A stretch of DNA of 64,000 nt, taken from the NCBI GenBank assembly GCA_965140785.1, contig OZ223497.1, positions 128,001 to 192,000 on the forward strand. The letters are read 5' to 3'. The stretch is from an uncultured Ruficoccus sp. GTDB taxonomy: Bacteria > Verrucomicrobiota > Verrucomicrobiia > Opitutales > Cerasicoccaceae. The notes under the pieces were generated by a model, which was not told where the DNA came from, did no database searches, and saw only the letters and a program-made list of their open reading frames with translations. The translations under genes and the position numbers were made by a program. Below, one piece after another: positions 1 through 64,000 of this stretch (within the stretch, counting starts at the first letter, position 1; each line of letters opens with the position of its first letter).

Positions 1-47
1 ATTGTCATCCGAATAATTGGCTATCAATATGTGGGGCAATCGTTGGG

Positions 48-1133
48 ATGAAGAAACAGGACAGAATTTACGAGGAGTTGCAGCATCGGATTGTGACGGG
101 ACACTGGCGGGTAGGGGAGCGCATTTCTACCGAGATGGAGCTATCCGAGGAGTTCCAGTGCAGCCGGACGACGATCAGCAAGGCCCTTGCCCAACTCGCT
201 CACGAAGGCTTGGTGGAGCGCCGGGCGCGAGCCGGAACGCGGGTGCTGCGTAGTTCTACCGATACTATCCTGCCGACACTGGAGCTGAATGCCCGTGCTT
301 TTATCTATCCGACCGACGGGCACGAAGGCATTTTTAGAACTACGTCCGGTTTTCAGCGGGCAGCAGGAGAGGCGGGGGCGCGTTCGCTCATGCTTTCAAC
401 AGGGCCCGATTTCCGCAAAGAGGCAGAGATTCTCGGGCGACTGGCAGAGTTTAATATTCGGGGTGCCGTGCTGTTTCCAGTGATTCTCAATCCCGATGAC
501 TACGCCTACTTCACGCAGATGATCTTGGGCTGTCACTATCCGATCGTGCTGGTGGAGACGAGTCTGCCTGGACTGCGCCGTCCGGCGGTCATGCCCGACG
601 GGTTTCATGCGGGCTATACAATGACTAAGCATCTAATCTCTAAGGGTATTGATCGGATTGGTTTTCTGTCTAACTTCGCCTGGGCCTCGCATGCACGAGA
701 TAAATATCTGGGCTATCGGCAAGCACTGACAGAGGCAGGAATCGCTATCGATGATCAGATTGTTCATCAGGATCAGAGGATGACACCACGGTTTGATGAC
801 CCATTGGAAGAGCCTACCCGCATTGCGACAGAGTACCTAGCGGGTAACCCTGGGGTTCGAGCAGTCGTTTGTTCGAGTGACTATCTTGCCATGGGGTTGT
901 CTACTGCTGCGCTTGAGCGGGGGATGAATATCCCTGATGATTTGGCCATCACGGGTATTGACGGCTATGCGCTGAGGGCATCGGGGAACGTATCGCTGAC
1001 GACTTATCGCATCCCTTATGAGAAAATTGGTCTGCGGGCTTTTGAAGTGCTTCAGCAGTTGATTGAAGGAGGTTCTTCCGTGCCGCAGGAGGTCCTCGTT
1101 CAGGGGGAGCTAGTGGTCGGGCAGAGCGCTTGA
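48..1133 (+). CDS. GntR-HTH / LacI-type sensor-domain transcriptional regulator (AraR-like)
   Basis: N-terminal GntR wHTH (GERISTEMELSEEFQCSRTTISKAL...GLVERRARAGT) followed by a periplasmic-binding-fold domain (IPDDLAITGID, LTT). Confidence 0.9.
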   Translation: MKKQDRIYEELQHRIVTGHWRVGERISTEMELSEEFQCSRTTISKALAQLAHEGLVERRARAGTRVLRSSTDTILPTLELNARAFIYPTDGHEGIFRTTSGFQRAAGEAGARSLMLSTGPDFRKEAEILGRLAEFNIRGAVLFPVILNPDDYAYFTQMILGCHYPIVLVETSLPGLRRPAVMPDGFHAGYTMTKHLISKGIDRIGFLSNFAWASHARDKYLGYRQALTEAGIAIDDQIVHQDQRMTPRFDDPLEEPTRIATEYLAGNPGVRAVVCSSDYLAMGLSTAALERGMNIPDDLAITGIDGYALRASGNVSLTTYRIPYEKIGLRAFEVLQQLIEGGSSVPQEVLVQGELVVGQSA

Positions 1134-1232
1134 TCAATATTTTAGTCGGCCATTACGGATTCTATAGAAACACGTAATTAACCGCTTGATTAATTGGCCA
1201 TCAATAAGTAAATGAATGCCATAATGCGTTGC

Positions 1233-1558
1233 ATGGCCTCGATAACACAATCGTCATCGGTACTTGAACTAAACTCCCGCTTACTGGGCTGCTGGCTGGG
1301 TAAATCAATCGGTAGTACGCTTGGTCTGCCTGCTGAAGGCCGCATGGACCGGCTGCACTACTCCTTCTACGAGCCGGTGCCGACTACCCGGCCCGTCAAA
1401 CGGTTAAACTGCCCGCAGGTACGTACGAGGTGCGTCTGGTGTTAAATAAAAAAGATCCCGAGCAGGATGCGACGGTATATCTGGCCTATCCGAATTTGCA
1501 CATCGCCCCGTGGACATCTGAAGAACTGCCGAAGTTGGCGCAACTCCCAGAAGCCTGA
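1233..1558 (+). pseudogene. Internally deleted ADP-ribosylglycohydrolase-family gene
   Basis: N-terminus LLGCWLGKSIGSTLGLPAEG is typical of the family. It breaks off near 1390 and is followed in another frame by a C-terminal-like segment (VKLPAGTYEVRLV...LPEA*). Confidence 0.6.
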
Positions 1559-1598
1559 ACGGTTTCCATTAACCGCTTGTATTCAAAAAATCATTACT

Positions 1599-2687
1599 AT
1601 GTCTGATAAACTAAAAATCGGTATCCTCGGCTGTGGAAACATGGCGCAAATGGCGCACATTCCGGCCTTCAAATCGCTGGCCAACGCCGATGTCGTTGCC
1701 CTGTGTGATTTTCGTTTAAACGTTGCTCAAGCCCTCTGTGCTCGTTGGGATGTCCCCAACGCCTGCGGCAATCTTGAGGAAATGCTGGCGTTGGATATCG
1801 ACGCTGTCGCGGTTCTGACGCCTGCGCCTAGCCATTTGCGCGACATCCGACTTTCACTGGAAGCGGGCAAGCATGTGTTTACCGAAAAGCCCGCCGCCAT
1901 GTGTGTCGAGTCGGTGCGTGAGCTTCAGCAGGTGGCCCAGTCGGCAGGAAAAACCGTCAGGGTCGGCTACATGAAACGTCACGAGCAAAACATCTGCGAA
2001 TTGCTGAAGCTTCAATCCGCAGGTGACTGGGGAAAGCTGCTTTTTGTGCGCACGCATTCGTTCATCGGTAGTCACTGGGATGCCGCTGTGGGGAGTCTGG
2101 TTCGCCCGATTACCTCAGGGGAAATCCCGCCTTTCGATGCCTCAATGCTCGATCCCGGACCGGCTTGGCTGGATGCACCGCGCGACCAAGCTTTCTACAG
2201 CTTCGACAACCCATACTTTGGCCTGCTCGATACCGGCTCACACTCGGTCAATCTGCTGCGCTGCCTGACGGGAATAACGCCGAGTGTAAAAAGCGTGCGC
2301 AACAGCGGGCCGGTGCGTCTGGTGGATTTCGACTTTGGCGGGGTGCCAGGTGTGTTGGAGTTTTGCGTGAACTTCGCCATGGAGCGTTGGGACGAAGTGA
2401 CCGAGCTTTACTTTGAAAAGGCCAGTGTAACGATCAAAACGCCGCCACCGCTGGACCGGCAGACCTCCGCGCAGGTCGAGATCTACACCGAGGCCGACGG
2501 TCGCCACGAAAACCTTGTGTTGGAGAACAATCGCCGCTGGGCCTTCCAGCGACAGGCAGAGTCCTTTGTTCAGCAGGCGCTTGCCGGTGAAACTGGAACC
2601 GATCTGGAAGAGGCCGAGCAGGATGTTGCGCTGATTGAGCAAATCTACCGCCTGGAAACCGGGGCAGTCGTTCTCGCTGAATCCTGA
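1599..2687 (+). CDS. Gfo/Idh/MocA oxidoreductase
   Basis: KIGILGCG Rossmann motif, GKHVFTEKP, VGYMKR, DTGSH; start placed at MSDKLK. Confidence 0.9.
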   Translation: MSDKLKIGILGCGNMAQMAHIPAFKSLANADVVALCDFRLNVAQALCARWDVPNACGNLEEMLALDIDAVAVLTPAPSHLRDIRLSLEAGKHVFTEKPAAMCVESVRELQQVAQSAGKTVRVGYMKRHEQNICELLKLQSAGDWGKLLFVRTHSFIGSHWDAAVGSLVRPITSGEIPPFDASMLDPGPAWLDAPRDQAFYSFDNPYFGLLDTGSHSVNLLRCLTGITPSVKSVRNSGPVRLVDFDFGGVPGVLEFCVNFAMERWDEVTELYFEKASVTIKTPPPLDRQTSAQVEIYTEADGRHENLVLENNRRWAFQRQAESFVQQALAGETGTDLEEAEQDVALIEQIYRLETGAVVLAES

Positions 2688-2733
2688 GTCTGTATCCATC
2701 GTTCAATACAATTATTTATTCAACGAACACTCC

Positions 2734-3735
2734 ATGAAAATCGCCCATCATCTCGGACAGTCCAAAGTTGTCATTGAAGAAGTCTCCAAACCCGTGCCCA
2801 AAGCCGGTGAGGTCTTAGTCAAGAACGTCGTCTCCGCTCTTTGCGGGAGCGAGATGAACGACTACCGCAAGGACGGGATACCCGGTGGCAACAATGGCCA
2901 CGAGGCTGCCGGTGTCGTGGCTGAACTTGGCGAGGGTGTCACCTCATTGGAGGTCGGCCAGCGCGTCGGCGTCAGTGCGATCTCCGGTTGCGGAAAGTGC
3001 GACTACTGCAAAAAGGGTCAGTACACCTGGTGCGACAATTTTAGCTTCTATGGCAACATGCATGCAGAGTATTTCGTCATCGCCGCGCATGCCTGCCACA
3101 TCATCCCGGACGGCATTCCCTGGGAAGTCGGTGTGCTTATTACCGGTGACGGGTTAGGCGTGCCTTATCATACCTCCCGCAAGATCGCCTCGCCCGAAGT
3201 CGAGACGGTGGCGGTCTTCGGGCTCGGACCGATCGGCTTGGGAAATGTCCTTGTGCAAAGCCATCTGGGCCGCCGCGTCATCGGGATCGACCTCTCGCCC
3301 GACCGCCGCGCACTCGCCGTGGACATGGGGGCGAGCGATGTCATCGCCGCCGATCAGGTCAAGGATATGCGTGAAGCCGTGGCGGAACTGACCGGCGGCA
3401 TGGGGGCGGATGTGTGCATTGAGGCGGCGGGTATTCCCGTGACCGCGCGCCAGTGTTTTGCTTGTACGCGTAAGGGCGGTATCGTTGTCTTTAACGGCGA
3501 ACAGCCGAAGCTCGAACTCTCCCCGAGCGAAGATTTTATCCGCCGCGATATTACCGCCATCGGCTCGTGGTTCTATCATTTCTGCGAGTATCCGGCCATG
3601 CGCAAGGCCTACGAAAACGGCCTGCGCGTGGACAAACTCGTCACTCACCAATATCCCTTTGATCAAGTTTCCGACGCCTACCTGGCCATGGCCAACGGCA
3701 AATCCGGGAAGGTTCTCCTAAAATATGGGCAGTGA
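2734..3735 (+). CDS. Zinc-binding (MDR) alcohol/sugar dehydrogenase
   Basis: LCGSE, GHE, CGKCDYC...C structural zinc motif, GLGPIG. Confidence 0.9.
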   Translation: MKIAHHLGQSKVVIEEVSKPVPKAGEVLVKNVVSALCGSEMNDYRKDGIPGGNNGHEAAGVVAELGEGVTSLEVGQRVGVSAISGCGKCDYCKKGQYTWCDNFSFYGNMHAEYFVIAAHACHIIPDGIPWEVGVLITGDGLGVPYHTSRKIASPEVETVAVFGLGPIGLGNVLVQSHLGRRVIGIDLSPDRRALAVDMGASDVIAADQVKDMREAVAELTGGMGADVCIEAAGIPVTARQCFACTRKGGIVVFNGEQPKLELSPSEDFIRRDITAIGSWFYHFCEYPAMRKAYENGLRVDKLVTHQYPFDQVSDAYLAMANGKSGKVLLKYGQ

Positions 3736-3858
3736 GCGGATCGACGGACGAGCCGTCGTCGGCCATCATTTTATGGATGTTTGACGATAGGCATGCATAG
3801 CGTGGGTTTTGTGATGAACCGATGAGTCTTATGGCTTGTCTGTACTGTATATTGTTCT

Positions 3859-4547
3859 ATGTCCGTTTTTCATCATCGCCGATTTTCTCGGCCTGAGGTT
3901 TTGGCTTCGATCCGACCTGAATTGCTGCGGCGTTTTCTTACGCCCTATCAATCGTATTTTCACGGAGGTGGATTCGATATGAAGTGTCTGAATCATCGGG
4001 CCGGGCCAGTTGAGTTGACGCATCTGTCGGACGTACTGATGACGACAGAGTCGGGCATTCCTCCAGAGGTAGCGAATGCCCTCTACGCTGTCCACGAAGT
4101 GGCAGTAGAAGAGAACACGGAGCTTCTGGAAATGCTCGCGTCCTCGGAGGAGGTGCCTCTTGAGCCGGATTCGACGTTGCTGGAGCTTGCGCTCAGCCTG
4201 TGGATGAGCGCTCCGAAGGCGCTCAAATGGGTTCACCAGCATCAGTCCTGTGAGCGCAAGCGCTCTTTCGAGTATTTCAGTACGGCGGGAGATGCTTCGT
4301 CTGATTTTTCTCTGAGTGCGGAAGGGATTCGTCAGTTGGAGCAAAGTCTGTCCTATTACTTCAAAAAGAAGGATTGGGGCCATGGCTGTCGTATCAGTCA
4401 TCGTTCGCAGCCAAACGAGCACTGGTTCTTAGTCAGCCATGGTGAGCGCTATAAGCGACAGGCGACATGGGAAGAGGGTCGGATGGGTACAATTGGCTTC
4501 CGGCCTGAGCGGTATGACCTCATCATCTACGATGCCCTGACGTGCGG
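3859..4547 (+). pseudogene. Hypothetical protein of a type recalled from PVC integrative elements, truncated by the downstream IS
   Basis: ORF (RRFSRPEVLASIRPELL...FRPERYDLIIYD) runs into the IS left end and stops within it; family recognised from memory only. Confidence 0.45.
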
Positions 4548-4666
4548 TGCATGTACCATTAATTTTTAGAGAGAAGATTTGAAACAACAAGCTTACCTAT
4601 TACTGACCATGATGGCTGGCTGGATGAACCGTCAGCAGCAGCAAGTCATCGACTATTTGGTCGAGG

Positions 4667-4708
4667 TACCGAACTGAGGCGTAGCCTCGGTGACAAAGCG
4701 TAGCGCCC
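4667..4708 (+). repeat. 42-nt hairpin mini-insert 'a'
   Basis: TACCGAACTGAGGCGTAGCCTCGGTGACAAAGCGTAGCGCCC; identical at 35978-36019 and 50767-50808; empty site GAG GAA AAT CGT near 17022-17033. Confidence 0.9.
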
Positions 4709-5459
4709 AAACCGCATTCTCCGTGAGCAACTCGACATCCATGCCAAAGGCAAGCGCATCCGTTTCAATGCGACCCAGCGCAGACGCTTGGCCGAGAAAG
4801 GCCGTTGCTTGGGACGCAAGTTGCTGATGAATATCGCGACGCTGGTGACGCCGGAGACGATCTATCGTTGGCATCGCCAATTCGTCGCAATGGCTTATGG
4901 TCCGAAGGGTAGGGATCATTCCGTTGTCCATGCTCGGCGGGCCGAGCGCAATGCGCTCATCATCAAGCTTGCAGTTGAGAACTCAGGCTGGGGATACACG
5001 CGCATTCAGGGCGTGATGCAGAATCTCGGTTATCCCAAGCTGAGCACTTCGACCATCGGGGAGGTGCTGCGAGAGGCAGGTATTCGCCCGTCGCCGGAGC
5101 GTAGCAGTCGTCTGGACTGGAAGACGTTTATCCGTGTTCATGCCGATCAACTTGCGGCTACGGATTTCTTCATGGTGCCGGTATGGACGTTGCGTGGCCT
5201 GGCCATGTATCGGGTGCATTTCGTGATCGACCTGCTGACACGCAAGGTGGAGATCACGCACATCGGTTGCCAATACTCGGGCGAATTGATGCTTCAAATT
5301 GCCCGGAACCTGACGGATGCGTTCGAGGGATTCCTGACCGGCAAGAAATACCTGCTGCACGATCGGGATACTCTCTTTACAAATGTGTTCCGCGAGTTGT
5401 TGCGCAGTAGTGGCACTATCCCTTTCAGGCTTCCTGTGTGCATGCCGATGATGAACGGC

Positions 5460-5484
5460 GGGCGCCTACGCCAGCCCGCCCGGC
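5460..5484 (-). repeat. 24/25-nt palindromic mini-insert 'b'
   Basis: Inserted in the N-G-Y-A-E motif; 24-nt in-frame version at 36771-36794, whose reverse complement ends in GCGTAGCGCCC like insert a. Confidence 0.8.
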
Positions 5485-5518
5485 TACGCCGGGTGCTTCG
5501 TTAAGTCGATCAAGCGTG

Positions 5519-5555
5519 TACCGAACCTGCGAAGCGGCGACAAAGCGAAGCGCCC
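5519..5555 (+). repeat. 37-nt hairpin mini-insert 'c'
   Basis: TACCGAACCTGCGAAGCGGCGACAAAGCGAAGCGCCC at the expected Glu of SIKRECL (net +36 nt, in frame); near-identical at 36829-36865. Confidence 0.85.
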
Positions 5556-5973
5556 ATGCCTGAACAAGATGATTTTCTTCAGCGAGGATGCTCTGCGGAA
5601 AGCCATCAGCGAATACGTGCTGCATTACCATCATGAGCGACCGCATCAGGGCCGCGATAACAAAATCATCGAGCCGGATGTAGAAACCTTTCGCAATCAG
5701 GGCCCGATCCGAAAAATCGCACACCTCGGAGGGCTCCTGAATCACTACTATCGCGACCCATTACCCAAAATTGAAGAAGAGGAGGGTCGGGCCGCATGAG
5801 CTTTTCCGGTAGTTACTTTTCTTCAAAAAATGCCCGAATTCGATGCTCGGGTGACTCCTTCCCCATCGACTCATATGCCCTGAATCGGCAAAATTATGGG
5901 CGTATGATTTCGTCCTCCAACCTGCAAACGAAAGGATTCTTGGCACGCGCAAGTGACTGAGCGATGCGCGTCC

Positions 5974-6089
5974 ATGCGACTGCGTGCAACGCTACTGATT
6001 TAATTACGCCTTAACTCGAAAATGAATGAAGTTGCTGTATGCTGGTAATCAGCGACTTACGATAGGCCGTCCGCGTCCCGCCACCTCCA
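5974..6089 (+). repeat. att-like repeat copy A ending in a tmRNA/tRNA-Ala-like 3' end
   Basis: ATGCGACTGCGTGC...CCTTAACT...AAGTTGCTG-N12-CAGCGACTT...CCGCGTCCCGCCACCTCCA; homologous to 17078-17184 and 57305-57421. Confidence 0.8.
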
Positions 6090-6129
6090 GGAGACAACGG
6101 ATTGCCGTTTTGAAAACGTTTGCCGCCTA

Positions 6130-6804
6130 TTACGCTTTGCGACGCTTGAAGCCAAGGATGCCCGCCAACGGGATCGCAATCAGAAGCAGCGTACTGCTGT
6201 CCGGCTCTGGAATACTCTGCGCCACGAAGTTAACAGGTGCTCCAGTTCCGGCACTCCAGGCGGCGGTGGTTCCATTGTCATTCCATTGCACCAGCGTGGT
6301 TCCGTTAGAGGATTCGGCCTGATAGAAGTTCGTCAGTGCATTAGAGACGAATGAGATGACGATGGAATAGGTCTCGTTGTCGGTGAGCGTGTAGGGCGTG
6401 GTCAGATCGAAAGTCATATAACTTTCGCTATCGTAGGTGGTGCCCGTGGCACCCGTTTCGCTGTGGAGAGAGGTGATTGGGAGCTTGGTTTCAGCGTCCG
6501 CGCTGTAGATATCGAGGCTCAATTCGGTTCCTGACGCCAGTGCAGAGGAGGCGACAAAAAACGTGATTTTATCAAGGGCCACCGTTTCGCCAGCGGTGAA
6601 AGTGATGCCGACCTGGCGAACATTGTTTGTGTAGTTGCGCAACTGAATGTTGTACTCCTCGCTGCTCACCACGGTGTTCTCGAGAAAGACATCTTCGGAG
6701 GGCAGCGTGTCAGTGTAGCTGATGTTGAGCGCATTCAGAGTGGAGGCAGCGCCCAATAGGGTCAGTGCGGTCAGAGGAACGAGATATTTGTTGGCTGTTT
6801 TCAT
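6130..6804 (-). CDS. PEP-CTERM sorting-domain protein (module A)
   Basis: Signal peptide; C-terminal IPEP + hydrophobic helix + KRRK. Confidence 0.9.
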   Translation of the reverse strand: MKTANKYLVPLTALTLLGAASTLNALNISYTDTLPSEDVFLENTVVSSEEYNIQLRNYTNNVRQVGITFTAGETVALDKITFFVASSALASGTELSLDIYSADAETKLPITSLHSETGATGTTYDSESYMTFDLTTPYTLTDNETYSIVISFVSNALTNFYQAESSNGTTLVQWNDNGTTAAWSAGTGAPVNFVAQSIPEPDSSTLLLIAIPLAGILGFKRRKA

Positions 6805-6929
6805 ATCCGTATGTATTGCTTTGGAGTATTAGTTGGCCTGAGCCAGATTAGTTAATGGCCAAATTTCCACAGATGGTCGTTTGGCTTTGAGCGATAAAGA
6901 TTACCGAAAACTGGATTATTGCGACATGT

Positions 6930-6939
6930 TACACGTGTA
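6930..6939. promoter_or_regulatory. Module A operator TACACGTGTA
   Basis: Perfect palindrome upstream of the PEP-CTERM gene; variants at 7043, 10751, 11080, 14370, 14437, all intergenic. Confidence 0.7.
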
Positions 6940-7086
6940 GTTTCTTTTGTCAACAGCATAAAGACATGGGTTTTGAGGATATTTATTTTAAACCACAAGA
7001 TACTGTTTTTAAGTATCTTAATAAACCGATGCGATAAAGGATTCACGTGTAATAAAATAGCGTTTTCTCGATACGAACGTCATTAT

Positions 7087-10000
7087 TCATTGGGTGTCTA
7101 TGACATCGAAATTGATCGGCTCCATTGGCTCCAGCCGAATCTCGTCGAGCGTCGGTTCCACGCGCGGGAAGATGTCTCGGACAGCAAGGGCTTGGCCCTT
7201 GGCGTCCACTAAGTGGAAGGCGACGGGGCTCTGTCCCAGGTTGATTGCGTAGCCGATTGTTCGACCGTTCACGTTGACGAAGCGGGCTTCTACATGGTTC
7301 GGTGCCGAGCCATTGGCGGTGCGCAGCGAGTAGGGCGCTTCGATGCCAGCCTGGAGCAGCGCGTCGGGAAGGGATTGGTTCAGACTGGCAAGGGTGCCAT
7401 CATCGATCCTGATGGCGGATTCCAGGGTGAGGGGCGGCAGGAGTTTATCCGCTTCGTCGCGTGCCAGGCTGTCGCTGCCGATCAGGATGAGGCGGACGCC
7501 GCGCTGTTCGAGTTGTGCGAGGGCATCCGGCAGTTGCGCTGAAACATGGATTGTTCGCGGAATGATCAGGGCCTGAAGATCGTTTGGAATGTTACCGGCG
7601 AGCAGGTCGCTTTCCGCAAGAAAACCGATGGACTGGTTTTGAAAGTACAGTGCCTGGTAGGCATTTTCGAGAACACGCTGGGAGCTGGTTCCGTCGTAAA
7701 TGCGCGCGGTCTGTGAGTAGAGGATGCGCGCGGGGCGGGGTGCTTCGTAAAAATGCCGGACCCGGTCCATCACGCTGTTGATGCGGATGCTTTCACGCCC
7801 GTATATACTCATGACCAGAGGCATAGTGTCCTGAGCATGCTTGAACCATTGCGCGCCTTCCCCGGCCTGCCAGAACCAGATCGATTTGTCCCGGCTGAGT
7901 GTCCACAGGTTGGCGGCGTTGAGTCCGTGCCAGGCGGCGAGCCAGAGGCTGGCACGCATATGCTCCGGGGTCGAGGGAGTGGCGTGATATTCGTTGTCTA
8001 GGATCGGCTGTTGCGGTGCGAGGCTTTTACACAGGTCAAAGGACATGGACTGGTTGCGCCACCCCAGGGCATAGGGGCCATCGGGTTCGTCCGAGACCTC
8101 GTTGTCGCCCCCGTGAGCGTCGGTCATCTGATTGATGAGAAAGCGGTCGTAGCCGTTGTCGATGCGGAATTTGGGCAACCAGCTGTGGCCGTTCATAACC
8201 TTGATGGAGGTGCGGATCTGATGGTCAGGGGCGGCGCTTTTTGCGATGTCGCCGGTCCGGGACCAGAAATCGAAGAAGCGCTGGTTGTTGAAAGTGAGCC
8301 AGTCATAGCGGCAGACAGGATGCGTGGGAAAAAGCGCGGGAAAGTTTTCGGTAGCGGCGAAGTCCGGATAATCGGTTCCCCAGGCGGCGTTGAGTGCGGC
8401 GATATTGTGGTAGCGTTTCTTCATCGCTTCGAGGAAGTTCTGCCGGGTGCGTGCGCTGATGGTTTCGATGGTGGGCTCGTTGGAGAGGTCCCAGACAACG
8501 ATATCGTCTATCAGCTTCGGGTATTTTCGCGCGAACATCTCGAAATAACAGGCGGTGGCCTTGGCCATGAACTCACGGACTTTTGGATGGTCCGGGTCGT
8601 AGTCCAGGAAATGGTTTCCCTTGAGCTTGGCATCGGGAAAGCTCTGCCCGAACCAAAGGGGGAGCTGGTTGTTGAGGACGAGGATGGAGGTGGCGATATT
8701 GTGCGCAGAGTTATTTCGCAGGGCATTCACGTCGAGGATAAGATCGACGGACGGGTCGATCGTGAGTTCGGGATCGCCGGGGACGAAATATCGGGTCGTT
8801 ACGCCGGAGATCACCTCGTAGTTGATGCCGAGGTTGTTCTTGGTCTCGCCGGTAAAATACTGGATTTTGCTTGAATAGACCTGGCCGGACAGGAAGACCG
8901 CTGAGCCGTTGGACGTGAGCGTTCCCTGATCGTAAACGATGTCAGTCACAGGTTTAACAGGAAGCAGGTGGTAGTTCCCGCTGCGGATTTCACTGAGGGC
9001 CTCGTCGAGCACGCGATCGACATCCTGGAGTTCGCGCAGGGCTAGGGTGAAGCGTTTTTCAGCCTGATCCTCCTTGATGTAGCGGTTGATAAACAGGTCC
9101 GAGACCTGCCAGGAAACGACCAGTTCCAGTGGTCGCTCAGGCCCTTCGCCTAAGGTGTCGATTGCTTTTTTTAACTGGGTCAGTTTGGTCCGGACCTGCT
9201 CGGTGAGCGGGTCGATTCGGGCCATTAGCGAAGCTGCGGAGTAGTGGTTGATCGTGACGATTTTTTCGCTGACTGTGCCGTCGATCAATTCGACGCGAGC
9301 AGCTAGCAGGTTGCCGCCATCCTGAAAATGATAAGCCGGGATGGTGAAGGCCAGTTCGGTTTCGCCGGGAGTGAAGGTGATTTCGCGCTTGTCGATCACT
9401 TGGCCGTTTAGGGTCACCGAAATACTCGCCTCGGTTTCCAGATAGCCCGTGCCGAAAATGGCGAACTGGTAGTCCTCGTGGCCGTAGAGGTCAGCGTCCG
9501 ATCCGACCACGCCCGCCGCGAAACCGGTGTCCTCCTTGTCCAAAAAAAGTATTCCGAAATCGGCCGGGTTTTTTCGGTCACCAATGCCGGGCGTCCACTG
9601 GATGAACGAGCGTTTCTCTCCGTCGCTGTCATTGACAAGCAGGTTGAACCCGAAGGCGTTCAAGTCCTCGTAGGCGACGGAGGTGATAGCTCTCCAGGGG
9701 ATTGCCAGCTCGTAGGTCGTGATTTGCGTCTCCGGGTCATGGCGCACCTCATACGAGGTGTCCCCGATGGGTGTCGGGTGGTCGGGCGGTTGGAAAAACG
9801 GATAGAGCAGTACGCCCTTCGGAGTGGCGGCTAGGCCGAACTCATAATCGTCGTGCGGGTTGAGCTGGTTCACGGAGCGGTCCCATTGCGTGTCGAAGGC
9901 GACTTGAAGGCTGTCAGCCTTCCAGAGGTTTTCGTCGTGGTAAGGTTGATACGGGGCCGGGTCAGTGACCTTTGTTTCGCAGTAAAAAGCCTCATCGTCG

Positions 10001-10710
10001 AAGGAGAGTCGAGCGACGGCCTCAAGTGGAGGGCTCCCTATTCTTATCAGGCCGTCCGGGGCGAACACGCTGTCCCGGCGGGGGACTAGCAGCGTCCGGG
10101 CAAAGGTGTTCGAATGGTGCTGGGTAACCGTAATCGGGGCTGCGCGCACGACGATGTCTTTGAGACTGACGATGCCGTCTGCATGGCCAAAAACAAACAC
10201 CAGGGTATAGTAATGAACATCCGGGGGGACGGTGATATTAACCTGCTGGTGTGTCCACTGTTGGGACTCAAAGTAGGTGCGGTAACTCGCCGGTTCTATC
10301 CGTTCCGAATACCGGGTCACTCCAGGTTGCTCGGAGAACCAGCCAGAGGTATTGAAGTGCGCAGCTTCGCCGTCAATGGGGCTGAGCGAGTTGATCTTCA
10401 CCTGGTAGCTTACTTCGAGTTTCTGTCCCTGCAGGTTCTCGACGGGAAGGTCAGCGATTCTGATCCCGGCCCATGGGGTAGATTTCTCATGTTTGTCCAG
10501 GGTGATCACCAGTGGCTCGTCATCGCCAAAACTGAGCCGCGTGCCTTTTCCGTAGGTCTGGATTGCCCGGACATCGGCGGTCAGGTCAAAGAGGGGCGCT
10601 GGGGTTGCCAGGGCGGCCAGAGAGATGATGCGAAAAAAGACTAGGGCGAGGGCAATTCGAAGGATTGTTTTGCATACGGGGGCAGGGGGGGCTTCGGCGG
10701 GATTATGCAC
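7087..10710 (-). CDS. Secreted multidomain glycoside hydrolase: CBM9-like sugar-binding domain + GH42-like (clan GH-A) catalytic domain
   Basis: DSLQVAFD...GFNLLVNDSDG...NPADFG (CBM9-like); WDLSNEP, KRYHNIAALNAAWGTDY, DNEYH. Confidence 0.75.
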   Translation of the reverse strand: MHNPAEAPPAPVCKTILRIALALVFFRIISLAALATPAPLFDLTADVRAIQTYGKGTRLSFGDDEPLVITLDKHEKSTPWAGIRIADLPVENLQGQKLEVSYQVKINSLSPIDGEAAHFNTSGWFSEQPGVTRYSERIEPASYRTYFESQQWTHQQVNITVPPDVHYYTLVFVFGHADGIVSLKDIVVRAAPITVTQHHSNTFARTLLVPRRDSVFAPDGLIRIGSPPLEAVARLSFDDEAFYCETKVTDPAPYQPYHDENLWKADSLQVAFDTQWDRSVNQLNPHDDYEFGLAATPKGVLLYPFFQPPDHPTPIGDTSYEVRHDPETQITTYELAIPWRAITSVAYEDLNAFGFNLLVNDSDGEKRSFIQWTPGIGDRKNPADFGILFLDKEDTGFAAGVVGSDADLYGHEDYQFAIFGTGYLETEASISVTLNGQVIDKREITFTPGETELAFTIPAYHFQDGGNLLAARVELIDGTVSEKIVTINHYSAASLMARIDPLTEQVRTKLTQLKKAIDTLGEGPERPLELVVSWQVSDLFINRYIKEDQAEKRFTLALRELQDVDRVLDEALSEIRSGNYHLLPVKPVTDIVYDQGTLTSNGSAVFLSGQVYSSKIQYFTGETKNNLGINYEVISGVTTRYFVPGDPELTIDPSVDLILDVNALRNNSAHNIATSILVLNNQLPLWFGQSFPDAKLKGNHFLDYDPDHPKVREFMAKATACYFEMFARKYPKLIDDIVVWDLSNEPTIETISARTRQNFLEAMKKRYHNIAALNAAWGTDYPDFAATENFPALFPTHPVCRYDWLTFNNQRFFDFWSRTGDIAKSAAPDHQIRTSIKVMNGHSWLPKFRIDNGYDRFLINQMTDAHGGDNEVSDEPDGPYALGWRNQSMSFDLCKSLAPQQPILDNEYHATPSTPEHMRASLWLAAWHGLNAANLWTLSRDKSIWFWQAGEGAQWFKHAQDTMPLVMSIYGRESIRINSVMDRVRHFYEAPRPARILYSQTARIYDGTSSQRVLENAYQALYFQNQSIGFLAESDLLAGNIPNDLQALIIPRTIHVSAQLPDALAQLEQRGVRLILIGSDSLARDEADKLLPPLTLESAIRIDDGTLASLNQSLPDALLQAGIEAPYSLRTANGSAPNHVEARFVNVNGRTIGYAINLGQSPVAFHLVDAKGQALAVRDIFPRVEPTLDEIRLEPMEPINFDVIDTQ

Positions 10711-11137
10711 TTAAGGGATTGCTGGAATGAGTGATGCCGCGTAAACATGCTACACATGTAACATGAGTGTCAATCCCATTCTCGGACTTTTGCTTTTGAC
10801 GTGAATGCAGGGGAGGCGAGTAACTTTGATTTTTTGTTCGTCGATTTAGGGAGATCACGCTTGGCTCACGCATCTATGTCCGCCTCTAGCGAGGATTTAT
10901 GCTCGATAATAATCGTTTATTGGTCGTTGATTGAATACGTCGTCCGTGTGTTTTGCTAGGGGTTGAAAATCCAAAAATCGCTTTACCCTGCTGAGATTCG
11001 TGAGTGGAAAAGCAAGGCTTTTGTTTATTAGCATGTAGCATAATCGGGTTTTGAATGCGGCATGGATTTCTTGAAATGGAACACGTGTAATAATTCGGGT
11101 TGACTTCTCCTTGTGAGTCATCCAAACTTTGACCTGT

Positions 11138-11848
11138 ATGATACCCCAACGCAAACGTCAGGCGTTTACGCTGATAGAGCTTCTCACAGCTGTTGCGGTG
11201 ATTGCCATCCTGGCCTCCGTACTTTTTTCTGCGATCATGAGCGCGCTTAAGCGAAGTCGAGAGACGCAATGCGCGTCCCGGTTGAGCAACATCGGTCAGG
11301 GCGTCATGCTGTACGCGCAGGATCACAACATGTATTTGCCCGGCCCTCTCAGCAGTGTGGCTTTCGGCGGATGGTACTCCACGCCGCGCGAGAAAGACTA
11401 CACCTACGGAAATTTGCTGGGGAGCTTTGTCGCTCCTTATATGGAAATGAATCTGCCGCCGGAGGAGGAAGGGTTCCAGTCCCGTTTTTCCGAAAACTTC
11501 GTCTGCCCGACCTGGCTGGATGAGGTCGGTGAGGCGGCGAGCGATCCATCGAATTGGATGAACACCTGTTACGTGGTACAAAAGCGGATTATCGTGGACG
11601 GTCAGCGGGTCGGGATCCTAAAGCCGTGGGGCAACCCGGTGGGAACACCTTGGGATGAGAGTTCGCCGTTGAAACTGTCGAACTTGCAGGATACCGCCAA
11701 CTACTGGATGATCACGGAGCTGGACACGGCCGGGAATCTCGGTGCGACCGCTTCGGTGGCCCAGCCGGTTCACGAGACTTTTCGCAACACGTTATTTTTT
11801 GACGGCCATGTAGAGGCTGTGCCTACGAGCCAGTCCATGTATCCCTGA
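11138..11848 (+). CDS. Prepilin-type N-terminal cleavage/methylation + H-X9-DG protein (module A)
   Basis: AFTLIELLTAVAVIAILA; C-terminal HETFRNTLFFDGHVE. Confidence 0.9.
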   Translation: MIPQRKRQAFTLIELLTAVAVIAILASVLFSAIMSALKRSRETQCASRLSNIGQGVMLYAQDHNMYLPGPLSSVAFGGWYSTPREKDYTYGNLLGSFVAPYMEMNLPPEEEGFQSRFSENFVCPTWLDEVGEAASDPSNWMNTCYVVQKRIIVDGQRVGILKPWGNPVGTPWDESSPLKLSNLQDTANYWMITELDTAGNLGATASVAQPVHETFRNTLFFDGHVEAVPTSQSMYP

Positions 11849-11854
11849 TCGCCC

Positions 11855-13054
11855 ATGATCCGCTTCGACTCATCTTCCGTACGAGCCAAGAGCCAGTGGC
11901 TGCCTCTGCTGTGTTATGTATCCGATTTGCACCGGCGCAGCACACGCCCGCCCGAGTGGCGTTTACCCGGACCGTGGGAAGAAATCGGGCCGGGCTATCG
12001 CCCCATCGGCTTCGGGCACTGGGATATTGTGCACGCAGCCTTGGATGCGTTGGTAGAAGCCCCCGGCCACGCCAGGCAACAGATTCGTAATCTGCTGGCC
12101 CTTCAGCTTGATGACGGTCTGATCCCCAGTCCGATCTATTTCCGCCCCGGGGAGGAGCCATGGGTGAACACGAAGCATAGTCATCCGGCACTGTGGACAA
12201 TTGCCGTGGATGACTGGGTGGCCCTGACCGGAGACGCTTCCTTTGTTGAAGAGTGCTTCGAGCCGCTGGTCCGCCTCATTGACTGGTTCGAGAACCATCG
12301 ACGCACAGCTAATGGCGGTTTCTTTTACGAGGACATTTGCTCGAACCACTGGGAGAGCGGTATTGATGAAGGCGTCCGTTTTGATGATCGTCTCGCGCGG
12401 CCGGCTGCCTGTGTGGACGCCACCGCTCACCTATACAACCTGTACCGCACGGCTACGGACTGGGCACGACTCACGGCTCGTGACCCTGCTCGGTGGCAGG
12501 AGGAGGCCGACCAGTTGCGTGCATTTATCCAGACGCGACTGTACGATTCGTCGCGAGGTTTTTTTTACGATGCCTGGCGGGTGAGCCAGAGCCGGGCGCC
12601 CGGCGCGTTCGAAGGTTTCTGGCCAGTGGTCGTTGGGGCGGCAACGCCTGAGCAGGCGGCCCGGGTGGTCGAGGAGCACTTGATGAACCCTCGGCGTTTT
12701 TTCACACCGCATCCGATCAGCACGTTGGCGCGAGAGGACCCCCGCTTTGAATTGCGCATGTGGCGTGGTCCGGTCTGGAACAGTATGACCTACTGGGCTG
12801 CTCGCGGGTGTTTACGCTATGGGCATCGTGAGTCGGCATGCCGGATTCTGGAGCACGCTCTGGATCAATCGGCGCGTGTTTTCGCGGAGACGGGCACGAT
12901 CTGGGAATTCTATCATCCCGATGGCGGTGATCCTCGTCAGCTCACGCGCAAACCCGGTACGGACCGGGCGATTCCCTGCCGCGACTATCTCGGGCATAAT
13001 CCGCTTATCGCCATGGCCGAGCTTTGGGAGCGCTGCGTGGCCGGAGCCGGATGA
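11855..13054 (+). CDS. GH63/trehalase-like (alpha/alpha)6 glycoside hydrolase
   Basis: HWD, SHPALW, WESGIDEGVRFD, MWRGPVW, WEFYHP. Confidence 0.8.
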   Translation: MIRFDSSSVRAKSQWLPLLCYVSDLHRRSTRPPEWRLPGPWEEIGPGYRPIGFGHWDIVHAALDALVEAPGHARQQIRNLLALQLDDGLIPSPIYFRPGEEPWVNTKHSHPALWTIAVDDWVALTGDASFVEECFEPLVRLIDWFENHRRTANGGFFYEDICSNHWESGIDEGVRFDDRLARPAACVDATAHLYNLYRTATDWARLTARDPARWQEEADQLRAFIQTRLYDSSRGFFYDAWRVSQSRAPGAFEGFWPVVVGAATPEQAARVVEEHLMNPRRFFTPHPISTLAREDPRFELRMWRGPVWNSMTYWAARGCLRYGHRESACRILEHALDQSARVFAETGTIWEFYHPDGGDPRQLTRKPGTDRAIPCRDYLGHNPLIAMAELWERCVAGAG

Positions 13055-13074
13055 GAAATGCCACCAGTCCGGGG

Positions 13075-14148
13075 TCAGTCTCGTGATCGTGGGGCTGGAC
13101 CCGAGGATTCGCGGCTAATGAATTGTGGCGTGATCCATTGGGTGCTGGTCGGCGCGGGGACGGCGGGGCTTGGCGTGGTCGCGGGGACGGCGGGGCTTGG
13201 CGTGGTCGCGGGGTGGATGCGTTGTTGCAGTAATTTCAGGGCGGTTTTGATCGTGGTGGCAACTTGCTGGTCGATGGTGGTCAGGCGCGGACGGATCTGT
13301 TCGCTCAGTTCCAGATTATCGAAGCCCACCACCGAGATATCTTCCGGGACAGAAAGACCGCGGTCACGCAGTTGGAACACGGCGCCGGCGCCAACCATGT
13401 CGTTCATAGCGACGAGTGCAGTGGGGCGAGGGCGCGCATCGAGCGCGAGGTCTGCGCAGATACGGCCCTCAAACATGCCACCGCCATTACGGATGCCTGT
13501 GGTTGTGGTAAAGATCATTGCGTCGCGCTCAATGTCCAAGCCACGTTTGGCTAGAGCAGTTTTGACATAATCGCGCCGCCAAGCAGACATTTCTAGAAAG
13601 CCGAAGTGACGGTGGCCGAGATCCCAGAGATGCGCGATGAGCATCTCGACTGCCAGGCCACGGTCGAGCTGGACATTGAGCACATTGACCGGTTGGGGTG
13701 CGTCCACGACGACGCAGGGCATGGGATGTTTTTCGAGCAGTTCGAGGGATTGTTCGGAGACCAAGTCGATAAAGAACATGCCATCGACCCGAAAGGAATG
13801 AAATTGCCCGATGATCTGCTTTTCCAGTTCCTGGCTGTGGTCGCTGAATTCGACCAGGACACGGTATCCCTCATTGCGCAGGAGCCGTTGAAACGTGGCC
13901 AATTTGCGGGCCATGATCAAGTTGTCGATATGAGTGATACAAATGCCGATCGTCCCCGTGTTGGCTCCCTTCAGCGCGCGGGCGAACAGGTTGGGGGAGA
14001 AGCCGACTTCCTTCATCGCCTGAAGAACACGCAGGCGGGTTTTCTCGTTCACCCCTTCGTGGTCGTTGAGCACGCGGGAAACCGTCGCCCTGGATAGCCC
14101 CAGGTGCTTCGCCAGCGATGAGGTCGAATGAATGGATGAAACAGTCAT
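13075..14148 (-). CDS. LacI-family regulator (module A)
   Basis: LAKHLGLSRATVSRVLN HTH, VPEDISVVGFD; start placed at MTVSS. Confidence 0.9.
   Translation of the reverse strand: MTVSSIHSTSSLAKHLGLSRATVSRVLNDHEGVNEKTRLRVLQAMKEVGFSPNLFARALKGANTGTIGICITHIDNLIMARKLATFQRLLRNEGYRVLVEFSDHSQELEKQIIGQFHSFRVDGMFFIDLVSEQSLELLEKHPMPCVVVDAPQPVNVLNVQLDRGLAVEMLIAHLWDLGHRHFGFLEMSAWRRDYVKTALAKRGLDIERDAMIFTTTTGIRNGGGMFEGRICADLALDARPRPTALVAMNDMVGAGAVFQLRDRGLSVPEDISVVGFDNLELSEQIRPRLTTIDQQVATTIKTALKLLQQRIHPATTPSPAVPATTPSPAVPAPTSTQWITPQFISRESSGPAPRSRD
13153..13212. repeat. 27-nt in-frame tandem duplication (PATTPSPAV x2) in the LacI C-terminus
   Basis: CGCGGGGACGGCGGGGCTTGGCGTGGT twice plus a partial third copy. 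Confidence 0.9.
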
Positions 14149-14534
14149 ATCGTTGCGTGGTGGTATGGTTTGCCTTCTAAAAGTCTCGTTGGGGGCGCGC
14201 AATGACGATTTGTCATACCGCATCCGATTATTACAGCCATTCGCTGTGCCAAGCAAGAAACGTAGCGGCCCCGCCAAGTATCCATAACGTGCGCATTAAT
14301 ACCCCGCTGTGAAAAATTGAGCAACAGGTGGTATCGGGAGGGCATAGAAAGATTTGTATAAAAAATTTCTACATGTGTCGAAGCTATATATTTGATATTT
14401 ATATTGACCTGTAAAAGGTGCAATGTAAATAAAAGCTACACGTGTGACAAATTTGGATTTCCATCTCTAGGGATGGATTGAGCGTGTGACACGAGGCAAA
14501 TGCCTGACTTTTAACTACCCGACCATTTTCCCTG

Positions 14535-16835
14535 ATGCATTGGATTGATTGGCTCATTACGATCTTACCGGTTTCGCTGGTTATATTTCTCGCCGTTTAC
14601 AGCAAGCGTTACGTCCGTGGTGTCGTGGATTTCTTGGCCGCCGGCCGCGTGGCCGGGCGCTATGTGCTGTCGGTGGGCGACCTGTCATCGAGCCTGAGTG
14701 TGATTACGCTGGTGGCCTTGGTGGAGTCCAAATATCAGGTCGGGTACGCGCTGACGTTCTGGGAATATCTTACGGTTCCGGTCAGCCTCATCATGGGCTT
14801 GACCGGTTTTTGCGTTTACCGTTTCCGCGAAACGCGGTCGCTCTCGATCGGGCAGTTTCTGGAAATGCGCTACAGCAAATCGCTGCGCATTGTCGCGGCC
14901 TCATTGCGCACGCTGTCCGAGATGGTCTCCAATGCGATCGGACCGGCAGTGGCGGCCAATTTCTTCATATACTTTCTGGGAATGTCTCACAAAGTAGAGA
15001 TATTTGGGGTGGTCTTGCCGACCTTCGGCCTGATTGTGGCCTTGTCGCTCTGCCTGTGTATGGTCGTTATTTGGTCGGGAGGCCGCATTTCCCTGCTCAT
15101 TTCGGACGCCTTTCAGGGCCTGATGAGCTACCCGATTTTTGTGATCATCGCCGGATACATCTTACTCAACTACGGCTGGTCTGACACCATCGCGCCGGTT
15201 ATGATGGACCGGGTCGAGGGGGAAAGCTTCATCAATCCCTTCGACATCGAAAAACTGCGCGATTTCAACATTTTCGCCCTCCTGGTGACGATTATGGGGA
15301 ACATCCTCAACAAGGCCAGTTGGATCGGCAATGACACCACCGGCAGTGGGCGCACGCCGCACGAACAGAAAATGGCAGGCATTCTGGGGGGGTGGCGTTC
15401 GCTCTATTCGAGTCTGATGCTTCTGCTGATTGCCATCATGGTCATCGCATTTATGACGCACCCGAAGTTCGCTCGAGACAGTCACGATATCCGTCTTGAA
15501 CTGTCGCAGGAGGTGGCAGAGGAGGCCATCAACGATTCGGCTCTGAGGGGGCAACTTGCGGCGGGGATGGACGCAATCCCGGTTGCCGAGCATCAAATAG
15601 GTGTAGATGCCCCCTTGTCTCGCGACAGCAATATCGACACCCCCTACATGGAGACTGCCAGGAAAACGCTGGGCGGTACGCCCGAAGGAAACCTTCAGTT
15701 TCAGAAATTCCGCACTCTCTATCATCAAATGATGCTGCCAGTGACACTGCGGAATATTCTGCCGGTGGGGATGATGGGGTTGTTCTGCCTGCTGATGATT
15801 ATGCTGCTGATCTCGACCGACGACTCGCGCATCTTCAACGCCTCCTCGACGATCGTGCAGGATATCATTCTGCCATTCAGGAAAAAACCGTTTACCCCCC
15901 GGCGGCATATTCTGGTTCTGCGTTTATCTTCGCTGGGGGTTTGCCTGTTTTTCTTTGTCGTCTCGATATTCTTTGTGCAAATCGACTACATCATCATGTT
16001 CACGGTCATTATGACCTCGCTGTGGCTGGGCGGCGCGGGTCCGATCATGGTGTTTGGTCTCTACAGCCGCTTTGGCAATACCGTAGGCGCTTTCGGCTCG
16101 CTGATTTTCGGGTCCGGTTTCGCCATATTGGGGCTTTTCTTTCAGCGCAAATGGGCGGAAATGATCTATCCTTGGTTGGTCTCCCATGGTTGGGAGTTGC
16201 CGGTCGGGAATTTTCTGGAAAGCGTTTCGCGTCCGTTCAACCCTTATATCGTCTGGAAAATGGACGCGGTGAAATTTCCCATCAACTCATATGAGCTGTA
16301 TTTCATGGCCATGGTGAGCGGGATTTTTGCCTATGTGATTGGTTCGGCTTTGACGCAACGCAAGCCCTTCAACCTCGACCGACTCCTGCACCGTGGCAAA
16401 TACGACATCGCCCACGAATACAAGGAGCCCTTCCGGTGGAGCGTCCGTAACGCTTTTAGGAAAATCATCGGCATTACCCCGGAGTACACCTTGGGCGACC
16501 GCATCATTGCGTGGTCGGTCTTTAGTTACGCGATGATCTACAAGTTCGGGTTCTGCTTCATCGGCGTACTGATCTGGAACGTGATTTCGCCTTGGCCGTT
16601 GCAGTGGTGGAGCACATACTTCTTTATCACGAGCTTGTGCGTCACGGCTGTCCTTGGAATCGTTTCCACCTTCTGGTTCCTGATTGGAGGCATCATCGAT
16701 ATTCGCAGGCTCTTTATAGACCTTGCCGCCCGCATCGACAATCCGCTCGACAACGGTATGGTGGAGGATCACGTCTCCCTCGCCGATAGGGCAGCTTTCA
16801 GGGCGAGGGAGGACCCCACTGAGGATCAAGAGTAA
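14535..16835 (+). CDS. Sodium:solute symporter (SSS) family transporter
   Basis: Many TM segments, DFLAAGR, QFLEMRYS, LPVGMMGLF. Confidence 0.85.
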   Translation: MHWIDWLITILPVSLVIFLAVYSKRYVRGVVDFLAAGRVAGRYVLSVGDLSSSLSVITLVALVESKYQVGYALTFWEYLTVPVSLIMGLTGFCVYRFRETRSLSIGQFLEMRYSKSLRIVAASLRTLSEMVSNAIGPAVAANFFIYFLGMSHKVEIFGVVLPTFGLIVALSLCLCMVVIWSGGRISLLISDAFQGLMSYPIFVIIAGYILLNYGWSDTIAPVMMDRVEGESFINPFDIEKLRDFNIFALLVTIMGNILNKASWIGNDTTGSGRTPHEQKMAGILGGWRSLYSSLMLLLIAIMVIAFMTHPKFARDSHDIRLELSQEVAEEAINDSALRGQLAAGMDAIPVAEHQIGVDAPLSRDSNIDTPYMETARKTLGGTPEGNLQFQKFRTLYHQMMLPVTLRNILPVGMMGLFCLLMIMLLISTDDSRIFNASSTIVQDIILPFRKKPFTPRRHILVLRLSSLGVCLFFFVVSIFFVQIDYIIMFTVIMTSLWLGGAGPIMVFGLYSRFGNTVGAFGSLIFGSGFAILGLFFQRKWAEMIYPWLVSHGWELPVGNFLESVSRPFNPYIVWKMDAVKFPINSYELYFMAMVSGIFAYVIGSALTQRKPFNLDRLLHRGKYDIAHEYKEPFRWSVRNAFRKIIGITPEYTLGDRIIAWSVFSYAMIYKFGFCFIGVLIWNVISPWPLQWWSTYFFITSLCVTAVLGIVSTFWFLIGGIIDIRRLFIDLAARIDNPLDNGMVEDHVSLADRAAFRAREDPTEDQE

Positions 16836-16847
16836 CGCCTTGGCTGG

Positions 16848-17086
16848 AGGTGTGGAGTATGCGATTTCAGGTTTTCTTGCCCCTTGGCAGCGACTTATGG
16901 TTTTTTGAAAAAGTCGTCTTGAACCCGTAAACTTTACTTTTGTTGAGCTTGATGGCCGGTGGGGGAAGCTGCGAAGTGCTGACCCATGAGCCGCCAGCAG
17001 CAAGTCATCGAATATTTGGTTGAGGAAAATCGTGTTCTTCGTGAGCAACTCGACATCCACGCCAAAGGTAAATGCGTCAATGCGAC
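16848..17086 (+). mobile_element. 5' fragment of the same IS (carries insert 'd' at 16963-16985, lacks insert a), fused to att-like repeat B
   Basis: RQQQVIEYLVEENRVLREQLDIHAKGK; upstream ~75 nt homologous to 35798 and 50591; junction at microhomology ATGCGAC. Confidence 0.8.
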
Positions 17087-17184
17087 TGCGTGCTACTCAA
17101 TGACCTTAACTGGCAAATGAGTGAAGTTGCTGGGTGCTGGTAATAAGCGACTTATGAATGCGAGTCCGCGTCCCGCCACCTCCA
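17078..17184 (+). repeat. att-like repeat copy B
   Basis: Same motifs as copy A; core CCGCGTCCCGCCACCTCCA at 17166-17184. Confidence 0.8.
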
Positions 17185-17313
17185 CGGTGACGGGCAAGTT
17201 CACCTCTTTGGCTATGGGCGTTTTCGGTGGCGCGATCTTCACCCTTCTGAGTTGTGTAGAGCACTGACGGTATGAGCTGCGGATTTATCTACGGGTATAT
17301 TAGGCGGCAACTG

Positions 17314-17329
17314 ACGCAACAGTTATCGT
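17314..17329. promoter_or_regulatory. Module B operator (ACGCAACAGTTATCGT)
   Basis: Related 16-mers at 18542-18557, 19665-19680, 27274-27289, 35691-35706, each upstream of a gene start. Confidence 0.7.
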
Positions 17330-17444
17330 AGAGGGGGGGTTGCTGGCTCAATCTGGGAGAGCCTACTGTTGCAGGATAACCTCAAAAGGAAACGGCTACC
17401 ATTTCTGCTTTAAGCAATGATGGCGCTTCCTGCCGGTACGAACG

Positions 17445-18452
17445 ATGTGTTTTAAAATATGCCTTATCGGGTGCGGCGATTTTGCCGGTCAAGTCCATGG
17501 CTCTGCCCACCTCAGCTACGCCCACAGCCATCCGCGGACGGAGCTTACTGCCTGTTGTGATATCGACGCCGGAAGGGCAAAGAAATTTGCGGCGCGGTTT
17601 GGGTACGCTCGCCACTATTCGGATATGGAGGCGATGATGGATCGGGAAAAGCCGGATGCGGTGGTCGTACTGGTCATGCCACAGGTTACGGCGAAGGTTG
17701 TAGCCGCAGTTCTGTCGCGAGGATTGCCTGTTTTTTTGGAAAAGCCCCCGGGCATGAATCTTAAGGAGATCGACGAGCTGATCGCAATCTCAGCGGCGCA
17801 TATGGCGCCGACGCAGGTTGGATTTAATCGGCGTTATATGCCGCTGATGCAGCGTGCGCGGCAGATCCTTGAGGTAGATTTTGCACCGATACAGCAGGTT
17901 AATTACAACATGATCCGCTATGAGCGCAATGACCCCGATTTTTCCATAACTGCGATTCATGCCATAGATGCCGCAATGTTTTTGGCCGGCAGCCCGTATC
18001 GCCGGATGAGGTTGGATTACGAGGCGCTTGAGGGGTTTGACGTGAGCCGTTGGAACGTCTCGCTACGCGGGGAGTGCGAGTCCGGCGCGTTCGTCAATAT
18101 CCACATCCAGCCAATGGCCGGTTATTTGTCAGAATCCTTTAGCGTACACGGAGTCGGCGTCTCCCTGCTCGGGGAGGTGCTGGGGCCCGGGCTTACGGCG
18201 AATGTTGGGCGACTGGAACATTGGGTGGCCGACAAGCGCATAGGGGAGTATTCCGACACGGGACTCACGAAATCTGTGCGAAGAGGTGTTGACGGGGAGT
18301 TTTCCGCCTTTTGCGATGCCATCCGTTCGGGGAATACACCGACACCTTCGCTGGAGCAGTGTCGACGGCAAGTTTGCCTGATGGAGGCTCTTCGTAACCG
18401 TGAGACCGGAGTGATTGATTTTTCCACGTTGATGCTAAGTACGCCCGGTTGA
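17445..18452 (+). CDS. Gfo/Idh/MocA oxidoreductase
   Basis: ICLIGCG, VFLEKPP, VGFNRRY, AIHAID. Confidence 0.9.
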   Translation: MCFKICLIGCGDFAGQVHGSAHLSYAHSHPRTELTACCDIDAGRAKKFAARFGYARHYSDMEAMMDREKPDAVVVLVMPQVTAKVVAAVLSRGLPVFLEKPPGMNLKEIDELIAISAAHMAPTQVGFNRRYMPLMQRARQILEVDFAPIQQVNYNMIRYERNDPDFSITAIHAIDAAMFLAGSPYRRMRLDYEALEGFDVSRWNVSLRGECESGAFVNIHIQPMAGYLSESFSVHGVGVSLLGEVLGPGLTANVGRLEHWVADKRIGEYSDTGLTKSVRRGVDGEFSAFCDAIRSGNTPTPSLEQCRRQVCLMEALRNRETGVIDFSTLMLSTPG

Positions 18453-18557
18453 TGAAGTCGGCCCTTGTCGGCCTGTTCTCACGAATTTTCTTTACCGGGT
18501 TCTCACTGGTACCTGTTTGAACATTGACTCCTGTTCGTTTCACGAAAACAGTTGCGT

Positions 18558-19592
18558 ATGGAAGAGCGCAGGGTCACGATCCGCGATATCGCCCGTGAGT
18601 GTGGCGTCCATTTTACTACGGTTTCGCGGGCCTTGTCCCGCCACCCGAGTATTCCAGATGCGACCTGCGAGCGCATTCAGAGCAAGGCGACGGAAATGGG
18701 CTATATACCCGATCCGATGCTGTCTGCGATCAGTGCGTACCGCACGAGCATACGCCAGCGAAGTTTTCAGGGAAATATCGCCTGGGTGACCAATTATCCC
18801 GAGGAAAAAGGCTGGGCCCGGCATGAGATATTCAGACTGCATTTCAAAGGTGCCAGACGGCGGGCCGATGAGCTTGGGTATCGCTTGGAGGAGTTCTGGC
18901 TGGGTGACCCATCAATGAGAAGCACGCGGGCGGCTCAGATCCTTCAGACACGAAACATTCGGGGGCTGCTCTTGTGCGCGCAGCCGACCGCGGGGGTGAA
19001 ACTGGACTTTGACTGGTCCCGTTTTTCCTGTGTGACCTTTGGTTATACCTTAGCGTATCCGGCTCTACATACGGTGGCCGGGCATACTTTTCATGCGATG
19101 GTGAAAGTGATCGAACGTGTGCGGAGCCTGGGCTACAAGCGCTTGGGCTTCGCGATATCGTCCGCTGGCGACGAGCGTATTTTCAATATCTGGTCCGGGG
19201 CTTTTTTGACCCAGCAGCAGCATTGGCCCCGGAGTGAACGTGTCCGCATGTATTCACCCAATCAATTAAATGAGAAAGGTTTTCTGGCATGGGTCCAAAA
19301 ATATAAGCCCGATGTTATTCTTGCGCAGGAGCAAGGTTTGATCGGCGTTTTGGAAAAGGCCGGGTTTCTGGTGCCGCAGGACATCGGCTTTGCCACACCT
19401 TCTTTAATTACGGACCCGCGGAAGCCCAGCGGGATCGATGAGAACCCGCAACAGATGGGGGCAGCGGCCGTCAACATGCTGGTTGGCATGCTCCAGCGAA
19501 ACGAAATGGACATACCTGAAAATGCATATTGCCTGCTGGTGAAAGGGACCTGGTGCCCCGGTTCAACTTTGCGGAATAAAGCCCAGGACTAG
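18558..19592 (+). CDS. LacI-family regulator (module B)
   Basis: VTIRDIARECGVHFTTVSRAL; LGYRLEEFWL and GIDEN motifs of the PVC LacI subtype. Confidence 0.9.
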   Translation: MEERRVTIRDIARECGVHFTTVSRALSRHPSIPDATCERIQSKATEMGYIPDPMLSAISAYRTSIRQRSFQGNIAWVTNYPEEKGWARHEIFRLHFKGARRRADELGYRLEEFWLGDPSMRSTRAAQILQTRNIRGLLLCAQPTAGVKLDFDWSRFSCVTFGYTLAYPALHTVAGHTFHAMVKVIERVRSLGYKRLGFAISSAGDERIFNIWSGAFLTQQQHWPRSERVRMYSPNQLNEKGFLAWVQKYKPDVILAQEQGLIGVLEKAGFLVPQDIGFATPSLITDPRKPSGIDENPQQMGAAAVNMLVGMLQRNEMDIPENAYCLLVKGTWCPGSTLRNKAQD

Positions 19593-19728
19593 AGCGGGAA
19601 ATGCGGACATGTCTTCCGCCTCGTGCTCGCTGAACAGCGACGGCGAATCTCATCAAGACGGAGAATGCTACAGTTATCGCGATGAATCCCTTGCCGGGAA
19701 ATGGCTGATCGTGATGATTGGAACCATC

Positions 19729-20578
19729 ATGATGAGTCAATCTTCGGAAATGACGATCCGCGAGCTGCCCGGTCGCTGCTGTTTTTCCACACTGGGGTGC
19801 CCCCGAATCCTCTTTGGACGAAGCTCTCGTCTTAGCCGAAAATTGGGGCTTCGAGGGCGTTGAGCTGCGCGCCCTGGATGGCTCGATCGATTTAGTGGAA
19901 GCCCTGAGCCGGAGATATGGTGAGCCGCGAGAGTTGGCCGAGGCCATGCAGGGGAGGGCGATTCGCATTGCTGCGCTGGATGCTTCGCTGCATGTGCGTA
20001 ATCCGAAGCCGGAAGACCGCGAGGAACTACTGGCATTGGCTGGCTGGGCGGATGCATTGGGTGTTGAGCGTCTGCGTGTCTTTGATGGCGGACGGAACGA
20101 AACCACGCTGAGCACGGAAGCGCGCGATGATATGTTGAGCACGCTCGATTGGTGGCAACGGGAGCGTCAGAAGCTCGGGTTTCGTTGCGACCTGATGATC
20201 GAGACTCATTGGATATTAACGAATCCCGAGTACTGTCTTGAGCTGGTCAGGGCGGCATCCATGCCCGTGGCTATCCTGTGGGACAGTTTTCATACGTGGG
20301 CGCATGCTCCCGTCTCGCTGGAAGATACTTGGGCAATGCTGAATCCGTATATTTGCCATATTCATTTTCGGGATGGTTACCGGGATGAAAGTAAACCGGA
20401 AGGGGCGACCTATACCCTCCCGGGGCAAGGGGACTATCCGCTCGAAGCGCTTTTCACCCTTTTGAAGAAGGGCGGCTACGCCAACTGGTTTTCGCTGGAG
20501 TGGGAGTGGCTGTGGCACCCAGAGCTACCGTCACTGGAGGAGGCACTCGTTACGGGCCGTCAGCGCGGGCTGTGGTGA
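19729..20578 (+). CDS. Sugar-phosphate isomerase/epimerase (xylose-isomerase-like TIM barrel), +1 frameshift near 19800
   Basis: FSTLGCP and LDEAL...GFEGVELR join if one C of a C5 run is removed; IETH, WD..H, HIHFRD, SLEWE. Confidence 0.8.
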
Positions 20579-20582
20579 GCCA

Positions 20583-21342
20583 TTAGGATGACGCTGCACG
20601 GGCGGCGTCGCAGACGGCCGCTGCGTAGGCTGGCTCGAAGTCCGCGGGTGCGATATTCGTCGTGGGCGCGAAGATGCCGACCCGCCGCAATCACTTCGCG
20701 GTCCTCGTTGAAAACAGGCGCGGCCATGCCCAGTAAGCCCGGCCCGTACTCCTCCTTGTTCAAGGCATAACCACGCTCACGGATCACCGCCAATTCCTTA
20801 CGCAGGGCCTTGCTGCCTGTGATCGTTTTGTCCGTGTAGGTTTTCAGTCTGCGCTTGAGCGCCTGCTCCCCGCCTTCACCCCAGGAGAGAAAGACCTTGC
20901 CGGGGGCGGTGGCGTGCAGGTCATAGCTGACCCCGATCTCGCCCGTCACGGAGATAGGCTTTGTCCCCTTGACCACATGGATCATGAGCGCCTTGTTCTC
21001 ATGGGGCACGCACAGATAGGTCGATTCCCCCGTTTTCCGGTTCAGTTCCTTGAGGGCAGGGAGCGCCTGATCCAGCAGCGTAGTACGGTTACGGCTCCCG
21101 GCGAAAAACTGAAACGGTGCCAGCGTCAATTCGTACACCGGACTGGCCGCGTGCTGATCAACCCAGCCCAAGTCGGTCAGCGTCTCAAGGATGCGCAGGC
21201 ACATGTTTTTGGAAACATCAGCGCGTCGGGCGATCTCGCTCACCCCTAGGGGCTCGCTACTGTCCTTGATCACGCCGAGGACAGCGATGCTCTTACGCAA
21301 TGCCGTCACGTTGTATTCCTGCACGCTCTTCTTCGTCGCCAT
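20583..21342 (-). CDS. IclR-family regulator (+1 frameshift near 20681)
   Basis: LGVSEIARRADVSK HTH, HATAPGKVFL, IRERGYA; corrected C-terminus VGIFAP...AASS*. Confidence 0.85.
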
Positions 21343-21436
21343 GCCGTATTCATCCCACCGGCTTCCGTTTTATTCAATACATTTTGACGCGAAAAGGAAT
21401 GCTTAGGTAAGTGATTGTTGTTTTATATTTATATAT

Positions 21437-21456
21437 TTGTTTGACATGTAAAACAA
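21437..21456. promoter_or_regulatory. Probable IclR operator TTGTTTGACATGTAAAACAA
   Basis: 18/20 palindrome in the AT-rich divergent promoter between IclR and the aldolase operon. Confidence 0.6.
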
Positions 21457-21491
21457 TTGGGGCCAATAAACGCCCAACAAAACGAAACCCG

Positions 21492-22554
21492 ATGAGCACC
21501 CTAACCCCCGAAAAACTTAAGCTCCTGCGCCAGGGCTGCGTCATCCCCGCAGTCCCCCTGGCCCTGGATAATCAACGGAAATTTGACGCCGCCTCCCAGC
21601 AAAGACTGATGCGCTACTATGTGGATGCTGGGGCGGGCGGCGTGGCCGTGGGCATGCACTTTACGCAGTTCGAGATCCGCAACCCCGGCATAGACCTTTT
21701 CGAGCCCGTGCTGGCCGCCTGTGCCGAAGCCGCCGATCAGCAGGCTGCCAAGGACCGGACGCCCGATCCTGAAAATCGCGGGCATCAACGGCGGTACCGC
21801 GTCCGCCGTCAAGCAGGCCGAGATCGCCGCCGGGCTCGGGTACGACTTTGCCATCCCCTCCATGATGGCCCTCAAAGGAGCGCTCGACGAGGACATGCTT
21901 TACCACATGCGCAAGATCGCCGAGGTCATGCCGCTGTTTGGCTTTTACCTGCTCACGGGTGTGGGCGGCATCCACCTGCCGTACCGCTTCTGGCGCGGGT
22001 GATGGAGCTGGACAACATTTACGGCATCAAGATCGCGCCGTTCAACCGGTACTTCACGCTGGACGTCACCCGGGCGCTGGCCGAGTCGGGGCGCATGGAC
22101 GACATCACGCTCTACACCGGTAACGACGACAGCATCATCTACGACTTGGTCACCCCGCACCGTTACAAGGTCGGTGACGAGTTGCGCACCGTCCGCATCG
22201 TCGGCGGCCTTCTCGGACAGTGGGGATGCTGGACGAAGAAAGCGGTCGAGTTGCTGGAGACCTGTCAGGCCGTCGCCGCCGGCAAGCAGCCGATCACGCC
22301 CGAGCTGCTGACGCTTTCCGCCGAGATCACCGACGCCAACGCCGCGCTCTTCGACCCCGGTAACGGCTTCGCGGGTAGCATCCCCGGTGTCAACGAGGTG
22401 CTGCGCCGCCAGGGACTGATGCAGAACGCCCTCACCCTGAAGCCCAACGAGGTGTTGTCCCCGGGGCAGACCACTGAGATCGACCGCGTCCTGACCGCCT
22501 ACCCACAACCTGCAGGACGACGACTTTATCCGCGCCAACCTCAAGAACTGGTAG
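21492..22554 (+). CDS. DapA/DHDPS-family (class I aldolase-like) protein, three single-base frameshifts (~21751, ~21998, ~22505)
   Basis: VIPAVPLAL, YYVDAGAGGVAVGMHFTQFEIR, GIKIAPFNRYFTLDV, LYTGNDD, GGLLGQW spread over shifted frames. Confidence 0.8.
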
Positions 22555-22560
22555 TCTTTT

Positions 22561-23616
22561 ATGAATACAACGATGGATGTTTTGGACCCCACGGCTTTGC
22601 CGGAATACATAACCACCGAGGAGCAGCTCGAAGACCTGCTCTCGACCCCCGACCAGGGCCTGATCGACGACTTCGCGAAGCTCGAAGGCGACATCATGGT
22701 GCTCGGCGTCGGCGGTAAAGTCGGCCCCACGCTTGCCCGCATGGCCAAGCGTGCCGCCCCGCATAAACGTGTCATCGGCGTGGCCCGCTTCTCCGACCCG
22801 GAGGTCAAGCAACGCCTCGAGAGCTGGGGCGTGGAAACGCACTCCGCCAATCTCCTCGACCTCGATTCGGTCAAAGCTCTGCCCAAGGTAAAGAACATTG
22901 TCTTTATGGCGGGGAAGAAGTTCGGCACCGTCGGCGACGAGCCCTACACCTGGGCCATGAACGCCGTGGCTCCGGCCCTGCTCGGCGAAACCCTGCACGA
23001 GAACCGCTTCGTCGCCTTTTCGACCCTGTGCGTTTATCCCTTTTCCAATCTCAACGGCCCCGGCAGCCAGCCCGACAAGGACCGGCCCACACCGCTGGGC
23101 GAGTACGCCAACTCCTGCGTCGCCCGCGAGCGCGTGTTCCAGTACTACTCGGAGCGCAGCAACAGCCCCGGCCGCTTAGCCCGGCTCAACTACGCCATCG
23201 ACCTGCGCTACGGCGCGATCCACGACATCGGTCTGTGGGTTTATAATCGCCAGCCCATCGACATCCGCACGGCGGTCGCCAACTGCATCTGGCAGGGTGA
23301 GTCCACCAGTCACATTTTGCGCTGCCTGTGTCATGGCACGATCCCGGCGACGGCCATTAACATCGGTAAGGAACGACCGGCCGTCGTCCGGGAGGTCGCC
23401 AACAAGTTCGGCGAAATCTTCGGCATCGAGCCCATCTTCGAGGGCGAGGAAACGGACACCGCCTGGTACAACGACACCTCCGAGGCCATCGGCCTGTTTG
23501 GCCCCACCCAGATCGACATCGACACCATGATCCGCTGGAACGCCTGGTGGCTGCAAAACGGCGGCGTCCTTCACAACAAGCCCACGCACTACGAAGAACG
23601 TGCGGGCTCATTTTAA
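22561..23616 (+). CDS. NAD-dependent epimerase/dehydratase family
   Basis: LGVGGKVG, MAGKKFG, GEYANSC..RER, RLNYAIDLRYG. Confidence 0.85.
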   Translation: MNTTMDVLDPTALPEYITTEEQLEDLLSTPDQGLIDDFAKLEGDIMVLGVGGKVGPTLARMAKRAAPHKRVIGVARFSDPEVKQRLESWGVETHSANLLDLDSVKALPKVKNIVFMAGKKFGTVGDEPYTWAMNAVAPALLGETLHENRFVAFSTLCVYPFSNLNGPGSQPDKDRPTPLGEYANSCVARERVFQYYSERSNSPGRLARLNYAIDLRYGAIHDIGLWVYNRQPIDIRTAVANCIWQGESTSHILRCLCHGTIPATAINIGKERPAVVREVANKFGEIFGIEPIFEGEETDTAWYNDTSEAIGLFGPTQIDIDTMIRWNAWWLQNGGVLHNKPTHYEERAGSF

Positions 23617-23635
23617 TCCTGACTCAAAACACCGC

Positions 23636-25133
23636 ATGTCCTCACCCGACACTTTCCACCGAGATACTCACCCTTCAAAACCTGATCGGCGGCCAGCTCG
23701 TCGAGAGCACCGGCAGCGACTTCAGCGCGGTCAACAACCCCTCGCACGGGGTTCAGATCGCGCGGACACCGCACTCGACGGCGTCCGATGTCGATCAGGC
23801 TGTGGCCGCCGCCAAGGAAGCGTTCCCGGTCTGGAAAGCGACGTCGGTTCTTAAGCGTGCCTCCGTCATGTTCCGCTATAAGGAACTGCTGGAGCAGCAT
23901 TTCAACGAGCTGGTCACGCTCGTCACCCGTGAAAACGGTAAGACCATCCCCGAGTCGCAGGGGGACGTCCGCCGCGGGATCGAGGTCGTCGAGCTGGCCA
24001 GTGGTATTGCCAACCTTCTCAAGGGGGGACGCCTGCCCAATATCGCGGGCAGTATCGACGGCGAAACCAGCCGCGAGGCCATCGGTGTCTGCGCCGGGAT
24101 CACGCCGTTCAACTTCCCCGCCATGGTGCCGATGTGGATGTTCCCGGTCGCCATCGCCTGCGGCAACACCTTCGTTCTCAAACCCAGCGAAAAGACCCCG
24201 CTGACCGCCATGCGTCTGGCCGAGCTGGCCAGCGAAGCCGGGCTGCCGGACGGTGTGCTCAATGTGGTCAACGGCGCGCAGGAAGCCGTCGAGCGCCTCT
24301 GTACCCACCCGGACATCGCGGCGGTGAGTTTCGTCGGCTCGACCAAGGTAGCTGAGATTGTTTACCGCACAGCCAGCCATGCCGGCAAGCGTGTGCAGTC
24401 TGCTGGGGGCGCGAAAAACGCCATGGTCGTCATGCCTGACGCCGACCTCGACTCCACCGTTCGCGCGATCATCGGGGCGGCCTACGGCTGCGCCGGGCAG
24501 CGCTGCATGGCGGGCTCGACCGTCCTGGCGGTGGGTCCTATCGCCGCCGAGTTGGTTGCCCGCCTCAAGACCGCCATTGACGCCATTACGCTTCAACCCA
24601 CTGACGAGCATACCGATGCCGGGATGGGCGCTGTGATCGACGCAGCCGCCCGCGAACGCCTACTCAAGACCATTGATCAGATCGAGGCCGATGGCCTTGC
24701 CCTGGTGGCCGACGGGCGCAAAAATCTCCCCGCGGACGGTTACTTCGTCGGCCCGACACTTGTCGATGGCGTCACCGTCGAGCAGGACATTGCCCAAACC
24801 GAGCTTTTCGGACCGGTTCTGACCTTGGGCCGGGTACACTCGCTGCCGGAGGCCATCGACTGGGCCAACAGCACCGGCTACGGCAACGGCGCGGTCATCT
24901 TCACCAAGGACGGCGGCTCCGCCCGCTATTTCAAGGAGCATGTCCAGTGCGGCATGATCGGTGTCAACGTCGGCGTCCCCGCGCCCATGGCAGCTTTTTC
25001 CTTCTCCGGCTGGAACCGCTCCTTCTTCGGAGACCTGCACGTGCAGGGCGAAGAAGGCATGTACTTCTACACCCGCCAGCAGGTCAGCTTCACGCGTTGG
25101 GACGACGAGTACGTACGTACCCAGGGCTGGTAA
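23636..25133 (+). CDS. mmsA: CoA-acylating (methyl)malonate-semialdehyde dehydrogenase (probable +1 indel near 23646)
   Basis: ITPFNFPAMVPMWM, LKPSEK, SFVGST, GGAKN, GQRCMA, ELFGPV, FGDLH. Confidence 0.85.
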
Positions 25134-25153
25134 CCCTTACCCCCGGTTCCCCC

Positions 25154-26321
25154 ATGTCCCAGATCCATCGTTTCGACTCGGCCAGCGCCATCCTCCACGG
25201 GGGTGGCGCTCGCCATCAAGTAGGCTCCTTGGCCAAAGAACTCGGAGGCTGCCGCGCTCTCATCGTGACCGATCCCGGCGTTATCGCGCTCGGCTTTGCC
25301 AATGAGGTCGCCGACTCGCTCAAACAAGCGGGCGTGGCCTCGGCCATTTTTTCCGAGGTTCAGGCCGACCCGACCAGGCAGAACGTGATGGATGGCTTTG
25401 ATGCCCTGAAGGAACATGGCTGCGACCTGGTCGTCGCGCTCGGGGGCGGCTCCCCCCATCGACACCGCCAAGGTCATTTCCATCCTTCCGAGCAACGATA
25501 CGGATATCGCGAACTTCGCGGGGCTGCATAAAATCGCCAACAGCGGATTGCCACTCATTGCCATCCCGACCACGGCTGGCACGGGAAGCGAGTTGACCAA
25601 GGTCGCCGTCATCACCGACACCGAGCGGGACGTCAAGATGATGATGCTCAGCGCACCGCTCCAGCCGCGAGCCGCGATCCAGGACTTTGAACTGACTCTG
25701 ACCATGCCCCCGGCCCTGACGGCCGCCGTCGGCGTGGACACCTTTACCCACGGGCTGGAGGCGTACGTCTCCCGCAAGGCCAATGCCATGAGTGATCCGC
25801 TGGCTCTGTCCTGTGTCGGCCTGGTTGGCAAATACCTGCGCCGCGCCTACACCGATCCCGCCGACCGTGAAGCCCGCGAGGCCATGATGGTTGCCTCCGG
25901 ACAGGGTGGTATAGCTTTTTCCAACAGCAGCGTCTGCCTTGTTCACGGCATGAGCCGTCCCATCGGCGCAGTCTTCCATGTGCCGCACGGCCTCTCCAAT
26001 GCCATGCTCTTGCCCGCAGTGACACGCTTTTCCACCTCGGGGGCTCCGGGGCGCTATGCCGAGGTCGCCCGCGTACTTGGGATAGCCGAGCGCGACCAGG
26101 ATGACGGCTATGCCTGCGATGCGCTCTGCGACTGGCTTGAAGCCTTGAACAACGACTTAAAGATCATGCGCCTGTCCGAATGGCGCGACGCCTCCGCCGA
26201 AAAATTTCATCAGCTCAAGGCCAAGATGGCACAGGACGCCCTCGATTCGGGCTCACCCGCCAACAATCCAAAGGTCCCCACAGCGGAGGAAATCGAAGAC
26301 CTTTACGAAAAAGTCTGGTAA
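25154..26321 (+). CDS. Iron-containing alcohol dehydrogenase (+1 frameshift in the C6 run near 25452)
   Basis: GGGS(P)IDTAK, AIPTTAGTGSE, DTFTHGLEAY, HGMS...HVPHG. Confidence 0.85.
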
Positions 26322-26361
26322 AGCCCCGGGCCACCGGCACAGGTTTTATGGCGAAACAAGC

Positions 26362-27255
26362 ATGAATAAGAATTACGTTTCCCTGTCCATCGTTCCGGCA
26401 TCCGACTTTCACCTTGATGGTGGCGCTATGTTCGGCATTGTGCCGAAGCCCCTTTGGGAGAAGACGCATTCCACGGATGCGCTGAACCGTATCAGGCTGA
26501 CCACGACGAGCCTGCTCTGGCGTCGGCAGGAGCGGTGGGTGCTGATCGATCCCGGAATCGGATCTGCCTGGGATGAGACTTTCCTGGGCCGCTATGGAGT
26601 CCGTGTGAAAGACGGTGAGTTTCTCCAGGCGCTCGAGTGGGAGGGGCTGTCATGTGATGCCATTACCGATGTATTTCTGACGCATCTGCACTTCGATCAT
26701 GTGGGCGGCTGCTTTTATCGGGATGAAGCGGGCGAGCTCAGGCTGCGTTTCCCGAACGCGGTGCATCATGTTTCCCGGCGTCAATGGAAATGGGCGAACG
26801 AACCGAGCGCCAAAGATCAAGCCAGCTACATCAAAGACCATCTGGACCTGCTGGCCTCATCGCAATGCATGCAGTTGCATGAAGGGGAATGGTCGCTGCT
26901 GCCCGGATTCGATGCTTTCGAGGTGGATGGTCATACCCGTGGCCAGCAGCTTTGCCGCATCCGTATGGGAGGTCGGACTTGGGTGTATGGCGGAGACTTG
27001 TTCGCGCTGGCCGATCACTTGAGGCTCGCCTGGGTGATGGCCTATGACATTGAACCGCTGAAGACGCTGACGGCAAAAGAAACGGTGCTGAAGGAGCATC
27101 TGTCCGCAGGTGAATGGCTCATCCTTGGACACGATGTCAACGTTGTGGCAGGGCAGATCAAGCACACGGGGCGACATCCCGAACTTGTCAACCGGATTAC
27201 ATCGACAGCTAGTCCTCAGTTGCTGGAATCCGGGGTCATTGAAGACGCTTTTTAG
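26362..27255 (+). CDS. MBL-fold metallo-hydrolase
   Basis: LDGGAMFG, THLHFDHVGG, GHT.G, GD, GHD. Confidence 0.85.
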   Translation: MNKNYVSLSIVPASDFHLDGGAMFGIVPKPLWEKTHSTDALNRIRLTTTSLLWRRQERWVLIDPGIGSAWDETFLGRYGVRVKDGEFLQALEWEGLSCDAITDVFLTHLHFDHVGGCFYRDEAGELRLRFPNAVHHVSRRQWKWANEPSAKDQASYIKDHLDLLASSQCMQLHEGEWSLLPGFDAFEVDGHTRGQQLCRIRMGGRTWVYGGDLFALADHLRLAWVMAYDIEPLKTLTAKETVLKEHLSAGEWLILGHDVNVVAGQIKHTGRHPELVNRITSTASPQLLESGVIEDAF

Positions 27256-27339
27256 ACTCAGGCCCGGGGCGTTGCGCAACAGTTATCGCCAAGCTTCAAT
27301 TGCAGTTTCTCCCTCATCGGCCAAGATGAGATCCATACA

Positions 27340-27975
27340 ATGCCCCGTTACCCCAAAGGCTTCAGCTTAATAGAATTACTGACTGTGATCGCCGTTATCG
27401 CTGTTTTGTCCGGCTTGGTGCTAGTTGGCCTGAGTAAGATACGACAGCGTAGTGACCGCATCGCGACAGCGGCGAGTTTACGTTCGGTCGGGGTCGCGAT
27501 ACAGTGTTACGTCAGCGAGCAGAGGGGGGAATTGCCGGGGCCTCTTTATTATTCCCAAGGGCCACGCTATAAGAAGAACGTGCTCGGATCTCTGGGCTAC
27601 TACCTCTGGAGCTATCTTGGGAGTCCGGCTCCCACCTCGTCCTGGCAAGTCTGCGAAGCCATTACGAATCCGGGCTATCTCCGGAGCCGTCCCTCGGAAA
27701 CCAGCCCGGTGTATCTCGTCCAGCGAAGCGTACGGCTGCCCGGACAGTCGGGGGTGTCGCCCTTCGGCTATCCCGACCGGGATGACCCGTTGAGGATGAG
27801 TACGTTGACGGAGTTTGATCTGCGCGAGGAGTGGGCTCTGCAGGATCTGGATCAGCAAAGTCCTGACGTGGCTACTTGGGATAAAAGTAATTTCGTCAGT
27901 GAGCCGATCCATGGTGACGTGCGCATGACGCTTTTCTTCGACTGGCATGTCGAGGCCGTTCCTATCGAGAACTGA
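27340..27975 (+). CDS. Prepilin-type N-terminal + H-X9-D(W) protein (module B)
   Basis: GFSLIELLTVIAVIAVL; HGDVRMTLFFDWHVE. Confidence 0.9.
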   Translation: MPRYPKGFSLIELLTVIAVIAVLSGLVLVGLSKIRQRSDRIATAASLRSVGVAIQCYVSEQRGELPGPLYYSQGPRYKKNVLGSLGYYLWSYLGSPAPTSSWQVCEAITNPGYLRSRPSETSPVYLVQRSVRLPGQSGVSPFGYPDRDDPLRMSTLTEFDLREEWALQDLDQQSPDVATWDKSNFVSEPIHGDVRMTLFFDWHVEAVPIEN

Positions 27976-28044
27976 GTTGTCTTTGAATTGGATGGCTCGT
28001 GAATCCCACCGCCCGACGGACTCTTCTGAATACCCTTTTATTCG

Positions 28045-30690
28045 ATGATAAATAGACGCAGTTATCTCCTGAAAGCTTCCCTGTTCGCTTCATGCATGGT
28101 GGGCGCATTTGCCCAAAGCATGAACTACCCCATGAAGCATGTACGATACACGCCCGCCGACGCTGAGGAAGGCGGGGAGGTGCTGGCGATCAGCCAGCCG
28201 GTAACGAATGTCGCGACAGGGCGCTGGAACACGGTTATCGTTCGATCACCGGAGGACATCGCTTACCGACCGGAGCTGGTCCTCCGGGGCGAGGCGGAGG
28301 TGAGTGCGAATACGCGTCCGACTCACCTGGGCCTCCTGCTGGTCTGCGAGGGCGGGGAAGAGGGGTTCGCTCGGGTTCCAGTCGAGGCCGATGGGACCGT
28401 GACTTTCGAGGTGCCCGCGTCCGCATTCGTTCCTGGATCGAACTCGGCAAACGGCGCACCGCTTTCGTCTGCAAGTTCCATCGACGAGATCCGTATCTAC
28501 GCGAGTTTCTCTACTCCGGTGACATCCACCTTCACACTAAATTCTTTTACCATGAAGTACGATAACGATTGGAGTCCCCTCGAAGCGTCCAAGCGCAGGC
28601 ATGCGCACTTGTTGGAGGGGGATATGGAAATCCCGTCACTTTGGGCGGATGTGCATCCGCGTCTCTATGCCAGTGCTGCGGAGCTGGATGAGACCGCCGG
28701 GCGTTATCAGACGGACCCCGCCTTTTTCAGTGCGGTTTTACCGGCAGTTGACGGGCCGGAGATGACCGGGGAGGTCGTCCCCTTCGACGAAGGCGTGAGC
28801 GCACAGCGTAACGCCATCGCTTTGGCCAAGCTAGCTGTCGCCTATCGCGTGACCGGCGATGAGGCATATCTTGCGCGTATCCGTGAATGGATACCGACCA
28901 TGCAGAGCTACGAACCACCTGCCATGGGCTCGATCGGTGACTCCGTCGGGCTGACGGCGGGGCATATTCTCCTGGGGTGCTCCATTGCCTACGATGTCCT
29001 GGCCGGGCAGGGGGATCCTGAATTGGAGCAGGTATTGCTGGATGTGATTCTGAAGCAGGGTCAGCGGACGTTTGAGGATATCGTCTCTTTGCCGAGTTTT
29101 CCCTATGAGCAGAATCACTTGATCATTCCGGTGTGTGGCCTGTCTGTGGCCTCGATGACAGTGGCCGACAGCTATCCTGAGACGGAAGAGTGGGGTGTGC
29201 TGACTGGGAACATGATGGACCGTACGCTCGACGCCATTGCTCATGACGGCTGGTTCTTTGAGGGCATGTGGTACTGGAACTACACCATGCAGTTCCCCGT
29301 CGCCTATGCGGTGGCCAGGGAGCGGATATTGGGGGATTCTGTTCTCGACGCGCCGTGTTTTGAGAAAGCGCCCGCTTATCTCGCGCATATGACGCTCCCG
29401 GATGCGAGTTTTGTCTTCGACTTTGCCGACTGGGGGCCGCGAGTGGAACCGGATGGGGTCGGCTTTCAGAAGGGTTATGACTGGCCCTGGCATACGCTGC
29501 CTACCCGCGTGAAGAAATTTATCCCCTTGCTCTTATTGAAAGAAGCCCCGGACAACACGTTCCTGCGCGACTATATCGCCTGGACCTCTTCCGGTAAAGG
29601 GAGCATGACGGGGATTCATACCATCGACGCCGTTTTCGAGATGCTTTCGCCGTCGCCGGCTTACGGTGACAAGACACATATGGACCCGACGTATCCGGAT
29701 TATCCGCCCTACCATTATTTTCCGGACATGGAGGTCGTGCACTGGCGCAATAATTGGGAAGATGCCGCTGCGACCGCGCTGGCATTTAAGTCGGGTCCTC
29801 CGGCTGGCCATCACTTCGGCGAGCTGCTGGCGGAAAACCCGGATTGGAAGCCCAGCCTGGGGCATGCCCATCCCGATGCCGGTTCGTTCATTCTGTTCGG
29901 ACAGGGAGTTTTTCTCGCTAATGATGCCGGTTATACCGGAGCCAAGGAAACGGCCAACCACAACTCTATCCTTGTCGATGGTGTTGGGCAGCACAAGGGC
30001 GGGACACCCTGGCGGACATTCGAGGGCAAGCCTTACGCGGAGTATGACCAGATCCGCATGGAGAATGTCTGGATGGAGCCGAGAGTCGTCGCGGCGACCG
30101 CTGTGTACGAAGCGGCTTACGATGATGCCATGGAGCTTGAGCAGATGCGCCGTCATCTCATCCTGATCGACGGACGCTTTCTGGTTATTCTGGACGAGTT
30201 GTCCTCCGCCCTGCCGCACGAGTACGAGTGGCGCTGGCATTCCGACCAACCGGCGCAAGCCTATGAGGACGATCGCTACGTTATGACCAATGGGACGGGT
30301 CGGCTGGTCATTAAATCGCTGAACGAGGTCGCGCAGGCACAGGTGGCTCCGACTGTTGTTGAAACCAGCCTTTTCGACGCAAATCTGAGCCGACTCCAGC
30401 AGCGTGGGTATCACCTCTCGCTGACATCACCGAGGCAGCAGGATTTCGAGTTTTTGACCGTGGCCTGTATTCAAGCATCCTCGGAACAGCCGGAAGCCTT
30501 TCAGGTCCTCGAGCATACCGATCGAATGGTTAAGATGACCGACGGTGACAAGGTGTGCACGGTCTGGTTTGCGGGTGTGGAGGGACGGACTGATGCCTTT
30601 GCCTATCAGCTGTGCGATAGCACGGGGCAGGTGGAGGCTTCCGGCTCTTCGGGACAGATGGTTCCGGCTACGGGTTCGACTTCTGATTAG
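28045..30690 (+). CDS. Heparinase II/III-like polysaccharide lyase (secreted)
   Basis: Signal peptide, HPRL, QNH, DGW..EG..YW.Y, HAHPDAGSF, HNSILVDGVGQ. Confidence 0.75.
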   Translation: MINRRSYLLKASLFASCMVGAFAQSMNYPMKHVRYTPADAEEGGEVLAISQPVTNVATGRWNTVIVRSPEDIAYRPELVLRGEAEVSANTRPTHLGLLLVCEGGEEGFARVPVEADGTVTFEVPASAFVPGSNSANGAPLSSASSIDEIRIYASFSTPVTSTFTLNSFTMKYDNDWSPLEASKRRHAHLLEGDMEIPSLWADVHPRLYASAAELDETAGRYQTDPAFFSAVLPAVDGPEMTGEVVPFDEGVSAQRNAIALAKLAVAYRVTGDEAYLARIREWIPTMQSYEPPAMGSIGDSVGLTAGHILLGCSIAYDVLAGQGDPELEQVLLDVILKQGQRTFEDIVSLPSFPYEQNHLIIPVCGLSVASMTVADSYPETEEWGVLTGNMMDRTLDAIAHDGWFFEGMWYWNYTMQFPVAYAVARERILGDSVLDAPCFEKAPAYLAHMTLPDASFVFDFADWGPRVEPDGVGFQKGYDWPWHTLPTRVKKFIPLLLLKEAPDNTFLRDYIAWTSSGKGSMTGIHTIDAVFEMLSPSPAYGDKTHMDPTYPDYPPYHYFPDMEVVHWRNNWEDAAATALAFKSGPPAGHHFGELLAENPDWKPSLGHAHPDAGSFILFGQGVFLANDAGYTGAKETANHNSILVDGVGQHKGGTPWRTFEGKPYAEYDQIRMENVWMEPRVVAATAVYEAAYDDAMELEQMRRHLILIDGRFLVILDELSSALPHEYEWRWHSDQPAQAYEDDRYVMTNGTGRLVIKSLNEVAQAQVAPTVVETSLFDANLSRLQQRGYHLSLTSPRQQDFEFLTVACIQASSEQPEAFQVLEHTDRMVKMTDGDKVCTVWFAGVEGRTDAFAYQLCDSTGQVEASGSSGQMVPATGSTSD

Positions 30691-30893
30691 GCGTTGTTGG
30701 CACGGTCTGAGCCGTCGGTGAGAAATACCTAGGGCATTTATCCCGGGCCGTGATGCTTTGCTCCATTGGGTCTAACGCTAACGATCGACGGGGCAGGCCA
30801 TCCTCCCGGGCGGTGTTCTATCGCGCACAGCCTTGCATATTTGGCAGGAAGGGTTCGGGCCTTGTATAGTCGAGGCATGTGCGACTGGCACCG

Positions 30894-30937
30894 CTTCGGT
30901 GCGGCGAATCTCTTCGGTGCGGCGAAACTCTTCGGTG
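30894..30937. repeat. 18-nt tandem repeat (about 2.4 copies)
   Basis: CTTCGGTGCGGCGAATCT / CTTCGGTGCGGCGAAACT / CTTCGGTG. Confidence 0.8.
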
Positions 30938-31195
30938 ACGCCTATGCCTGCGCCCGAATGTGTACCGCTCTCCCTGGTGCATCGGGTATGCAAGGCCGTC
31001 CGAGAGCTTGCGGTGTGAGGCTATTCGTGTTGGAGGTAGTCTCGGCGATGATGCCTCACGGGCAAAGACTTTGAGGCGAATCCGACTGTAACTGGGACGG
31101 CAGGGCTGTAGGGGCTGGCTGAATGGCTTTTCTCTCTGCCCTGGGAGGTTAAGCTCTCCCTGGCATTCGTTATTAAGCCAGGTATGACCACGAGC

Positions 31196-32971
31196 TCAGG
31201 CAACTGCCGCTTGAGCGCGGAGGCCCTTCGCCTTATGGTACAAGAGGCCGCCGACAAACAGCATGAGCGCAGCGCAGAAGGCGATGGCAAGGCGACCCGC
31301 GAGAGGATTTGGAACGAGCAGGACGCTGCCAATGACGGCTCCATAGAGCAGGCACAGATAGCCGATCAGGCGAGCTTGCTGCTCGGTATTGTCGCCACCG
31401 ATTTCTTTCTCAAAATCCACCGGAGTTTTCAGCCGCCGGGTGAACTCATCCAACTGGGCCGTGTATGCCTGGTTGCTTGCACGCTTCCGGTAGAAGAACG
31501 TGGTGGCCAGAAAGTAGAAGCTGGTCAGGGGGATGGTTATGATGTTGGTAAAGGTGAACTTGTTGGAGACCAGATACGCGTAGGTGCTCTCGCTGATCCA
31601 TGGCGTCAGGACGGCTTTAGCGGTTTCTGTCGGCAGAACATCGTAGATGAGCACGGTCGTCAAAATACCGAAGATGACCGAGCTCCATCCTGACCAAGCC
31701 GGGGTGCGCCTGATCAGGATGCCCATGAAGAGCACGACAGTCAGTGGGGCCTGGACGTAGGCGTTGAGGTAGAGGTAGGCGTCAAACAGCGATACACGCC
31801 CGCGGCACACAAGGAGGATGGCCAGCAGCATCATGACGACACCGGAAAGCACGGTGCAGAATTGGCCGGCGCGGAGCAGTTCATGCTCACTTGCATTCGG
31901 CCTGAAAAGGGGTTGGTAGAAATTTTTCACCAAAAAGCCGGCGTTGATATTCAGGCCGGCATCCACGGACGAAAGCGTGGCGGCAAACAGTGCGGCGACC
32001 ATTAATCCGAGCATCCCGCTGGGGAGCACTTCCACGCATACTGCAATGTAGGAGGCCTCCGCAGGCAGATTGAAATTCGAATATTTCTCCGCCAGGTCCG
32101 GCACAATGATGAGTGCGCCGATGGCCGGGATGAACCAGAATACCGGCAGGACCAGATAGCCGATCAGTGGAATGAAGGCCGACTTGCGGGCATGCTTGTC
32201 GTCCTTGGCCATGATGTATTTGGCCGCCCCGAAGGCGATGCTGTTTTTCTGGTAGATGCCCCAGATCAGGGCGGTCGTGACATAGAGCCAGTCGTACTTG
32301 ATCGAGCCGAGGGGTTTGAAAAACTCCCAGTGGCTGCTGGGGATTTGCGAGATAAACGAAGAGAATCCTCCGACATGATGAATGGTCAGCCCGGCCACGC
32401 CGATGCTGCATCCGATAAGCATGAGTGTCTGCACGAACTCGCCTGCGCTCACGGCCCACTTCCCCCCGACAGTGGCCAGGATGATAATCGTGCAACTGGC
32501 CACCACGATAACCGGGATCTGGCTGATCCCGAACACGCTGGAGAGAAGAATCGACAGCGCCACCAGCCAGACAGCCCCGCCGACATAGGAGGTGATGATT
32601 TGCAGCCAGGTGAACAACTGCTCGTTACCCCTTCCGAAGCGCATGCGAACAGCATCCATGGCCGTGATCAGACGCAGCCGTCGAAAACGGGAAGAGAACC
32701 AGATGACGGAGATGACAAAGCCGGCAATGTCGATGAGCGGGATGCTGAAAAACAGGATACCGTAGGAGTAGGCCATGCTGGCCGCCCCGGTAAATGTCCA
32801 GGCGCTGAAGTTCGTCACCAGGGCACTCGCCCCGAGTAACCACCAGTTCATTTTTCGACCCCCGGCGAAAAAATCATTTCCGCCCTTGTTGAGCTTCTTG
32901 AAAATAAAACCGATGGATGCCATGAACGCGAAGTAGAACACAATCATGGCGTAGTCGTAGATCGTCAGCAT
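31196..32971 (-). CDS. Sodium:solute symporter (SSS) family transporter
   Basis: DFFAGGRKMNWW, SAWTFTGAA, LPSGMLGLMVAALFAATLSS. Confidence 0.9.
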   Translation of the reverse strand: MLTIYDYAMIVFYFAFMASIGFIFKKLNKGGNDFFAGGRKMNWWLLGASALVTNFSAWTFTGAASMAYSYGILFFSIPLIDIAGFVISVIWFSSRFRRLRLITAMDAVRMRFGRGNEQLFTWLQIITSYVGGAVWLVALSILLSSVFGISQIPVIVVASCTIIILATVGGKWAVSAGEFVQTLMLIGCSIGVAGLTIHHVGGFSSFISQIPSSHWEFFKPLGSIKYDWLYVTTALIWGIYQKNSIAFGAAKYIMAKDDKHARKSAFIPLIGYLVLPVFWFIPAIGALIIVPDLAEKYSNFNLPAEASYIAVCVEVLPSGMLGLMVAALFAATLSSVDAGLNINAGFLVKNFYQPLFRPNASEHELLRAGQFCTVLSGVVMMLLAILLVCRGRVSLFDAYLYLNAYVQAPLTVVLFMGILIRRTPAWSGWSSVIFGILTTVLIYDVLPTETAKAVLTPWISESTYAYLVSNKFTFTNIITIPLTSFYFLATTFFYRKRASNQAYTAQLDEFTRRLKTPVDFEKEIGGDNTEQQARLIGYLCLLYGAVIGSVLLVPNPLAGRLAIAFCAALMLFVGGLLYHKAKGLRAQAAVA

Positions 32972-33098
32972 TGGGAAATGGGTTGCGTTGGTGACTCAAC
33001 AATGGGGCAGGCTGCCCTAAGCCTGATCCAATAGGCAATGAGTTCAGAGCTCATTTTTAGATCAGCAACGAGGAGGGAAATGCTGTCTAGGAGAAGGA

Positions 33099-34646
33099 TT
33101 ACGGAGTCCAGGTGTCCCCTGTGTAATCCAGCCACTTCTGCAGCTCGGTGGTTAGCTCAGCAACCACTTTCGGCTGTTCATCCGCCAGATTATGCATTTG
33201 GAACGGATCATCTTTGTTATTATATAGCCTTACAAATGGCTTATTGATATCGCGACTTTTGCTCAGTATTACGAAGGTGTATTGTTCAGTACGAACCCCG
33301 CGGCTTCCGCCGACATAAAAATTACAGTAATACGACGACTTTGGTCGTTCACCTTCCCCCGTCAGGAAACTTGAGGAAAAATCGCTGCCTTGTACCGCTG
33401 GCGGAATCTGGCTATGTAGTCCAGTCAAGCCCAGCAATGTCGGCATAATGTCCGGGGAATTAAACAGGAGGTTGTCTTTGCGTGGCGCGATTTTTCCAGG
33501 CCAGCGGACAATAAAAGGAACTCCGAAAGCTTCTTCATAAGGCTGCGGCTTCCCGCGTAGACCATGACTGGCCAACATTTCGCCGTGATCGGATGTAAAC
33601 ACAACAATCGTGTCATCTTCAATGCCTTCCTGACGTAACGTATCGAGTAGTCGTCCGAATTGTTCGTCGATTCCTGTAATCGCTGCGAAATATTCCTTGG
33701 AATATTGGGAGACCGCTGCGCCTTTTTTTGTTTTAGTGTCGATATTGGGGCGAACCAGTAGTTCCTGATCTGTTTTTCCGCTGTAGTTATCCAGATATTT
33801 ATCAGGGACCTGATCGAACGGCGGATGAGGAGGGTTATAGGAAATAAATAATGCGAACGGCTTTTGGGGGGCACGATACTTCCCGTCTGGGTTCTTAATG
33901 TACTCCACAGCAATGTCAGTTTCATGTTCCGGCGACCACTTGTTAATGGTGAAATGCTCCATGCGTGGCGTATCACGCTTCCAATAGTGTGGCGTAAGAT
34001 GCTCATCGCAGCAGCCGTAAGAATACCAGAAATAAAATCCGTGTCGCCGATCCGGTGGCGTCCACTCATCCCACCAAACAGGACCTCTTGGGGATGGGCG
34101 GGGCTTAAAGACATAGGGAGCTTGGGGTGGCTCCAAATGCCACTTTCCGATATAGCCCATGCTGTACCCGTTATCCGCCATAACATCGGAAATACAACGC
34201 TCTTCTTTATGCAGGTGATTGCCATCATCCGCAGTGGAGCGGCAGTTCATTTTTACGCCATGTGCTATTGGATATTTTCCGGTCAGCATGCTGGCACGGT
34301 GAGGACTGCAAACTGGCAATGTGCTGACTGCATCCGTCAGAACCAGACTCTCGGCAGCAAATCGATCAATATTCGGTGTGATGACTGGATCTGCATCCAT
34401 AAAACCGAGAGCCTGACGTCGGAGCTGATCCGGAAAAACATACAGGACGTTTGGCCGCTTGCCGGAAGCTTTCACGTTGGCAGCTAATCCAGTTCCTGAC
34501 AGGACTGCGGCTGATACTGCAATCGTCAGTTTTGAAAATTGCCGTCGCGTCAAAGACTGTTTCCTCAATGAGCTTTGCTGGTCGGAGGATAGAGGCTTGC
34601 TCTCTGTATTAAGTATCTCATTTGAAAGTGTCGGTATCTTTCTCAT
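33099..34646 (-). CDS. Cys-type sulfatase with Tat-like signal
   Basis: TRRQFSK, RPNVLYVFPDQLR, CSPHRASMLTG, GKWH, SDHG. Confidence 0.92.
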   Translation of the reverse strand: MRKIPTLSNEILNTESKPLSSDQQSSLRKQSLTRRQFSKLTIAVSAAVLSGTGLAANVKASGKRPNVLYVFPDQLRRQALGFMDADPVITPNIDRFAAESLVLTDAVSTLPVCSPHRASMLTGKYPIAHGVKMNCRSTADDGNHLHKEERCISDVMADNGYSMGYIGKWHLEPPQAPYVFKPRPSPRGPVWWDEWTPPDRRHGFYFWYSYGCCDEHLTPHYWKRDTPRMEHFTINKWSPEHETDIAVEYIKNPDGKYRAPQKPFALFISYNPPHPPFDQVPDKYLDNYSGKTDQELLVRPNIDTKTKKGAAVSQYSKEYFAAITGIDEQFGRLLDTLRQEGIEDDTIVVFTSDHGEMLASHGLRGKPQPYEEAFGVPFIVRWPGKIAPRKDNLLFNSPDIMPTLLGLTGLHSQIPPAVQGSDFSSSFLTGEGERPKSSYYCNFYVGGSRGVRTEQYTFVILSKSRDINKPFVRLYNNKDDPFQMHNLADEQPKVVAELTTELQKWLDYTGDTWTP

Positions 34647-34797
34647 TTTATCTAGTACTTATTGTATTGAAGACATGAAAAATCTATCTCGCGTATGACA
34701 TCTATACGCGATAATCTACAGAAAACTCTAAAGGAGATTCACCTACAGCCCTTCCGGCGGAAGGAAATGCTGTTGGTGGAATATCGCCTTTTGCACG

Positions 34798-35643
34798 TTA
34801 GTCTTTCTTTGACCGCTGATTGCGAAGCAGGGCTACAACTGCGGAGAGCCCGACCAGCCAGAGCGCGGCTTGCTCTGGTTCAGGTATCTGGTGGCTGATA
34901 TCCGCTCCCTCGAAGAGGTAAACATCGTCGAGATACGCCTCGCGCGATAAGCCCGAATAGTCCGTGGAGAAGCGGAAGGTCGTCATGTCGTTGCCTCCTT
35001 CGGTATAGACCGTGGAGCCGGATACCACCGCGATGTTATTTCCCTTCAGGACTCCGTCGATCCAGATGTCGAAGGTCAGTGAGGCGACACTGTCGGAGCC
35101 ATCATTATAGGAAACCGCCGAGTTGGAGGTGTTCACCACCATGTCCACCCGGTGGAGGGTATCCTGACTGTATGCCGCAGCGAAGGTATTGTCCAAGTCG
35201 CTGAGTACACCGCCGTTGAAGGTGGCCTGAAAAGCGTAGTTTTCCCTCGTGTTATTGTTTTCCCCGAGGGTGAGCCTGAACTTGGTGCCGTTTACGGCGC
35301 TGGACTCATAGTAAAAAAAGCTCAATGTCGCCACCTGGAAGTTCATGCCGGTGGCATCCATACGAGTACTACCTGTGTTGGTCGTATCTCTGACCTGGAG
35401 GATTTTATTGCTGGTTCCCTGGCCGAAACTGTCCGCGGGGCTGAGGGGGGAGCCGTCGTCGAGCACCACGTCCAGCGTGGCATTCGTCGCGGTTGTGATG
35501 GAACTCCATTTGGGGCCGGTTAGTGGCGAGTCCGCCGTGTAGGATTCGAAATTGTCGGAGAAAAGAATGGTCTGCGCGTGGGAGATTGTGGCGGCTGCGA
35601 CCATCGTCAATACTAGGCTGGGGTAATACGTTAGTTTGTTCAT
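34798..35643 (-). CDS. PEP-CTERM sorting-domain protein (module B)
   Basis: Signal peptide, LFSDNFE, IPEP + TM + basic tail. Confidence 0.9.
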   Translation of the reverse strand: MNKLTYYPSLVLTMVAAATISHAQTILFSDNFESYTADSPLTGPKWSSITTATNATLDVVLDDGSPLSPADSFGQGTSNKILQVRDTTNTGSTRMDATGMNFQVATLSFFYYESSAVNGTKFRLTLGENNNTRENYAFQATFNGGVLSDLDNTFAAAYSQDTLHRVDMVVNTSNSAVSYNDGSDSVASLTFDIWIDGVLKGNNIAVVSGSTVYTEGGNDMTTFRFSTDYSGLSREAYLDDVYLFEGADISHQIPEPEQAALWLVGLSAVVALLRNQRSKKD

Positions 35644-35797
35644 AGGAAGCTAGTAAATCCTCGACCAGTTGGGGGCACAAACCCGAGCTTACGAAAACAG
35701 TTGCGTTAGATGGACGCTCCGGTCTTTGTAACTTTGTCCAGACTGCTTAACGCATCCATACGCCCTTTGGCCGCCTTCATTATAAGGCGTTCAACCG

Positions 35798-37247
35798 GGG
35801 GTTGAGTATGCGATTTAGGTTTCCTTGTTTCTTTACAGCGACTTATGGCTTTCTGAAAAAGTTAGCTTGAAGCCGTAAGCTTTCCGTTTGTTGAGCAAGT
35901 TGGCGGGGTGGGGGAAGCTGCGAATCGCTGATCGATTAACCGCCAGCAGCAGCAAGTCATCGACTATTTGGTCGAGGTACCGAACTGAGGCGTAGCCTCG
36001 GTGACAAAGCGTAGCGCCCAAACCGTGTCCTTCGCGAGCAACTCGACATCCATGCCAAGGGCAAGCGCATTCGTTTCAACGCGAACCAACGCAGGCGCTT
36101 GGCAGAGAAAGGCCGTTGCCTGGGGCGTAAGATGCTGATGAAGATCGCGACGCTCGTGACGCCGGAGACGATCTATCGTTGGCATCGCCAATTCGTCGCA
36201 ATGGCTTATGGTCCGAAGGGCCACGATCATTCCGTAGTTCATGCGCGGCGGGCCGAGCGCAATGCGCTCATCATCAAGCTTGCGGTTGAGAACACGGGGT
36301 GGGGATACACGCGCATCCAAGGGGTGATGCAGAATCTCGGTTATCCGAAACTGAGCACTTCGACCATCGGGGAGGTGCTGCGAGAGGCTGGTATCCGGCC
36401 TTCGCCGGAGCGCGGCAGTCGCTTGGATTGGAAGATGTTCATTCGCGTTCATGCCGATCAGCTTGCTGCCACAGACTTCTTCATGGTGCCGGTGTGGACC
36501 TTGCGCGGACTGGCCATGTACCGGGTGCATTTCGTGATCGATCTGCTGACGCGAAAGGTGGAGATCACGCATATCGGTTGCCAATACTCCGGAGAGTTGA
36601 TGCTCCAAATTGCCCGGAACCTGACGGATGCGTTCGAGGGATTCCTGACCGGCAAGAAATACCTGCTGCACGATCGGGATACTCTCTTTACAAATGCGTT
36701 CCGCGAGTTGCTGCGTAGCAGTGGCACTACCCCTTTCAGGCTTCCTCCATGCATGCCGGTGATGAACGGCGGGCGCTACGCCAGCCCGCCCGGCTACGCC
36801 GAGTGCTTCGTCAAGTCGATCAAGCGTGTACCGAGCCTGCGAAGCGGCGACAAAGCGAAGCGCCTATGCCTGGCCAAGATGATTTTCTTCAGCGAGGATG
36901 CTCGTGCGGGAGGCCATCGCTCAATACGTGCGGCATTATCACCATGAAAGGCCGCATCAGGGCCGCGACAACCAGATCATTGAGCCGGACGTGGCAACCT
37001 TTCGCAATCAAGGCCCGATCCGAAAAATCGCACACATCGGAGGGCTCCTGAACCACTACTATCGTGATCCATTACCGAAAATCGAGGAAGAGGAGGGTAG
37101 GGCCGCATGAGCTTTCCCGATAGTCACTTTTCTTCAAAAAATGCCCGAGGTCGATGCTCGGGTGACTCCTTCCCCATCGACTCATATGCCCTGAATCGGC
37201 AAAATCGCGGGCCTATGAGTTCGCCCTTCAACGAGCAAACGAAAGGA
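35798..37247 (+). mobile_element. IS copy 2 carrying inserts d, a, b and c; frameshift near 36903; right terminal IR missing
   Basis: Co-linear with copy 1 from the transposase start to GAAAGGA. Confidence 0.85.
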
Positions 37248-37683
37248 CTGATTTTGAGTTTAGAAGCTATAGCGCTAGAACGGAGAAAATACTAGAAGTA
37301 TCTATTTATCAATTTCTTGAGAGAAATTGGTTGTCGAAATCCCTGAGTAGTGAATGCCATGTTTTACCTTCTGACCTTAATCATAATGCTATTATTGCCG
37401 CGCTAAAAAATGGAGATCGTGCGCATCGAATTCTCGATCAGAAGGCTTGGGATTTAATTCGTGAGAGAGTTCTAAAGTCGGGAGAGGCCAATGTCAGGAT
37501 CGCTTCTATTGCTTTTAGAATTGCCGGGGCACAAACAGCAGGTCCAGGTCTTGTGTCATGAACCTACGCCTGCTCAAGCCAGGCGAACTGGAGCGACGCT
37601 TGATGACGAGGGATCATTGAAAACAACGCTGTTGGACTCCTGTGCCGGGGACGGGCTTGCTTTGGGGTTCGTCGAAGTCTCGT

Positions 37684-38520
37684 CTATTTTTGGGCCTCGG
37701 CGCTTTCTTTCTGCAGCACGCGCTTGACCTCGTTGAGCAGGAGGGGGAAGGCTGGGCGCTCCATCCCGTGTCCGTAGCCGTCCAGCTCCATGATGCGGGT
37801 GTCCTTGTGCCCGGCGACGCGCATCATACGCATCATGTAGGCGTTTTCCTCGTAGCGGCCGAGTAATTCCAGCTCGCGGTCACCGGTGATCAGGAGCAGG
37901 GGCGGGGCGTCCGCGCGGACATAATACAGCGGCGCGTATTCGTCGATGACCGGGCGCTCCCAAGGGATGCCCTCTTCCTTGCGAATGGTGAAGTGCGTGA
38001 TCGTGTGCCCGCTGAAAGGGATGAGCCCGGCAATGCGGTTGGCGTCGATGCCGTAGTCGGCCAGGAGGGCCTTGTCCAAGCCCACCATGCTGGCGAGGTA
38101 GCCGCCGGCGGAATGGCCGGATAGGAATATCTTATCGGGGTCGCCGCCATACTCGCCGATGTGCTCGAAGACCCAGGCCACCGCGGCGGCGGCGTCATCG
38201 ACAGATGTCTTGCCGGAGACTTTGGGCGAGAGGCGGTAGTTGGGCGAGACGACCGCGTAGCCCTTGTTGCGGATTTCGCCGGGGAGGTACTTCTTCCCCT
38301 GTTCCAGGCCGCCGCCATGGAAATAGACGATGGTCGCGAAGTCCTCGACATCCTCCGGATAACTCATGTCCAGTACGCACATTTCGTCGCTGTAGGCGTC
38401 CTGACCGGTTTCGCGGTAGGGAATGTCCTTGAGGACTTTTTCGCCCGCGTGGATGGCGGAGGTGAGCGCGGCCATCAGTGTAAACAGTAAGCCCAGATGA
38501 GGAAGGAGTCGGTAGGTCAT
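37684..38520 (-). CDS. Alpha/beta hydrolase (esterase)
   Basis: HGGG oxyanion motif, GHSAGG nucleophile, signal peptide. Confidence 0.88.
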   Translation of the reverse strand: MTYRLLPHLGLLFTLMAALTSAIHAGEKVLKDIPYRETGQDAYSDEMCVLDMSYPEDVEDFATIVYFHGGGLEQGKKYLPGEIRNKGYAVVSPNYRLSPKVSGKTSVDDAAAAVAWVFEHIGEYGGDPDKIFLSGHSAGGYLASMVGLDKALLADYGIDANRIAGLIPFSGHTITHFTIRKEEGIPWERPVIDEYAPLYYVRADAPPLLLITGDRELELLGRYEENAYMMRMMRVAGHKDTRIMELDGYGHGMERPAFPLLLNEVKRVLQKESAEAQK

Positions 38521-40106
38521 GGTTGGTTCTCGTTGCTAAAGATTTCGCCGGCCTGGGAGCGGCGTGTCAGATTCATGAAGTGGTCGGGGCTTTGCCAGCG
38601 ACCGTCCCAGTAGTAATCGTAAGTACGATTGATGCCGGTGCCTTCACCCAGGTCGTTCCAGGTGGCCAGCACGAGGATATCGGAGTCGCGGGTCTGATCG
38701 AGGACGTGCTTGAGAATGGCATCGTTTTTGGCCAGGATATCACCGGCGTTGGCACGGCGCTCGGTGTTCTCGTTCCATCGGCTGGTGCTGTCCCAGCGCG
38801 GCATGCTGTGGCTGAGGGAGACGCCGTTGAGGGTGCTGGTGGCGACGTTCCCCGGTTGATTAAAGGTGTACCACAGGAAGCTTGCGTCGGAGACCTCCTC
38901 AATTTCGCGATTCAGCATGAAGGCCTGGTCCATGGCGACGAACGGCTCCTCGCCAAAGTCCTCCAGAAAGTGAACCTTCATCCGGTCGATGACTTCGGCC
39001 AGGTTCTGCGGGTTGAGCAAGGTGTTGCTGTTGTAGAAATAGATGAAGGGCCGTCCATCCACCGTGTACCAGTGCTCGCGCGGGAGCTTGGAAAAGAAGG
39101 GCTTCCACTTGGCTTCATAGAGGAGCTTGGCGGTCGCCTCCTCATCCGCACAATCGGGGCGTTGCTCCCAGAAGGTGCTGAACCAGGGCTGGCCCCAGGT
39201 CCAGGTGTCGTCGAGCATGCCGATCTTGATCACGTCGTCGCCATTCTCGCGTTGGAGGCGTTCAAGGGCTTCGTTGAGGGGCTGCATGTTCTTGTCGTCG
39301 AGATCCGGCCCGTAGACATTGAGGAGGACGAAGTCGAGACCGGCATAGCGCGCGTCCTTGAGTTCGCGGTACCAGAAGCCGGCGTTTTGCGGGTGGTAGT
39401 AGCCGCGGTGAGGCGAGCGGGGCGTGTCCCCGGCAAAGGTGTAGATGGGGGCGGGCTCGAACATGCCGGGGGAGTGGTTGTTGGCCCAGCCGGGGCCGCC
39501 GTTGGGGGCACGCGGTGAGGTGAAAAAGAACATGAAAACCGCTCCGAGGTCGCGGTCGATGACTTTAGGCGGCGGCTCGGTGAGGGCGACCTGCTCGCTC
39601 CAGGGGTCGCTGTAGCTCCAGGTCGGGCTCACGTTTGCCTCTTCGGCCAGCAGGAGGGCCAGGTCGATGCGGCGCGGGGCCTGCTCGGTGCCCAGGAGCG
39701 CAGCGCGGGAGTGGACCCAGTCTTCCTTCGGATGCTTGCCGGTCAACTGTGCCCACAGGCAACGGACAAAGGCTTCCGGGCTCTCGCCCAAGTTGACGTC
39801 AACGACGTTGGTTTGGGTCAGCGTCTGAGGATCGACCTCAGGCTTGAGTTTGAACTCCCCGGTCGCGATAGGGTCCGAGGCTGCCGTTGTTTTCTTTGTC
39901 TGCGTTGTAGCCGGGGGCGTGAGCGTCCCGGCTTGCGCTTCTGAGGGAGATGTCAGGTCGGTGGTGGCCTGCTGTTTCGGCGCGGGCGCGGCTTTTTTTT
40001 CAGCGACAGAGGGAGGTTGAGGGCGGTCGGGAGCGTCGCATCCCGCCAGAGCCAGGATGAGAAGGAGTAGGGAGATGCCCGGCTTTTTGAGGATTTGGTG
40101 TGTCAT
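38517..40106 (-). CDS. Lipoprotein with a putative glycoside-hydrolase (DUF5010/GH99-like) domain
   Basis: LAGC lipobox, low-complexity linker, ARYAGLDFVLL, VDGRPFIYFY, TWNDLGEGT. Confidence 0.55.
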   Translation of the reverse strand: MTHQILKKPGISLLLLILALAGCDAPDRPQPPSVAEKKAAPAPKQQATTDLTSPSEAQAGTLTPPATTQTKKTTAASDPIATGEFKLKPEVDPQTLTQTNVVDVNLGESPEAFVRCLWAQLTGKHPKEDWVHSRAALLGTEQAPRRIDLALLLAEEANVSPTWSYSDPWSEQVALTEPPPKVIDRDLGAVFMFFFTSPRAPNGGPGWANNHSPGMFEPAPIYTFAGDTPRSPHRGYYHPQNAGFWYRELKDARYAGLDFVLLNVYGPDLDDKNMQPLNEALERLQRENGDDVIKIGMLDDTWTWGQPWFSTFWEQRPDCADEEATAKLLYEAKWKPFFSKLPREHWYTVDGRPFIYFYNSNTLLNPQNLAEVIDRMKVHFLEDFGEEPFVAMDQAFMLNREIEEVSDASFLWYTFNQPGNVATSTLNGVSLSHSMPRWDSTSRWNENTERRANAGDILAKNDAILKHVLDQTRDSDILVLATWNDLGEGTGINRTYDYYWDGRWQSPDHFMNLTRRSQAGEIFSNENQP

Positions 40107-40109
40107 GGA

Positions 40110-42539
40110 CTAACGGGATAGTGAGACGGAAGTGGGGGCACAGCACTCGACGATACCGTGGGTGGAAAGCTCGATAGGCTGGCTCTGGGCGGCGGGGAAG
40201 GGCGCCCCGGCCAACTGGACTTCACACGGTGTCACGGACAAGGTATGGTTTTTCCCTTGTCCCTGAAGGGTGATACTGGAGAAATCATCATAGAGGATCA
40301 AGCTCAGTACAAAGGGAGATTGGTCCGCCTCGATGGTGTCGAACGTTACCTTCAGCACGCCGTTGTCGGCATGCGCTTCCAGCTTAAAGCGTGAGGTGTG
40401 GCCTGTGCCGGGGCAGCTAATGCCGTCGTCGCTGTGATAGTCGAGACGGGCTGTTTCGCGGGAGTTTTTGCGCAGAATGACATGGACTTCGAGCGTGTTC
40501 AAGTCCCTGGCCTGCGAAGCATTCCTGATCTCTCCGGGGCACATCGGGATCATATGGCCCTCCCGCAGGAAGAAGCCGGTATCCATGTCTTTCATGGTTC
40601 GCTTGATGTGTCCGCCGCCTTCCTGCCACTGGCCCGATGAGGTGTCGAACCATCCGGTAGCGGGCATGGTGATCTCGCGGCTGTCGGTGTGCTCTTCGAC
40701 GATGGGCGCCTGCATGATGGCCTCACCGACCATGAACTGGTCTCCGACATGGTCGAGGCGGCCTTGCGGGTCCTTGAAGGCGTAATACAAGGGCTGCAGG
40801 ATGGGATCTCCGTCGCGGGCCTGGCGGTGAAAACACTGGTAGAGATAGGGCAGCAGCTTGTAGCGCAGGCGGATGTAGTGGATGATGATGTCGCGCACCG
40901 GAGCGCTAAACTGCCAGGGCTCCTGTGGGGGAGAGAATTTTACACTATGGTTGCGAAAGAAGGGGAAGAGGAAGCCGGCCTTGTGCCAGTCAATGGCGAG
41001 GGCGGGGCTCGGCTCGCCCGCGAAACCGGGCACGTCGGGGCCGTTGAAGGGCACCCCGGAAATCGACAGGTTCAGGGACATGGCGATGCCCTCGCGCAGG
41101 TGGCGGTAATTGGACCAGTTGTCTCCGGTCCACAGGGCGCTGAAACGTTGCGTACTAATGAAACCGCTACGGCTGATGACAAAGGCGCGCTGCTCGGGGC
41201 GGGCCAGTTCCAGTCCGGCCAGGGTGGCCTGCTGCATGAGTAGCGCGTACTGGTTGTGGTAGGCTTCGTGGGGCTCGCGGCCGTCGTCGAAGCGCATGTC
41301 CTCCAGTTCCGAGGAGGCGGTGGAGGGGTCGTTCATGTCGATCCAGTATCCGTCGAAGCCGTAGGTCTGAGTGAAGGCCATAACCTGCTGTGCCCACCAG
41401 GATTGAGTGCGCTCCAGGGAAAAGTCGGGAAAGGCTGTCCGGCCTGGCCAGACAAAGCCCGAGTAGATGCCTGCCTCGCAGGTCTTGCAGTAGATGTCAC
41501 ATTCTTGCCCGCTGTCGAAGACGTCGAAGCCGGGCTCGTGTTTGACGCCGGGGTCCAGGATCGGGACGACTTTACGGCCTTTGGCCTGCAGGCGGGCAAT
41601 GCGTTCGGCGTGGTCCTCGAAGCCGTCGTTGACCGTGAAAACCCGGTAGGCGTCCATGTAATCGATGTCCAGCCAGAGACCGTCGCAGGGAATTTCCAGT
41701 TCGTCAAATTTACGGTCGAGTTCTTCCAGGTCGGCCAGGTCCCGGTAGCCGAAGCGGCACTGGTGGTAGCCCAGTGCCCATAGGGGGGGCAAGGGGGTAA
41801 GCCCGCTCAGGCGTTGGAGCTTGCGGGTGACCTCGGCAGGGGTCTGGCCGAGGATAAAGTAAACATCCGGCGTGCCGTCGTAGGCACCGATCTGGAGCGA
41901 GGGGGCCTGTTTTTCGTCGGCGTCGAGGAGGTTGGCGATGTTTTCCTCGGCGGCCAGGTTCATGAATACCGGGTAAGGGTTGTCGATGAGGATGCCGAGG
42001 CAGCCCTGGGGTTGCTTGATCAGCAGGTAGGGAATCGAGGCGTAGAGCGGATCGGTCTCGCAGTGTTCGGCCCGCCGGAACCCGAAATCGGCCAGCACGT
42101 CGGTGTTCCAGAACTTGCAGATTTGTCCGGTCTTCTCGAAACCGGTGTGTTTTTCGCCCAGCCCGTACAGGCGCATCTGCGGGTCGTGCGAGAAGCTCAT
42201 GATCCACTTCTGCCCGAGGACGCCGAAGGCCAGGCCCGTTTCCGAAACCAGCAGGGGCTGGTCGTGGAGTCGGAACGTCAGTGCCCCGTCTTCGCCCAGG
42301 ATGGCGGTGCCCGGATGGTCGGAGTTGGCAAAGCCGGAGGCGTCCAGCACGGCGCGGCTCATTTGACGCCACTGGGGTACGTTCACCGTGAGCCGGAAGA
42401 CCCCTTCGCCGCAGTTCTGAAGGGTGTGCGGGTAGGCTTCGCGGTTGGCTGGATGAAGGAGAGGCTGCCCTGCGTGCAGGGTGCGAAAATTGGCCGCCGG
42501 GGGAACCTTGTTGAAAAACATGCCCCTTAGCATACCCAT
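40110..42539 (-). CDS. GH31 alpha-glycosidase
   Basis: PPLWALGYHQCR, WLDIDYM, WIDMNDP, WTGDN, GPDVPGF, FFRNHS. Confidence 0.92.
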   Translation of the reverse strand: MGMLRGMFFNKVPPAANFRTLHAGQPLLHPANREAYPHTLQNCGEGVFRLTVNVPQWRQMSRAVLDASGFANSDHPGTAILGEDGALTFRLHDQPLLVSETGLAFGVLGQKWIMSFSHDPQMRLYGLGEKHTGFEKTGQICKFWNTDVLADFGFRRAEHCETDPLYASIPYLLIKQPQGCLGILIDNPYPVFMNLAAEENIANLLDADEKQAPSLQIGAYDGTPDVYFILGQTPAEVTRKLQRLSGLTPLPPLWALGYHQCRFGYRDLADLEELDRKFDELEIPCDGLWLDIDYMDAYRVFTVNDGFEDHAERIARLQAKGRKVVPILDPGVKHEPGFDVFDSGQECDIYCKTCEAGIYSGFVWPGRTAFPDFSLERTQSWWAQQVMAFTQTYGFDGYWIDMNDPSTASSELEDMRFDDGREPHEAYHNQYALLMQQATLAGLELARPEQRAFVISRSGFISTQRFSALWTGDNWSNYRHLREGIAMSLNLSISGVPFNGPDVPGFAGEPSPALAIDWHKAGFLFPFFRNHSVKFSPPQEPWQFSAPVRDIIIHYIRLRYKLLPYLYQCFHRQARDGDPILQPLYYAFKDPQGRLDHVGDQFMVGEAIMQAPIVEEHTDSREITMPATGWFDTSSGQWQEGGGHIKRTMKDMDTGFFLREGHMIPMCPGEIRNASQARDLNTLEVHVILRKNSRETARLDYHSDDGISCPGTGHTSRFKLEAHADNGVLKVTFDTIEADQSPFVLSLILYDDFSSITLQGQGKNHTLSVTPCEVQLAGAPFPAAQSQPIELSTHGIVECCAPTSVSLSR

Positions 42540-42566
42540 CGGGCCCGGAGGAGATAGCTCGCGTCT

Positions 42567-42579
42567 GTTTTACGTAAAC
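42567..42579. promoter_or_regulatory. Module C operator (G)TTTACGTAAAC
   Basis: Same motif at 46433-46445, 47286-47298, and a perfect 16-bp palindrome at 49403-49418. Confidence 0.75.
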
Positions 42580-42631
42580 ATGGGGGCGCGTTGCCGTTGG
42601 GGGCTTTCCAAGGGAGGGTAAAGCCTCGTAA

Positions 42632-45600
42632 ATGTTCAGAATACCCCCATGCTTTAGCGCGGGCGCTTTGGTTATCCTGATGGGATTGGCCAGCGCCTTG
42701 GCCACCCCGGTTGACAAGCGGCTGGTCGTCGTCGGCTCCTCCGTGCCCAAAGGGCAGGGAGCCTACTCGGCGGGGACCTACTACGGCGATGATGTCGATG
42801 GCGACGGCTCGGCAGATTTTTTCGCCACGTACGGCTACGCGGGCCGCCTGAAGCGTCTGGTCGAGGCCGAGGGGTGGAGCTTTGACAACCAGTCCATCGC
42901 CGGTAACACGACTGCGGCGGTCAACGGGCGCTTTGACCCGGATGTGACGGACGAGAACCCCGAGTACGTCCTGATCGGGCTCTCCCTGGGCAATGAAGGG
43001 CTGGCGGGAAACTCCGACCCCGACGGGGTGCTGGAAACGTTCTCCACGGGCTTGCAGGCGATTATCGCGCGCGCTCGGGACGCGGGCAGCTATCCGGTCG
43101 TTTCTCTTGTGTATCCGCGTGGCAACTACAGCCGCCGTGAGTACGCGTTTGTCAAGCGCATGAACCTGCGCATCAATAGCTGGGGCGTGCCGTGCATCAA
43201 TCTGCTCGGTGCTCTCGACGATGGACGCGGGCGCTGGGCTGGGGGATTCGCCTACGACAACGGGCATCCGAACGTGCTCGGGCACCAGGAGCTGTATTAC
43301 GCGATTGTGCCCACGCTGTTCGAGGCCATCGAAGCGGGGGCCACCGAGGTGCCGACCTATCCGTCTTCGGAGGGGTTTGCCCGCGTCGATGCGGATACGA
43401 GCGATCCAGCCCCGCTGGTATTTACGCCAGAGTCCCCCCTGCACGCCTTTACCAGTAGCTTTCGTGTCCGTTCCTCGACTGCCGGGACCGTTGCGGCGGT
43501 CGGCACGCGCACCCGGCCACTCTTTCTGGTCGATTTTGGCCCGAGCAATGACGACGACGGGCGGGCCACCGATGGCCCTGATAGCAGCGGCTTGTATTGG
43601 AATAGCTGGCGCCCGGTGGTGGGCGGAAGCGTGGCTATCGCCGCCGGAACGCGGTTGGAAAATCTCGTCACGGTGGATCATGAAGCCAGCGCGGTCAGTC
43701 TTGAAATCACGGACGCTTTTTCCGGGGCGAACGGACGCCTCAATGGCGGGCTGAACGATCCGGACGCTACACTGCTTGGCCTTCTGGCGCAGCCGACAGC
43801 GACGGAGGATTACTTTTACGAGACGGGCACGGCGGGCTTCCGCATCAGCGGTCTGGACCCGGCCAAAACCTATTCTCTGCGTTTGTTCGGCAGCCGCAGC
43901 ACCACCCAGACGCGGGAAACTCGCTTCAGTGTGAGTGGGGCACTGCCGTATACGCCCTTCACCGATCTTGTGACCTCCGGCGACGGCCTCGGCAGCGACG
44001 GCTTGTATGATGGCAACGATGCCCTGATCGGGCTGGTCAATGGCGTTCCCCCCTCGGACGCGGGGGAGATCACGGTAACGCTGAGTATCGACGCCGGCTC
44101 CTACGCCTACCTGAACGCCCTGGAAATCATCGAAGAGGACGCGGCGGCGACGGCTTATGGCACCGTGGAGTTGCGGGACGGGGCAATCGCCTACGTGTCT
44201 CCGCGCGGCGAAGAGATTACCAGCCCGGTCAATGGCGTTGACGGTGGCTGGCACGACATCGCCTTGTCGCACCGCTACGCCCAGCAGGAAACCCTGCTTT
44301 ACGTGGACGGCGTGCTGGCGGGTACTTTGCGGGAAAACTACGTGCCCGCGTTCTTCGTGCTGGGCGGTCCCGCCGGAGCAGATGAGCGGGCGGACGCGCC
44401 CGCGCATGCCGATTATCAGGACTGGTGCGTGGTGCGGGCCGCGTGGACGCCGGAAGAAGCCCTGGCCCAGTCCCAGGGACAGTTGCAGCATGCCAGCCTG
44501 GAAATTTGCGCCCCGCTTGACGACGCAAGCTTTATCCGTGCAGGCACCGTTGAAAGCTGGGCCCAGAGCCTATCCACGGTTGAAGTGCGCTCCGGGGCTG
44601 TTACTGCGGGAGTCGCCGTTACGCCGCCCGGTTCGCTGGCAGCGGTTTCCTACGCCTTTGACACGGCCATCCTGGCCTGGGAAGACAACAGCTCGACCGA
44701 AAATGGTTTCGTGCTAGAGCGCCGAGGGGCAGGGGAGAACCAGCCCTGGGAAAAGATCGCCACCTTCGCGGCCCATGTGACAACGGCCACCGATCACAGC
44801 CTCAGCGCCGGTGAAAGCTATGCCTACCGCGTCGCCTCCATCGAGGCCGACGGCCTCAGCAGCTATTCCAATATCGCCTGGGTCGGCGCCGGCCAGGACG
44901 GGCGTTCTTACCGCGACTGGAGCACCGCTGCTTTTGCGCTGCCTCCGCGCACCTACCGGATCGATTTCAACACGGCGTCCGATCCTGATTACGGCGGACA
45001 GGTCTGGAACCAGATCAACCGCCTCGGCAGCGGCGGACCTTATCCGCTGGTGGACGCCGAGGGCGACGGTACCGACGCCATCAGTCTGACCGTTCTGAGC
45101 CCTTTCGCTGCCTTCCGGGGTGGAAACGGCAGCCCGCTGGCGGGGGTTGCGGCCGCCCCGCAGGAGTCCGGCTTCACGGTCAGCGACCAGACGCAGACGG
45201 ACCCCGCTCGCGTGCGGCTTTCCGGACTCAATCCGGACGCGGTGTATCAGCTGCGGCTTTTTGGCCGACGCGGCAACTTGACCAGCGGCTACGACTACTC
45301 CGGGCGCTATACGGTGGAGCACGGGGGGCGTACCGTCAGCTTCGAGATGAACAGCGCCGAGGCCGACGCGCCCGTTGATGTTTTCAACCTGCGCCCGGAT
45401 GCCGCCGGGACCATCACGCTCTCCGTCGCCGGGCCGGATGATCCCGCAGGCACCGTGATGGCCGTGCTGAGTTTTCTAGAGGTCGAGGAGTTGTCGGCAC
45501 CGGGGGCTTTCCTGGTTGATTTTGACGCCAAGGGAGACAAGGCGGTGTACGGCGAGGGCGAACATTGGACGACGATCAGCGCGTGCGCCGACACCTCTAC

Positions 45601-46414
45601 GCTTTATCCCCTGGCGGATGCCTCCGGGGACATGGGCGCGGGGGTCACGCTCCGGCTCACCCGCGCTTTCAGCCAGACGCGCGAAAACGACAGGTCTCCC
45701 CCCGGCCATGGCGTCTCCGCCGAGGCCGAGCGCACGCTCTTCAAGGCCAGCACGGCAGCGGGCGGCTCTAGCCTGACCATTGGCGGCTTGGATACGAACC
45801 GTGCCTACCGCGTTGTCATTTTGGCCCGTCGCGGCTACGTCGTCAGCGGCTTTGACTATAGCGGTGTTTACACCCTCAGCGGGGCCGCCAGCCGTACGGT
45901 CACGGTTGACGCGGCGGACAACGAGACCTTTACCGCCTTCGACGAGATGTTCCCCGGTCCCGGCGGCGAACTGACCCTGACCGTGGAGGCCGGGCCCGAT
46001 GCGGGGACGGACTTCCCGGTTCTAAATCTGCTCATGGTGATTCCGGGTGACTATGCCTCCGGCAGTGAGCCTGCCAGTGCCCGCTCAGATGACCCGGAGG
46101 GGGATGGCTCCAGTAACTTCATGGAGTACGTGCTCGGCTCGGACCCGCTGGTGGCAAGCCCCGCCCGTCGCGATCTGTTGTCGGTCGGGACCGGTACGGA
46201 CGGCGTGATCCGACTCAGTTACGAACAGAATCTGATGGCGCGTGAAGTGAATTACACTCTCGAGCGAACGGACGACCTAGCCGACCCCGCCAGTTGGCAG
46301 GCTTTTAATCCCCCGGCTGGACAGGCTACCCTAAGCGAAAGCGGGCGGATGGCGCTCGAGCTGGACTGGTCGCTTGATGCCGACACCACCTTTTTTCGTC
46401 TGAAAATCGAATAA
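42632..46414 (+). CDS. Secreted SGNH/GDSL esterase with LamG-like, FN3 and three repeated beta-rich domains
   Basis: VGSSV, IAGNT, SLGNE, DNGHPN; DGGWHDIALSH..LYVDG; WEDNSSTENGFVLER; repeats beginning FLVDF/YRIDF/FLVDF. Confidence 0.8.
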   Translation: MFRIPPCFSAGALVILMGLASALATPVDKRLVVVGSSVPKGQGAYSAGTYYGDDVDGDGSADFFATYGYAGRLKRLVEAEGWSFDNQSIAGNTTAAVNGRFDPDVTDENPEYVLIGLSLGNEGLAGNSDPDGVLETFSTGLQAIIARARDAGSYPVVSLVYPRGNYSRREYAFVKRMNLRINSWGVPCINLLGALDDGRGRWAGGFAYDNGHPNVLGHQELYYAIVPTLFEAIEAGATEVPTYPSSEGFARVDADTSDPAPLVFTPESPLHAFTSSFRVRSSTAGTVAAVGTRTRPLFLVDFGPSNDDDGRATDGPDSSGLYWNSWRPVVGGSVAIAAGTRLENLVTVDHEASAVSLEITDAFSGANGRLNGGLNDPDATLLGLLAQPTATEDYFYETGTAGFRISGLDPAKTYSLRLFGSRSTTQTRETRFSVSGALPYTPFTDLVTSGDGLGSDGLYDGNDALIGLVNGVPPSDAGEITVTLSIDAGSYAYLNALEIIEEDAAATAYGTVELRDGAIAYVSPRGEEITSPVNGVDGGWHDIALSHRYAQQETLLYVDGVLAGTLRENYVPAFFVLGGPAGADERADAPAHADYQDWCVVRAAWTPEEALAQSQGQLQHASLEICAPLDDASFIRAGTVESWAQSLSTVEVRSGAVTAGVAVTPPGSLAAVSYAFDTAILAWEDNSSTENGFVLERRGAGENQPWEKIATFAAHVTTATDHSLSAGESYAYRVASIEADGLSSYSNIAWVGAGQDGRSYRDWSTAAFALPPRTYRIDFNTASDPDYGGQVWNQINRLGSGGPYPLVDAEGDGTDAISLTVLSPFAAFRGGNGSPLAGVAAAPQESGFTVSDQTQTDPARVRLSGLNPDAVYQLRLFGRRGNLTSGYDYSGRYTVEHGGRTVSFEMNSAEADAPVDVFNLRPDAAGTITLSVAGPDDPAGTVMAVLSFLEVEELSAPGAFLVDFDAKGDKAVYGEGEHWTTISACADTSTLYPLADASGDMGAGVTLRLTRAFSQTRENDRSPPGHGVSAEAERTLFKASTAAGGSSLTIGGLDTNRAYRVVILARRGYVVSGFDYSGVYTLSGAASRTVTVDAADNETFTAFDEMFPGPGGELTLTVEAGPDAGTDFPVLNLLMVIPGDYASGSEPASARSDDPEGDGSSNFMEYVLGSDPLVASPARRDLLSVGTGTDGVIRLSYEQNLMAREVNYTLERTDDLADPASWQAFNPPAGQATLSESGRMALELDWSLDADTTFFRLKIE

Positions 46415-46512
46415 TTCTCAATCTGGAGAGCAGTTTTACGTAAACCTTAATTTGATTTTTATCCGATACGGTTTTAGTCTTAACTTTCACCCAATTACCA
46501 AATCCTGTTTCT

Positions 46513-47214
46513 ATGAATACACCCAAAATTCTCGTTATTGTTGCTGCGTTGGCAGCTCCTCTCACCCTGGTTCACGGCGTTACGGCTGGTGATACCTTTC
46601 TGGTCGATTTCAGTAACGCCGACGGTACGACAAGCGGCAACTGGAACAACTCCAATAGCTCCGGCTACAGCATTACGAATATGATCGATACGACGGGAAC
46701 AGCCTCGTCCATTGACCTGAACTTTACCACGGGCGTGGCGCAGAACGGTGGCTTCGACGTGACGGGCGCTCCCGCTCCCTTTGATGTCGCGACGGCTTAT
46801 GAAGACGCGATCTTTCTGGCCTCGGGCACCACCACCTTTCGCATCTCTTCGCTCGATACGAATTACACGTACACGCTGGATTTTTTCGGCTCCCGTGATT
46901 CCACCTCGACCCGCGTCACCGCCTATACCGTTTACCAACAAGATCCCGTCAGCGGCACGACCGTCACGCTGACGACTTCCGGCACGGGTGTCGGCGGGGC
47001 AGGTATCAACCACAATATCAGCCAGACGGCCACGGTTGCCAATTTCACGCCCAATGGCAGCGGGGAAATCTACGTCGATATCACCATTGATGAGGGCAGC
47101 TTCGGCTACCTCAATGCCATGTCGTTGACGGTCGTCCCCGAACCCGGCACCTATGCCGCGGTCGCAGGTCTTTTAATAGGCGTGTTCGCTTTGATCCGGC
47201 GCCGCCGGCTATAG
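46513..47214 (+). CDS. PEP-CTERM protein (module C), stand-alone copy of the FLVDF domain
   Basis: Signal peptide, VPEP + TM + RRRR. Confidence 0.9.
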   Translation: MNTPKILVIVAALAAPLTLVHGVTAGDTFLVDFSNADGTTSGNWNNSNSSGYSITNMIDTTGTASSIDLNFTTGVAQNGGFDVTGAPAPFDVATAYEDAIFLASGTTTFRISSLDTNYTYTLDFFGSRDSTSTRVTAYTVYQQDPVSGTTVTLTTSGTGVGGAGINHNISQTATVANFTPNGSGEIYVDITIDEGSFGYLNAMSLTVVPEPGTYAAVAGLLIGVFALIRRRRL

Positions 47215-47238
47215 CACACTGATAAGGCATAATATCGG

Positions 47239-47270
47239 AGCCCCGGCGCATTGCCGGGGCTTCTTTTGTT
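47239..47270 (+). terminator. Rho-independent terminator
   Basis: AGCCCCGGC-GCATT-GCCGGGGCT followed by TCTTTTGTT. Confidence 0.8.
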
Positions 47271-47359
47271 CACGGAGTCGGGACTGTTTTACGTAAACTC
47301 TGGATTCTGTTTCGTCTTCACGCTCTTGTGTTATTGTATCCTTATTCCTTTGCTTGTTT

Positions 47360-48202
47360 ATGAATACCCGATTCTTCAAACTTCCTGTTTTTATTCTCTT
47401 CGCGGGCGCGTCAGCATCCGGACTGTGGGCCCAGAATGCCGTCAACCAGTTTGCCAACGACTGGAGCGCGATTCACTGGGAGCCTGTTGACACTGCTCCG
47501 ACAGCGACGCAGACCAGCTTTTTCAACGGCGAGAATTACGTCTCGATCACGAACTCGACGGTGGCTCAGGTGGGGACGCTCCGACTGGGAGATACCAGCG
47601 GCGTCTCCTCCAGCTTGACCCTGGAAGGCGCGGCTAGCCTGACGGTCGCCAACGGCGTCTATGTTGGCAACGCCAAGGACAGCAGCTTCACGCTCAACCT
47701 CGACGCCGGAACATTCTCGGCGCAGTCCTTGTTCATCGGAGGCGTGGCCAAGGACTCGACCGCAGGCCGGGCAATTGTCAACCTCGGTGCAGCCCAGGCG
47801 ACGGTGGCGTCCTTTATTCAGTTCACCCTCGGCACCCAGAGCAGGTCCGTTCAGTTGAACGTGACAGGCGAGGGTGGCAGCCTCAGCGCAAAGCAAGTGC
47901 AATTTGCTGCCGCGGAGGGGGGGAGTAACCCCGCCGAGATGCATTTTACCATGGGGGCCAACGGCATCGGCTCCATCCATCTTAGCGGCAGCCTTTATGG
48001 GGCCGAGCACATCGCGGTGACGGTGGACGGGACCGATTTCAAGGGCCAAGCCGGTCGCTACACCCTGATTGAAACCGACAGCGGCAACACCGGATCGGGT
48101 CAGATCTACGGTGATTTCCAAGCTTTACAAGCTGTCAATTTTAACGGATATCAGGCGAGCCTGACCAAGGAATACGGCGACCTGGTATTAACTCTCAACT
48201 GA
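47360..48202 (+). CDS. Secreted beta-strand-rich hypothetical protein
   Basis: Signal peptide; G/S/T-rich passenger-like repeats; no anchor motif. Confidence 0.7.
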   Translation: MNTRFFKLPVFILFAGASASGLWAQNAVNQFANDWSAIHWEPVDTAPTATQTSFFNGENYVSITNSTVAQVGTLRLGDTSGVSSSLTLEGAASLTVANGVYVGNAKDSSFTLNLDAGTFSAQSLFIGGVAKDSTAGRAIVNLGAAQATVASFIQFTLGTQSRSVQLNVTGEGGSLSAKQVQFAAAEGGSNPAEMHFTMGANGIGSIHLSGSLYGAEHIAVTVDGTDFKGQAGRYTLIETDSGNTGSGQIYGDFQALQAVNFNGYQASLTKEYGDLVLTLN

Positions 48203-48213
48203 GGAAACATGTC

Positions 48214-48900
48214 ATGACGGCACACTCATACTCCAAACGGCTCGTAGGCTCCGGGTTTACGCTGGTTGAAAGCTTGGTGGTCATCGCAGTCATCGGTGTT
48301 ATCGCGGGCATTCTGATCCCGGTGGTGGGGCGGGCCCGCGAATCGGCCAACAATGCTGGCTGTCTCTCCAACCTGCGTCAGTTGTCCTCACTCTATCTTC
48401 TCTACACCAACGATCACAATGGCAACCTGCTCAGCGCCAGCGAAGGCGTCCAGGGCGGTACATACTGGCAGTTTGAGTTGCAAGAGTTCATGGAGGCGGA
48501 TTTGCGGGAGCGCCAGATGGACGGTTTTCACTGCGCGTCCTGCCTGGCTCAGAACCCCGAGCTGGACGATGGGCGGGATATCCTGCGCTCGACCTACGGC
48601 CTCAATAATTTCATCGGTCGTGTGAACGACGGTGATTGGGCGATCGACATGATCCAACAGGCCGTGAATCCCTCCAAGACGATTCTTTTCGCCGATCCGG
48701 CGATGGAAAGCAAGCGCAACACCATGGTGGGCATTGGCTATGAAGCCAGTCTCTTTCCCGTGTCCTACCACAGCAACGACATGGTCAACATGTCCTTTCT
48801 CGATGGCCACGTGGAGAGCAAACCCCACGATGATATCCCGACCTCAGGCGAGGTCTGGCCGCGGGGGCGCGACGGTTCGATTTTCTGGAAGGGCTGGTAA
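48214..48900 (+). CDS. Prepilin-type N-terminal + H-X10-DG protein (module C)
   Basis: GFTLVESLVVIAVIGVIA, CLSNLRQL, HSNDMVNMSFLDGHVE. Confidence 0.9.
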   Translation: MTAHSYSKRLVGSGFTLVESLVVIAVIGVIAGILIPVVGRARESANNAGCLSNLRQLSSLYLLYTNDHNGNLLSASEGVQGGTYWQFELQEFMEADLRERQMDGFHCASCLAQNPELDDGRDILRSTYGLNNFIGRVNDGDWAIDMIQQAVNPSKTILFADPAMESKRNTMVGIGYEASLFPVSYHSNDMVNMSFLDGHVESKPHDDIPTSGEVWPRGRDGSIFWKGW

Positions 48901-49463
48901 TCCCTTGGTGCCGTCCGCGCTTGGAGCGCCTCGCCGCGTTTGGCGGAGACGTTAGTCGGCTGCAAGCCAAAGTCCTTCTTCGTTCATCCGAGGGCGTTAT
49001 GGCATCCTGCCGGCAAGGTGCCAGGCAAATACATGACCTGATGCTGCCTGGAATGCCGTAACCCTCGAATCGATCTTACGCGATACGTCTGGGCATGCGA
49101 TGGAAGGGGATTGCCTGGGCACTGTACGCAAACCTGCTCAGGCCACATCCTGGTGTGTGTTTGGGTCTGAATTTCGTGTCCTCGTCTCAGCAATTCTCAG
49201 AATTGTCTCACCGCAGAGGCGTCAGGCATCGTGCTGCCGGGGCCATTGGCACGCCTTGAGTTATGCGGTTCCAGCTATACGCCTTATGGCATCGGGGGAC
49301 GACCGGATTGTAACGCTACTCGTCCTCGCAATATCCCTCCACCTGAGTCGAAGGGTCGGCGGTTATGATTGGCGAGCGGTGGCTGTGCCTCGACCCATGG
49401 TGGAGTTTACGTAAACTCTTGTCTTTGCCGGTTTGGTGAAGTACATTCGGACTTAATCGCCCC

Positions 49464-50519
49464 ATGAAAGCACGCGTCAGTCTTACGGATATTGCCAATC
49501 GCCTGAAGGTTTCGAAAATGACGGTCTCGCTCGCGCTACGCGACAACCCGCGCATTTCAGCCGCCATGCGGGAGAAAGTTAAGATCGTGGCCGAAGAGAT
49601 GGGTTATAAGCCCAATCCGGAGGTGGCCCGCTACATGTCGGTTCTCCGGCAGGCAACTTCCGATGAGCGGGGGGTGCCGCTGGCTTATCTCACCACGGGC
49701 AGCGTTCAGCGGCAATGGCGGGCGTCACCCACCGAGTTGCATTACTGGGAAGGCGCCGTTGAGAGAGCCGCCCAGTATGGGTATTATCTCGAGGAACACT
49801 GGCTGGAGGCTCCGAATATGACACATGCGCGCATGAGCGACATCCTCTGGCACCGCGGCATCAATGGGGTGATCATTCCCCCGATCACCCGCCAACTGTC
49901 GCAGGAGCGCAGAAATATTCGCATGGATTTCAAATGGGACCGTTTTTCCGTGGTGTCCATCAGCGATATGTTGGCTAAGCCGGTTCTGAACCGGGTTGTA
50001 CATGATCATTACGCTTCGATGCTGATGCTGATGGATGTGCTCATCGAGCGGGGATATCGACGGATCGGCTTGTGCCTGACGCGGCATATGGACCTGACCG
50101 TGAATCAGCGCTGGCAGGCTGGCTATCGCGTTTACCGCGCCAACCATCCGATCAAGCGAATTGAGCCGCTGATTCGCGACGACTTGGATCCCGAGAGTAT
50201 CGCCAAGTGGGTCGATAAACATCAGCTCGACGCAGTTGTCAGCGCTGAGCGTAGAATGGCTCATTTTTTCCGTGAAATGGGCCTGCGCATGGGAAAGGAC
50301 CTGGCCTATGCTGATCTGGACGTCGATGTATCTGACCCCGAACAGGTGTATATCAGCGGGATTGTCCAGAACTCCGGGATGATGGGCAAGGCCGCCGTTG
50401 ATCTCGTCGTCTCGGCTATCCAACGTAATGAATTGGGCGTGCCGACCGTTCCGCTCGTGCTGCAGATCGAGGGCACTTGGTTGAACCGCGAATCATGTCC
50501 GGGAAAGTCCGGCGATTGA
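49464..50519 (+). CDS. LacI-family regulator (module C)
   Basis: VSLTDIANRLKVSKMTVSLALR, YGYYLEEHWL. Confidence 0.9.
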   Translation: MKARVSLTDIANRLKVSKMTVSLALRDNPRISAAMREKVKIVAEEMGYKPNPEVARYMSVLRQATSDERGVPLAYLTTGSVQRQWRASPTELHYWEGAVERAAQYGYYLEEHWLEAPNMTHARMSDILWHRGINGVIIPPITRQLSQERRNIRMDFKWDRFSVVSISDMLAKPVLNRVVHDHYASMLMLMDVLIERGYRRIGLCLTRHMDLTVNQRWQAGYRVYRANHPIKRIEPLIRDDLDPESIAKWVDKHQLDAVVSAERRMAHFFREMGLRMGKDLAYADLDVDVSDPEQVYISGIVQNSGMMGKAAVDLVVSAIQRNELGVPTVPLVLQIEGTWLNRESCPGKSGD

Positions 50520-50590
50520 AGTCAATATGCGCCTATCCTACAAATTATCTTCGTCCTCTGGTAAACTTGTCTTTGGGTGTTCGTTTTTCA

Positions 50591-51042
50591 GGTGGGGGAT
50601 GGGGTTTTAGGATTTCTTGTTCCTTCACGGCGACTTATGATTTTTCAAAGTGAGTTTGAACCCGCAAGCTTTACTGTTGTTGAGCATGTTGGCGGGGAGG
50701 GGGAAGCTGCGAAGCGCTGACCTATGAATCGTCAGCAACAGCAAGTCATCGAGTATTTGGTCGAGGTACCGAACTGAGGCGTAGCCTCGGTGACAAAGCG
50801 TAGCGCCCATGCCTGAACAAGATGATCTTTTTAAGTGAAGGTGTTCTGCGGAAGGCCATCAGTGAATACGCGCTGCATTACCATCATGAGCGACCGCATC
50901 AGGGCCGTGATAACCAGGTCATCGAACCGGACGTGGAAACCTTTCGCGCTCAAGGCTCGATCTGAAAAATCGTACACCTCGGAGGGCTCCTGAATCACTA
51001 CTATCGCGATCCATTACCGGAAATTGACGAAGAGGAGGGCCG
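50591..51042 (+). mobile_element. IS copy 3: internal deletion derivative (insert a/c fusion)
   Basis: 5' part up to insert a joined directly to ATGCCTGAACAAG, which follows insert c in copy 1. Confidence 0.85.
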
Positions 51043-51043
51043 A

Positions 51044-51727
51044 TCAATCGCTCTGGTGGTTTAAGGCGTCGAGTATATCAAGGGTGAGGGTGCGAGCGTT
51101 TTTGCGGGAATGGCGTTGGTAGTAGGACGCCACCCAGTTTTTGTGTCCGAGTAGGTGGTTTAGCGTTTTCCACCCCAAGTGCGTGTCCATATAGTTCCTG
51201 ATTTCTTGAATGCGCGCCTGGACTTCGGGCAAGCTTGCGCGTTGGTGTGTAACGATGTTCTTTTCTATCTTTGATACAAAGTAGTATTCGAATTTGAATA
51301 CGTACTTGTGGTTCCAACGGATTTCTCCGGCGCGTTTGCTTTCGGATACCAGTTGGTACTCAAAGTATTTCTTGTAGGTATCTGCCCACGACAAACGCTG
51401 CCACTCCTGATGTGTGAAGCGTTTACTGTGATGGCCGATAGGTTCGATCTTTCGGGTCTGCCCGTTGCGCTGGGTGAAGTTTTTGTTGCGGCAATACTGG
51501 TAGACGTTGATCTGGTGTAAGATCGCCTTGAGGGTAGGGGCGTCCTTCCTGCGCGTTATGTCATCGCGCAGATGCAGGGACCGCACCCAGCCTCGCTGGT
51601 AGGGCTCATCTACTTCGATCAGCGGAGCGTTGTAGTGGGCTTTAAGCAACTGCCTGTACTCTCTTTCCAGAGCCAGCAGGTGCTTATGTCTGGCCGCAAT
51701 TATCCGGCCACGAATATTCGGATTCAT
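51044..51727 (-). CDS. Basic hypothetical protein
   Basis: Open frame with EPYQRGWVR..LRDDI; start placed at MNPNIR; lower GC than neighbours. Confidence 0.6.
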   Translation of the reverse strand: MNPNIRGRIIAARHKHLLALEREYRQLLKAHYNAPLIEVDEPYQRGWVRSLHLRDDITRRKDAPTLKAILHQINVYQYCRNKNFTQRNGQTRKIEPIGHHSKRFTHQEWQRLSWADTYKKYFEYQLVSESKRAGEIRWNHKYVFKFEYYFVSKIEKNIVTHQRASLPEVQARIQEIRNYMDTHLGWKTLNHLLGHKNWVASYYQRHSRKNARTLTLDILDALNHQSD

Positions 51728-52068
51728 AGAATTTATCCACGTTGGATGAGCGATAGCCGTTGCCGGTATCGACAGTGCGCGTGCTCCGAACACGACAAAG
51801 CAGTAGCCGTGTAACGGCTGTTGAGAGTTCAGGAACTAACGCGCGGTTAGTTGATGTTGACGCTTCATGCGGGCGAAAATCCCAGCGGGGAATTTCGCTT
51901 AGAACGTCAAGCTAGTGGATAAATGTAACGACATCTGAAACCTCCTTGTTGAATCAAGGACGGCAGAAGGTTGGAACACCTGTGGCGCTTCGTCAATCTA
52001 TTTGTATTACAAAGTTCTGGTGGCTGAATTTGAGGCACTTCTCTCGTGTCATCTCATCAAACCAGCCC

Positions 52069-54171
52069 TCAGGGCTCCTGATCGGCAAGGGCTATAGGCG
52101 CATAGGTGTGATCGGTGAACGCGTATTTGTCGGGTGGGAACCAGTTCGCCTCAGCAGCGGCCTGGCCCAGCGGAGTATGTGGGCAGCGGATGACGAGAGC
52201 CTGATAAAACGGTTGGGCTGCCTGTGGGTCGCGGTACTTTAACCAGGAGCCAGCGGTGTAAAGCACGTCGGCCGTGTCTTCAGAGTCGTTGGGGAGGAGG
52301 GCGGCGGCCCAGCCGCCCAGTGTGGCCGCTCGGTAGCGGTAGTGAAAGCGTTTCTCGGGAACCGTGTGCTCTTCGATCCTTTGTAATTCGTTTCGTGTCG
52401 GGGCTAGTGGGCCGCGCTCGTAGCGGGCGAGTTCCTGACGTGTCTCGGCGGGGTTTCCGCGAAAGGCAAAGTTGCCCCACCAGATTACGTTGTCGGGAAA
52501 CAGCTCGGTGCCGAACAGTTCCATGCCGTGCTCGTAGGCGAGCGTGGCTGCGATCCAGAACGACGCGGCCCGGTTCTCGGCTGGGTGGTTGCTGTCGTAG
52601 GCCGAACGGACGAGCGCAAGGTAGCGGTCCGCCTCAGGGCGGATGGCTTCGTCGAAATAGGCTATCGCCTCGTCAAAGCGGTTATCTCGCATGAGCCGTC
52701 TGGCGAGCAGATTGCGAAGGTTTTTGCGATTTTCCTGGAGGATACTAGTATAGTAGTTCGCCCAGGAACGTGAGAGCGTATCGGGCAGCGATTCGTGGTT
52801 AGTGCTCATGGACTCATCGACTACGGCTTCCAGGCGATCATTGACATAGGCGACAAGTTCATCTGTGGAGAGGACGCGTTCGGCGATGTAGGCAGCATCT
52901 TCCCAATGTCCACCCAGCAGCCATGCGGTGAGGGCTCTCTGCGGCTCGTCCAGCGCCAGCTCGACGCGGCCCAGTTCGGCATATATGAGTCTGCGGTAAG
53001 GGTTCAGTTCCGGTTCTTTCAGCGCCTTTTGCAGTGAATGTGCCGCCAGCGCGAGGTTACCTTCGCACTGGGCGATTTTGGCAGCTATCCACGAGGCGAC
53101 CTCGGCATCGGGTGGAGCGAGTGCCAGCCACTCTTTGGCTAGCTGAGTGTCGCCGCTTTTATAGGCGAGCCAGGCGAAATTCCCATATTCGTCGATCGAT
53201 GTAATATCTTCTGCGTTAAGCGTCTTCACCCAGCGTTGGCAGGCATGAAGGACTTGCTGGTTGTATTCTTCGTCCCAGTAGTAACGGTCTGTCCCGAGCG
53301 AGAGCAAATAGGCGGTCCAGAGGCGCCGGGCGGTGGCATCGCGCGCAAAATCATCGAATAGGTCGTCTGCTAGATAGTCGTAGCGGGACTGCGTGAAGAC
53401 CTTTTGCATGACCATGCGCAGGGAGTTGAGAGCAGAGGGGGCTCCTGCCTGGTAGTGGCGCAGGTAGAGGTCGGCGGCTTCGGCGTATTGGCTGTCATTC
53501 AGGTACGCCTTTGCCTCCCAGCCCCAACTCGCGTCGCGCATGTCCTGAGAGTCGCTGAAACCCTCGGCGGCGAGTTCGCGAACCTGACGGAAACGTTGAG
53601 TCGCTTCTTCCGGAGTCGTGGCAAGACGCCCCAGCATGTACGCCGCCCAAATGGAGCGGTGCTGGCGTTCGGTGGCGGGTAGGGTGAGAAGTTCTTCCCA
53701 CGCGCGTGCGGCGTCTTCACGATCACCTTGTTTGTAGGAGCGAGCGCCCTCCAGATACAGTGCGAACTCTTCGGGGACGCTGGCCGGCATTTGGTCTTTC
53801 AATTCCTCCGCGCTTAACTCGGTGAGCTGTTCGCGAAGCTTTGCGTAAGTAGCGACAGTTTGGTCAAGCGGTTCACCGGAAAGCCCTTGCTGAGTCAGGA
53901 CGGTTGCCAGTTCCTGAACATCGTCGAGGGCGCTCATGGCTTGGGTACCGCCCGAGTCTTTGGGGCTGTCGGTATCGACTCCAGCGATGAGCGCGACCTC
54001 CTTACCGAAGAAGGCTTCAGGGGCTGCCATGATCTGCTCGGCAGGCGCATCGAAGTAGCGGTTCGGGAAATCCGGCCCGCAGGCGTGGAGGTTCGGTAGT
54101 GTTGAGCCGCCGAGTAAGAGAGCAGTCGCGGTGAGGAGGGAACGGAGGCGCAGTTTTTTTCTAAAAATCAT
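52069..54171 (-). CDS. Secreted alpha-helical/TPR-like protein (ACGPDF type), partner of DUF3142
   Basis: Signal peptide + ACGPDFP, helical repeats, RFHYRYRA; overlaps the upstream gene. Confidence 0.7.
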   Translation of the reverse strand: MIFRKKLRLRSLLTATALLLGGSTLPNLHACGPDFPNRYFDAPAEQIMAAPEAFFGKEVALIAGVDTDSPKDSGGTQAMSALDDVQELATVLTQQGLSGEPLDQTVATYAKLREQLTELSAEELKDQMPASVPEEFALYLEGARSYKQGDREDAARAWEELLTLPATERQHRSIWAAYMLGRLATTPEEATQRFRQVRELAAEGFSDSQDMRDASWGWEAKAYLNDSQYAEAADLYLRHYQAGAPSALNSLRMVMQKVFTQSRYDYLADDLFDDFARDATARRLWTAYLLSLGTDRYYWDEEYNQQVLHACQRWVKTLNAEDITSIDEYGNFAWLAYKSGDTQLAKEWLALAPPDAEVASWIAAKIAQCEGNLALAAHSLQKALKEPELNPYRRLIYAELGRVELALDEPQRALTAWLLGGHWEDAAYIAERVLSTDELVAYVNDRLEAVVDESMSTNHESLPDTLSRSWANYYTSILQENRKNLRNLLARRLMRDNRFDEAIAYFDEAIRPEADRYLALVRSAYDSNHPAENRAASFWIAATLAYEHGMELFGTELFPDNVIWWGNFAFRGNPAETRQELARYERGPLAPTRNELQRIEEHTVPEKRFHYRYRAATLGGWAAALLPNDSEDTADVLYTAGSWLKYRDPQAAQPFYQALVIRCPHTPLGQAAAEANWFPPDKYAFTDHTYAPIALADQEP

Positions 54172-55471
54172 CGGTTGCGTGAACTTGAAGGGAAACGGGT
54201 TGACGAAAGCGGAGCCAGCCGAGCGCGAGGCGTTGGTCGGGGGCGAGCGTGGCACTGGCAGGTAGGGCCTTGGTGGAAATGTGTACGGTGTGCATGTTGC
54301 GGTTGATGGTCATGGTAAAGATGCCGTTGCCATCCCAGGCGATGGGGAGGGCCGTCGGGGTGGCATCCCATGAGAGGCTGATTTCGGGTGGAAAGGACAG
54401 GGCGGTGTCCCCCGTGTTTTCGAGGTAAATCGTGGCGAGACCGTCGCTGCTTTCATTCCATTCGGGGGTTATGCTTAATCTGCGGGTGGGTATTTTCCCT
54501 TCGAGCATGGTCTGGAGTGTGCGCGGGCTCCAGTTGAGGCGATCTCCGGCCACAGGTAGCCGGAACCAGATCACGCCGAGGCAGTGCGCGGGTGGGGCAG
54601 AAGTGAGTTGCTGGGCGAGGCGGGCCATCTCTGTAGGATCGCTGCGAACAACCCGGACGCGAGTGCCCTCTGTCCATTGCGGGCGTGAGCCCTCGGCCAC
54701 GAGTGCCTTGAAGTGTCCCTCGGCGTCGAAAACAACCTCGTAGCCATAGGTCGGCAACGCGACGCGAAAAGGCACACCGACTGTCGAGGCCTGAGCGATC
54801 CAGGAGAGACTTTTAGCCGGGTCGCAGAGCGTGATCGGAGCGTCAAAAGAGGTGGGCTTCTCCAGCGAGTGAACTTGGAGGACAAAGCTGTCGGCCGCCG
54901 TTGCCAGTTGGCGGAACTCAGAAGTATGCCGCAGCCAAACGGGGAGGGCGGTGAAGCTCAGGCGCACGTCGGGAAACGCCCTTCTCAACTCTTGTCGCAG
55001 GGCCAGCAGCCACTTGCGGTAGCCGCTGAGCTTCGACTCTGCGCAGTCGAAGTCCAACTGGAACTCAGTTACTCTGATCCCTTGTGCTTGCGCCGTGATC
55101 AGGAGTCGCTCCGCCTGTGCGAGGATAGCCTTTGCTGCCGTGTCGTCCTCGCTGAACGGCCCGCCGTAGGGGCCGATGCGCATGACCAGCGCGAGCGGGA
55201 CCGAAAGCGCTTTGAGTGTTTGCGCGTCGTAGCTGGTTTGGAAAACTTGCGGCTGCCCCTTGTCGTCCCAGCTTATCTCTGCGGCGAGGATTTGCAGTCC
55301 GTCGAGTTCGGGAGAAATTTTCCTTACACTCTCGACCACCTGCGGCGTCCACTGCCTCTGCCACAGGTAGGCCTCTTGTGCCCAATCCGACCCAAATAGG
55401 CGACAGGAAAGGCCGATCAGGGCAAGCCAGCTCAGGATGCATCCCCAGTTTTTTGCCGACTCTCTTAGCAT
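54161..55471 (-). CDS. DUF3142 domain protein
   Basis: AYLWQRQWT, QLDFDCAESKL, TALPVW, VLQVHS, VALPTYG, GVIWFRLP. Confidence 0.8.
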   Translation of the reverse strand: MLRESAKNWGCILSWLALIGLSCRLFGSDWAQEAYLWQRQWTPQVVESVRKISPELDGLQILAAEISWDDKGQPQVFQTSYDAQTLKALSVPLALVMRIGPYGGPFSEDDTAAKAILAQAERLLITAQAQGIRVTEFQLDFDCAESKLSGYRKWLLALRQELRRAFPDVRLSFTALPVWLRHTSEFRQLATAADSFVLQVHSLEKPTSFDAPITLCDPAKSLSWIAQASTVGVPFRVALPTYGYEVVFDAEGHFKALVAEGSRPQWTEGTRVRVVRSDPTEMARLAQQLTSAPPAHCLGVIWFRLPVAGDRLNWSPRTLQTMLEGKIPTRRLSITPEWNESSDGLATIYLENTGDTALSFPPEISLSWDATPTALPIAWDGNGIFTMTINRNMHTVHISTKALPASATLAPDQRLALGWLRFRQPVSLQVHATDDF

Positions 55472-55789
55472 AAGGTCGGAATGGAGGGCTGGTCGTTACG
55501 CTCGGGGAACATGCCATTATATCAGTGGCAGTCGAGAAGGCGTTTCAAGGCGAAAGCATCCATTGTGAGTAAGTATTTCCCAGCCCACGGCGAAGACCAT
55601 GAAACTGGGTATGTGGAAAGCTATGCGGGCAAGATGTGGTTAACCTCTTCGTCGATCAGACTTTGCTTATGTGGTTGAAGGGGATGTTTCGTTTGCAGGT
55701 AATTTATCTTTTCTCGGAACGAGGCAACGCCTTCGGAATCTTCCTTGGCGAGAGAGGAAAGGGTACGGATCAGTAGGAGACGGCAACGA

Positions 55790-56015
55790 ACATTTGCAGG
55801 GTTACCTTTTCAAGGCACGTCTAGTCCCTATTTACCTGCTGGGAGGAATGCTACTGCTCGCCATGGCGACGCGTGTCAGCGCCGACTGGCTGCCGCTCAG
55901 CCGCATGAATCACTTAGGCTACGCAGCTATTGTCTGGATAGTTGGGCTCGGCATCTGGCTGTGCCGCTTTGGGCCCTATCTGCGCGATGACGTGGAACGT
56001 CAACAAACGATGTAA
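55790..56015 (+). pseudogene. C-terminal fragment of a membrane protein (possibly NnrS-like)
   Basis: LLLAMATRVSADW...AAIVWIVGLGIWLCRFGPYL; no plausible 5' part. Confidence 0.35.
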
Positions 56016-56087
56016 GCTGACGAATATGAACTCTCGGTAATGAGAGTTATATAAAAACTGTCGAGGCAGTGGGGGTGGTCTTCCGAT

Positions 56088-57146
56088 CTACAGGTTCAGC
56101 ATGAGCTGCTGGTACTTATCATCGTCGTAGAATTTTACACCGAGCCCGAGCAGCCGGACGCCCTTCTCACTGCGGGTGTAGGCCTCTTCCAGTAGACGCA
56201 GATAGACATCTATGTCCGGGCGCGGGTAGATGCACTCGCGGGTCGTCTGCTGGAAGTCGCTGAACTTTACCTTCACAACCAGTTTGTGAATGCTGCGGCC
56301 CTCGACTTTAAGTAGGTCCTTTTGCAGTTCATCGTAGAGCTTGTGAATCATCGATAAGCACGCTTCAAGTGAGAGTAGATCCTCCTGGAACGTGCGTTCG
56401 TTGCTGAGTGATTTCCGGATCGTGCTCGGGTCCACCGGGCGCTCATCAATGCCCCGGCAGCGCTGGTAAAGCTCATAGCTGGATGAGCCAAAATGGCGGA
56501 CCATTTTGTCCATCGCCAACGTCTGCAGCTCGCCACAGGTCTGAATACCCAGGCGGGCAATCTGCTCGGTGAGCACGGGGCCCACGCCGGGGATTTTACG
56601 CACCGGCAGGGGTTCGATGAAGGCCCCGACTTGATCGGGCGTGATCGTGTATTGGCCGTTGGGCTTTTTCCAGTCACTGGCGATCTTGGCGAGCATCTTG
56701 TTGGCGGCGATTCCTGCCGAGGCGGTCAGCCCTGTTTTGTCATAAATTCGCTGACGGATTTCCTTGGCAGTCGCGCTGGCGTAGCGCGTCGATGCGCTAA
56801 CATCGAGGTAGGCTTCGTCGAGAGACAAGGGCTCAATCAGATCCGTGTAGTCGTCGAAAATCTGGCGGATATGTAGGGACTCTTTCTTGTAGGCTTCGAA
56901 CCGAGGACGGATAATGACAAGCCCCGGGCATTGGACCTTGGCTCGCATCATCGGCATCGCACTGCGAACTCCGTATTTACGGGCCTCGTAACTGGCTGTG
57001 CAGACCACCGAGCGGGGATTATCTCCTCCCACCGCAATGGGTTTATCTCGCAACTCAGGATGGTCCCGGATCTCAATCGCCGCGTAGAAGCAATCCATAT
57101 CCACATGGATAATCTTACGGGGCGAAGATGTCGGTGTTAGCGGCAT
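56088..57146 (-). CDS. dinB: DNA polymerase IV
   Basis: IIHVDMDCFYAA, SYEARKYGVRSAM, SLDEAYLD, KIASDWKKPNG. Confidence 0.95.
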   Translation of the reverse strand: MPLTPTSSPRKIIHVDMDCFYAAIEIRDHPELRDKPIAVGGDNPRSVVCTASYEARKYGVRSAMPMMRAKVQCPGLVIIRPRFEAYKKESLHIRQIFDDYTDLIEPLSLDEAYLDVSASTRYASATAKEIRQRIYDKTGLTASAGIAANKMLAKIASDWKKPNGQYTITPDQVGAFIEPLPVRKIPGVGPVLTEQIARLGIQTCGELQTLAMDKMVRHFGSSSYELYQRCRGIDERPVDPSTIRKSLSNERTFQEDLLSLEACLSMIHKLYDELQKDLLKVEGRSIHKLVVKVKFSDFQQTTRECIYPRPDIDVYLRLLEEAYTRSEKGVRLLGLGVKFYDDDKYQQLMLNL

Positions 57147-57304
57147 GAGAATATGGCAGAGAAGGAGACTACGGTTCACACTCAGCAACCCGAAAGCCCC
57201 GGCTTGTTAACATGCTCGGATCTGGCTGTGATGCAACTCCGTGGTTAGAGGAGGGGAAATGATTGTATGGACCAATAATGAGGCAGTGCGTTCTCGTCTG
57301 CAGC

Positions 57305-57421
57305 CAACGCGACTGCATGCAACTCAATGACCTTAACTGAGTCTTAACTGGTGAATTGGTTAAGTCGCTGTATGCTGGGAATCAGTGACTTACGAGTGGG
57401 TGACCGCGTCCCGCCACCTCC
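57305..57421 (+). repeat. att-like repeat copy C
   Basis: TAAGTCGCTG-N12-CAGTGACTTA and core CCGCGTCCCGCCACCTCC at 57404-57421. Confidence 0.8.
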
Positions 57422-57449
57422 GCGGTACAGTTTGCGTAGGTAGGTCAAT
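57421..57449. repeat. 29-nt direct repeat (second copy 59353-59381)
   Basis: CGCGGTACAGTTTGCGTAggtAGGTCAAT; 27/29 identical. Confidence 0.8.
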
Positions 57450-57623
57450 TGTTGGACGTGGGACTTCTATTCTGTTTGTATTTACCAGAATATGCTCAAC
57501 GAGCCACTGACGGTGTGCAATTCCAGCAGCGTGCCTTTTGTCAGCGGGGTGAGTGATGTATTGCCATCTGTAAGCGTGAAGTACGTGGCATGTTCATATC
57601 CGGGTTCGGGATAAAAGCGTAAC

Positions 57624-58304
57624 GTGGCCTCCTCCAGGCCCGTAACCATGATCTTTCGCTTGATTTTCGTAGACTTCAGTGGCTGCTCGACGCATCGGAT
57701 TGCCGCCGACAGCGAGGCTGCCCGGCAGAACTCCGGCTTGCTCGGGCCTGCTGTGGCTATGCAGGGTGAGTGTGATTGGAACCGCTACCACTACCTTGCG
57801 GATACCGATGCGGGGGAATCTCTGATGGGCGAGCGTTTTCGGCGTGCCTGGGATTGGGGCTTTCGCAAGGTCAAACTGGATATCATTTACGGTCCGCGTC
57901 GGGAGATGTTGGCGCTGATGCGACGCGTCAGGCGGGCCTTGGCGAGCCTGCCTGGTCACATGGAATTGGAGTGTCACGTTCCTGATCCATTTTTCGCCCA
58001 GTACTGCGAAGTGGTGCGACTCAATGATGTGATGATTGGTCCGGATTTCACCGGCTGGCGTTCGGTGGCGCAAGGGCATTTCGATGTATGTCGTCAGAGT
58101 GCGCCGGCTCACCTGCTCAATCTCGACCATTTGGACGGTAACCTGTGGGATGTTGGCGAGGCCGACTTTTTGGAGCATGTGGCCCTTCAGGCCATGCAGT
58201 TGCCGTGGGGCTGTCCCGTGGTGAGCTTGCTTCCCAGGCATGTCGGGCCGCAGGCCGAGGAGGCGGTGAGAGAATTATTGGATGCGGGGAATGCCGGGGC
58301 GTAG
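57624..58304 (+). pseudogene. 5'-truncated glycoside-hydrolase fragment (GH27/36-like)
   Basis: WGFRKVKLD resembles the clan GH-D nucleophile strand, VRLNDV; no credible N-terminus. Confidence 0.4.
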
Positions 58305-58464
58305 GTCAGTGGGGAGTTGTGTTTGCCTTGTATCTTTGATGATCGTTTTCGGATGATATGCTATGTTATGCTCGGACAGCTAAACTGCTGATAGATACAG
58401 GGATTCTTAGTGATTTATGGGAATTTTGTTGTGTTTCATTATTTAAAACACATGGCTTTTATTC

Positions 58465-59244
58465 ATGCCTAGAGTTCTTACCTTGGAGAAGAGTATTTCT
58501 GTTCTGGAAACGGTGTTTTATTCGCCGAATGGTATGGGCACCCGTGCCTTGGCGCAGCAACTTGGGCTCAATGTAGCAACGGTTCACAATATTGCGTGGA
58601 CCTTTTGTGAACGCGGCTATCTGCGCCAAGATGCTCACTCGAAGCGTTTTTTTCCGGGGGTTCGGCTCATGTTGCTTGGACGACACCCTTCCTACCTCCA
58701 TTCGCTGACCGCGTCTGCCAAAGCGATTGTCGAGGATGTTGCTAAAACGCTCAACGAGAGTATTCTCCTTTCCTTCATTGATCATGGCCGGATTGTGAAT
58801 CTGATGTATATCCCCAGTCGGCAGGCACTCCGGGTTCATGAGCCCGAGGATGTCAGCGATCATGCTTACTGTACCGCCTTTGGGAAGGTGCTCCTTTCAT
58901 CGCTTTCCGAGCAAGACTTGGAGCGTTATTTGCAGGAGTATAAGCTTGAGAGGCTCACCCCCTCCACTCTTGACACGCCCGAAAGGCTGCGGGAGGAACT
59001 GCAAAAGGTGCGCGAAGTTGGCTATGCCAGCACACAAGACGAATACTGCGAGGGTATTAGTGCTGTTGCCATTCCCATCAAAGACCCCTGGGGCGGGATT
59101 TTTGCCAGCATTGGAGCCAGTGCTCCTACGGTCCGATTGAAACAGGCCAAGCAGTTTGAGAACACTATGCAGGTTTTGCGCAAGGCGGCTACGGCCATAG
59201 AATCTGCGTGGGGGGAGGATATGCGGGCAAGTGCTCCGAAATGA
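58465..59244 (+). CDS. IclR-family regulator
   Basis: LAQQLGLNVATVHNI, CTAFGKVLL, VREVGYA...GISAVAIPI; upstream TGTTTCA-N5-TAAAACA at 58432-58450. Confidence 0.9.
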   Translation: MPRVLTLEKSISVLETVFYSPNGMGTRALAQQLGLNVATVHNIAWTFCERGYLRQDAHSKRFFPGVRLMLLGRHPSYLHSLTASAKAIVEDVAKTLNESILLSFIDHGRIVNLMYIPSRQALRVHEPEDVSDHAYCTAFGKVLLSSLSEQDLERYLQEYKLERLTPSTLDTPERLREELQKVREVGYASTQDEYCEGISAVAIPIKDPWGGIFASIGASAPTVRLKQAKQFENTMQVLRKAATAIESAWGEDMRASAPK

Positions 59245-59414
59245 CCCCCTCAAGGCTGCACTCGGGCGATGGCCCCTCCAGCCCAAGCCTTGGTTCACTA
59301 TTTTTACCTCACACTTTAATCACATCATTAACCCGTTCAGACTAACTCTCGACGCGGTACAGTTTGCGTATGCAGGTCAATGCCTTTCCAACCAGTGACA
59401 GTGAGTTACTCCAA

Positions 59415-60200
59415 TTGGCCGAGTGGATCGCTATGCCAGAAGCCTTTCGTGCGAAACACGCACCCCTGTTTCGATGAGAGTTCATACTGAGTGCCGAGGT
59501 AAGCTCAGCCTCTTTCATTATTTGCGGCCTCGGCTTCTATGAGGCTTTTATTAACGGGCAACGCATCGGAGACCATGTGTTGGACCCGGCGCAAACCGAT
59601 TACGACATTCGCGTCTTCTATGTGAGACACGATGTTACGCGCTTGCTCCAGCGGGGCACGAATACCCTGGGTGTCATGCTCGGTGACGGCTGGTTCAATC
59701 AGGATGTGTGCTGGGAAAGCACCATGAGCTATGGCCACCCGCGCTTTATCGCTGTTCTGTCGGTTGAATTGGCCGATGGGAGCTCCGTCGTCGTGGGCTC
59801 GGACCATTCCTGGATCTGTGCACGAGGCCCCATTGTCAGCTCCAATGTATATGCCGGAGAACACTACGATGCCCGTCTGGAACCTGTCGGCTGGGATAGA
59901 AACGATTTCGACCTCGATAAGGCCAAGCACGCCTTTCGGTGGATGCAAGCTCAGGTTGTGCCTGCCCCGGAGGGCAGGCTTGAGCCACAAATCATTCCTC
60001 CGGTCAAGCGAGTCGGAACCATTCGTCCCCGGGCTATCACGCGACCACATCCCGGGTGTCAGGTGGTTGACATGGGGCAGAATTTCTCCGGTTGGGCTCG
60101 CATCAATGTCACCGCTCCTGCGGGTACGACTGCCCTCGCTTTGTTGCCGGGAACTGAAACGTACACCGAACTCAATGCCGGTGATTATCACTTCAACTGA
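59415..60200 (+). pseudogene. GH78 alpha-L-rhamnosidase remnant (in-frame stop at 59475, catalytic core deleted)
   Basis: APLFR*EF, GLGFYEAFING, LDPAQTDY, LGDGWF, GEHYDAR, DMGQNFSGW, then directly a C-terminal-type end (AGDYHF). Confidence 0.8.
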
Positions 60201-60343
60201 ATTTCCAGGCTGATTCCGGGGGGCTGGATGCTTGGTTTGACTGCTCCAGCAGTCGCACCTGCTTATGGAAACTTAGGCGGCTCTTGCGGGTGTACATTTG
60301 CAGTAGCTTTTAGCGGATTTCGGGCCGCTTAGCTACGACAGCC

Positions 60344-60621
60344 CTAGAGCACTTTCGCTTTACTCAGTCGCACTCAGTGGGGAAATGTCTTGAAGGCTCG
60401 GCAGGCGGCTGGGGAGCGTAGCGGGCTGGAAGCCCGTAAGTCCCCCAGCCAACGCCGCGAGCCGCAAGACAGACCCCCATCCGAATGGACTGGCTGATTT
60501 TAAGCCTGGCGGCGTTCCTTTCAAGGGGCCAGGGCTTCCAGCCCAAGTCCCTTGAAAGAGCCTTGCCAGAACTTAAAATCAGCTCAGCCGAGTGCGGCAG
60601 ATTAAAGCGAAAGTGCTCTAG
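60344..60621. mobile_element. 278-bp MITE with perfect 19-bp terminal inverted repeats
   Basis: CTAGAGCACTTTCGCTTTA (60344-60362) / TAAAGCGAAAGTGCTCTAG (60603-60621); no coding capacity. Confidence 0.85.
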
Positions 60622-60623
60622 TT

Positions 60624-62129
60624 TTATTGGGTGGGCGGTGTGACCAGGGCGTATTCGAGGTCAAGTATCTTGGCGATTTCGATGAGCTCTGAAGCGTGAT
60701 GACCGACCCCGAGCGCGAAATGGTGCGTGGGGCCTTCAGCGACCCAGCGTTTGAGGAAGGTTCTGACGTCGGGCTCAAACACGCCGTGGGTATTGGTATT
60801 GCCGGTGGGGGGGATTGGGCGACGCGCGGAAAAACCTTCGGCGATAACAAATTTAAAGCCGCCGGCAGGAGTCTGTCCGATACTGAGCATCGTAATCGGG
60901 CCTTCCTTGATTCGAAACTCCACACCTGCTCCGCTGCCGGGTTTGCCGTGGTATTTGGTCAGGCTTCGGATGACGGGTTTGCCGTCGGCGATGTTGATGT
61001 GGTGAGGGCCATCGTGCCCGACTAATACGCTGTCGAGTTTGAAGTCGATTGGATGAAACTCCGCGAAACTGCCTCCGATTTCCAGGCGGTCCATGATTAG
61101 CATGGCGATGCAGGTTTTCAGGTCGAACTCGCCGCACATGGGGAAACCACTACCGATGAGGAGTGAATTTGCCACGATGAGATTGGTTACCAGTGTATGT
61201 AATTCTGACTCGCGGTCCGCTTCGTAGTAGTAGGCGAAGCCGTCCATGTGTTTTTCTTTGATCAGGCCATCCAGTGCGACTCCTGCTTTGGCCGCGTTTT
61301 CCAGGTCGAGGGGGGTGAGTTTTCGTGTGATGGGGTCAGACTCCGGATCTGGAGTAGCGAAAAAGGAAAGGATGCGCTCCTTCCAGGATTCAATTGCCGC
61401 TGGATCCTGGTCGTGGTAGTGGCGCATGAGGTCGCAGGGTTCCACGAGGGTGACGTGTGCTCCGAAGGCGGCGGTAATAGCGGTGGGGTCGGTGTGCATG
61501 TCGAGCATGGATTCAAGTACATGCCCCATGAGCCCGATCCGTGCGGTACGCAGACTACGCAGGACCCGCGCTATGCCGCACCAGTGTTTGATTTCCTCGT
61601 CCGCTTGCGGATCATCCTTTTCGTGTCCGAGAATGACGGGAGGAGGATTGCGCCCGAAGCGAATGGCGACACCTGTGAACTCTGGTACTGAGCAGAAGTC
61701 GTCGTTGCAAAGCTGCATGAACGTTGTTCCCCTGGCATAGTCCATGGCTTCAAGCGGCTGCAAGGCTACCAGTACAATGGGTGCGTCAATTTCCCGGCAT
61801 AGCACGCCGAAGGTGGAAGAGGTTCCATAGGTAACCATGTCCACGAATAAAATGTCTATGTCGGATGCCTTGATTTGAGGAACTATTTTATAGGCCTGTT
61901 GGGCATTATCCACCATGCCGAATTCGGCGACCTCAACTCTGTTTTTGATGAGCTTGTCTTTCAGGCAGCCTAGCTTGCGGTGCATTTCATCCATGAGCCC
62001 CTCGAATTGCGGCCAGTATACATGGTGGCCTATGCCCAGGAGTCCGATTCGGGCGCGCAACGGGTTGATGCGGGCCATGGGCTTTTTTTTGAGGAGGGCG
62101 GTTTCGGTTTCTTTGGTAATCGTGATCAT
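60624..62129 (-). CDS. L-fucose/L-arabinose isomerase family protein
   Basis: YWPQFEGL, LDMHTD, CGEFD, GHDGP, GPTHHFALGVGH. Confidence 0.85.
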   Translation of the reverse strand: MITITKETETALLKKKPMARINPLRARIGLLGIGHHVYWPQFEGLMDEMHRKLGCLKDKLIKNRVEVAEFGMVDNAQQAYKIVPQIKASDIDILFVDMVTYGTSSTFGVLCREIDAPIVLVALQPLEAMDYARGTTFMQLCNDDFCSVPEFTGVAIRFGRNPPPVILGHEKDDPQADEEIKHWCGIARVLRSLRTARIGLMGHVLESMLDMHTDPTAITAAFGAHVTLVEPCDLMRHYHDQDPAAIESWKERILSFFATPDPESDPITRKLTPLDLENAAKAGVALDGLIKEKHMDGFAYYYEADRESELHTLVTNLIVANSLLIGSGFPMCGEFDLKTCIAMLIMDRLEIGGSFAEFHPIDFKLDSVLVGHDGPHHINIADGKPVIRSLTKYHGKPGSGAGVEFRIKEGPITMLSIGQTPAGGFKFVIAEGFSARRPIPPTGNTNTHGVFEPDVRTFLKRWVAEGPTHHFALGVGHHASELIEIAKILDLEYALVTPPTQ

Positions 62130-62411
62130 GGACGTTCTTTTATTGGCTAGGAAATGCACATCGGCAGTTCGTCCTCGGTTGTTGTTGAAGGCTGGTGTTG
62201 GTTTTCTCGCTTTCGTATGTGCCTGTATGCGGTTTCAGGGACGGATTGTTTTAGCCGTGACGATGGGCACCGGACTCTCCTGGAGAGAGTTCGTTTTTAG
62301 GTATGGCCTACTGTTTACTAATGGCAAGCAAATAAATGCATTCAAGGGGTACTCTGTTATTCCTTTTATTATTTAGCTTTGTGGGGATATTTGATGATTT
62401 ACTGGGCATTT

Positions 62412-62442
62412 ATTTAAACATAAATTGAAAAATTGTTTAAAT
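62412..62442. promoter_or_regulatory. Inverted repeat ATTTAAACA-N13-TGTTTAAAT upstream of the isomerase
   Basis: Perfect 9-bp arms in an AT-rich promoter region. Confidence 0.45.
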
Positions 62443-62647
62443 TATACAAACAAGTGGGCTATTTGGTAAGACTGCGCGGTGGATGCCGCTTGCCTTAAGT
62501 CAACCTGTTCTGTCGGTTTCCTTGGCATGGCGATTTCTCTCTCGCAATGATGGTGGGGTAATTATGGCTGCTACCCGATAAATCTCCCCGGGCGTGCCGT
62601 CTGATAGGGCTGTTTGGGTGGTCCTGTTGGGGCTGACCCTTTCGGTT

Positions 62648-62716
62648 TGACCGTGTCCACGTAAACTGGTCCGCTTGCAAAGTTAGTCTGAGTGCTTAGA
62701 AAGGACTCAGACGATG
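62648..62716 (+). mobile_element. Possible IS3-type left end remnant
   Basis: TGACC...AAACTGGTCC, hairpin GTCTGAGT/ACTCAGAC over AAGGA, then ATG AAA; abuts the truncated LacI. Confidence 0.35.
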
Positions 62717-62721
62717 AAAGG

Positions 62722-63739
62722 CACCCGAAGATACCTTCCGCGACCCGGGAGCGCATCGCCCGACTGGCTGAGAAGCTCGGGTACCGCCCGGACCCGTAGC
62801 GCTCAAAGCTGATGGCGGCGATCAGCTCCCCCAAGCCGTTGGGAGTGGCGTTGGGCTTCATTCGCAGCGGCTCGACGAGGGACTGGGATCCGATTGAAAA
62901 AATCTTTCACGACGAAATCCAGCGCGAGGCCGATGCCAGCGGTTACCGCCTGGAATCCTTCTGGCTATTTAATCCCCTGAGCACGCCGGAGAAAGTCAAT
63001 GCGACGATGTGGAACCGCGGCATCGAGGGACTCGTCATCCCCATGATCCACCCGCGGCAGTACCATGACCAACTGCGCACCCTGCCGATCCAGTGGGACA
63101 AGTTCTGCGCGGTGGAGATCGCCGATACTCTGCACGAGCCGAAGCTCAACGGCATTCGGCACAATCACTTCGGCGGCATGCTCCAGACCCTCAGCGAACT
63201 GGAGGCTCTTGGCTATCGGAGAATCGGCCTGTGTATGATCTCGGACCTGCAATTACGTACGCACCACAGGTGGACAGCCGCCTACCTGCTGTGGAAAACC
63301 ATGCGTGGGCTGACGGACGATCTGCCGATGCTTTTCCCTCCCGAACTCGAGTCCGGGCAGATTTGCGACTGGGTCGAGCGCCACGACCTCGACGCCGTCG
63401 TTAGCCCTGGGATCGAAGTCCTCGCCATGCTACGCGAGCGCGGCGTGCGCGTCCCGCAGGATGTCGGTTTTGCTACTCTCCACCAGTGGGGCGAAGGCTC
63501 GGAGAACGTCACCGGGATCAACCAGAACATGCCCGCGCAGGCGAAGATCGCCATCGACATGCTGATCGGCCTGATTTACCGCCGAATCCTTCGGTGTGCC
63601 TTCACACCCGATCATCGCGACGGACCCGGGCTACTGGCACATCGGTACCACTACCCGGCGTGCCCGACGCAGTCATCAGGTCGCCTATTTGGATAATGAG
63701 CGGCTCACCCGCGATATTGTACTAAATGCCTCTGAGTAG
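62722..63739 (+). pseudogene. LacI-family regulator pseudogene
   Basis: HTH missing; HPKIPSATRERIARLAEKLGYRPDP then TAG at 62797; frameshift near 63583. Confidence 0.75.
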
Positions 63740-63810
63740 TGAGACTTCGATATTAGCCGACTTCGATTAACCTCGCTTGTTGATTCCGGAGTAGTTGTTT
63801 AGGCAAGATC

Positions 63811-63920
63811 ATTGTTAAGCTGGCTCCAAGCACTCCTTACCTCAATGCCTACTCTGAGATGCCGAACCATTGGTTGGACATTACCACAAAGAACGCCCGT
63901 ACGAAGGCCTGGAAATAACC
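63811..63920 (+). mobile_element. Degenerate remnant of a related integrase-core transposase
   Basis: IVKLAPSTPYLNAYSE and HYHKERPYEGL with the intervening part missing. Confidence 0.6.
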
Positions 63921-64000
63921 TGATCGATTTTCCCGAGCAGCCTAAAAGCTTTGGGCGACTCTGCTGCGAGAGGGTTTACCGAAAAGTTCTGCTTTCGAGG

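What the first reader, a model, noticed from the sequence alone, without database searches (positions are those of the whole stretch)
4548..57449. Array of self-contained glycan-utilisation cassettes separated by an IS + tmRNA/tRNA-like att spacer
Seen: three modules (A 6.1-16.8 kb, B 17.2-35.7 kb, C 37.7-50.5 kb) each carry their own LacI and their own operator (TACACGTGTA; ACGCAACAGTTATCGT-like; TTTACGTAAA). The operator sites I found stop at the module edges. Every border holds parts of one spacer unit: [~75-nt left motif] - DDE transposase - [~110-nt att-like repeat], at 4548-6089, 16848-17184, 35798-37247, 50591-51042 and 57305-57421. Inference: complete regulons were acquired or shuffled as cassettes, by tandem integration at an ssrA/tRNA-Ala site and/or by recombination between spacers. 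This would be an integron-like array at the 10-20 kb scale. No integrase lies in this window.
Basis: partly seen in the sequence, partly recalled or inferred. Interest (0 to 1): 0.88.

Follow-up and report, generated by a model that had tools for sequence, protein, structure and literature searches.

The report
Sugar-operon cassettes separated by tmRNA-mimicking IS
Self-contained, LacI-controlled sugar-degradation gene sets in a Verrucomicrobiota genome are separated by decayed, same-direction copies of one jumping gene whose right tip copies the end of the cell's tmRNA gene, which may explain how such gene sets pile up in arrays.

Summary
Three modules each have their own LacI and operator motif, confined to that module. 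All five borders carry pieces of one ~1.5-kb unit.

The unit is a single IS-like element with an rve/DDE transposase, TG...CA tips and short imperfect terminal repeats. The "att-like" 113-nt repeat is its right end. Its last 14 nt exactly equal the 3' end of this genome's own ssrA, which lies on another contig.

A sister subfamily (~50% aa) ends instead in the 3' end of tRNA-Pro. Five Puniceicoccales copies keep the identical ssrA 14-mer.

All 16 copies on contigs C26 and C4 point the same way, and all five window copies are defective. Modules are accessory: B occurs in one congener without the IS, while A and C were not found in four congeners.

On C4, and in G002 and G003, the element lies downstream of ssrA and co-oriented with it. 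A tyrosine-integrase island joins both ssrA and the IS end at the same base.

Verdict: an IS-junctioned array of accessory regulons tied to an ssrA plasticity zone, not an integron-like system. Arrays marked by ssrA repeats are known. The RNA-gene-end mimicry of a DDE element appears new. No excision was shown.

The parts
4547..6089 (+). IS copy 1: near full length but defective. Variant left end; rve transposase broken by three short inserts (about 4666-4708, 5451-5473, 5518-5556); right-end repeat R113 at 5976-6089; ssrA-identical 14-mer at 6076-6089.
   Evidence: (rve)
6090..16847 (.). Module A. LacI at 13075-14277(-); GH42-like/CBM9 protein at 7087-10710(-); MGH1-like GH at 11855-13054; SSF symporter at 14535-16835. 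TACACGTGTA-type operators at 6930, 7042, 10751, 11080 and 14437.
   Evidence: Not found in 4 congeners except SSF paralogues.
16848..17184 (+). IS copy 2: internally deleted (left end 16848-17078 joined to R113 at 17071-17184). 14-mer at 17171-17184.
17185..35797 (.). Module B. LacI at 18552-19592(+); IclR at 20560-21342(-); dehydrogenases; heparinase II/III-like protein at 28045-30690; SSF at 31196-32971(-); sulfatase at 33099-34646(-). ACGCAACAGTTATCGT-type operators at 17314, 18542, 19665, 27274 and 35691.
   Evidence: Present in G002:C118:541-17292 without the sulfatase gene and without the IS.
35798..37250 (+). IS copy 3: typical left end, transposase broken by the same inserts (35977, 36828), right-end repeat and 14-mer deleted.
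37251..50590 (.). Module C. Esterase at 37684-38520(-); DUF5010 at 38517-40106(-); GH31 at 40110-42539(-); GDSL/GH36C/fn3 protein at 42632-46414(+); LacI at 49464-50519(+). TTTACGTAAA operators at 42569, 46435, 47288 and 49406.
   Evidence: Not found in 4 congeners except a GH31 paralogue.
50591..51146 (+). IS copy 4: a fragment made by deletion between the first and third short inserts (hybrid insert at 50766).
51147..57304 (.). Segment D, with no LacI. TPR protein at 52069-54255(-); DUF3142 at 54161-55471(-); Y-family DNA polymerase (IMS) at 56088-57188(-).
   Evidence: Parts are found in G002 on other contigs.
57305..57422 (+). IS copy 5: right-end repeat alone. 14-mer with one mismatch (TCCCGCCACCTCCG) at 57409-57422.

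Best explanation
The window is a stretch of an accessory, fast-changing zone of an Opitutales/Puniceicoccales-type Verrucomicrobiota genome. Complete LacI-regulated glycan-catabolism regulons lie between old, co-oriented, now defective copies of one ~1.5-kb transposable element.

The element encodes an rve-type DDE transposase, distantly related to IS481 and IS3. It has 5'-TG...CA-3' tips and ~12-bp imperfect terminal inverted repeats. Its right terminal repeat is a copy of the 3' end of the host tmRNA gene (T-stem 3' strand, acceptor 3' strand and discriminator). In a sister subfamily it is a copy of the tRNA-Pro 3' end.

Shown:
- the anatomy of the element;
- the exact identity of its right tip to ssrA;
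- conservation of that tip across genera, and the switch of RNA gene between subfamilies;
- the common orientation of the copies;
- linkage of the family to the DNA downstream of ssrA in three genomes;
- presence or absence of whole modules between congeners;
- a tyrosine-integrase island joined at the same base to ssrA and to the IS tip.

Inferred:
- The mimicry is functional. It directs the element to the safe zone downstream of tRNA/tmRNA genes, or makes its tip a portable copy of the ssrA attachment core that ssrA-specific integrases can use, or both.
- The array was built by the element's own activity and by recombination between directly oriented copies (composite or translocatable-unit-like moves, segmental duplications, deletions). 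Each junction between regulons therefore carries an IS remnant.
- The window's array is a fossil. Intact transposase genes remain only at C26:80670-81785 and C4:131355-132470.
For: 1. One unit. Thirteen copies align from a common left boundary to a common right boundary that ends exactly at ...CACCTCCA. An intact 372-aa ORF is present in two copies outside the window. It matches rve, rve_3 and rve_2, and IS3 (89.6 bits) and IS481 (87.3 bits), both below the curated cut-offs.

2. ssrA identity. The match is 14 of 14 nt. All 6 non-ssrA exact copies of the 14-mer in the genome are right tips of the unit, each followed by different DNA.

3. Conservation.
- Five copies in two Puniceicoccales MAGs (66-70% aa) carry the exact 14-mer at the homology boundary. 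In two of them the similarity extends to 20 of 21 nt, into the T-loop.
- Their left tip TGGAGGGTGCGG matches the reverse complement of the right tip in 10 of 12 positions.
- The opposite-strand control gave 0 of 79 loci.

4. Switch of RNA gene. Four copies in G013, G014 and G024 (~50% aa) end in ATCCCCGCAGCCCGACCA-like sequence, up to 17 of 18 identical to tRNA-Pro(cgg). One copy lies 640 nt downstream of tRNA-Pro and is co-oriented with it.

5. Family-level preference for tRNA genes. In 10 of 79 family loci a tRNA gene lies 90-720 nt upstream on the same strand; none lies upstream on the opposite strand.

6. Orientation and ssrA linkage.
- 7 of 7 copies on C26 and 9 of 9 on C4 are on the + strand, as is ssrA on C4.
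- G003: ssrA at C14:291249 and an intact copy at C14:361841, both +.
- G002: ssrA at C4:28654 and a solo right end at C4:41901, both +.

7. Transposon-like behaviour. An SDR gene starts at adh_short profile position 55 of 195 directly after the right tip. An integrase fragment (aa 184-270, 93% identity) ends at the left tip at C26:99120.

8. Interplay with an integrase. The same ~170-nt arm begins right after ...CACCTCCA at G003's ssrA and at three IS tips (G000 C4:180345, G000 C49, G003 C14:363250). A tyrosine integrase lies 1.4 kb further on.

9. Accessory modules and recent shuffling. In addition, a 3.3-kb segment next to IS copy 1 is triplicated at 96-97% identity on C26 and C4.
Against: - No target-site duplications were seen (flanks read), and no empty site was recovered in congeners. 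Transposition is therefore inferred, not shown.
- In G000 copies the terminal repeats are weak (about 8 of 12). A search for longer inverted repeats scored below the 95th percentile of shuffles.
- Copies are 75-92% identical, so there is no sign of recent activity.
- Module B in G002 sits in a genome without the transposase and with no IS at its borders. A module can therefore exist and be placed without this IS.
- GC skew is positive on the + strand of both contigs. The common orientation could instead reflect a replication or transcription-direction bias.
- The joints in public contigs (6059>17146 and 17050>4741) each rest on one contig inside repeated sequence and prove nothing.
- The window's array is not linked to ssrA in this assembly.
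Confidence: 0.5

Rival explanations
1. A true additive island array made by an ssrA-specific tyrosine integrase. Each 14-mer is an attachment-site scar and R113 is the island's P arm. The rve gene is a passenger that sat beside attP in the ancestral island. The C26 array is a translocated piece of the ssrA array whose integrases were lost.
For: - G000 has ~90 kb between the ssrA core (C4:90121) and an R113-core-arm-integrase junction (C4:180331). In G003 the same arm and integrase follow ssrA directly.
- G002 has ssrA, then 13.0 kb, then R113-core.
- All copies are co-oriented with ssrA.
- CCTTAACTG-like tandem motifs occur both in R113 and in the arm. Seven of the 14 exact genome copies of that 9-mer lie in these two elements.
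- Pieces of the C26 zone are orthologous to G003's ssrA-linked contig, and a 3.3-kb segment is shared between C26 and C4.
- Published precedent exists: PMC2764846 and 10.1101/2020.12.28.424599 (passages read).
Against: - Only 3 of about 9 right tips are followed by the arm; the others are followed by unrelated DNA, including a truncated gene.
- The modules carry no integrase or arm.
- The unit has its own inverted tips and a sharp left boundary.
- The transposase and the RNA-like tip stay linked across about 50% protein divergence while the RNA gene changes, which is not expected of a passenger.
- C26 has 63-67 kb of core synteny on its left and a tRNA-Ser, not ssrA.
Confidence: 0.2
2. Ordinary IS debris. 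An old IS family inserted into intergenic gaps between operons of an accessory region, because insertions inside operons are selected against, and then decayed. The match of its tip to ssrA has no function, and the common orientation reflects strand bias.
For: - All window copies are defective and 75-92% alike.
- LacI regulons are common in this genome (55 HTH matches), so any spacer would fall between regulons.
- All copies lie on the presumed leading strand.
- Module B exists without the IS in G002.
Against: - The exact 14-mer is kept in copies whose proteins are only 66-70% identical.
- A sister clade carries a different RNA gene's 3' end at the same place.
- The family lies downstream of ssrA in 3 genomes and downstream of tRNA genes in 10 of 79 loci.
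- The order A-B-C is not found in any of four congeners, so the operons were not simply there first.
Confidence: 0.15
3. The DDE enzyme itself moves the cassettes. A left tip pairs with a distant right tip (the next 14-mer) to form a composite or 'read-through' transposon, or IS-plus-cargo circles re-insert next to resident copies as IS26 translocatable units do. That would make a DDE-driven cassette-accretion system.
For: - Every cargo block is bounded by a right tip on its left and a left tip on its right, all in direct order.
- There are no target duplications (flanks read).
- Cargo beside an IS has recently been triplicated.
- IS26 arrays show the same layout (abstracts of PMC4196232 and PMC7885326).
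Against: - There are no identical cargo-plus-IS units at two places.
- No circle joint could be trusted.
- The transposase is not of the IS6/IS26 family.
- The copies are too diverged for a conservative reaction that needs identity at the reacting end (recalled from the title of PMC7885326).
Confidence: 0.12

Closest known systems
ssrA-specific genomic-island arrays of Dehalococcoides (McMurdie et al. 2009, PMC2764846; passages read)
   Same: Direct repeats of the ssrA 3' end (19-20 bp there, 14 bp here) are scattered downstream of ssrA among strain-specific catabolic operons with their regulators. There is sequence similarity around each repeat, and an integration gene block sits next to ssrA.
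   Different: Here every ssrA-like repeat is the terminal repeat of an rve/DDE element. The window's array is not adjacent to ssrA and holds no recombinase. The cargo is LacI-regulated glycan catabolism.
Tycheposons and additive tRNA/tmRNA islands of Prochlorococcus (Hackl et al., 10.1101/2020.12.28.424599; passages read)
   Same: Nutrient-acquisition cargo piles up beside tRNA/tmRNA genes. Partial RNA-gene repeats mark old junctions, and newer elements push older ones inward.
   Different: Tycheposons move by tyrosine recombinases. That preprint's text has 0 occurrences of 'DDE'. Here the repeats belong to a DDE element.
IS26 translocatable-unit arrays and composite transposons with direct IS copies (PMC4196232, PMC7885326; abstracts seen)
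   Same: Cargo segments are interspersed with directly oriented copies of one IS, and no target duplications surround the cargo.
   Different: A different transposase family (rve here, not IS6). The copies are old and diverged. The cargo is whole regulons of 6-19 kb. The mechanism is untested here.
IS481 and IS3 family insertion sequences
   Same: A single rve-type DDE transposase of about 370 aa and TG...CA tips. More distant relatives in the same protein family have ~25-bp inverted repeats and a compact right end.
   Different: Scores are below NCBIfam's cut-offs for both families. There is a ~290-nt 3' region, only ~12-bp imperfect repeats, and a right tip identical to a host RNA gene's 3' end.
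Integrons
   Same: An array of exchangeable functional units separated by a recurring recombination-type sequence.
   Different: No IntI, attI or attC. The cassettes are 6-19 kb with their own promoters, operators and regulators, and the recurring sequence is an IS.

Membership tests
Integron | An IntI-type tyrosine integrase next to attI, with a common promoter | tested here: not met
   None of the genome's 14 PF00589 matches lies on contig C26. The window ORFs show only rve remnants.
Integron | Promoterless cassettes, each ending in an attC hairpin site | tested here: not met
   The modules carry their own LacI genes and operator-bearing intergenic regions. The recurring sequence is a 1.5-kb IS. 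R113 folds no better than shuffles (z -1.4 to +0.35).
Additive tRNA/tmRNA island array (Dehalococcoides ssrA-GEI or tycheposon type) | The array starts at the intact RNA gene | tested here: not met
   ssrA is at C4:89785-90137 and the window is on C26. The C26 variable zone starts after tRNA-Ser at C26:68274-68361. The feature is met for the sister array on C4 and in G002 and G003.
Additive tRNA/tmRNA island array (Dehalococcoides ssrA-GEI or tycheposon type) | Direct repeats of the RNA gene's 3' end at element borders | tested here: met
   The 14-nt ssrA 3' end lies at 6076-6089 and 17171-17184, and at 57409-57422 with 1 mismatch. That is 3 of 5 borders, all in direct orientation.
Additive tRNA/tmRNA island array (Dehalococcoides ssrA-GEI or tycheposon type) | A site-specific recombinase gene in the elements | tested here: not met
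   There is none in the window. One intact tyrosine integrase lies at C4:181727-182926 (PF00589 25.1 bits against a 27.1 cut-off; phrog_1 E 3.5e-16), and fragments lie at C26:98860-99120 and C4:242041.
Additive tRNA/tmRNA island array (Dehalococcoides ssrA-GEI or tycheposon type) | Gain or loss of elements between relatives exactly at the repeats | tested here: inconclusive
   Module B's homology in G002 ends 85-130 nt from the spacer edges, at the outermost operators, with no repeat there. G000 and G003 differ by ~90 kb bounded by the 14-mer on C4.
Insertion sequence with a DDE (rve) transposase | Encodes a DDE/rve transposase | tested here: met
   rve_3 at 44.6 bits (above the cut-off), and rve and rve_2. 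phrog_157 transposase, E 2.4e-17.
Insertion sequence with a DDE (rve) transposase | Terminal inverted repeats | tested here: inconclusive
   10 of 12 in Puniceicoccales copies. About 8 of 12 in G000. No longer repeat scores above shuffles.
Insertion sequence with a DDE (rve) transposase | Target-site duplication | tested here: inconclusive
   None was seen in the flanks read. The copies are old, and no empty site was recovered.
Insertion sequence with a DDE (rve) transposase | Many copies with sharp common ends and unrelated flanks | tested here: met
   About 18 copies or fragments in G000. Six exact tips have six different right flanks. Five Puniceicoccales copies behave the same way.
IS481 family / IS3 family (NCBIfam equivalogs) | Score at or above the curated cut-off | tested here: not met
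   NF033577 (IS481): 87.3 bits against 224. NF033516 (IS3): 89.6 bits against 160.
IS26-type translocatable-unit array | Directly oriented IS copies interspersed with cargo | tested here: met
   7 of 7 copies on C26 and 9 of 9 on C4 are on the + strand, with cargo between them.
IS26-type translocatable-unit array | An IS6/IS26-family transposase carrying out a targeted conservative reaction | tested here: not met
   The transposase is rve/IS481-IS3-like. The reaction itself cannot be tested with these tools.
LacI-family local regulon | A LacI HTH with a periplasmic-binding-protein-like sensor, and palindromic operators upstream of the regulated genes | tested here: met
   PF00356 plus PF13377 in all three regulators. 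The operator motifs are enriched and confined to their modules. Binding was not tested.

The most novel reading that the evidence does not exclude
A clade of rve/DDE elements has turned its right terminal repeat into a copy of the 3' end of a host tmRNA or tRNA gene. This single sequence would serve as transposon end, as a homing signal for the safe zone downstream of RNA genes, and as a portable attB core for ssrA- or tRNA-specific tyrosine-integrase islands. A transposase and an integrase would then jointly accrete whole sugar-utilisation regulons into co-oriented arrays, even away from ssrA.
Probability: 0.2. Interest if true: 0.85.

Novelty: new variant of a known kind. Interest (0 to 1): 0.6.

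Why it matters
Arrays of catabolic cassettes marked by ssrA or tRNA 3'-end repeats are known from Dehalococcoides and Prochlorococcus, where they are credited to site-specific recombinases. Here the repeats are the tips of a DDE transposable element. The same architecture recurs with a different RNA gene (tRNA-Pro) in a sister clade.

If the mimicry is functional, it would be a new way for a transposon to find a safe, universally conserved target, or to seed extra attachment sites for integrase islands. It would also give a concrete, testable route by which marine Verrucomicrobiota assemble and reshuffle polysaccharide-utilisation regulons.

It carries a practical warning as well. Partial tRNA or tmRNA repeats used by island-finding software as attachment scars can be transposon ends.

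Tried and rejected
- **tRNA/tmRNA gene in the spacers.** ARAGORN found 0. Rfam found 0 at gathering thresholds and no tRNA or tmRNA at E<=10. R113 is not unusually structured.
- **First scan for relatives.** A single-protein scan of genome contigs found none. It was repeated with an alignment.
- **Long inverted repeats in G000 copies.** Not significant.
- **Additive island at the neighbouring tRNA-Ser.** No partial tRNA-Ser lies anywhere in the genome outside the gene.
- **Excision, circles or strain variants in public data.** Two runs of one study hold the stretch.
  - The skip 6059>17146 and the back-join 17050>4741 each rest on one X2 contig inside repeated IS sequence, with 39 and 53 letters on the short side. 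They may come from other IS copies.
  - The 4-fold higher contig depth left of IS copy 1 is explained by a 3.3-kb triplication, not by heterogeneity.
- **Empty site for the intact copy at C4:131288-132763.** None was found in four congeners.
- **The 410-aa ORF next to ssrA (C4:90290-91519, -) as an integrase.** It has no Pfam hit and no meaningful similarity to the C4:181727 integrase (E 0.64).
- **Earlier notes of this scan, searched by sequence.** Nothing found.
- **Literature.** Searches (PMC and bioRxiv full text) listed no paper describing an IS or DDE element whose end copies a tRNA or tmRNA 3' end. Subscription journals and ISfinder were not searchable.

Full report
**What is in the window.** The window is G000:C26:128001-192000 of a 4.36-Mb, 50-contig genome. 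Record titles of the nearest transposase relatives place it among Opitutales/Puniceicoccales Verrucomicrobiota.

Pfam annotation of 54 ORFs shows dense glycan-catabolism genes and three LacI-family regulators, at 13075-14277(-), 18552-19592(+) and 49464-50519(+). The matches sit in intergenic DNA of one module only, apart from one weak hit at 26302.

Genome-wide the motifs are essentially private to their modules: 4 of 4 for the module B motif at <=2 mismatches, 4 of 7 for the exact module C motif, and 1 of 1 for the exact module A motif. This is what local LacI regulons look like. The genome has 55 LacI HTH matches, of which 19 (10 on C26, 9 on C4) lie on the two contigs that make up 14% of the genome.

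**The spacers are one element.** Repeat finding, a genome-wide blastn and a 13-copy alignment show that 'left motif', 'transposase' and 'att-like repeat' are parts of one ~1.5-kb unit.
- Two copies outside the window (C26:80638-82078 and C4:131288-132763) keep an intact 372-aa ORF.
- The ORF matches rve, rve_3 and rve_2. Its matches to IS3 (89.6 bits) and IS481 (87.3 bits) are below NCBIfam's cut-offs.
- The five window copies are all defective. Two are broken by the same three short inserts, one has lost its transposase, one has lost its right end, one is an internal-deletion fragment, and one is a right end alone.
- The short inserts (pattern GTACCGARC...AAGCGNAGCGCC) are nearly private to this IS, with 11 of 13 genome matches. 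The fragments at 50591 and at C26:99120 arose by deletion between two of them.

**The tmRNA likeness is real but narrow.** No tRNA, tmRNA or Rfam family is found in the window, and the 113-nt repeat is not unusually structured. Its last 14 nt, TCCCGCCACCTCCA, are nevertheless identical to the T-stem 3' strand, acceptor 3' strand and discriminator of the genome's own ssrA at C4:89785-90137. That 14-mer occurs exactly 7 times in the genome: once in ssrA and six times as the right tip of this unit, each time followed by different DNA.

**The mimicry is conserved, and it switches RNA gene.**
- Five copies in two Puniceicoccales MAGs, 66-70% identical in protein, end in the exact same 14-mer. The opposite-strand control gave 0 of 79 loci.
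- In two of those copies the likeness to ssrA extends to 20 of 21 nt, into the T-loop.
- Their left tip TGGAGGGTGCGG is an inverted copy of the right tip in 10 of 12 positions. The unit therefore has TG...CA tips and short terminal repeats, as a DDE element should.
- In G000 the left tip is more eroded, and no longer repeat is significant.
- A sister subfamily (~50% aa) in G013, G014 and G024 ends instead in ATCCCCGCAGCCCGACCA-like sequence, up to 17 of 18 identical to tRNA-Pro(cgg). One copy lies 640 nt downstream of that tRNA gene and is co-oriented with it.
- More distant relatives (~40% aa) are classical ISs with ~25-bp inverted repeats and a compact right end.
- Across 79 family loci, 10 have a tRNA gene 90-720 nt upstream on the same strand, and none has one upstream on the opposite strand. 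By my own arithmetic, about 0.4 would be expected by chance.

**Link to ssrA and to an integrase.** On C4 nine copies lie 41-152 kb downstream of ssrA, all co-oriented with it. On C26 all seven are co-oriented.
- In G003, ssrA and an intact copy lie 70 kb apart on one contig, both on the + strand.
- In G002, which has no transposase, a solo right end lies 13.0 kb downstream of ssrA and is co-oriented with it.
- In G001 a remnant lies 980 kb from ssrA.
- A conserved ~170-nt arm begins at exactly the same base after ...CACCTCCA at G003's ssrA and at three IS tips: G000 C4:180345, G000 C49 and G003 C14:363250. G004's ssrA is followed by a homologue of this arm.
- About 1.4 kb beyond the arm lies a 399-aa tyrosine integrase. 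Its scores are PF00589 25.1 bits (just under the cut-off), phrog_1 E 3.5e-16, and a best PDB hit to a phage integrase.
- An ssrA-specific integrase island therefore appears to use the IS tip as it uses ssrA. Relative to G003, G000 carries ~90 kb between the ssrA core and this junction.
- The ssrA flank differs in all five congeners, and G003's ssrA zone is a mosaic of pieces found on four G000 contigs.

**Are the modules cassettes?**
- Module B is one block in G002:C118 (86-91% identity). It lacks the sulfatase gene and has unrelated flanks. Homology ends at the outermost operators, 85-130 nt from the window's spacer edges, and no IS is present there.
- Modules A and C were not found at DNA level in four same-genus genomes, apart from paralogues.
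- Core synteny with G001 ends at about C26:63-67 kb. A conserved gene plus tRNA-Ser pair follows, and then the variable zone. No partial tRNA-Ser exists.
- The modules are thus accessory units whose adjacency is specific to this genome, and every junction carries an IS remnant.
- Genes cut exactly at the tips show transposon-type insertion or IS-mediated deletion. An SDR gene starts at profile position 55 of 195, and an integrase fragment ends at the left tip.
- A 3.3-kb segment beside IS copy 1 is triplicated at 96-97% identity on C26 and C4, which shows recent shuffling.

**What was not shown.**
- No target duplications and no empty site were found.
- There is no recent activity; the copies are 75-92% alike.
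- No excision or circle joint could be trusted.
- The common orientation may also reflect strand bias, because both contigs have positive GC skew on the + strand.

**Comparison with what is known.** Arrays of catabolic islands marked by ssrA 3' repeats are described in Dehalococcoides, with 11 repeats downstream of ssrA in strain VS (PMC2764846, passages read). Additive tRNA/tmRNA islands are described in Prochlorococcus (10.1101/2020.12.28.424599, passages read). Cargo interspersed with directly oriented IS copies is the hallmark of IS26 (abstracts). I found no description of a DDE element whose terminal repeat copies a tRNA or tmRNA 3' end. ISfinder and subscription journals could not be searched.

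**Verdict.** The best reading is an IS-junctioned fossil array of accessory LacI regulons belonging to an ssrA-linked plasticity system. The unusual part is the RNA-gene-end mimicry of the IS.

Noticed in passing
window 4666-4708, 5451-5473, 5518-5556; 35977-36019, 36828-36865; 50766-50807: Short inserts of about 42, 23 and 37 nt (GTACCGARC...AAGCGNAGCGCC, with a small hairpin) break the transposase ORF. 11 of 13 genome matches lie inside copies of this IS and 2 lie on C48, flanking a 1.6-kb stretch in inverted order. Puniceicoccales copies have other ~64-70-nt inserts. Their nature is unknown.
   Followed up: partly
window 1249-4542: A segment with a GFO/IDH/MocA oxidoreductase, a Zn-ADH and an ORF of unknown family is triplicated. 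It is 97.5% identical to C26:68874-72179 (just after tRNA-Ser) and 96.4% identical to C4:213874-216227. This is a recent segmental duplication linking the two IS-rich zones.
   Followed up: partly
window 60344-60621: A ~278-nt hairpin-bearing repeat (inverted arms at 60344-60375 and 60590-60621) has at least 7 further copies at 91-97% identity on other contigs, plus one shorter match. It fits the REPIN/MITE-like family that this scan noted elsewhere in the genome.
   Followed up: partly
L027 (G014:C26:1-8000), L028, L026, L030: In the tRNA-Pro-type sister elements, the tRNA-like tip pairs with a segment ~45 nt upstream. The pairing is kept through changes on both sides (CTGCGGGGAT/ATCCCCGCAG against CCTATGGGGAT/ATCCCCGTAGG), which suggests a conserved hairpin at the right end. 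This was read by eye and not tested statistically.
   Followed up: no
L040, L041, L044, L047, L063, L075, L081, L107, L111, L113: Across phyla, relatives of this transposase sit just downstream of tRNA genes of seven different identities, on the same strand (10 of 79 loci). L075 and L041 also show long tRNA 3'-part repeats. This may be a family-wide preference for tRNA-gene-proximal insertion.
   Followed up: partly
G000:C4:90138-106000 (L002) and C4:183684-186840: Next to ssrA lie a 410-aa ORF of no known family, an IS3-type OrfB, and GTA- or phage-tail-like genes (Phage_BR0599, Gp84_N, Rcc01698_C). A second copy of part of this block follows the integrase at C4:184.9-186.8 kb, and G002's ssrA core is joined to the interior of such a gene.
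   Followed up: partly
window 33099-34646: The sulfatase gene of module B is missing from the otherwise collinear G002 copy, so cassettes also change by single-gene insertions or deletions.
   Followed up: partly
window 24947-26321 and 59577-60200: The Fe-ADH ORF at 25416-26321 starts at profile position 91 of 168. The rhamnosidase ORF at 59577-60200 holds only the N-terminal domains. Both may be frameshifted or truncated genes.
   Followed up: no
G000:C26:199032 (-), C26:219224 (-), and C10, C13: Other partial tRNA 3' ends lie elsewhere in the genome: tRNA-Ala-like, 86.6 kb from tRNA-Ala at C26:285656; tRNA-Pro-like at C26:219224; and exact repeats 8-27 kb from tRNA-Gly and tRNA-Met genes on C10 and C13. 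These are probably borders of further islands.
   Followed up: no
window 17185-17192 and G002:C4:29003-29010: The 8 nt after the 14-mer (CGGTGACG) are the same at the window's spacer 2 and at G002's ssrA junction. Three other tips are followed by GTG. This is unexplained and may be chance.
   Followed up: no

Follow-up and report, generated by a model that had tools for sequence, protein, structure and literature searches.

Short, GC-rich, noncoding hairpin repeats dispersed in a genome are described for REP/REPIN-RAYT systems, and the inserts reported here, named E modules, fit the same description. REPs inside coding genes have been reported for Opitutus terrae (Verrucomicrobia; PMC3733652, in excerpt). 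REPs are characteristically extragenic, whereas all E modules lie in transposase genes or tRNA fragments; E modules also have neither the GTAG/CGTC end tag nor a doublet form, occur in the sense orientation only and replace a triplet, and the repeats around the RAYT-like gene of this genome are of another kind. PATEs derived from IS200/IS605 share with E modules two hairpins near the ends, the absence of terminal inverted repeats and target-site duplication, and strand specificity. PATEs exceed 100 nt, whereas E modules measure 39 to 51 nt, have no conserved left-flank target and lose one target base, and no TnpA gene with E-module ends was found in this genome.

Elhai et al. reportedly described, in 2008, cyanobacterial SDRs of tens of bases, with mobility inferred from filled and empty host mobile elements; SDRs match E modules in their few tens of bases and their nesting in other mobile elements, but differ in host phylum and in sequence. 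Rickettsia palindromic elements (RPEs), about 100 to 150 bp long and kept in frame in working proteins, are likewise palindromic repeats within protein-coding genes; E modules, in contrast, mostly break the frame or add stops, and among protein genes strike only those of mobile elements. Archaeal tRNA genes contain mobile bulge-helix-bulge mini-introns, which, like E modules, are sense-oriented hairpin inserts of tens of bases in tRNA loops at several sites; however, the hosts of E modules are bacteria, their split tRNA copies are fragments beside intact genes, and they show no sign of splicing. Free-standing GIY-YIG homing genes, and mobile endonuclease ORFs accompanied by a duplicate of a gene terminus, are known from T4 (the Seg genes) and from fungal mitochondria (the mORFs). 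A similar arrangement exists in a relative (genome G004), where a small GIY-YIG gene lies directly 3' of tRNA genes with a spare tRNA end; the E module differs in being gene-less, about 40 nt long, and in entering sites without donor flank homology. To our knowledge, classical homing does not enter sites that lack flanking homology with the donor.

The SDR work is cited in PMC3116915 and the Rickettsia elements are mentioned in PMC3733652 (both in excerpt); the literature listings and abstracts consulted held no account of hairpin modules in transposase genes or of GIY-YIG cassettes at bacterial tRNA genes. Here we describe a module that seems to represent a type of selfish DNA, very small and so far undescribed.

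Inserts in the IS copies of the window

The DNA analyzed (the window) was 64,000 nt long. A sequence-only reading had proposed four inserts in its transposase copies, a (42 nt), b (24 to 25 nt), c (37 nt) and d (23 nt). When three filled IS copies were aligned with two empty ones, four insertions emerged, confirming a to d, with net lengths of 41, 25, 36 and 23 nt; the proposed size was right for d and slightly off for a and c. Features were located by blastn, alignment, mismatch searches and a covariance model of the family (R1):

4545 to 6090, + strand: IS copy 1, with an rve-type, IS481-like transposase (blastn and alignment to other copies; ends approximate)
4666 to 4709, + strand: insert a, E module, 44 nt (alignment; R1 64.3 bits, E = 4.5e-13)
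5456 to 5480, + strand: insert b, GC-rich palindromic insertion, 25 nt (alignment; no R1 match)
5518 to 5556, + strand: insert c, E module, 39 nt (alignment; R1 55.8 bits)
16963 to 16985, + strand: insert d in the truncated 17-kb IS fragment (mismatch search and alignment)
35912 to 35934, + strand: insert d in IS copy 2 (mismatch search and alignment)
35977 to 36020, + strand: insert a in IS copy 2 (alignment and R1)
36828 to 36866, + strand: insert c in IS copy 2 (alignment and R1)
50701 to 50723, + strand: insert d in the 50.7-kb deletion derivative of the IS (mismatch search)
50766 to 50809, + strand: chimeric a/c module in the 50.7-kb derivative (blastn and R1)

The frame of IS copy 1 was open apart from its interruption by a, b and c, and was matched by Pfam rve, HTH_32 and rve_3, all below their cut-offs. 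A repeat within this copy (5976 to 6088) occurred a second time, beside the 17-kb IS fragment.

In copy 1, insert a took the place of a Glu codon, the second one in VE|E|NR; its 44 nt included the G and A in the place of GAG (net, +41), shifted the frame and introduced TGA and TAG stops. Its counterpart in copy 2 was identical at 44 of 44 bases, in unlike flanks. Insert c stood for GAG, the Glu codon of KR|E|CL (net, +36), and was in frame and stop-free. The position of both at a Glu codon was thus as first proposed, whereas the proposed form GTACC plus original GAA/GAG plus remainder did not hold, because the GAR of GTACCGAR does not track the target codon. Insert b lay immediately ahead of the catalytic-Glu motif (MMN|GYAECF) and was confined to a single site, in four copies, of this IS lineage only; insert d, 23 nt and missing from copy 1, was likewise confined to this lineage, at one homologous site in eight copies. 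R1 run over the window had no match at b or d. The end GCGWAGCGCCC had been attributed to a, b and c alike; a and c do belong to one family, but b reads GCGTAGGCGCCC on the opposite strand, with an extra G. The idea of a very small mobile family accordingly stood for a and c, which occupy nonhomologous sites, and was not supported for b and d, with one site each and no R1 match.

Motif counts in the window exceeded chance. GCGWAGC had 43 matches (23.2 ± 5.0 expected; 43 reached in 0 of 100 shuffles), and with up to two mismatches GACAAAGCGWAGCGCCC had 5 matches (0.03 expected) and GGGAAGCTGCGAAG had 4 (0.60 expected), of which the one at 9228 is taken as a chance match.

Empty sites were observed for all inserts. 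Copies e1 (C26:80634-81889) and e2 (C4:131355-132574) contained none of a to d and kept an intact frame of about 395 amino acids. The 17-kb fragment carried d and had an empty a site (GAG GAA AAT); this site and the empty d site of copy 1 had both been pointed out beforehand. A further relative at 63.8 kb, said to lack b, was not recovered: blastn with copy 1 gave no match, and no transposase frame was listed from 62.8 to 64.0 kb. Contigs from other samples had empty a, b and c sites; the sample runs compared were DNA contigs only, and in one of them (X3) 25 nt were left out at 5456 for b, and 38 nt were skipped, with AG between, for c. The filled/empty contrasts were between IS copies, genomes and samples. 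Intact empty alleles existed for site a, site c, the IS3 site TR|E|CL, and RD|E|CL, W|K|Y and KR|E|LG, and the empty allele of G060, G083 and G032 read ATCGAT|GAA|TATACGCG.

That the segments belonged to the transposase from the start, or resemble one another only by chance, is next to impossible in our judgment: no supporting point was found for it, intact copies exist without the segments, the segments bring stops and shift the frame, and the family occurs in unrelated genes and genomes at E values reaching 5e-12. The motifs occur beyond this IS lineage, and intact homologues lack the segments, contrary to both doubts raised with the original proposal.

Structure and target sites of the E module

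Inserts a and c are one structured family, the E module. In order, a module consists of 5' (G)TACCGAR, a variable hairpin, CGACA, AGCGNAGCG, and then CCCA or AAGACA; the module proper starts at TACCGAR and ends at CCC or AAGAC, with AGCGNAGCG as a mini-hairpin. R1 gave 28 matches in the genome at E <= 1, of which 27 were accepted and one (C46:16061; E = 0.25) was rejected as chance. All 27 lay inside transposase frames on the coding strand, with none extragenic, at seven distinct sites in two IS families (IS481-like and IS3). The replaced triplet was GAR at six of the seven sites and CAG at the seventh, and T usually followed the GAR. The net outcome was N1-A-R converted to N1 plus module plus A, with one target base lost per insertion and no target duplication; the first base of the module mirrored the target, being C at the CAG site and at a deletion junction. 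The 44-nt a type occupied two unrelated sites, site a (IS481-like) and TR|E|CL (IS3 family), differing only at two loop middle bases, and the e type also occupied two. Target-type sequences were TTCGAAT (T-loop), GTCGAATGC (D-loop), CGTGAGTGCC and GAGGAGAACC.

Hairpin 1 was kept with subtype-specific sequences (CTGAGGC/GCCTCGG, CTGTGCC/GGCACGG and CTGC/GCGG). Among 44 distinct rows, 82.8% of cells were paired, against 70.8% in shuffles (reached by 0 of 500), and changes occurred on both sides at 7 of 9 pairs (reached by 25 of 500 shuffles), in an alignment fitted to the model and with kinship inflating such counts. Copies of a differed mostly at the middle base of GNA loops. Predicted DNA folding energies of the modules were no better than those of shuffles (z, -2.2 to +0.7), so the evidence for structure is covariation only. 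Rfam E-value scans of nine loci returned tRNAs and chance matches only, and a hammerhead, another ribozyme or a known RNA was therefore rejected. Loose regular-expression and model scans of the genome for a larger master element found short forms only, and a roughly 90-nt MITE of the Pelagicoccus/Opitutaceae type was looked for in this genome and was absent.

The module ends were noncomplementary, with neither the terminal inverted repeats nor the target-site duplication of DDE-type MITEs. Each module comprised hairpin 1 and a GCGNAGC mini-hairpin within unrepeated flanks. This architecture bears on an origin as miniature IS200/IS605-like or REP-like elements moved as single-stranded DNA by a Y1 HUH transposase (RAYT/TnpA), the mobilizer proposed in the sequence-only reading. 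Two hairpins, no terminal inverted repeat, no target duplication and a strict choice of strand all agree with it, as do two Y1_Tnp genes in the genome. IS200/IS605 integration, however, is not known to duplicate or remove target bases, whereas one target base is lost at each module. Moreover, both Y1_Tnp genes were bordered by unrelated AT-core inverted repeats of the GAAGGGGTCAKGTCAATAATTTAAAT type, with no E module; left flanks were varied (CGAG, GCGT, CCGC, GCGG, CGAC, GCTG and others), with no conserved tetra- or pentanucleotide target; and neither module end bore a GTAG or CGTC tag, GTAG occurring in modules as a loop variant only. GNA triloops typical of stable DNA hairpins (PMC13037366, in excerpt) and the REPs inside coding genes of Opitutus terrae (PMC3733652, in excerpt) add to the case for such an enzyme, which we nonetheless hold to be quite unlikely. 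Retron msDNA was rejected as a source of the module, the one reverse transcriptase gene of the genome having an unrelated msd-like hairpin.

Spread and decay among IS copies

Modules spread among IS copies through recombination and IS transposition, and the copies are mosaics. Copies c2 and e2 differed at 3 of 225 positions in one stretch and at 8 to 22 per 75 elsewhere, and c1 and c2 differed at 1 of 75 around a. Internally deleted IS derivatives were also found. In the 50.7-kb derivative, about 810 nt between sites a and c had been deleted, and the module at 50766 to 50809, with its left flank and body from a and its right flank from c, is the product of recombination between two modules of one IS; a second deletion derivative of the a/c type lay at C26:99254-99530.

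Filled copies also decay, as seen in the frameshift of c2, the many changes in the C4 copy and the stops in the G094 copy. In G060, 44 filled copies stood against 5 exact empty ones (8 with up to three mismatches), two uninterrupted copies were left, and in the typical filled copy examined both modules were in frame with one TGA each. IS3 transposases are said to prefer action in cis, and the 44 disabled copies of G060 are therefore awkward for purely passive spread.

Filled ISs would stay active if the modules were tolerated through their removal or bypass in the RNA or during translation (by a mini-intron, a ribosome hop or stop read-through). The sense-only orientation in tRNA and protein genes, the dN/dS of 0.08 between two filled copies, the open frame of copy 1 outside its inserts, and the excess of filled copies in G060, with in-frame modules and a single TGA each, all point that way. 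However, the low dN/dS is accounted for by the mosaicism, the net lengths (41, 25, 36 and 47 to 48 nt) and stops (TGA, TAG and none) follow no rule, site a has no matching take-off and landing codons, filled copies decay, no Rfam family matched, and the split tRNA copies are fragments rather than genes. We judge removal or bypass very improbable. Ribosome hopping in particular was rejected by reading of the sequence: the take-off and landing codons agree at site c and at the IS3 site (CGY and CGC), and not at site a.

Relatives at tRNA genes and the source of the module

Of 150 genomes of the order, 15 had R1 matches. Apart from the present genome these numbered 14, and in 8 of them copies of tRNA 5' or 3' ends flanked the module, a spare tRNA-end copy being split at the GAA of the T-loop or D-loop; these interrupted copies were fragments next to intact genes. 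A tRNA gene was present at 10 of 12 such loci, on the same strand as the module and about 60 to 330 nt away, and at locus L110 the module was likewise on the strand of the tRNA. The 5' end of the module, GTACCGAGG, was identical to the tRNA-Ser stretch just ahead of the T-loop, and a metagenome scan found three loci, two of them modules 3' of tRNA-Ser. Such a split tRNA end beside an intact gene was absent from this genome, in which all modules were in IS genes.

In G004, three of four small GIY-YIG ORFs followed a tRNA gene on its 3' side, at a distance of no more than about 250 nt. One locus comprised tRNA-Ser, an E-type module (R1 E = 7e-4), a tRNA 3'-end copy and a GIY-YIG ORF, and at another a truncated copy of that GIY-YIG gene lay between two modules; the link to a nuclease consists of these two loci in one genome. 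G033, with six modules, had no small GIY-YIG gene. In the present genome (90.85% complete), PF01541 gave one long UvrC-like match only and no small GIY-YIG gene, and the best E value of a tblastn search with three G004 nucleases was 0.78.

The tRNA loci also bear on an origin without any dedicated enzyme, in which microhomology-mediated repair or ectopic gene conversion would copy tRNA-linked or IS-borne templates. The identity of GTACCGAGG to tRNA-Ser fits this origin, as do the GAG TGC CT common to site c, TR|E|CL and RD|E|CL, the GAA TGC G in the tRNA-Ser D-loop, and the frequent recombination of IS copies. Repair of this kind would be expected to leave ragged junctions, whereas GAR was replaced with the same junctions at six of seven sites and at T- and D-loop sites; sites a, W|K|Y and KR|E|LG have no TGC flank; and the T-loop TTCGAA is palindromic, yet the module kept to the strand of the tRNA (the 10 of 12 loci with a tRNA gene, and L110). 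We regard an enzyme-free origin as unlikely.

We lean towards reading a and c as gene-less copies of a tiny, structured selfish DNA, the E module, that were inserted by an enzyme and then passively multiplied in ISs. The enzyme and the insertion chemistry are what we infer; the family with its sites and orientation, the empty alleles, the mosaicism, and the connection with tRNA genes and a nuclease in relatives were observed directly. Insertion would occur at the DNA level and strand-specifically, always in the sense strand and at GAR, usually before T. The module has struck codons of conserved motifs in IS3- and IS481-type transposases, breaking the genes, and would then have been multiplied passively in three ways: by movement of the disabled IS with transposase supplied in trans from intact copies; by recombination or gene conversion among IS copies; and by recombination between two modules, yielding internally deleted derivatives. 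In other genera of the order, the same module is the junction piece of cassettes situated at tRNA genes. Primary insertion may have been carried out by a small GIY-YIG-type nuclease or another trans-acting enzyme no longer encoded in this genome, so that the copies here would mostly be relics. Some points speak against this reading: in this genome the module could be connected with no enzyme; a homing-type nuclease alone explains neither entry without flank homology nor the constant loss of one base; and homologous filled sites in distant ISs could be old and carried by IS transfer.

A more specific version is possible but doubtful. The E module might be the mobile core (a structured DNA of 30 to 50 nt) of a new class of bacterial selfish DNA, inserted strand-specifically at GAR(T) by a very small, structure-specific GIY-YIG nuclease. 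Its natural targets would be of two kinds: tRNA T- and D-loops, with duplication of the gene end preserving a working tRNA, and the conserved Glu codons found in rve-type transposases, where it would act as a natural, heritable IS inactivator. As a potential tool, a small nuclease able to put a defined 40-nt cassette into a short motif would also be of interest.

If enzyme-inserted, the module would be among the smallest mobile DNAs known; its junction, at which one base is lost and none duplicated, is unusual, and its strand rule is strict. The module connects hairpin-split "decoy" tRNA ends and tiny nuclease genes with broken IS genes. It repeatedly disables transposases at conserved-motif codons (DE, DNGxEF, RDECL and the motif beside the catalytic Glu) and seeds internally deleted, nonautonomous IS derivatives, and through this knockout and these derivatives the module influences the persistence and loss of IS families in these genomes.

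Inserts in the IS copies of the window

The host genome searched comprised 4.36 Mb in 50 contigs, with the window at C26:128001-192000. The IS481-like copy 1 has many full or partial copies across the whole genome (blastn). Three filled copies were aligned with two shorter ones, e1 (C26:80634-81889) and e2 (C4:131355-132574), which are without the four segments listed here (window coordinates) and have an intact frame of ~395 aa.

4545-6090: IS copy 1; transposase with rve, HTH_32 and rve_3 matches, all under Pfam cut-offs
4666-4709: insert a, 44 nt replacing GAG (net +41); brings TGA and TAG stops
5456-5480: insert b, 25 nt
5518-5556: insert c, 39 nt replacing GAG (net +36); in frame, no stop
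16963, 35912 and 50701: insert d, 23 nt; missing from copy 1

The small insert family that the sequence-only reading had proposed within transposases is real and spans more sites than first seen, both in the host genome and in the order; the relative that it placed at 63.8 kb was not located by blastn or among transposase frames. Mini-hairpin motif counts in the window exceeded the shuffled expectation. The 17-kb IS fragment carries d and has an empty a site, and the copy at 50.7 kb derives from a deletion that fused the right flank of c to the body of a. Contigs from other samples include copies of this IS in which sites a, b, and c are empty, as well as a filled IS3 site.

A repeat of ~113 nt (65-76% alike; window 5976-6088, 17071-17183, and 57309-57421) adjoins the 3' side of both the 6.0-kb IS and the 17.1-kb IS fragment, with a third copy at 57.3 kb; it may be the IS right-end region or an independent repeat.

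Inserts b and d and a further module, f (28 nt, TTCACGAGCGNAGCGAGAAGGCCTGACA), all hold a GCGNAGC-type mini-hairpin. Insert b is a GC-rich palindrome at one site in four copies of the IS481-like lineage; part of it repeats the adjoining CTACGCC, and it may be a local templated insertion. Insert d occupies one homologous site in eight copies, including the diverged relative at C50:87997, and is also present in the sister species G094. Module f lies in IS3 orfA at KE/N (slashes mark insertion sites or enclose the replaced residue or triplet) in five host-genome copies (C10:628366, C25:51584, C25:73460, C48:103738 [-], and C49:2050 [-]) and in genome G060 (locus L090). Its IS3 hosts include diverged lineages, and it also occurs in a different family of the order. 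Entry into non-homologous sites is shown only for the family of a and c, here termed the E module.

The E module in transposase genes

The 44-nt a type was also found inside an IS3-family transposase, in two diverged lineages, where it replaces the Glu codon of DEFTR/E/CL in each copy; the empty site, ACCCGT GAG TGCCTG, was present in eleven copies of a related IS3 element. A looser scan recovered further subtypes, in transposase genes only.

C48:101658 and 103356 (-): a type, first IS3 lineage, two copies
C48:54933: a type, second IS3 lineage
e subtype: 50-51 nt, IS3 RD/E/CL and orfA KR/E/LG
K subtype: 39 nt, replacing a GAA that spans the codons of W/K/Y
Degenerate module copy: at PW/Q/N

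Intact alleles at the subtype sites read CGC GAT GAG TGC CTC, CGG GAG CTT, TGG AAA TAC, and TGG CAG AAC. The modules share one layout: (G)TACCGAR, a hairpin whose sequence varies, CGACA, AGCGNAGCG, and then CCCA or AAGACA. A covariance model, R1, built from 19 members gave 28 matches at E <= 1 in the host genome, of which 27 were accepted; the match at C46:16061 (E 0.25), which has no 3' motif and lies in an unrelated reading frame, was rejected. All 27 accepted modules are on the coding strand of transposase frames; they occupy 7 distinct sites in two IS families, and none is intergenic. Host-genome ISs are nearly all rve-type (27 PF00665 matches versus 2 PF01609 fragments), so a restriction to rve transposases equals a restriction to ISs.

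The exact module pattern occurred in only 1 of 200 other genomes of the order searched, and R1 matched at E <= 0.001 in 15 of 150; context was inspected for 27 of the order-wide R1 matches. The module was inside IS3-type transposase genes in six genomes, at sites including DNGP/E/F (G115), RD/E/CL (G011), and ID/E/YTRECL (G032, G060, and G083).

Copies of the ID/E/YTRECL site by genome (filled; empty, exact; empty, <=3 mismatches)
G060: 44; 5; 8
G083: 30; 4; 10
G032: 3; 6; 7

The typical filled G060 copy has two modules, both in frame, with one TGA each. Two G060 copies retain an uninterrupted rve domain in a 346-aa frame and could act as helpers. G060 is IS-laden (114 rve matches in the whole genome; loci L082, L090, L096, and L107), and for an IS that seems disabled, the 44 copies of the two-module IS3-type element represent a large burst.

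A few Pelagicoccus and Opitutaceae records carry the exact pattern as a 33-nt short form (GTACCGAGCGANNGCGACAAAGCGAAGCGCCCA). This form lies within a conserved ~55-nt core flanked by CTTCG and AAGCCGACCCACCT (L019-L024 and L033-L039), outside transposases and with no obvious tRNA context; one 77-nt variant has an internal expansion.

Junctions, folding, and spread of filled copies

Wherever the empty allele is known, the GAR triplet becomes G, module, A. The first base of the module is C where the target is CAG and also at a deletion junction ending in GAC; the first base is therefore the target's, and the module proper begins with TACC. One target base is lost on insertion, the base after the replaced triplet is T at most sites (e.g., GAG TGC, GAA TAT, and GAA TCC), and neither target duplication nor terminal inverted repeats were found at E-module junctions.

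Hairpin-1 stems vary in sequence among subtypes and keep their complementarity, and variation among a copies falls mainly on the middle base of GNA loops. Pairing was tested in 52 matches (44 distinct rows) aligned by fitting to the model. Pairing cells made up 82.8% versus 70.8% in shuffles (reached by 0 of 500), changes on both sides occurred in 7 of 9 pairs (reached by 25 of 500 shuffles), and slid controls gave 22-62% pairing; with an alignment biased to the model and related rows, this covariation supports the module hairpins and does not prove them. Nearest-neighbor DNA folding energies were no better than those of shuffles (z, -2.2 to +0.7).

Two filled copies, c1 and c2, gave a dN/dS of 0.08 (dS, 0.44). 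Selection on the interrupted genes, the first reading of this ratio, was set aside, as a sliding comparison showed that the copies are mosaic: between c2 and e2, one stretch shows 3 differences in 225 positions, against 8-22 per 75 elsewhere, and between c1 and c2 there is 1 difference in 75 around a, against 10-15 in 52-75 in adjoining windows. The inserts have thus moved between backbones by recombination or gene conversion, and this accounts as well for the perfect match of a (44 of 44 bases) between copies that diverge by 9%. Decay is seen in filled copies (a frameshift in c2, high dN in the C4 copy, and stops in the G094 copy). Internally deleted derivatives (window 50.7 kb, C26:99254, and the IS3 at C10:469904) arise via recombination between two modules of one IS.

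tRNA-linked modules and candidate mobilizers

In eight genomes of the order, the module lies beside tRNA genes, in two arrangements. In the first, intact tRNA-Ser, Arg, Pro, and Gln genes are followed immediately on their 3' side by units, some in tandem. Each unit consists of a spacer, an inverted T-arm copy, the module (replacing the GAA of TTC/GAA/TCC), and the tRNA 3' end copied in direct orientation, together with the 3' flank where examined. In the second, upstream of tRNA-Ser genes, the 5' flank and the initial 20 nt of the tRNA are duplicated; next comes the module, which replaces the D-loop GAA (GTC/GAA/TGC). A tRNA gene was present at 10 of 12 scanned loci, always on the same strand as the module, though TTCGAA is palindromic. 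The 5' end of the module, GTACCGAGG, equals the tRNA-Ser stretch immediately before the T-loop. Two unrelated metagenome contigs (L057 and L059) have the same module, with the hairpin CCCGCG-TCY-GCGGGG, near a tRNA-Ser gene.

Searches with PF01541 gave a single long UvrC-like match in each of the host genome, G094, and G033 and four small GIY-YIG open reading frames (ORFs) in G004. Three of these four are located downstream of a tRNA gene (Asn, Ser, and Phe), at a distance of at most ~250 nt, and the fourth is at a contig end. One G004 locus reads tRNA-Ser, inverted T-arm, E-type module (R1 E 7e-4), tRNA 3'-end copy, and GIY-YIG ORF; a second holds a truncated copy of the same nuclease gene between two modules. 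The module-nuclease link is thus present in the order, though at two loci of a single genome. The partner is missing from the host genome, where tblastn with three G004 nucleases found nothing (best E, 0.78).

The tRNA-Asn cassette of G004 differs in its hairpin and also includes a duplicated tRNA end. At this locus (L109; G004:C14:55400-55900), a GIY-YIG ORF of ~85 aa comes after tRNA-Asn; next are a simple hairpin (ATCCCGACGTGTCGGGAT) and a second tRNA copy that starts at the anticodon loop and extends through the 3' end into 39 nt of flank; it is the same kind of cassette with another hairpin.

Two other candidate mobilizers of the host genome lie outside the window. Y1_Tnp (RAYT-like) genes occur in two 99% identical 1,006-bp units (C10:480126-481055 and C43:224705-225634; 309-aa RAYT/TIRYT-like proteins) flanked by AT-core inverted GAAGGGGTCAKGTCAATAATTTAAAT repeats unrelated to the module; stand-alone ~90-nt pairs of this repeat lie near the units. 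The sole reverse transcriptase is that of a retron (C39:273300-274640; 331-aa frame, AT-rich stretch), preceded immediately by a long, perfect msd-like hairpin that is unrelated to the module.

A literature search, mostly at abstract level, found no published description of such modules. The module would be inserted as DNA at GAR triplets, on the sense strand, by an enzyme and chemistry that we infer; it would thereby disable the transposase and would then be carried by IS transposition and recombination. The E module is best read as a very small selfish DNA that is structured and carries no gene, a relative of the junction module in tRNA-linked cassettes able to carry a small GIY-YIG nuclease.

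Follow-up and report, generated by a model that had tools for sequence, protein, structure and literature searches.

Repeats closing in the 3' end of the tmRNA gene in an uncultured Ruficoccus sp. are probably att half-sites of islands that integrate at ssrA

The window analysed here is a 64-kb stretch (64,000 nt) of contig C26 (C26:128001-192000) in the source genome of an uncultured Ruficoccus sp. (G000; 4.36 Mb in 50 contigs, 59% GC), and it holds three copies of a 120-150 nt repeat closed by the 18-mer CCGCGTCCCGCCACCTCC. The 18-mer lies at 6071-6088, 17166-17183 and 57404-57421, all on the + strand, and a window search allowing up to three mismatches returned these three matches, every one exact, against a shuffle mean of 0.14 and a maximum of 1 (100 shuffles). 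Upstream of it each copy carries an imperfect 9-bp inverted repeat with a 12-nt loop (arms 6029-6037/6050-6058, 17124-17132/17145-17153 and 57362-57370/57383-57391), whose right arm stops 12 nt before the 18-mer in all three. Similarity among the copies begins near CAATGCGACTGCG and ceases directly after CCTCC, where copies 1 and 2 continue with A and copy 3 with G. An earlier note on this DNA had described three equally oriented sites, an inverted repeat about 12 nt ahead of the 18-mer and an end of similarity at that 18-mer, all of which we recovered.

For reasons set out below we call the repeat a P-O unit, the left arm (P) and core (O) of an attP. Copy 1 spans 5941..6089 on the + strand, with its similarity starting between 5941 and 5974 and ending at 6088/6089. 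Its core (6076..6089, +) consists of the same 14 nt as the end of the tmRNA gene before CCA, namely T-stem 3' strand, acceptor 3' strand and discriminator A, its hairpin (6029..6058, +) includes one G.T pair on the + strand, and a candidate arm-type site, CCTTAACTC, lies at 6009..6017 (+) with a degenerate second site about 11 nt upstream. Copy 2 (17078..17184, +) has its core at 17171-17184, its hairpin at 17124-17153 and a candidate arm site at 17104-17112, the first arm-type site having been taken out by an 11-nt deletion. Copy 3 (57305..57421, +) bears two candidate arm sites (57331-57339 and 57342-57350), a hairpin at 57362-57391 and a core at 57409-57421 that is 13 nt long and followed by G instead of A.

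The likeness of copy 1 to other copies runs further left, into a repeat of ~1.5 kb that is an insertion sequence (IS); the earlier note made no mention of the IS adjoining copies 1 and 2. Directly left of copy 1, this decayed IS3/IS481-like element (4543..5936, +) has an rve-type transposase split by frameshift into ORFs 4788-5504 and 5569-5799, and its usual left end has been swapped for ~80 nt of other sequence (4543-4622). A left-end fragment of the IS (16849..17071, +) is fused directly to copy 2 by internal deletion, as a MITE-like remnant. The same IS recurs at 35800..37247 (+) without a P-O unit at its right end, and IS and repeat are thus separable. Copy 3 has no adjoining IS and is flanked on its left by a dinB-like gene on the - strand. 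MITE-like internal-deletion derivatives of the IS, made of its left 220 nt and a 3' part with no P-O unit attached, were also seen at window 50592-51042 and at C26:99120-99540. Just left of the IS beside copy 1, a 2.1-kb segment encoding an ADH_zinc-type dehydrogenase and a 236-aa ORF (window 2441-4542) is duplicated with 99.8% identity about 60 kb away, just past a tRNA-Ser(cga) gene (C26:70078-72179), and may reflect either a segmental duplication of recent date or an artefact of assembly.

The DNA between the copies is accessory in character. The 11-kb block between copies 1 and 2 (6090..17077) encodes a PEP-CTERM-like protein, a 1207-aa GH42/CBM9 protein, a prepilin-type N-methyl protein, an MGH1-like glycosidase, a LacI regulator and an SSF transporter, of which only the last found matches in the four other species of the genus (G001-G004), these being paralogous, at 66-76% DNA identity and elsewhere in the genomes. 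The 40-kb block between copies 2 and 3 (17185..57304) carries sugar dehydrogenases, heparinase-like, sulfatase, GH31 and esterase genes with LacI/IclR regulators, and the window blocks overall also include SSF transporters, GntR regulators and prepilin-type N-methyl proteins. Parts of the 40-kb block (~17 kb and 3.6 kb) are present in G002 only and the remainder was mostly not found in the congeners; the shared stretch, 17315-35712, has 86-91% identity and lies in G002 in a different context with no repeat there. To the right of copy 3, congener matches are at paralogue level only. The GC content of C26 is 0.60-0.63 up to 70 kb and from 190 kb, and lower between, the low-GC stretch beginning just past tRNA-Ser(cga) at 68.3 kb and stopping just past copy 3. 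From their sequence context, the window copies thus appear to be relict right-end scars bordering accessory carbohydrate-use DNA. Three further repeat families of about 76, 125 and 270 nt (window 62648-62723, 59254-59379 and 60343-60621) occur at many congener loci with 78-93% identity, and similar small repeats lie around the tRNA-Ser gene (C26:68.2-68.9 kb).

The gene from which the core derives was identified on another contig. ARAGORN predicts a single credible tmRNA gene in the genome, ssrA at C4:89785-90137 (+; tag GENEYAMAA), whose 3' end reads ...TCCCGCCACCTCCA-CCA, with TCCCGCCACCTCCA being the same 14 nt that close the repeat. The 13-mer CCCGCCACCTCCA (CCCG to A) has seven matches in the genome, in ssrA and six repeat copies only, with ~0.13 expected. 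Both the att-like arm with a tmRNA-type 3' end proposed in the earlier note and the U70 and A73 that it had deduced agree with this gene, whose acceptor stem shows G3:U70 and discriminator A73. The note had made its reading depend on some tRNA or tmRNA gene of the genome having this end and had named tmRNA or tRNA-Ala as the source; the first of these stands by the 14-nt identity, and the second falls, since the three tRNA-Ala genes end differently (...GCTCCACCA, with no match to the core), making ssrA the target. As a candidate target of the C26 copies, tRNA-Ser(cga) (C26:68274-68361) was likewise rejected, with a 3' end matching the core at 10/14 positions only, and no displaced tRNA-Ser fragment was found in the genome. 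ARAGORN also reported a permuted 'tmRNA*' at C47:85482-86080, but its tag of 29 residues is implausible and the prediction probably spurious.

An nhmmer profile search of the 4.36-Mb genome retrieved 12 repeat copies at E <= 8e-12 (11 by BLAST), distributed as 7-8 on C4 (up to seven full-length and one partial tandem), four on C26 and one on C49. Core ends on C4 lie at 132762, 146668, 170175, 170261 (the partial tandem), 180343, 230053 (degenerate) and 236536, all on the + strand; those on C26 at 82077, 134088, 145183 and 185421, again all +; and that on C49 at 3253, on the - strand. The position of the copies relative to the gene, a count that the earlier note had called for, is one-sided: every C4 copy lies 43-146 kb downstream of ssrA on the same strand, and the profile search found none in the 90 kb upstream of ssrA on that contig. 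Directly past ssrA, C4:90138-105000 (L001) holds a 411-aa ORF, an IS3 transposase, a Fic protein and phage/GTA-like baseplate genes (BR0599, Gp84_N, Rcc01698_C), and resembles a prophage-like element in decay that now occupies attL. The 411-aa ORF (- strand) was considered as the integrase and discarded, having no Pfam/NCBIfam match and no similarity to the integrase described below.

Comparison with the four congeners and with 36 genomes of other genera placed the repeat within the genus. It was found in three of the four congeners (G001, G002 and G003) and in none of the 36 other genomes (11 from its own family and 25 from elsewhere in the order). Downstream of ssrA and on its strand, copies occur at 12.9 kb in G002, at 71.5 kb in G003 and, in diverged form, at 14.5 kb in G001, where the copy closes an island opening with a different, 594-aa integrase; two further congener copies are away from ssrA, on C58 of G003 and at 1.71 Mb in G001, the latter with its core lost. 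Up to ...CCACCTCCA the five tmRNA genes have one and the same sequence; straight after it they are unrelated, and the repeat stops at the same base, which indicates that the 3' boundary of the gene is a recombination breakpoint in every species. Foreign DNA follows ssrA in 5/5 species, leaving no empty target site for comparison. Nine bases past the core, ACGGTGACG, are common to copy 2 (17184-17192) and the 3' flank of ssrA in G002 (L027:2001-2012); beyond them the two diverge with no longer homology detected, and this extension may represent a variant core or a shared ancestral junction. Local alignment of the right flanks of the copies with ssrA flanks gave nothing at z > 4 (10 x 5 comparisons). 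Synteny with G001 is too broken to link C26, and with it the window copies, to the ssrA array on C4: a placement of C26 after C4 was rejected because the anchors downstream of G001 ssrA scatter over many contigs, those that would fit, a CvfB-like gene (C26:199 kb, 89% amino-acid identity) and C26:286-290 kb, being suggestive only.

Two copies outside the window, C4_180343 and that on C49, share a 160-nt sequence to the right of their cores. This sequence occurs directly past ssrA in G003 and G004 and past the repeat copy G003_C14, and a diverged version was detected past ssrA in G000 as a weak profile match. Its distribution is that of a P' right arm, which would make the repeat the P and O parts of a lambda-like attP, and the resulting P-O-P' junctions appear attP-like, as expected between tandem elements. 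In both G000 P-O-P' junctions the motif CCTTAACTG (at most one mismatch) is present at -90/-79 in the P arm and at +117/+127 in the P' arm, on the + strand throughout, and the G003_C14 junction has one such site on P and two on P', against a genome background of 0.085 per kb (~0.03 expected per 320 nt). In phage lambda, attP has arm-type sites P1, P2 and P'1-P'3 around the core, and the layout of CCTTAACTG would be that of such arm-type integrase sites, with two direct repeats on the left and two to three on the right, the distance to the short core being some 80-130 bp and the whole site measuring ~320 bp. Unlike lambda, the core here belongs to a tmRNA gene, the candidate arm sites are separated from it by a 9-bp hairpin, and IHF, Xis and Fis sites were not identified. 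No P' arm was found anywhere in the window, its three copies included (0/3); in 9/12 G000 copies, including all three in the window, the core is followed by unrelated DNA.

The hairpin is conserved: on the + strand 94% of its cells are paired and G.U cells number 18 compared with 4 for A.C, three pairs are altered on both sides, and the covariation score was reached in 0/500 shuffles. This pattern hints at a single-strand or RNA role, although the copies are related by descent and the G.U excess may therefore reflect few events. Together with the uniform strand orientation, the compensated pairs are what would be expected if the repeat encoded a structured RNA (a small RNA or tRNA-like 3' element) or were an intergenic repeat of the REP type with no part in recombination. 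We hold this to be extremely improbable, as the window contains no Rfam match at gathering score and no tRNA or tmRNA gene by ARAGORN, the unit lacks a 5' acceptor strand complementary to CACCTCC, the copies stand in no consistent relation to neighbouring genes, and such a reading would account neither for the perfect match with ssrA nor for the linked P' arm and integrase.

The integrase in question is a tyrosine recombinase of 399 aa (C4:181727-182923) located 1-1.4 kb beyond P'. Members of its family (369-399 aa, ~395 aa) sit past P' after one variable gene; the recombinase matches PF00589 at E 1.7e-5 and the XerC model at E 1.5e-11, in both cases falling short of the family cut-off, and the nearest solved structure is a mycobacteriophage integrase (E 0.003). 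The cognate integrase is also found beside ssrA in G003 and G004, with 94% and 92% amino-acid identity to that of G000. Of 121 genomes from the order, 30 encode homologues at E <= 1e-15, and of 18 homologue loci inspected with ~1.5-kb flanks, three hold a tmRNA gene, nine more a tRNA gene (Ser five times, Pro twice, Asp and Val once each) and six neither; tmRNA or tRNA genes at 12/18 loci indicate a clade that targets tDNA. Close homologues adjoin tRNA-Ser genes in other genera. Homologues are often paired paralogues, with about 55-60% and 47-50% identity to the query, placed back to back in G041, G045 and G130 (L069, L070, L072) and ~4 kb apart in G003 (C14:292713-299093). The slot between P' and integrase contains a different defence-like gene in each element and looks like an exchangeable defence-gene position: a Tpt1/KptA RNA 2'-phosphotransferase with a 224-aa ORF on C4 of G000 (L005:15344-16726), Abi_C on C49, HNH in the first G003 element and GmrSD at the second G003 junction, the last three genes occupying L009:2195-3043, L028:2840-3616 and L029:13454-15289. 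In G004 the variable gene is a 165-aa ORF.

In G000 the cognate integrases amount to one intact gene, on C4, and one fragment, on C26. No recombinase was found among the 44 window ORFs scanned against Pfam, a genome-wide search placed no PF00589 match within C26:128001-192000, and no serine recombinase lies beside the scanned G000 copies. The fragment lies outside the window at C26:98854-99126, corresponds to aa 184-270 of the ssrA-type integrase with ~90% identity and is truncated where the left end of the IS3/IS481-like element begins (99120); its presence indicates that the C26 region once held a cognate element. The tyrosine-integrase island origin put forward in the earlier note is borne out to the extent that a tyrosine recombinase, a matching P' arm and copies downstream of ssrA in congeners were all found.

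An integrase as conserved as a host gene over three species (92-94% amino-acid identity) also fits a different arrangement, in which the units would be active recombination sites and the whole would work like an integron: an ssrA-linked integrase, resident and passed on vertically, would capture and shuffle integrase-less cargo, each cargo module closing in one P-O site whose hairpin acts single-stranded. Nine of the 12 units without P' and with a sharp end at the core, the single direction of all copies in a contig, the kept hairpin with its G.U bias on the + strand and cargo consisting of self-contained sugar-use modules with their own regulators would all agree with such a platform. We nevertheless judge it very unlikely. 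Lambda-type integrases normally need both arms, the integrase scores 22 bits with the integron-integrase model against a cut-off of 265, the units end in a tmRNA core and not in the attC crossover GTTRRRY, kinship of the copies weakens the argument from G.U pairs, and the block shared with G002 is not bounded by the repeat there. Neither excision nor reshuffling was seen in public-run contigs: no trustworthy excision or circle joint was present in Logan contigs of two runs of one study, where the one joint encountered, 6059->17146 (run X3), extends over just 39 letters to one side and could derive from another copy, and loose contig ends at 17184 correspond to other repeat copies.

A second competing explanation starts from the IS. 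The IS or a piece of it is joined to the repeat in 8/12 G000 copies, 3/5 congener copies and 2/3 window copies, with junction and orientation constant throughout, and some of the spread may consequently be IS-linked. The constancy of the junction prompted a reading of the repeat as being, or having become, the right end of the adjoining IS3/IS481-like element, so that IS and repeat would move together by DDE transposition with the tmRNA-like core as a surrogate right terminus (CTCCA, facing TGGAG at the left end). Two such IS copies do have open transposase frames of 375 and 412 aa (C26:80.7 kb and C4:131.4 kb), AGCGACTTATGG is present at both ends, copy 2, as a MITE-like combination of IS left end and repeat, has GGT on either side, and the C26_82077 copy adjoins a 5'-truncated SDR gene. 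TGGAG plus GCG are common to the left terminus TGGAGTATGCG and to the right end when reverse-complemented, but this match amounts to 8/15 positions and to no real terminal inverted repeat, the best local alignments scoring 16-18 and lying inside the IS, whereas related IS of other families have ordinary inverted repeats of 15-25 nt and no P-O-like sequence beside them in 13 loci. A flanking direct repeat was seen in one of three two-ended units, with none at C4_131288-132762 or G003_C58. The two components also occur apart, the IS without the repeat at 35800-37247 and the repeat without the IS at copy 3, G002_C4 and G001_ssrA, and P-O-P' junctions have no tmRNA fragment to the left of the IS. 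Transposition would leave unexplained the P' arm common to ssrA junctions, the sites on both arms and the place downstream of ssrA in three congeners, and we regard the repeat as unlikely to be an IS end. The adjoining IS could still have helped to spread or reshape copies, and its involvement is best cast as secondary, affecting what were originally att sites.

We therefore consider it likely that the repeats are ssrA-derived att half-sites of islands integrating at the tmRNA gene, a reading based on the identity with ssrA, the P-O-P' arrangement with candidate arm sites, the linked integrase, the position in congeners and the accessory flanks. The P-O unit would be the left arm and core of the attP of a family of genomic islands targeting the 3' end of ssrA. 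Their integration would be driven by the ~395-aa tyrosine recombinase, presumably binding the arm sites, with a crossover placed somewhere inside the 14-nt block common to attP and ssrA. The left junction would then rebuild the gene (ssrA-O-P') and the right junction would keep the displaced 3' end of the gene behind the P arm (P-O-flank). Repeated integration and accretion at ssrA followed by decay could have produced the 12 right-end scars of the genome, three of which, in the window, would border carbohydrate-use blocks now without an integrase. The window copies would thus have arisen at ssrA and would now be inactive or only cis-mobilisable.

Some observations sit less easily with islands at ssrA. 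The P-O units without P' at 9/12 copies are at odds with simple serial integration, which predicts P-O-P', and loss of left parts, secondary-site recombination or IS-linked events must be invoked for them; and the 17-kb block right of copy 2, present in G002 without an adjoining repeat, counts against the model. The proposal of at least three successive integrations in the earlier note is accordingly plausible but goes beyond what the window copies demonstrate, these being on C26, with ssrA on C4, and lacking both P' and integrase.

Islands at tmRNA genes with tyrosine integrases were reportedly described by Williams in 2003 ('Traffic at the tmRNA gene'). Segments without an integrase of their own are familiar from streptococcal ICEs, whose CIMEs are att-flanked and stand in tandem with an integrase-bearing element. 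The segments described here are likewise bounded by att sequences and integrase-less; they differ in that most keep only the right half-site (P-O) with no left arm, and even cis-mobilisation is therefore uncertain.

In the Islander survey (Hudson, Lau and Williams 2015, PMC4383910), the attP of an island, of ~250 bp, carries the 3' part of its target gene, and integration regenerates the gene while the displaced 3' fragment, equally oriented, comes to lie at the distal end of the island. Most sites lie in the T-stem region or the 3' part, the tmRNA gene is the most enriched target, and 2168 genomes yielded 125 tandems of at least two islands and only four of at least three when an island was counted only with an integrase of its own. 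The displaced fragment, the tmRNA target and the tandem arrays are common to those islands and to the present genome, which differs in having 12 displaced fragments on three contigs with one intact integrase and one fragment.

The nearest analogue is that of McMurdie et al. 2011 (PMC3146451), who describe tandem islands downstream of ssrA in Dehalococcoides, bounded by 20-bp direct repeats of the 3' end within 100 kb of the gene and carrying strain-specific catabolic cargo; 15 of 31 islands have no integration module and are read there as cis-mobilisable products of accretion. Several tandem islands at ssrA, bounding repeats of its 3' end, catabolic cargo and the frequent lack of an integration module are shared with the Ruficoccus genome, whereas the Dehalococcoides islands have a CcrB-like serine recombinase (DsiB) and a bare 20-bp repeat in place of a tyrosine recombinase and long lambda-like arms, their repeats lie at most 100 kb from ssrA compared with C4 copies that span 146 kb and others on further contigs, and their cargo consists of dehalogenases as opposed to polysaccharide and sugar use (PMC3146451). 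Tandem islands at ssrA are thus already known, and what is distinctive here is the tyrosine recombinase, the long arms, the many scars and the carbohydrate-use cargo.

A more far-reaching possibility, speculative and in our estimate unlikely, is that the ssrA-linked integrase is a long-term resident of the genus and the P-O units are the working sites at which an accretion platform takes up, and perhaps reshuffles, large polysaccharide-use modules devoid of an integrase; if true, this would be an integron-like function for cassettes of 10-50 kb, built on the tmRNA gene and on one-strand hairpin half-sites.

On the likelier reading of the repeats as half-sites of ssrA islands, the finding maps the right-hand boundaries of horizontally acquired DNA in a carbohydrate-degrading bacterium and names the likely machinery in terms of target, attP layout and integrase. 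The attP/attB pair and the compact integrase could also be a candidate tool for site-specific integration. Twelve displaced ssrA fragments in one genome are far above the usual counts of island surveys, and most of the scars border sugar- and polysaccharide-use modules and not phage or defence genes, which suggests that the tmRNA-gene hotspot is a main entry point for catabolic capacity in the genus.
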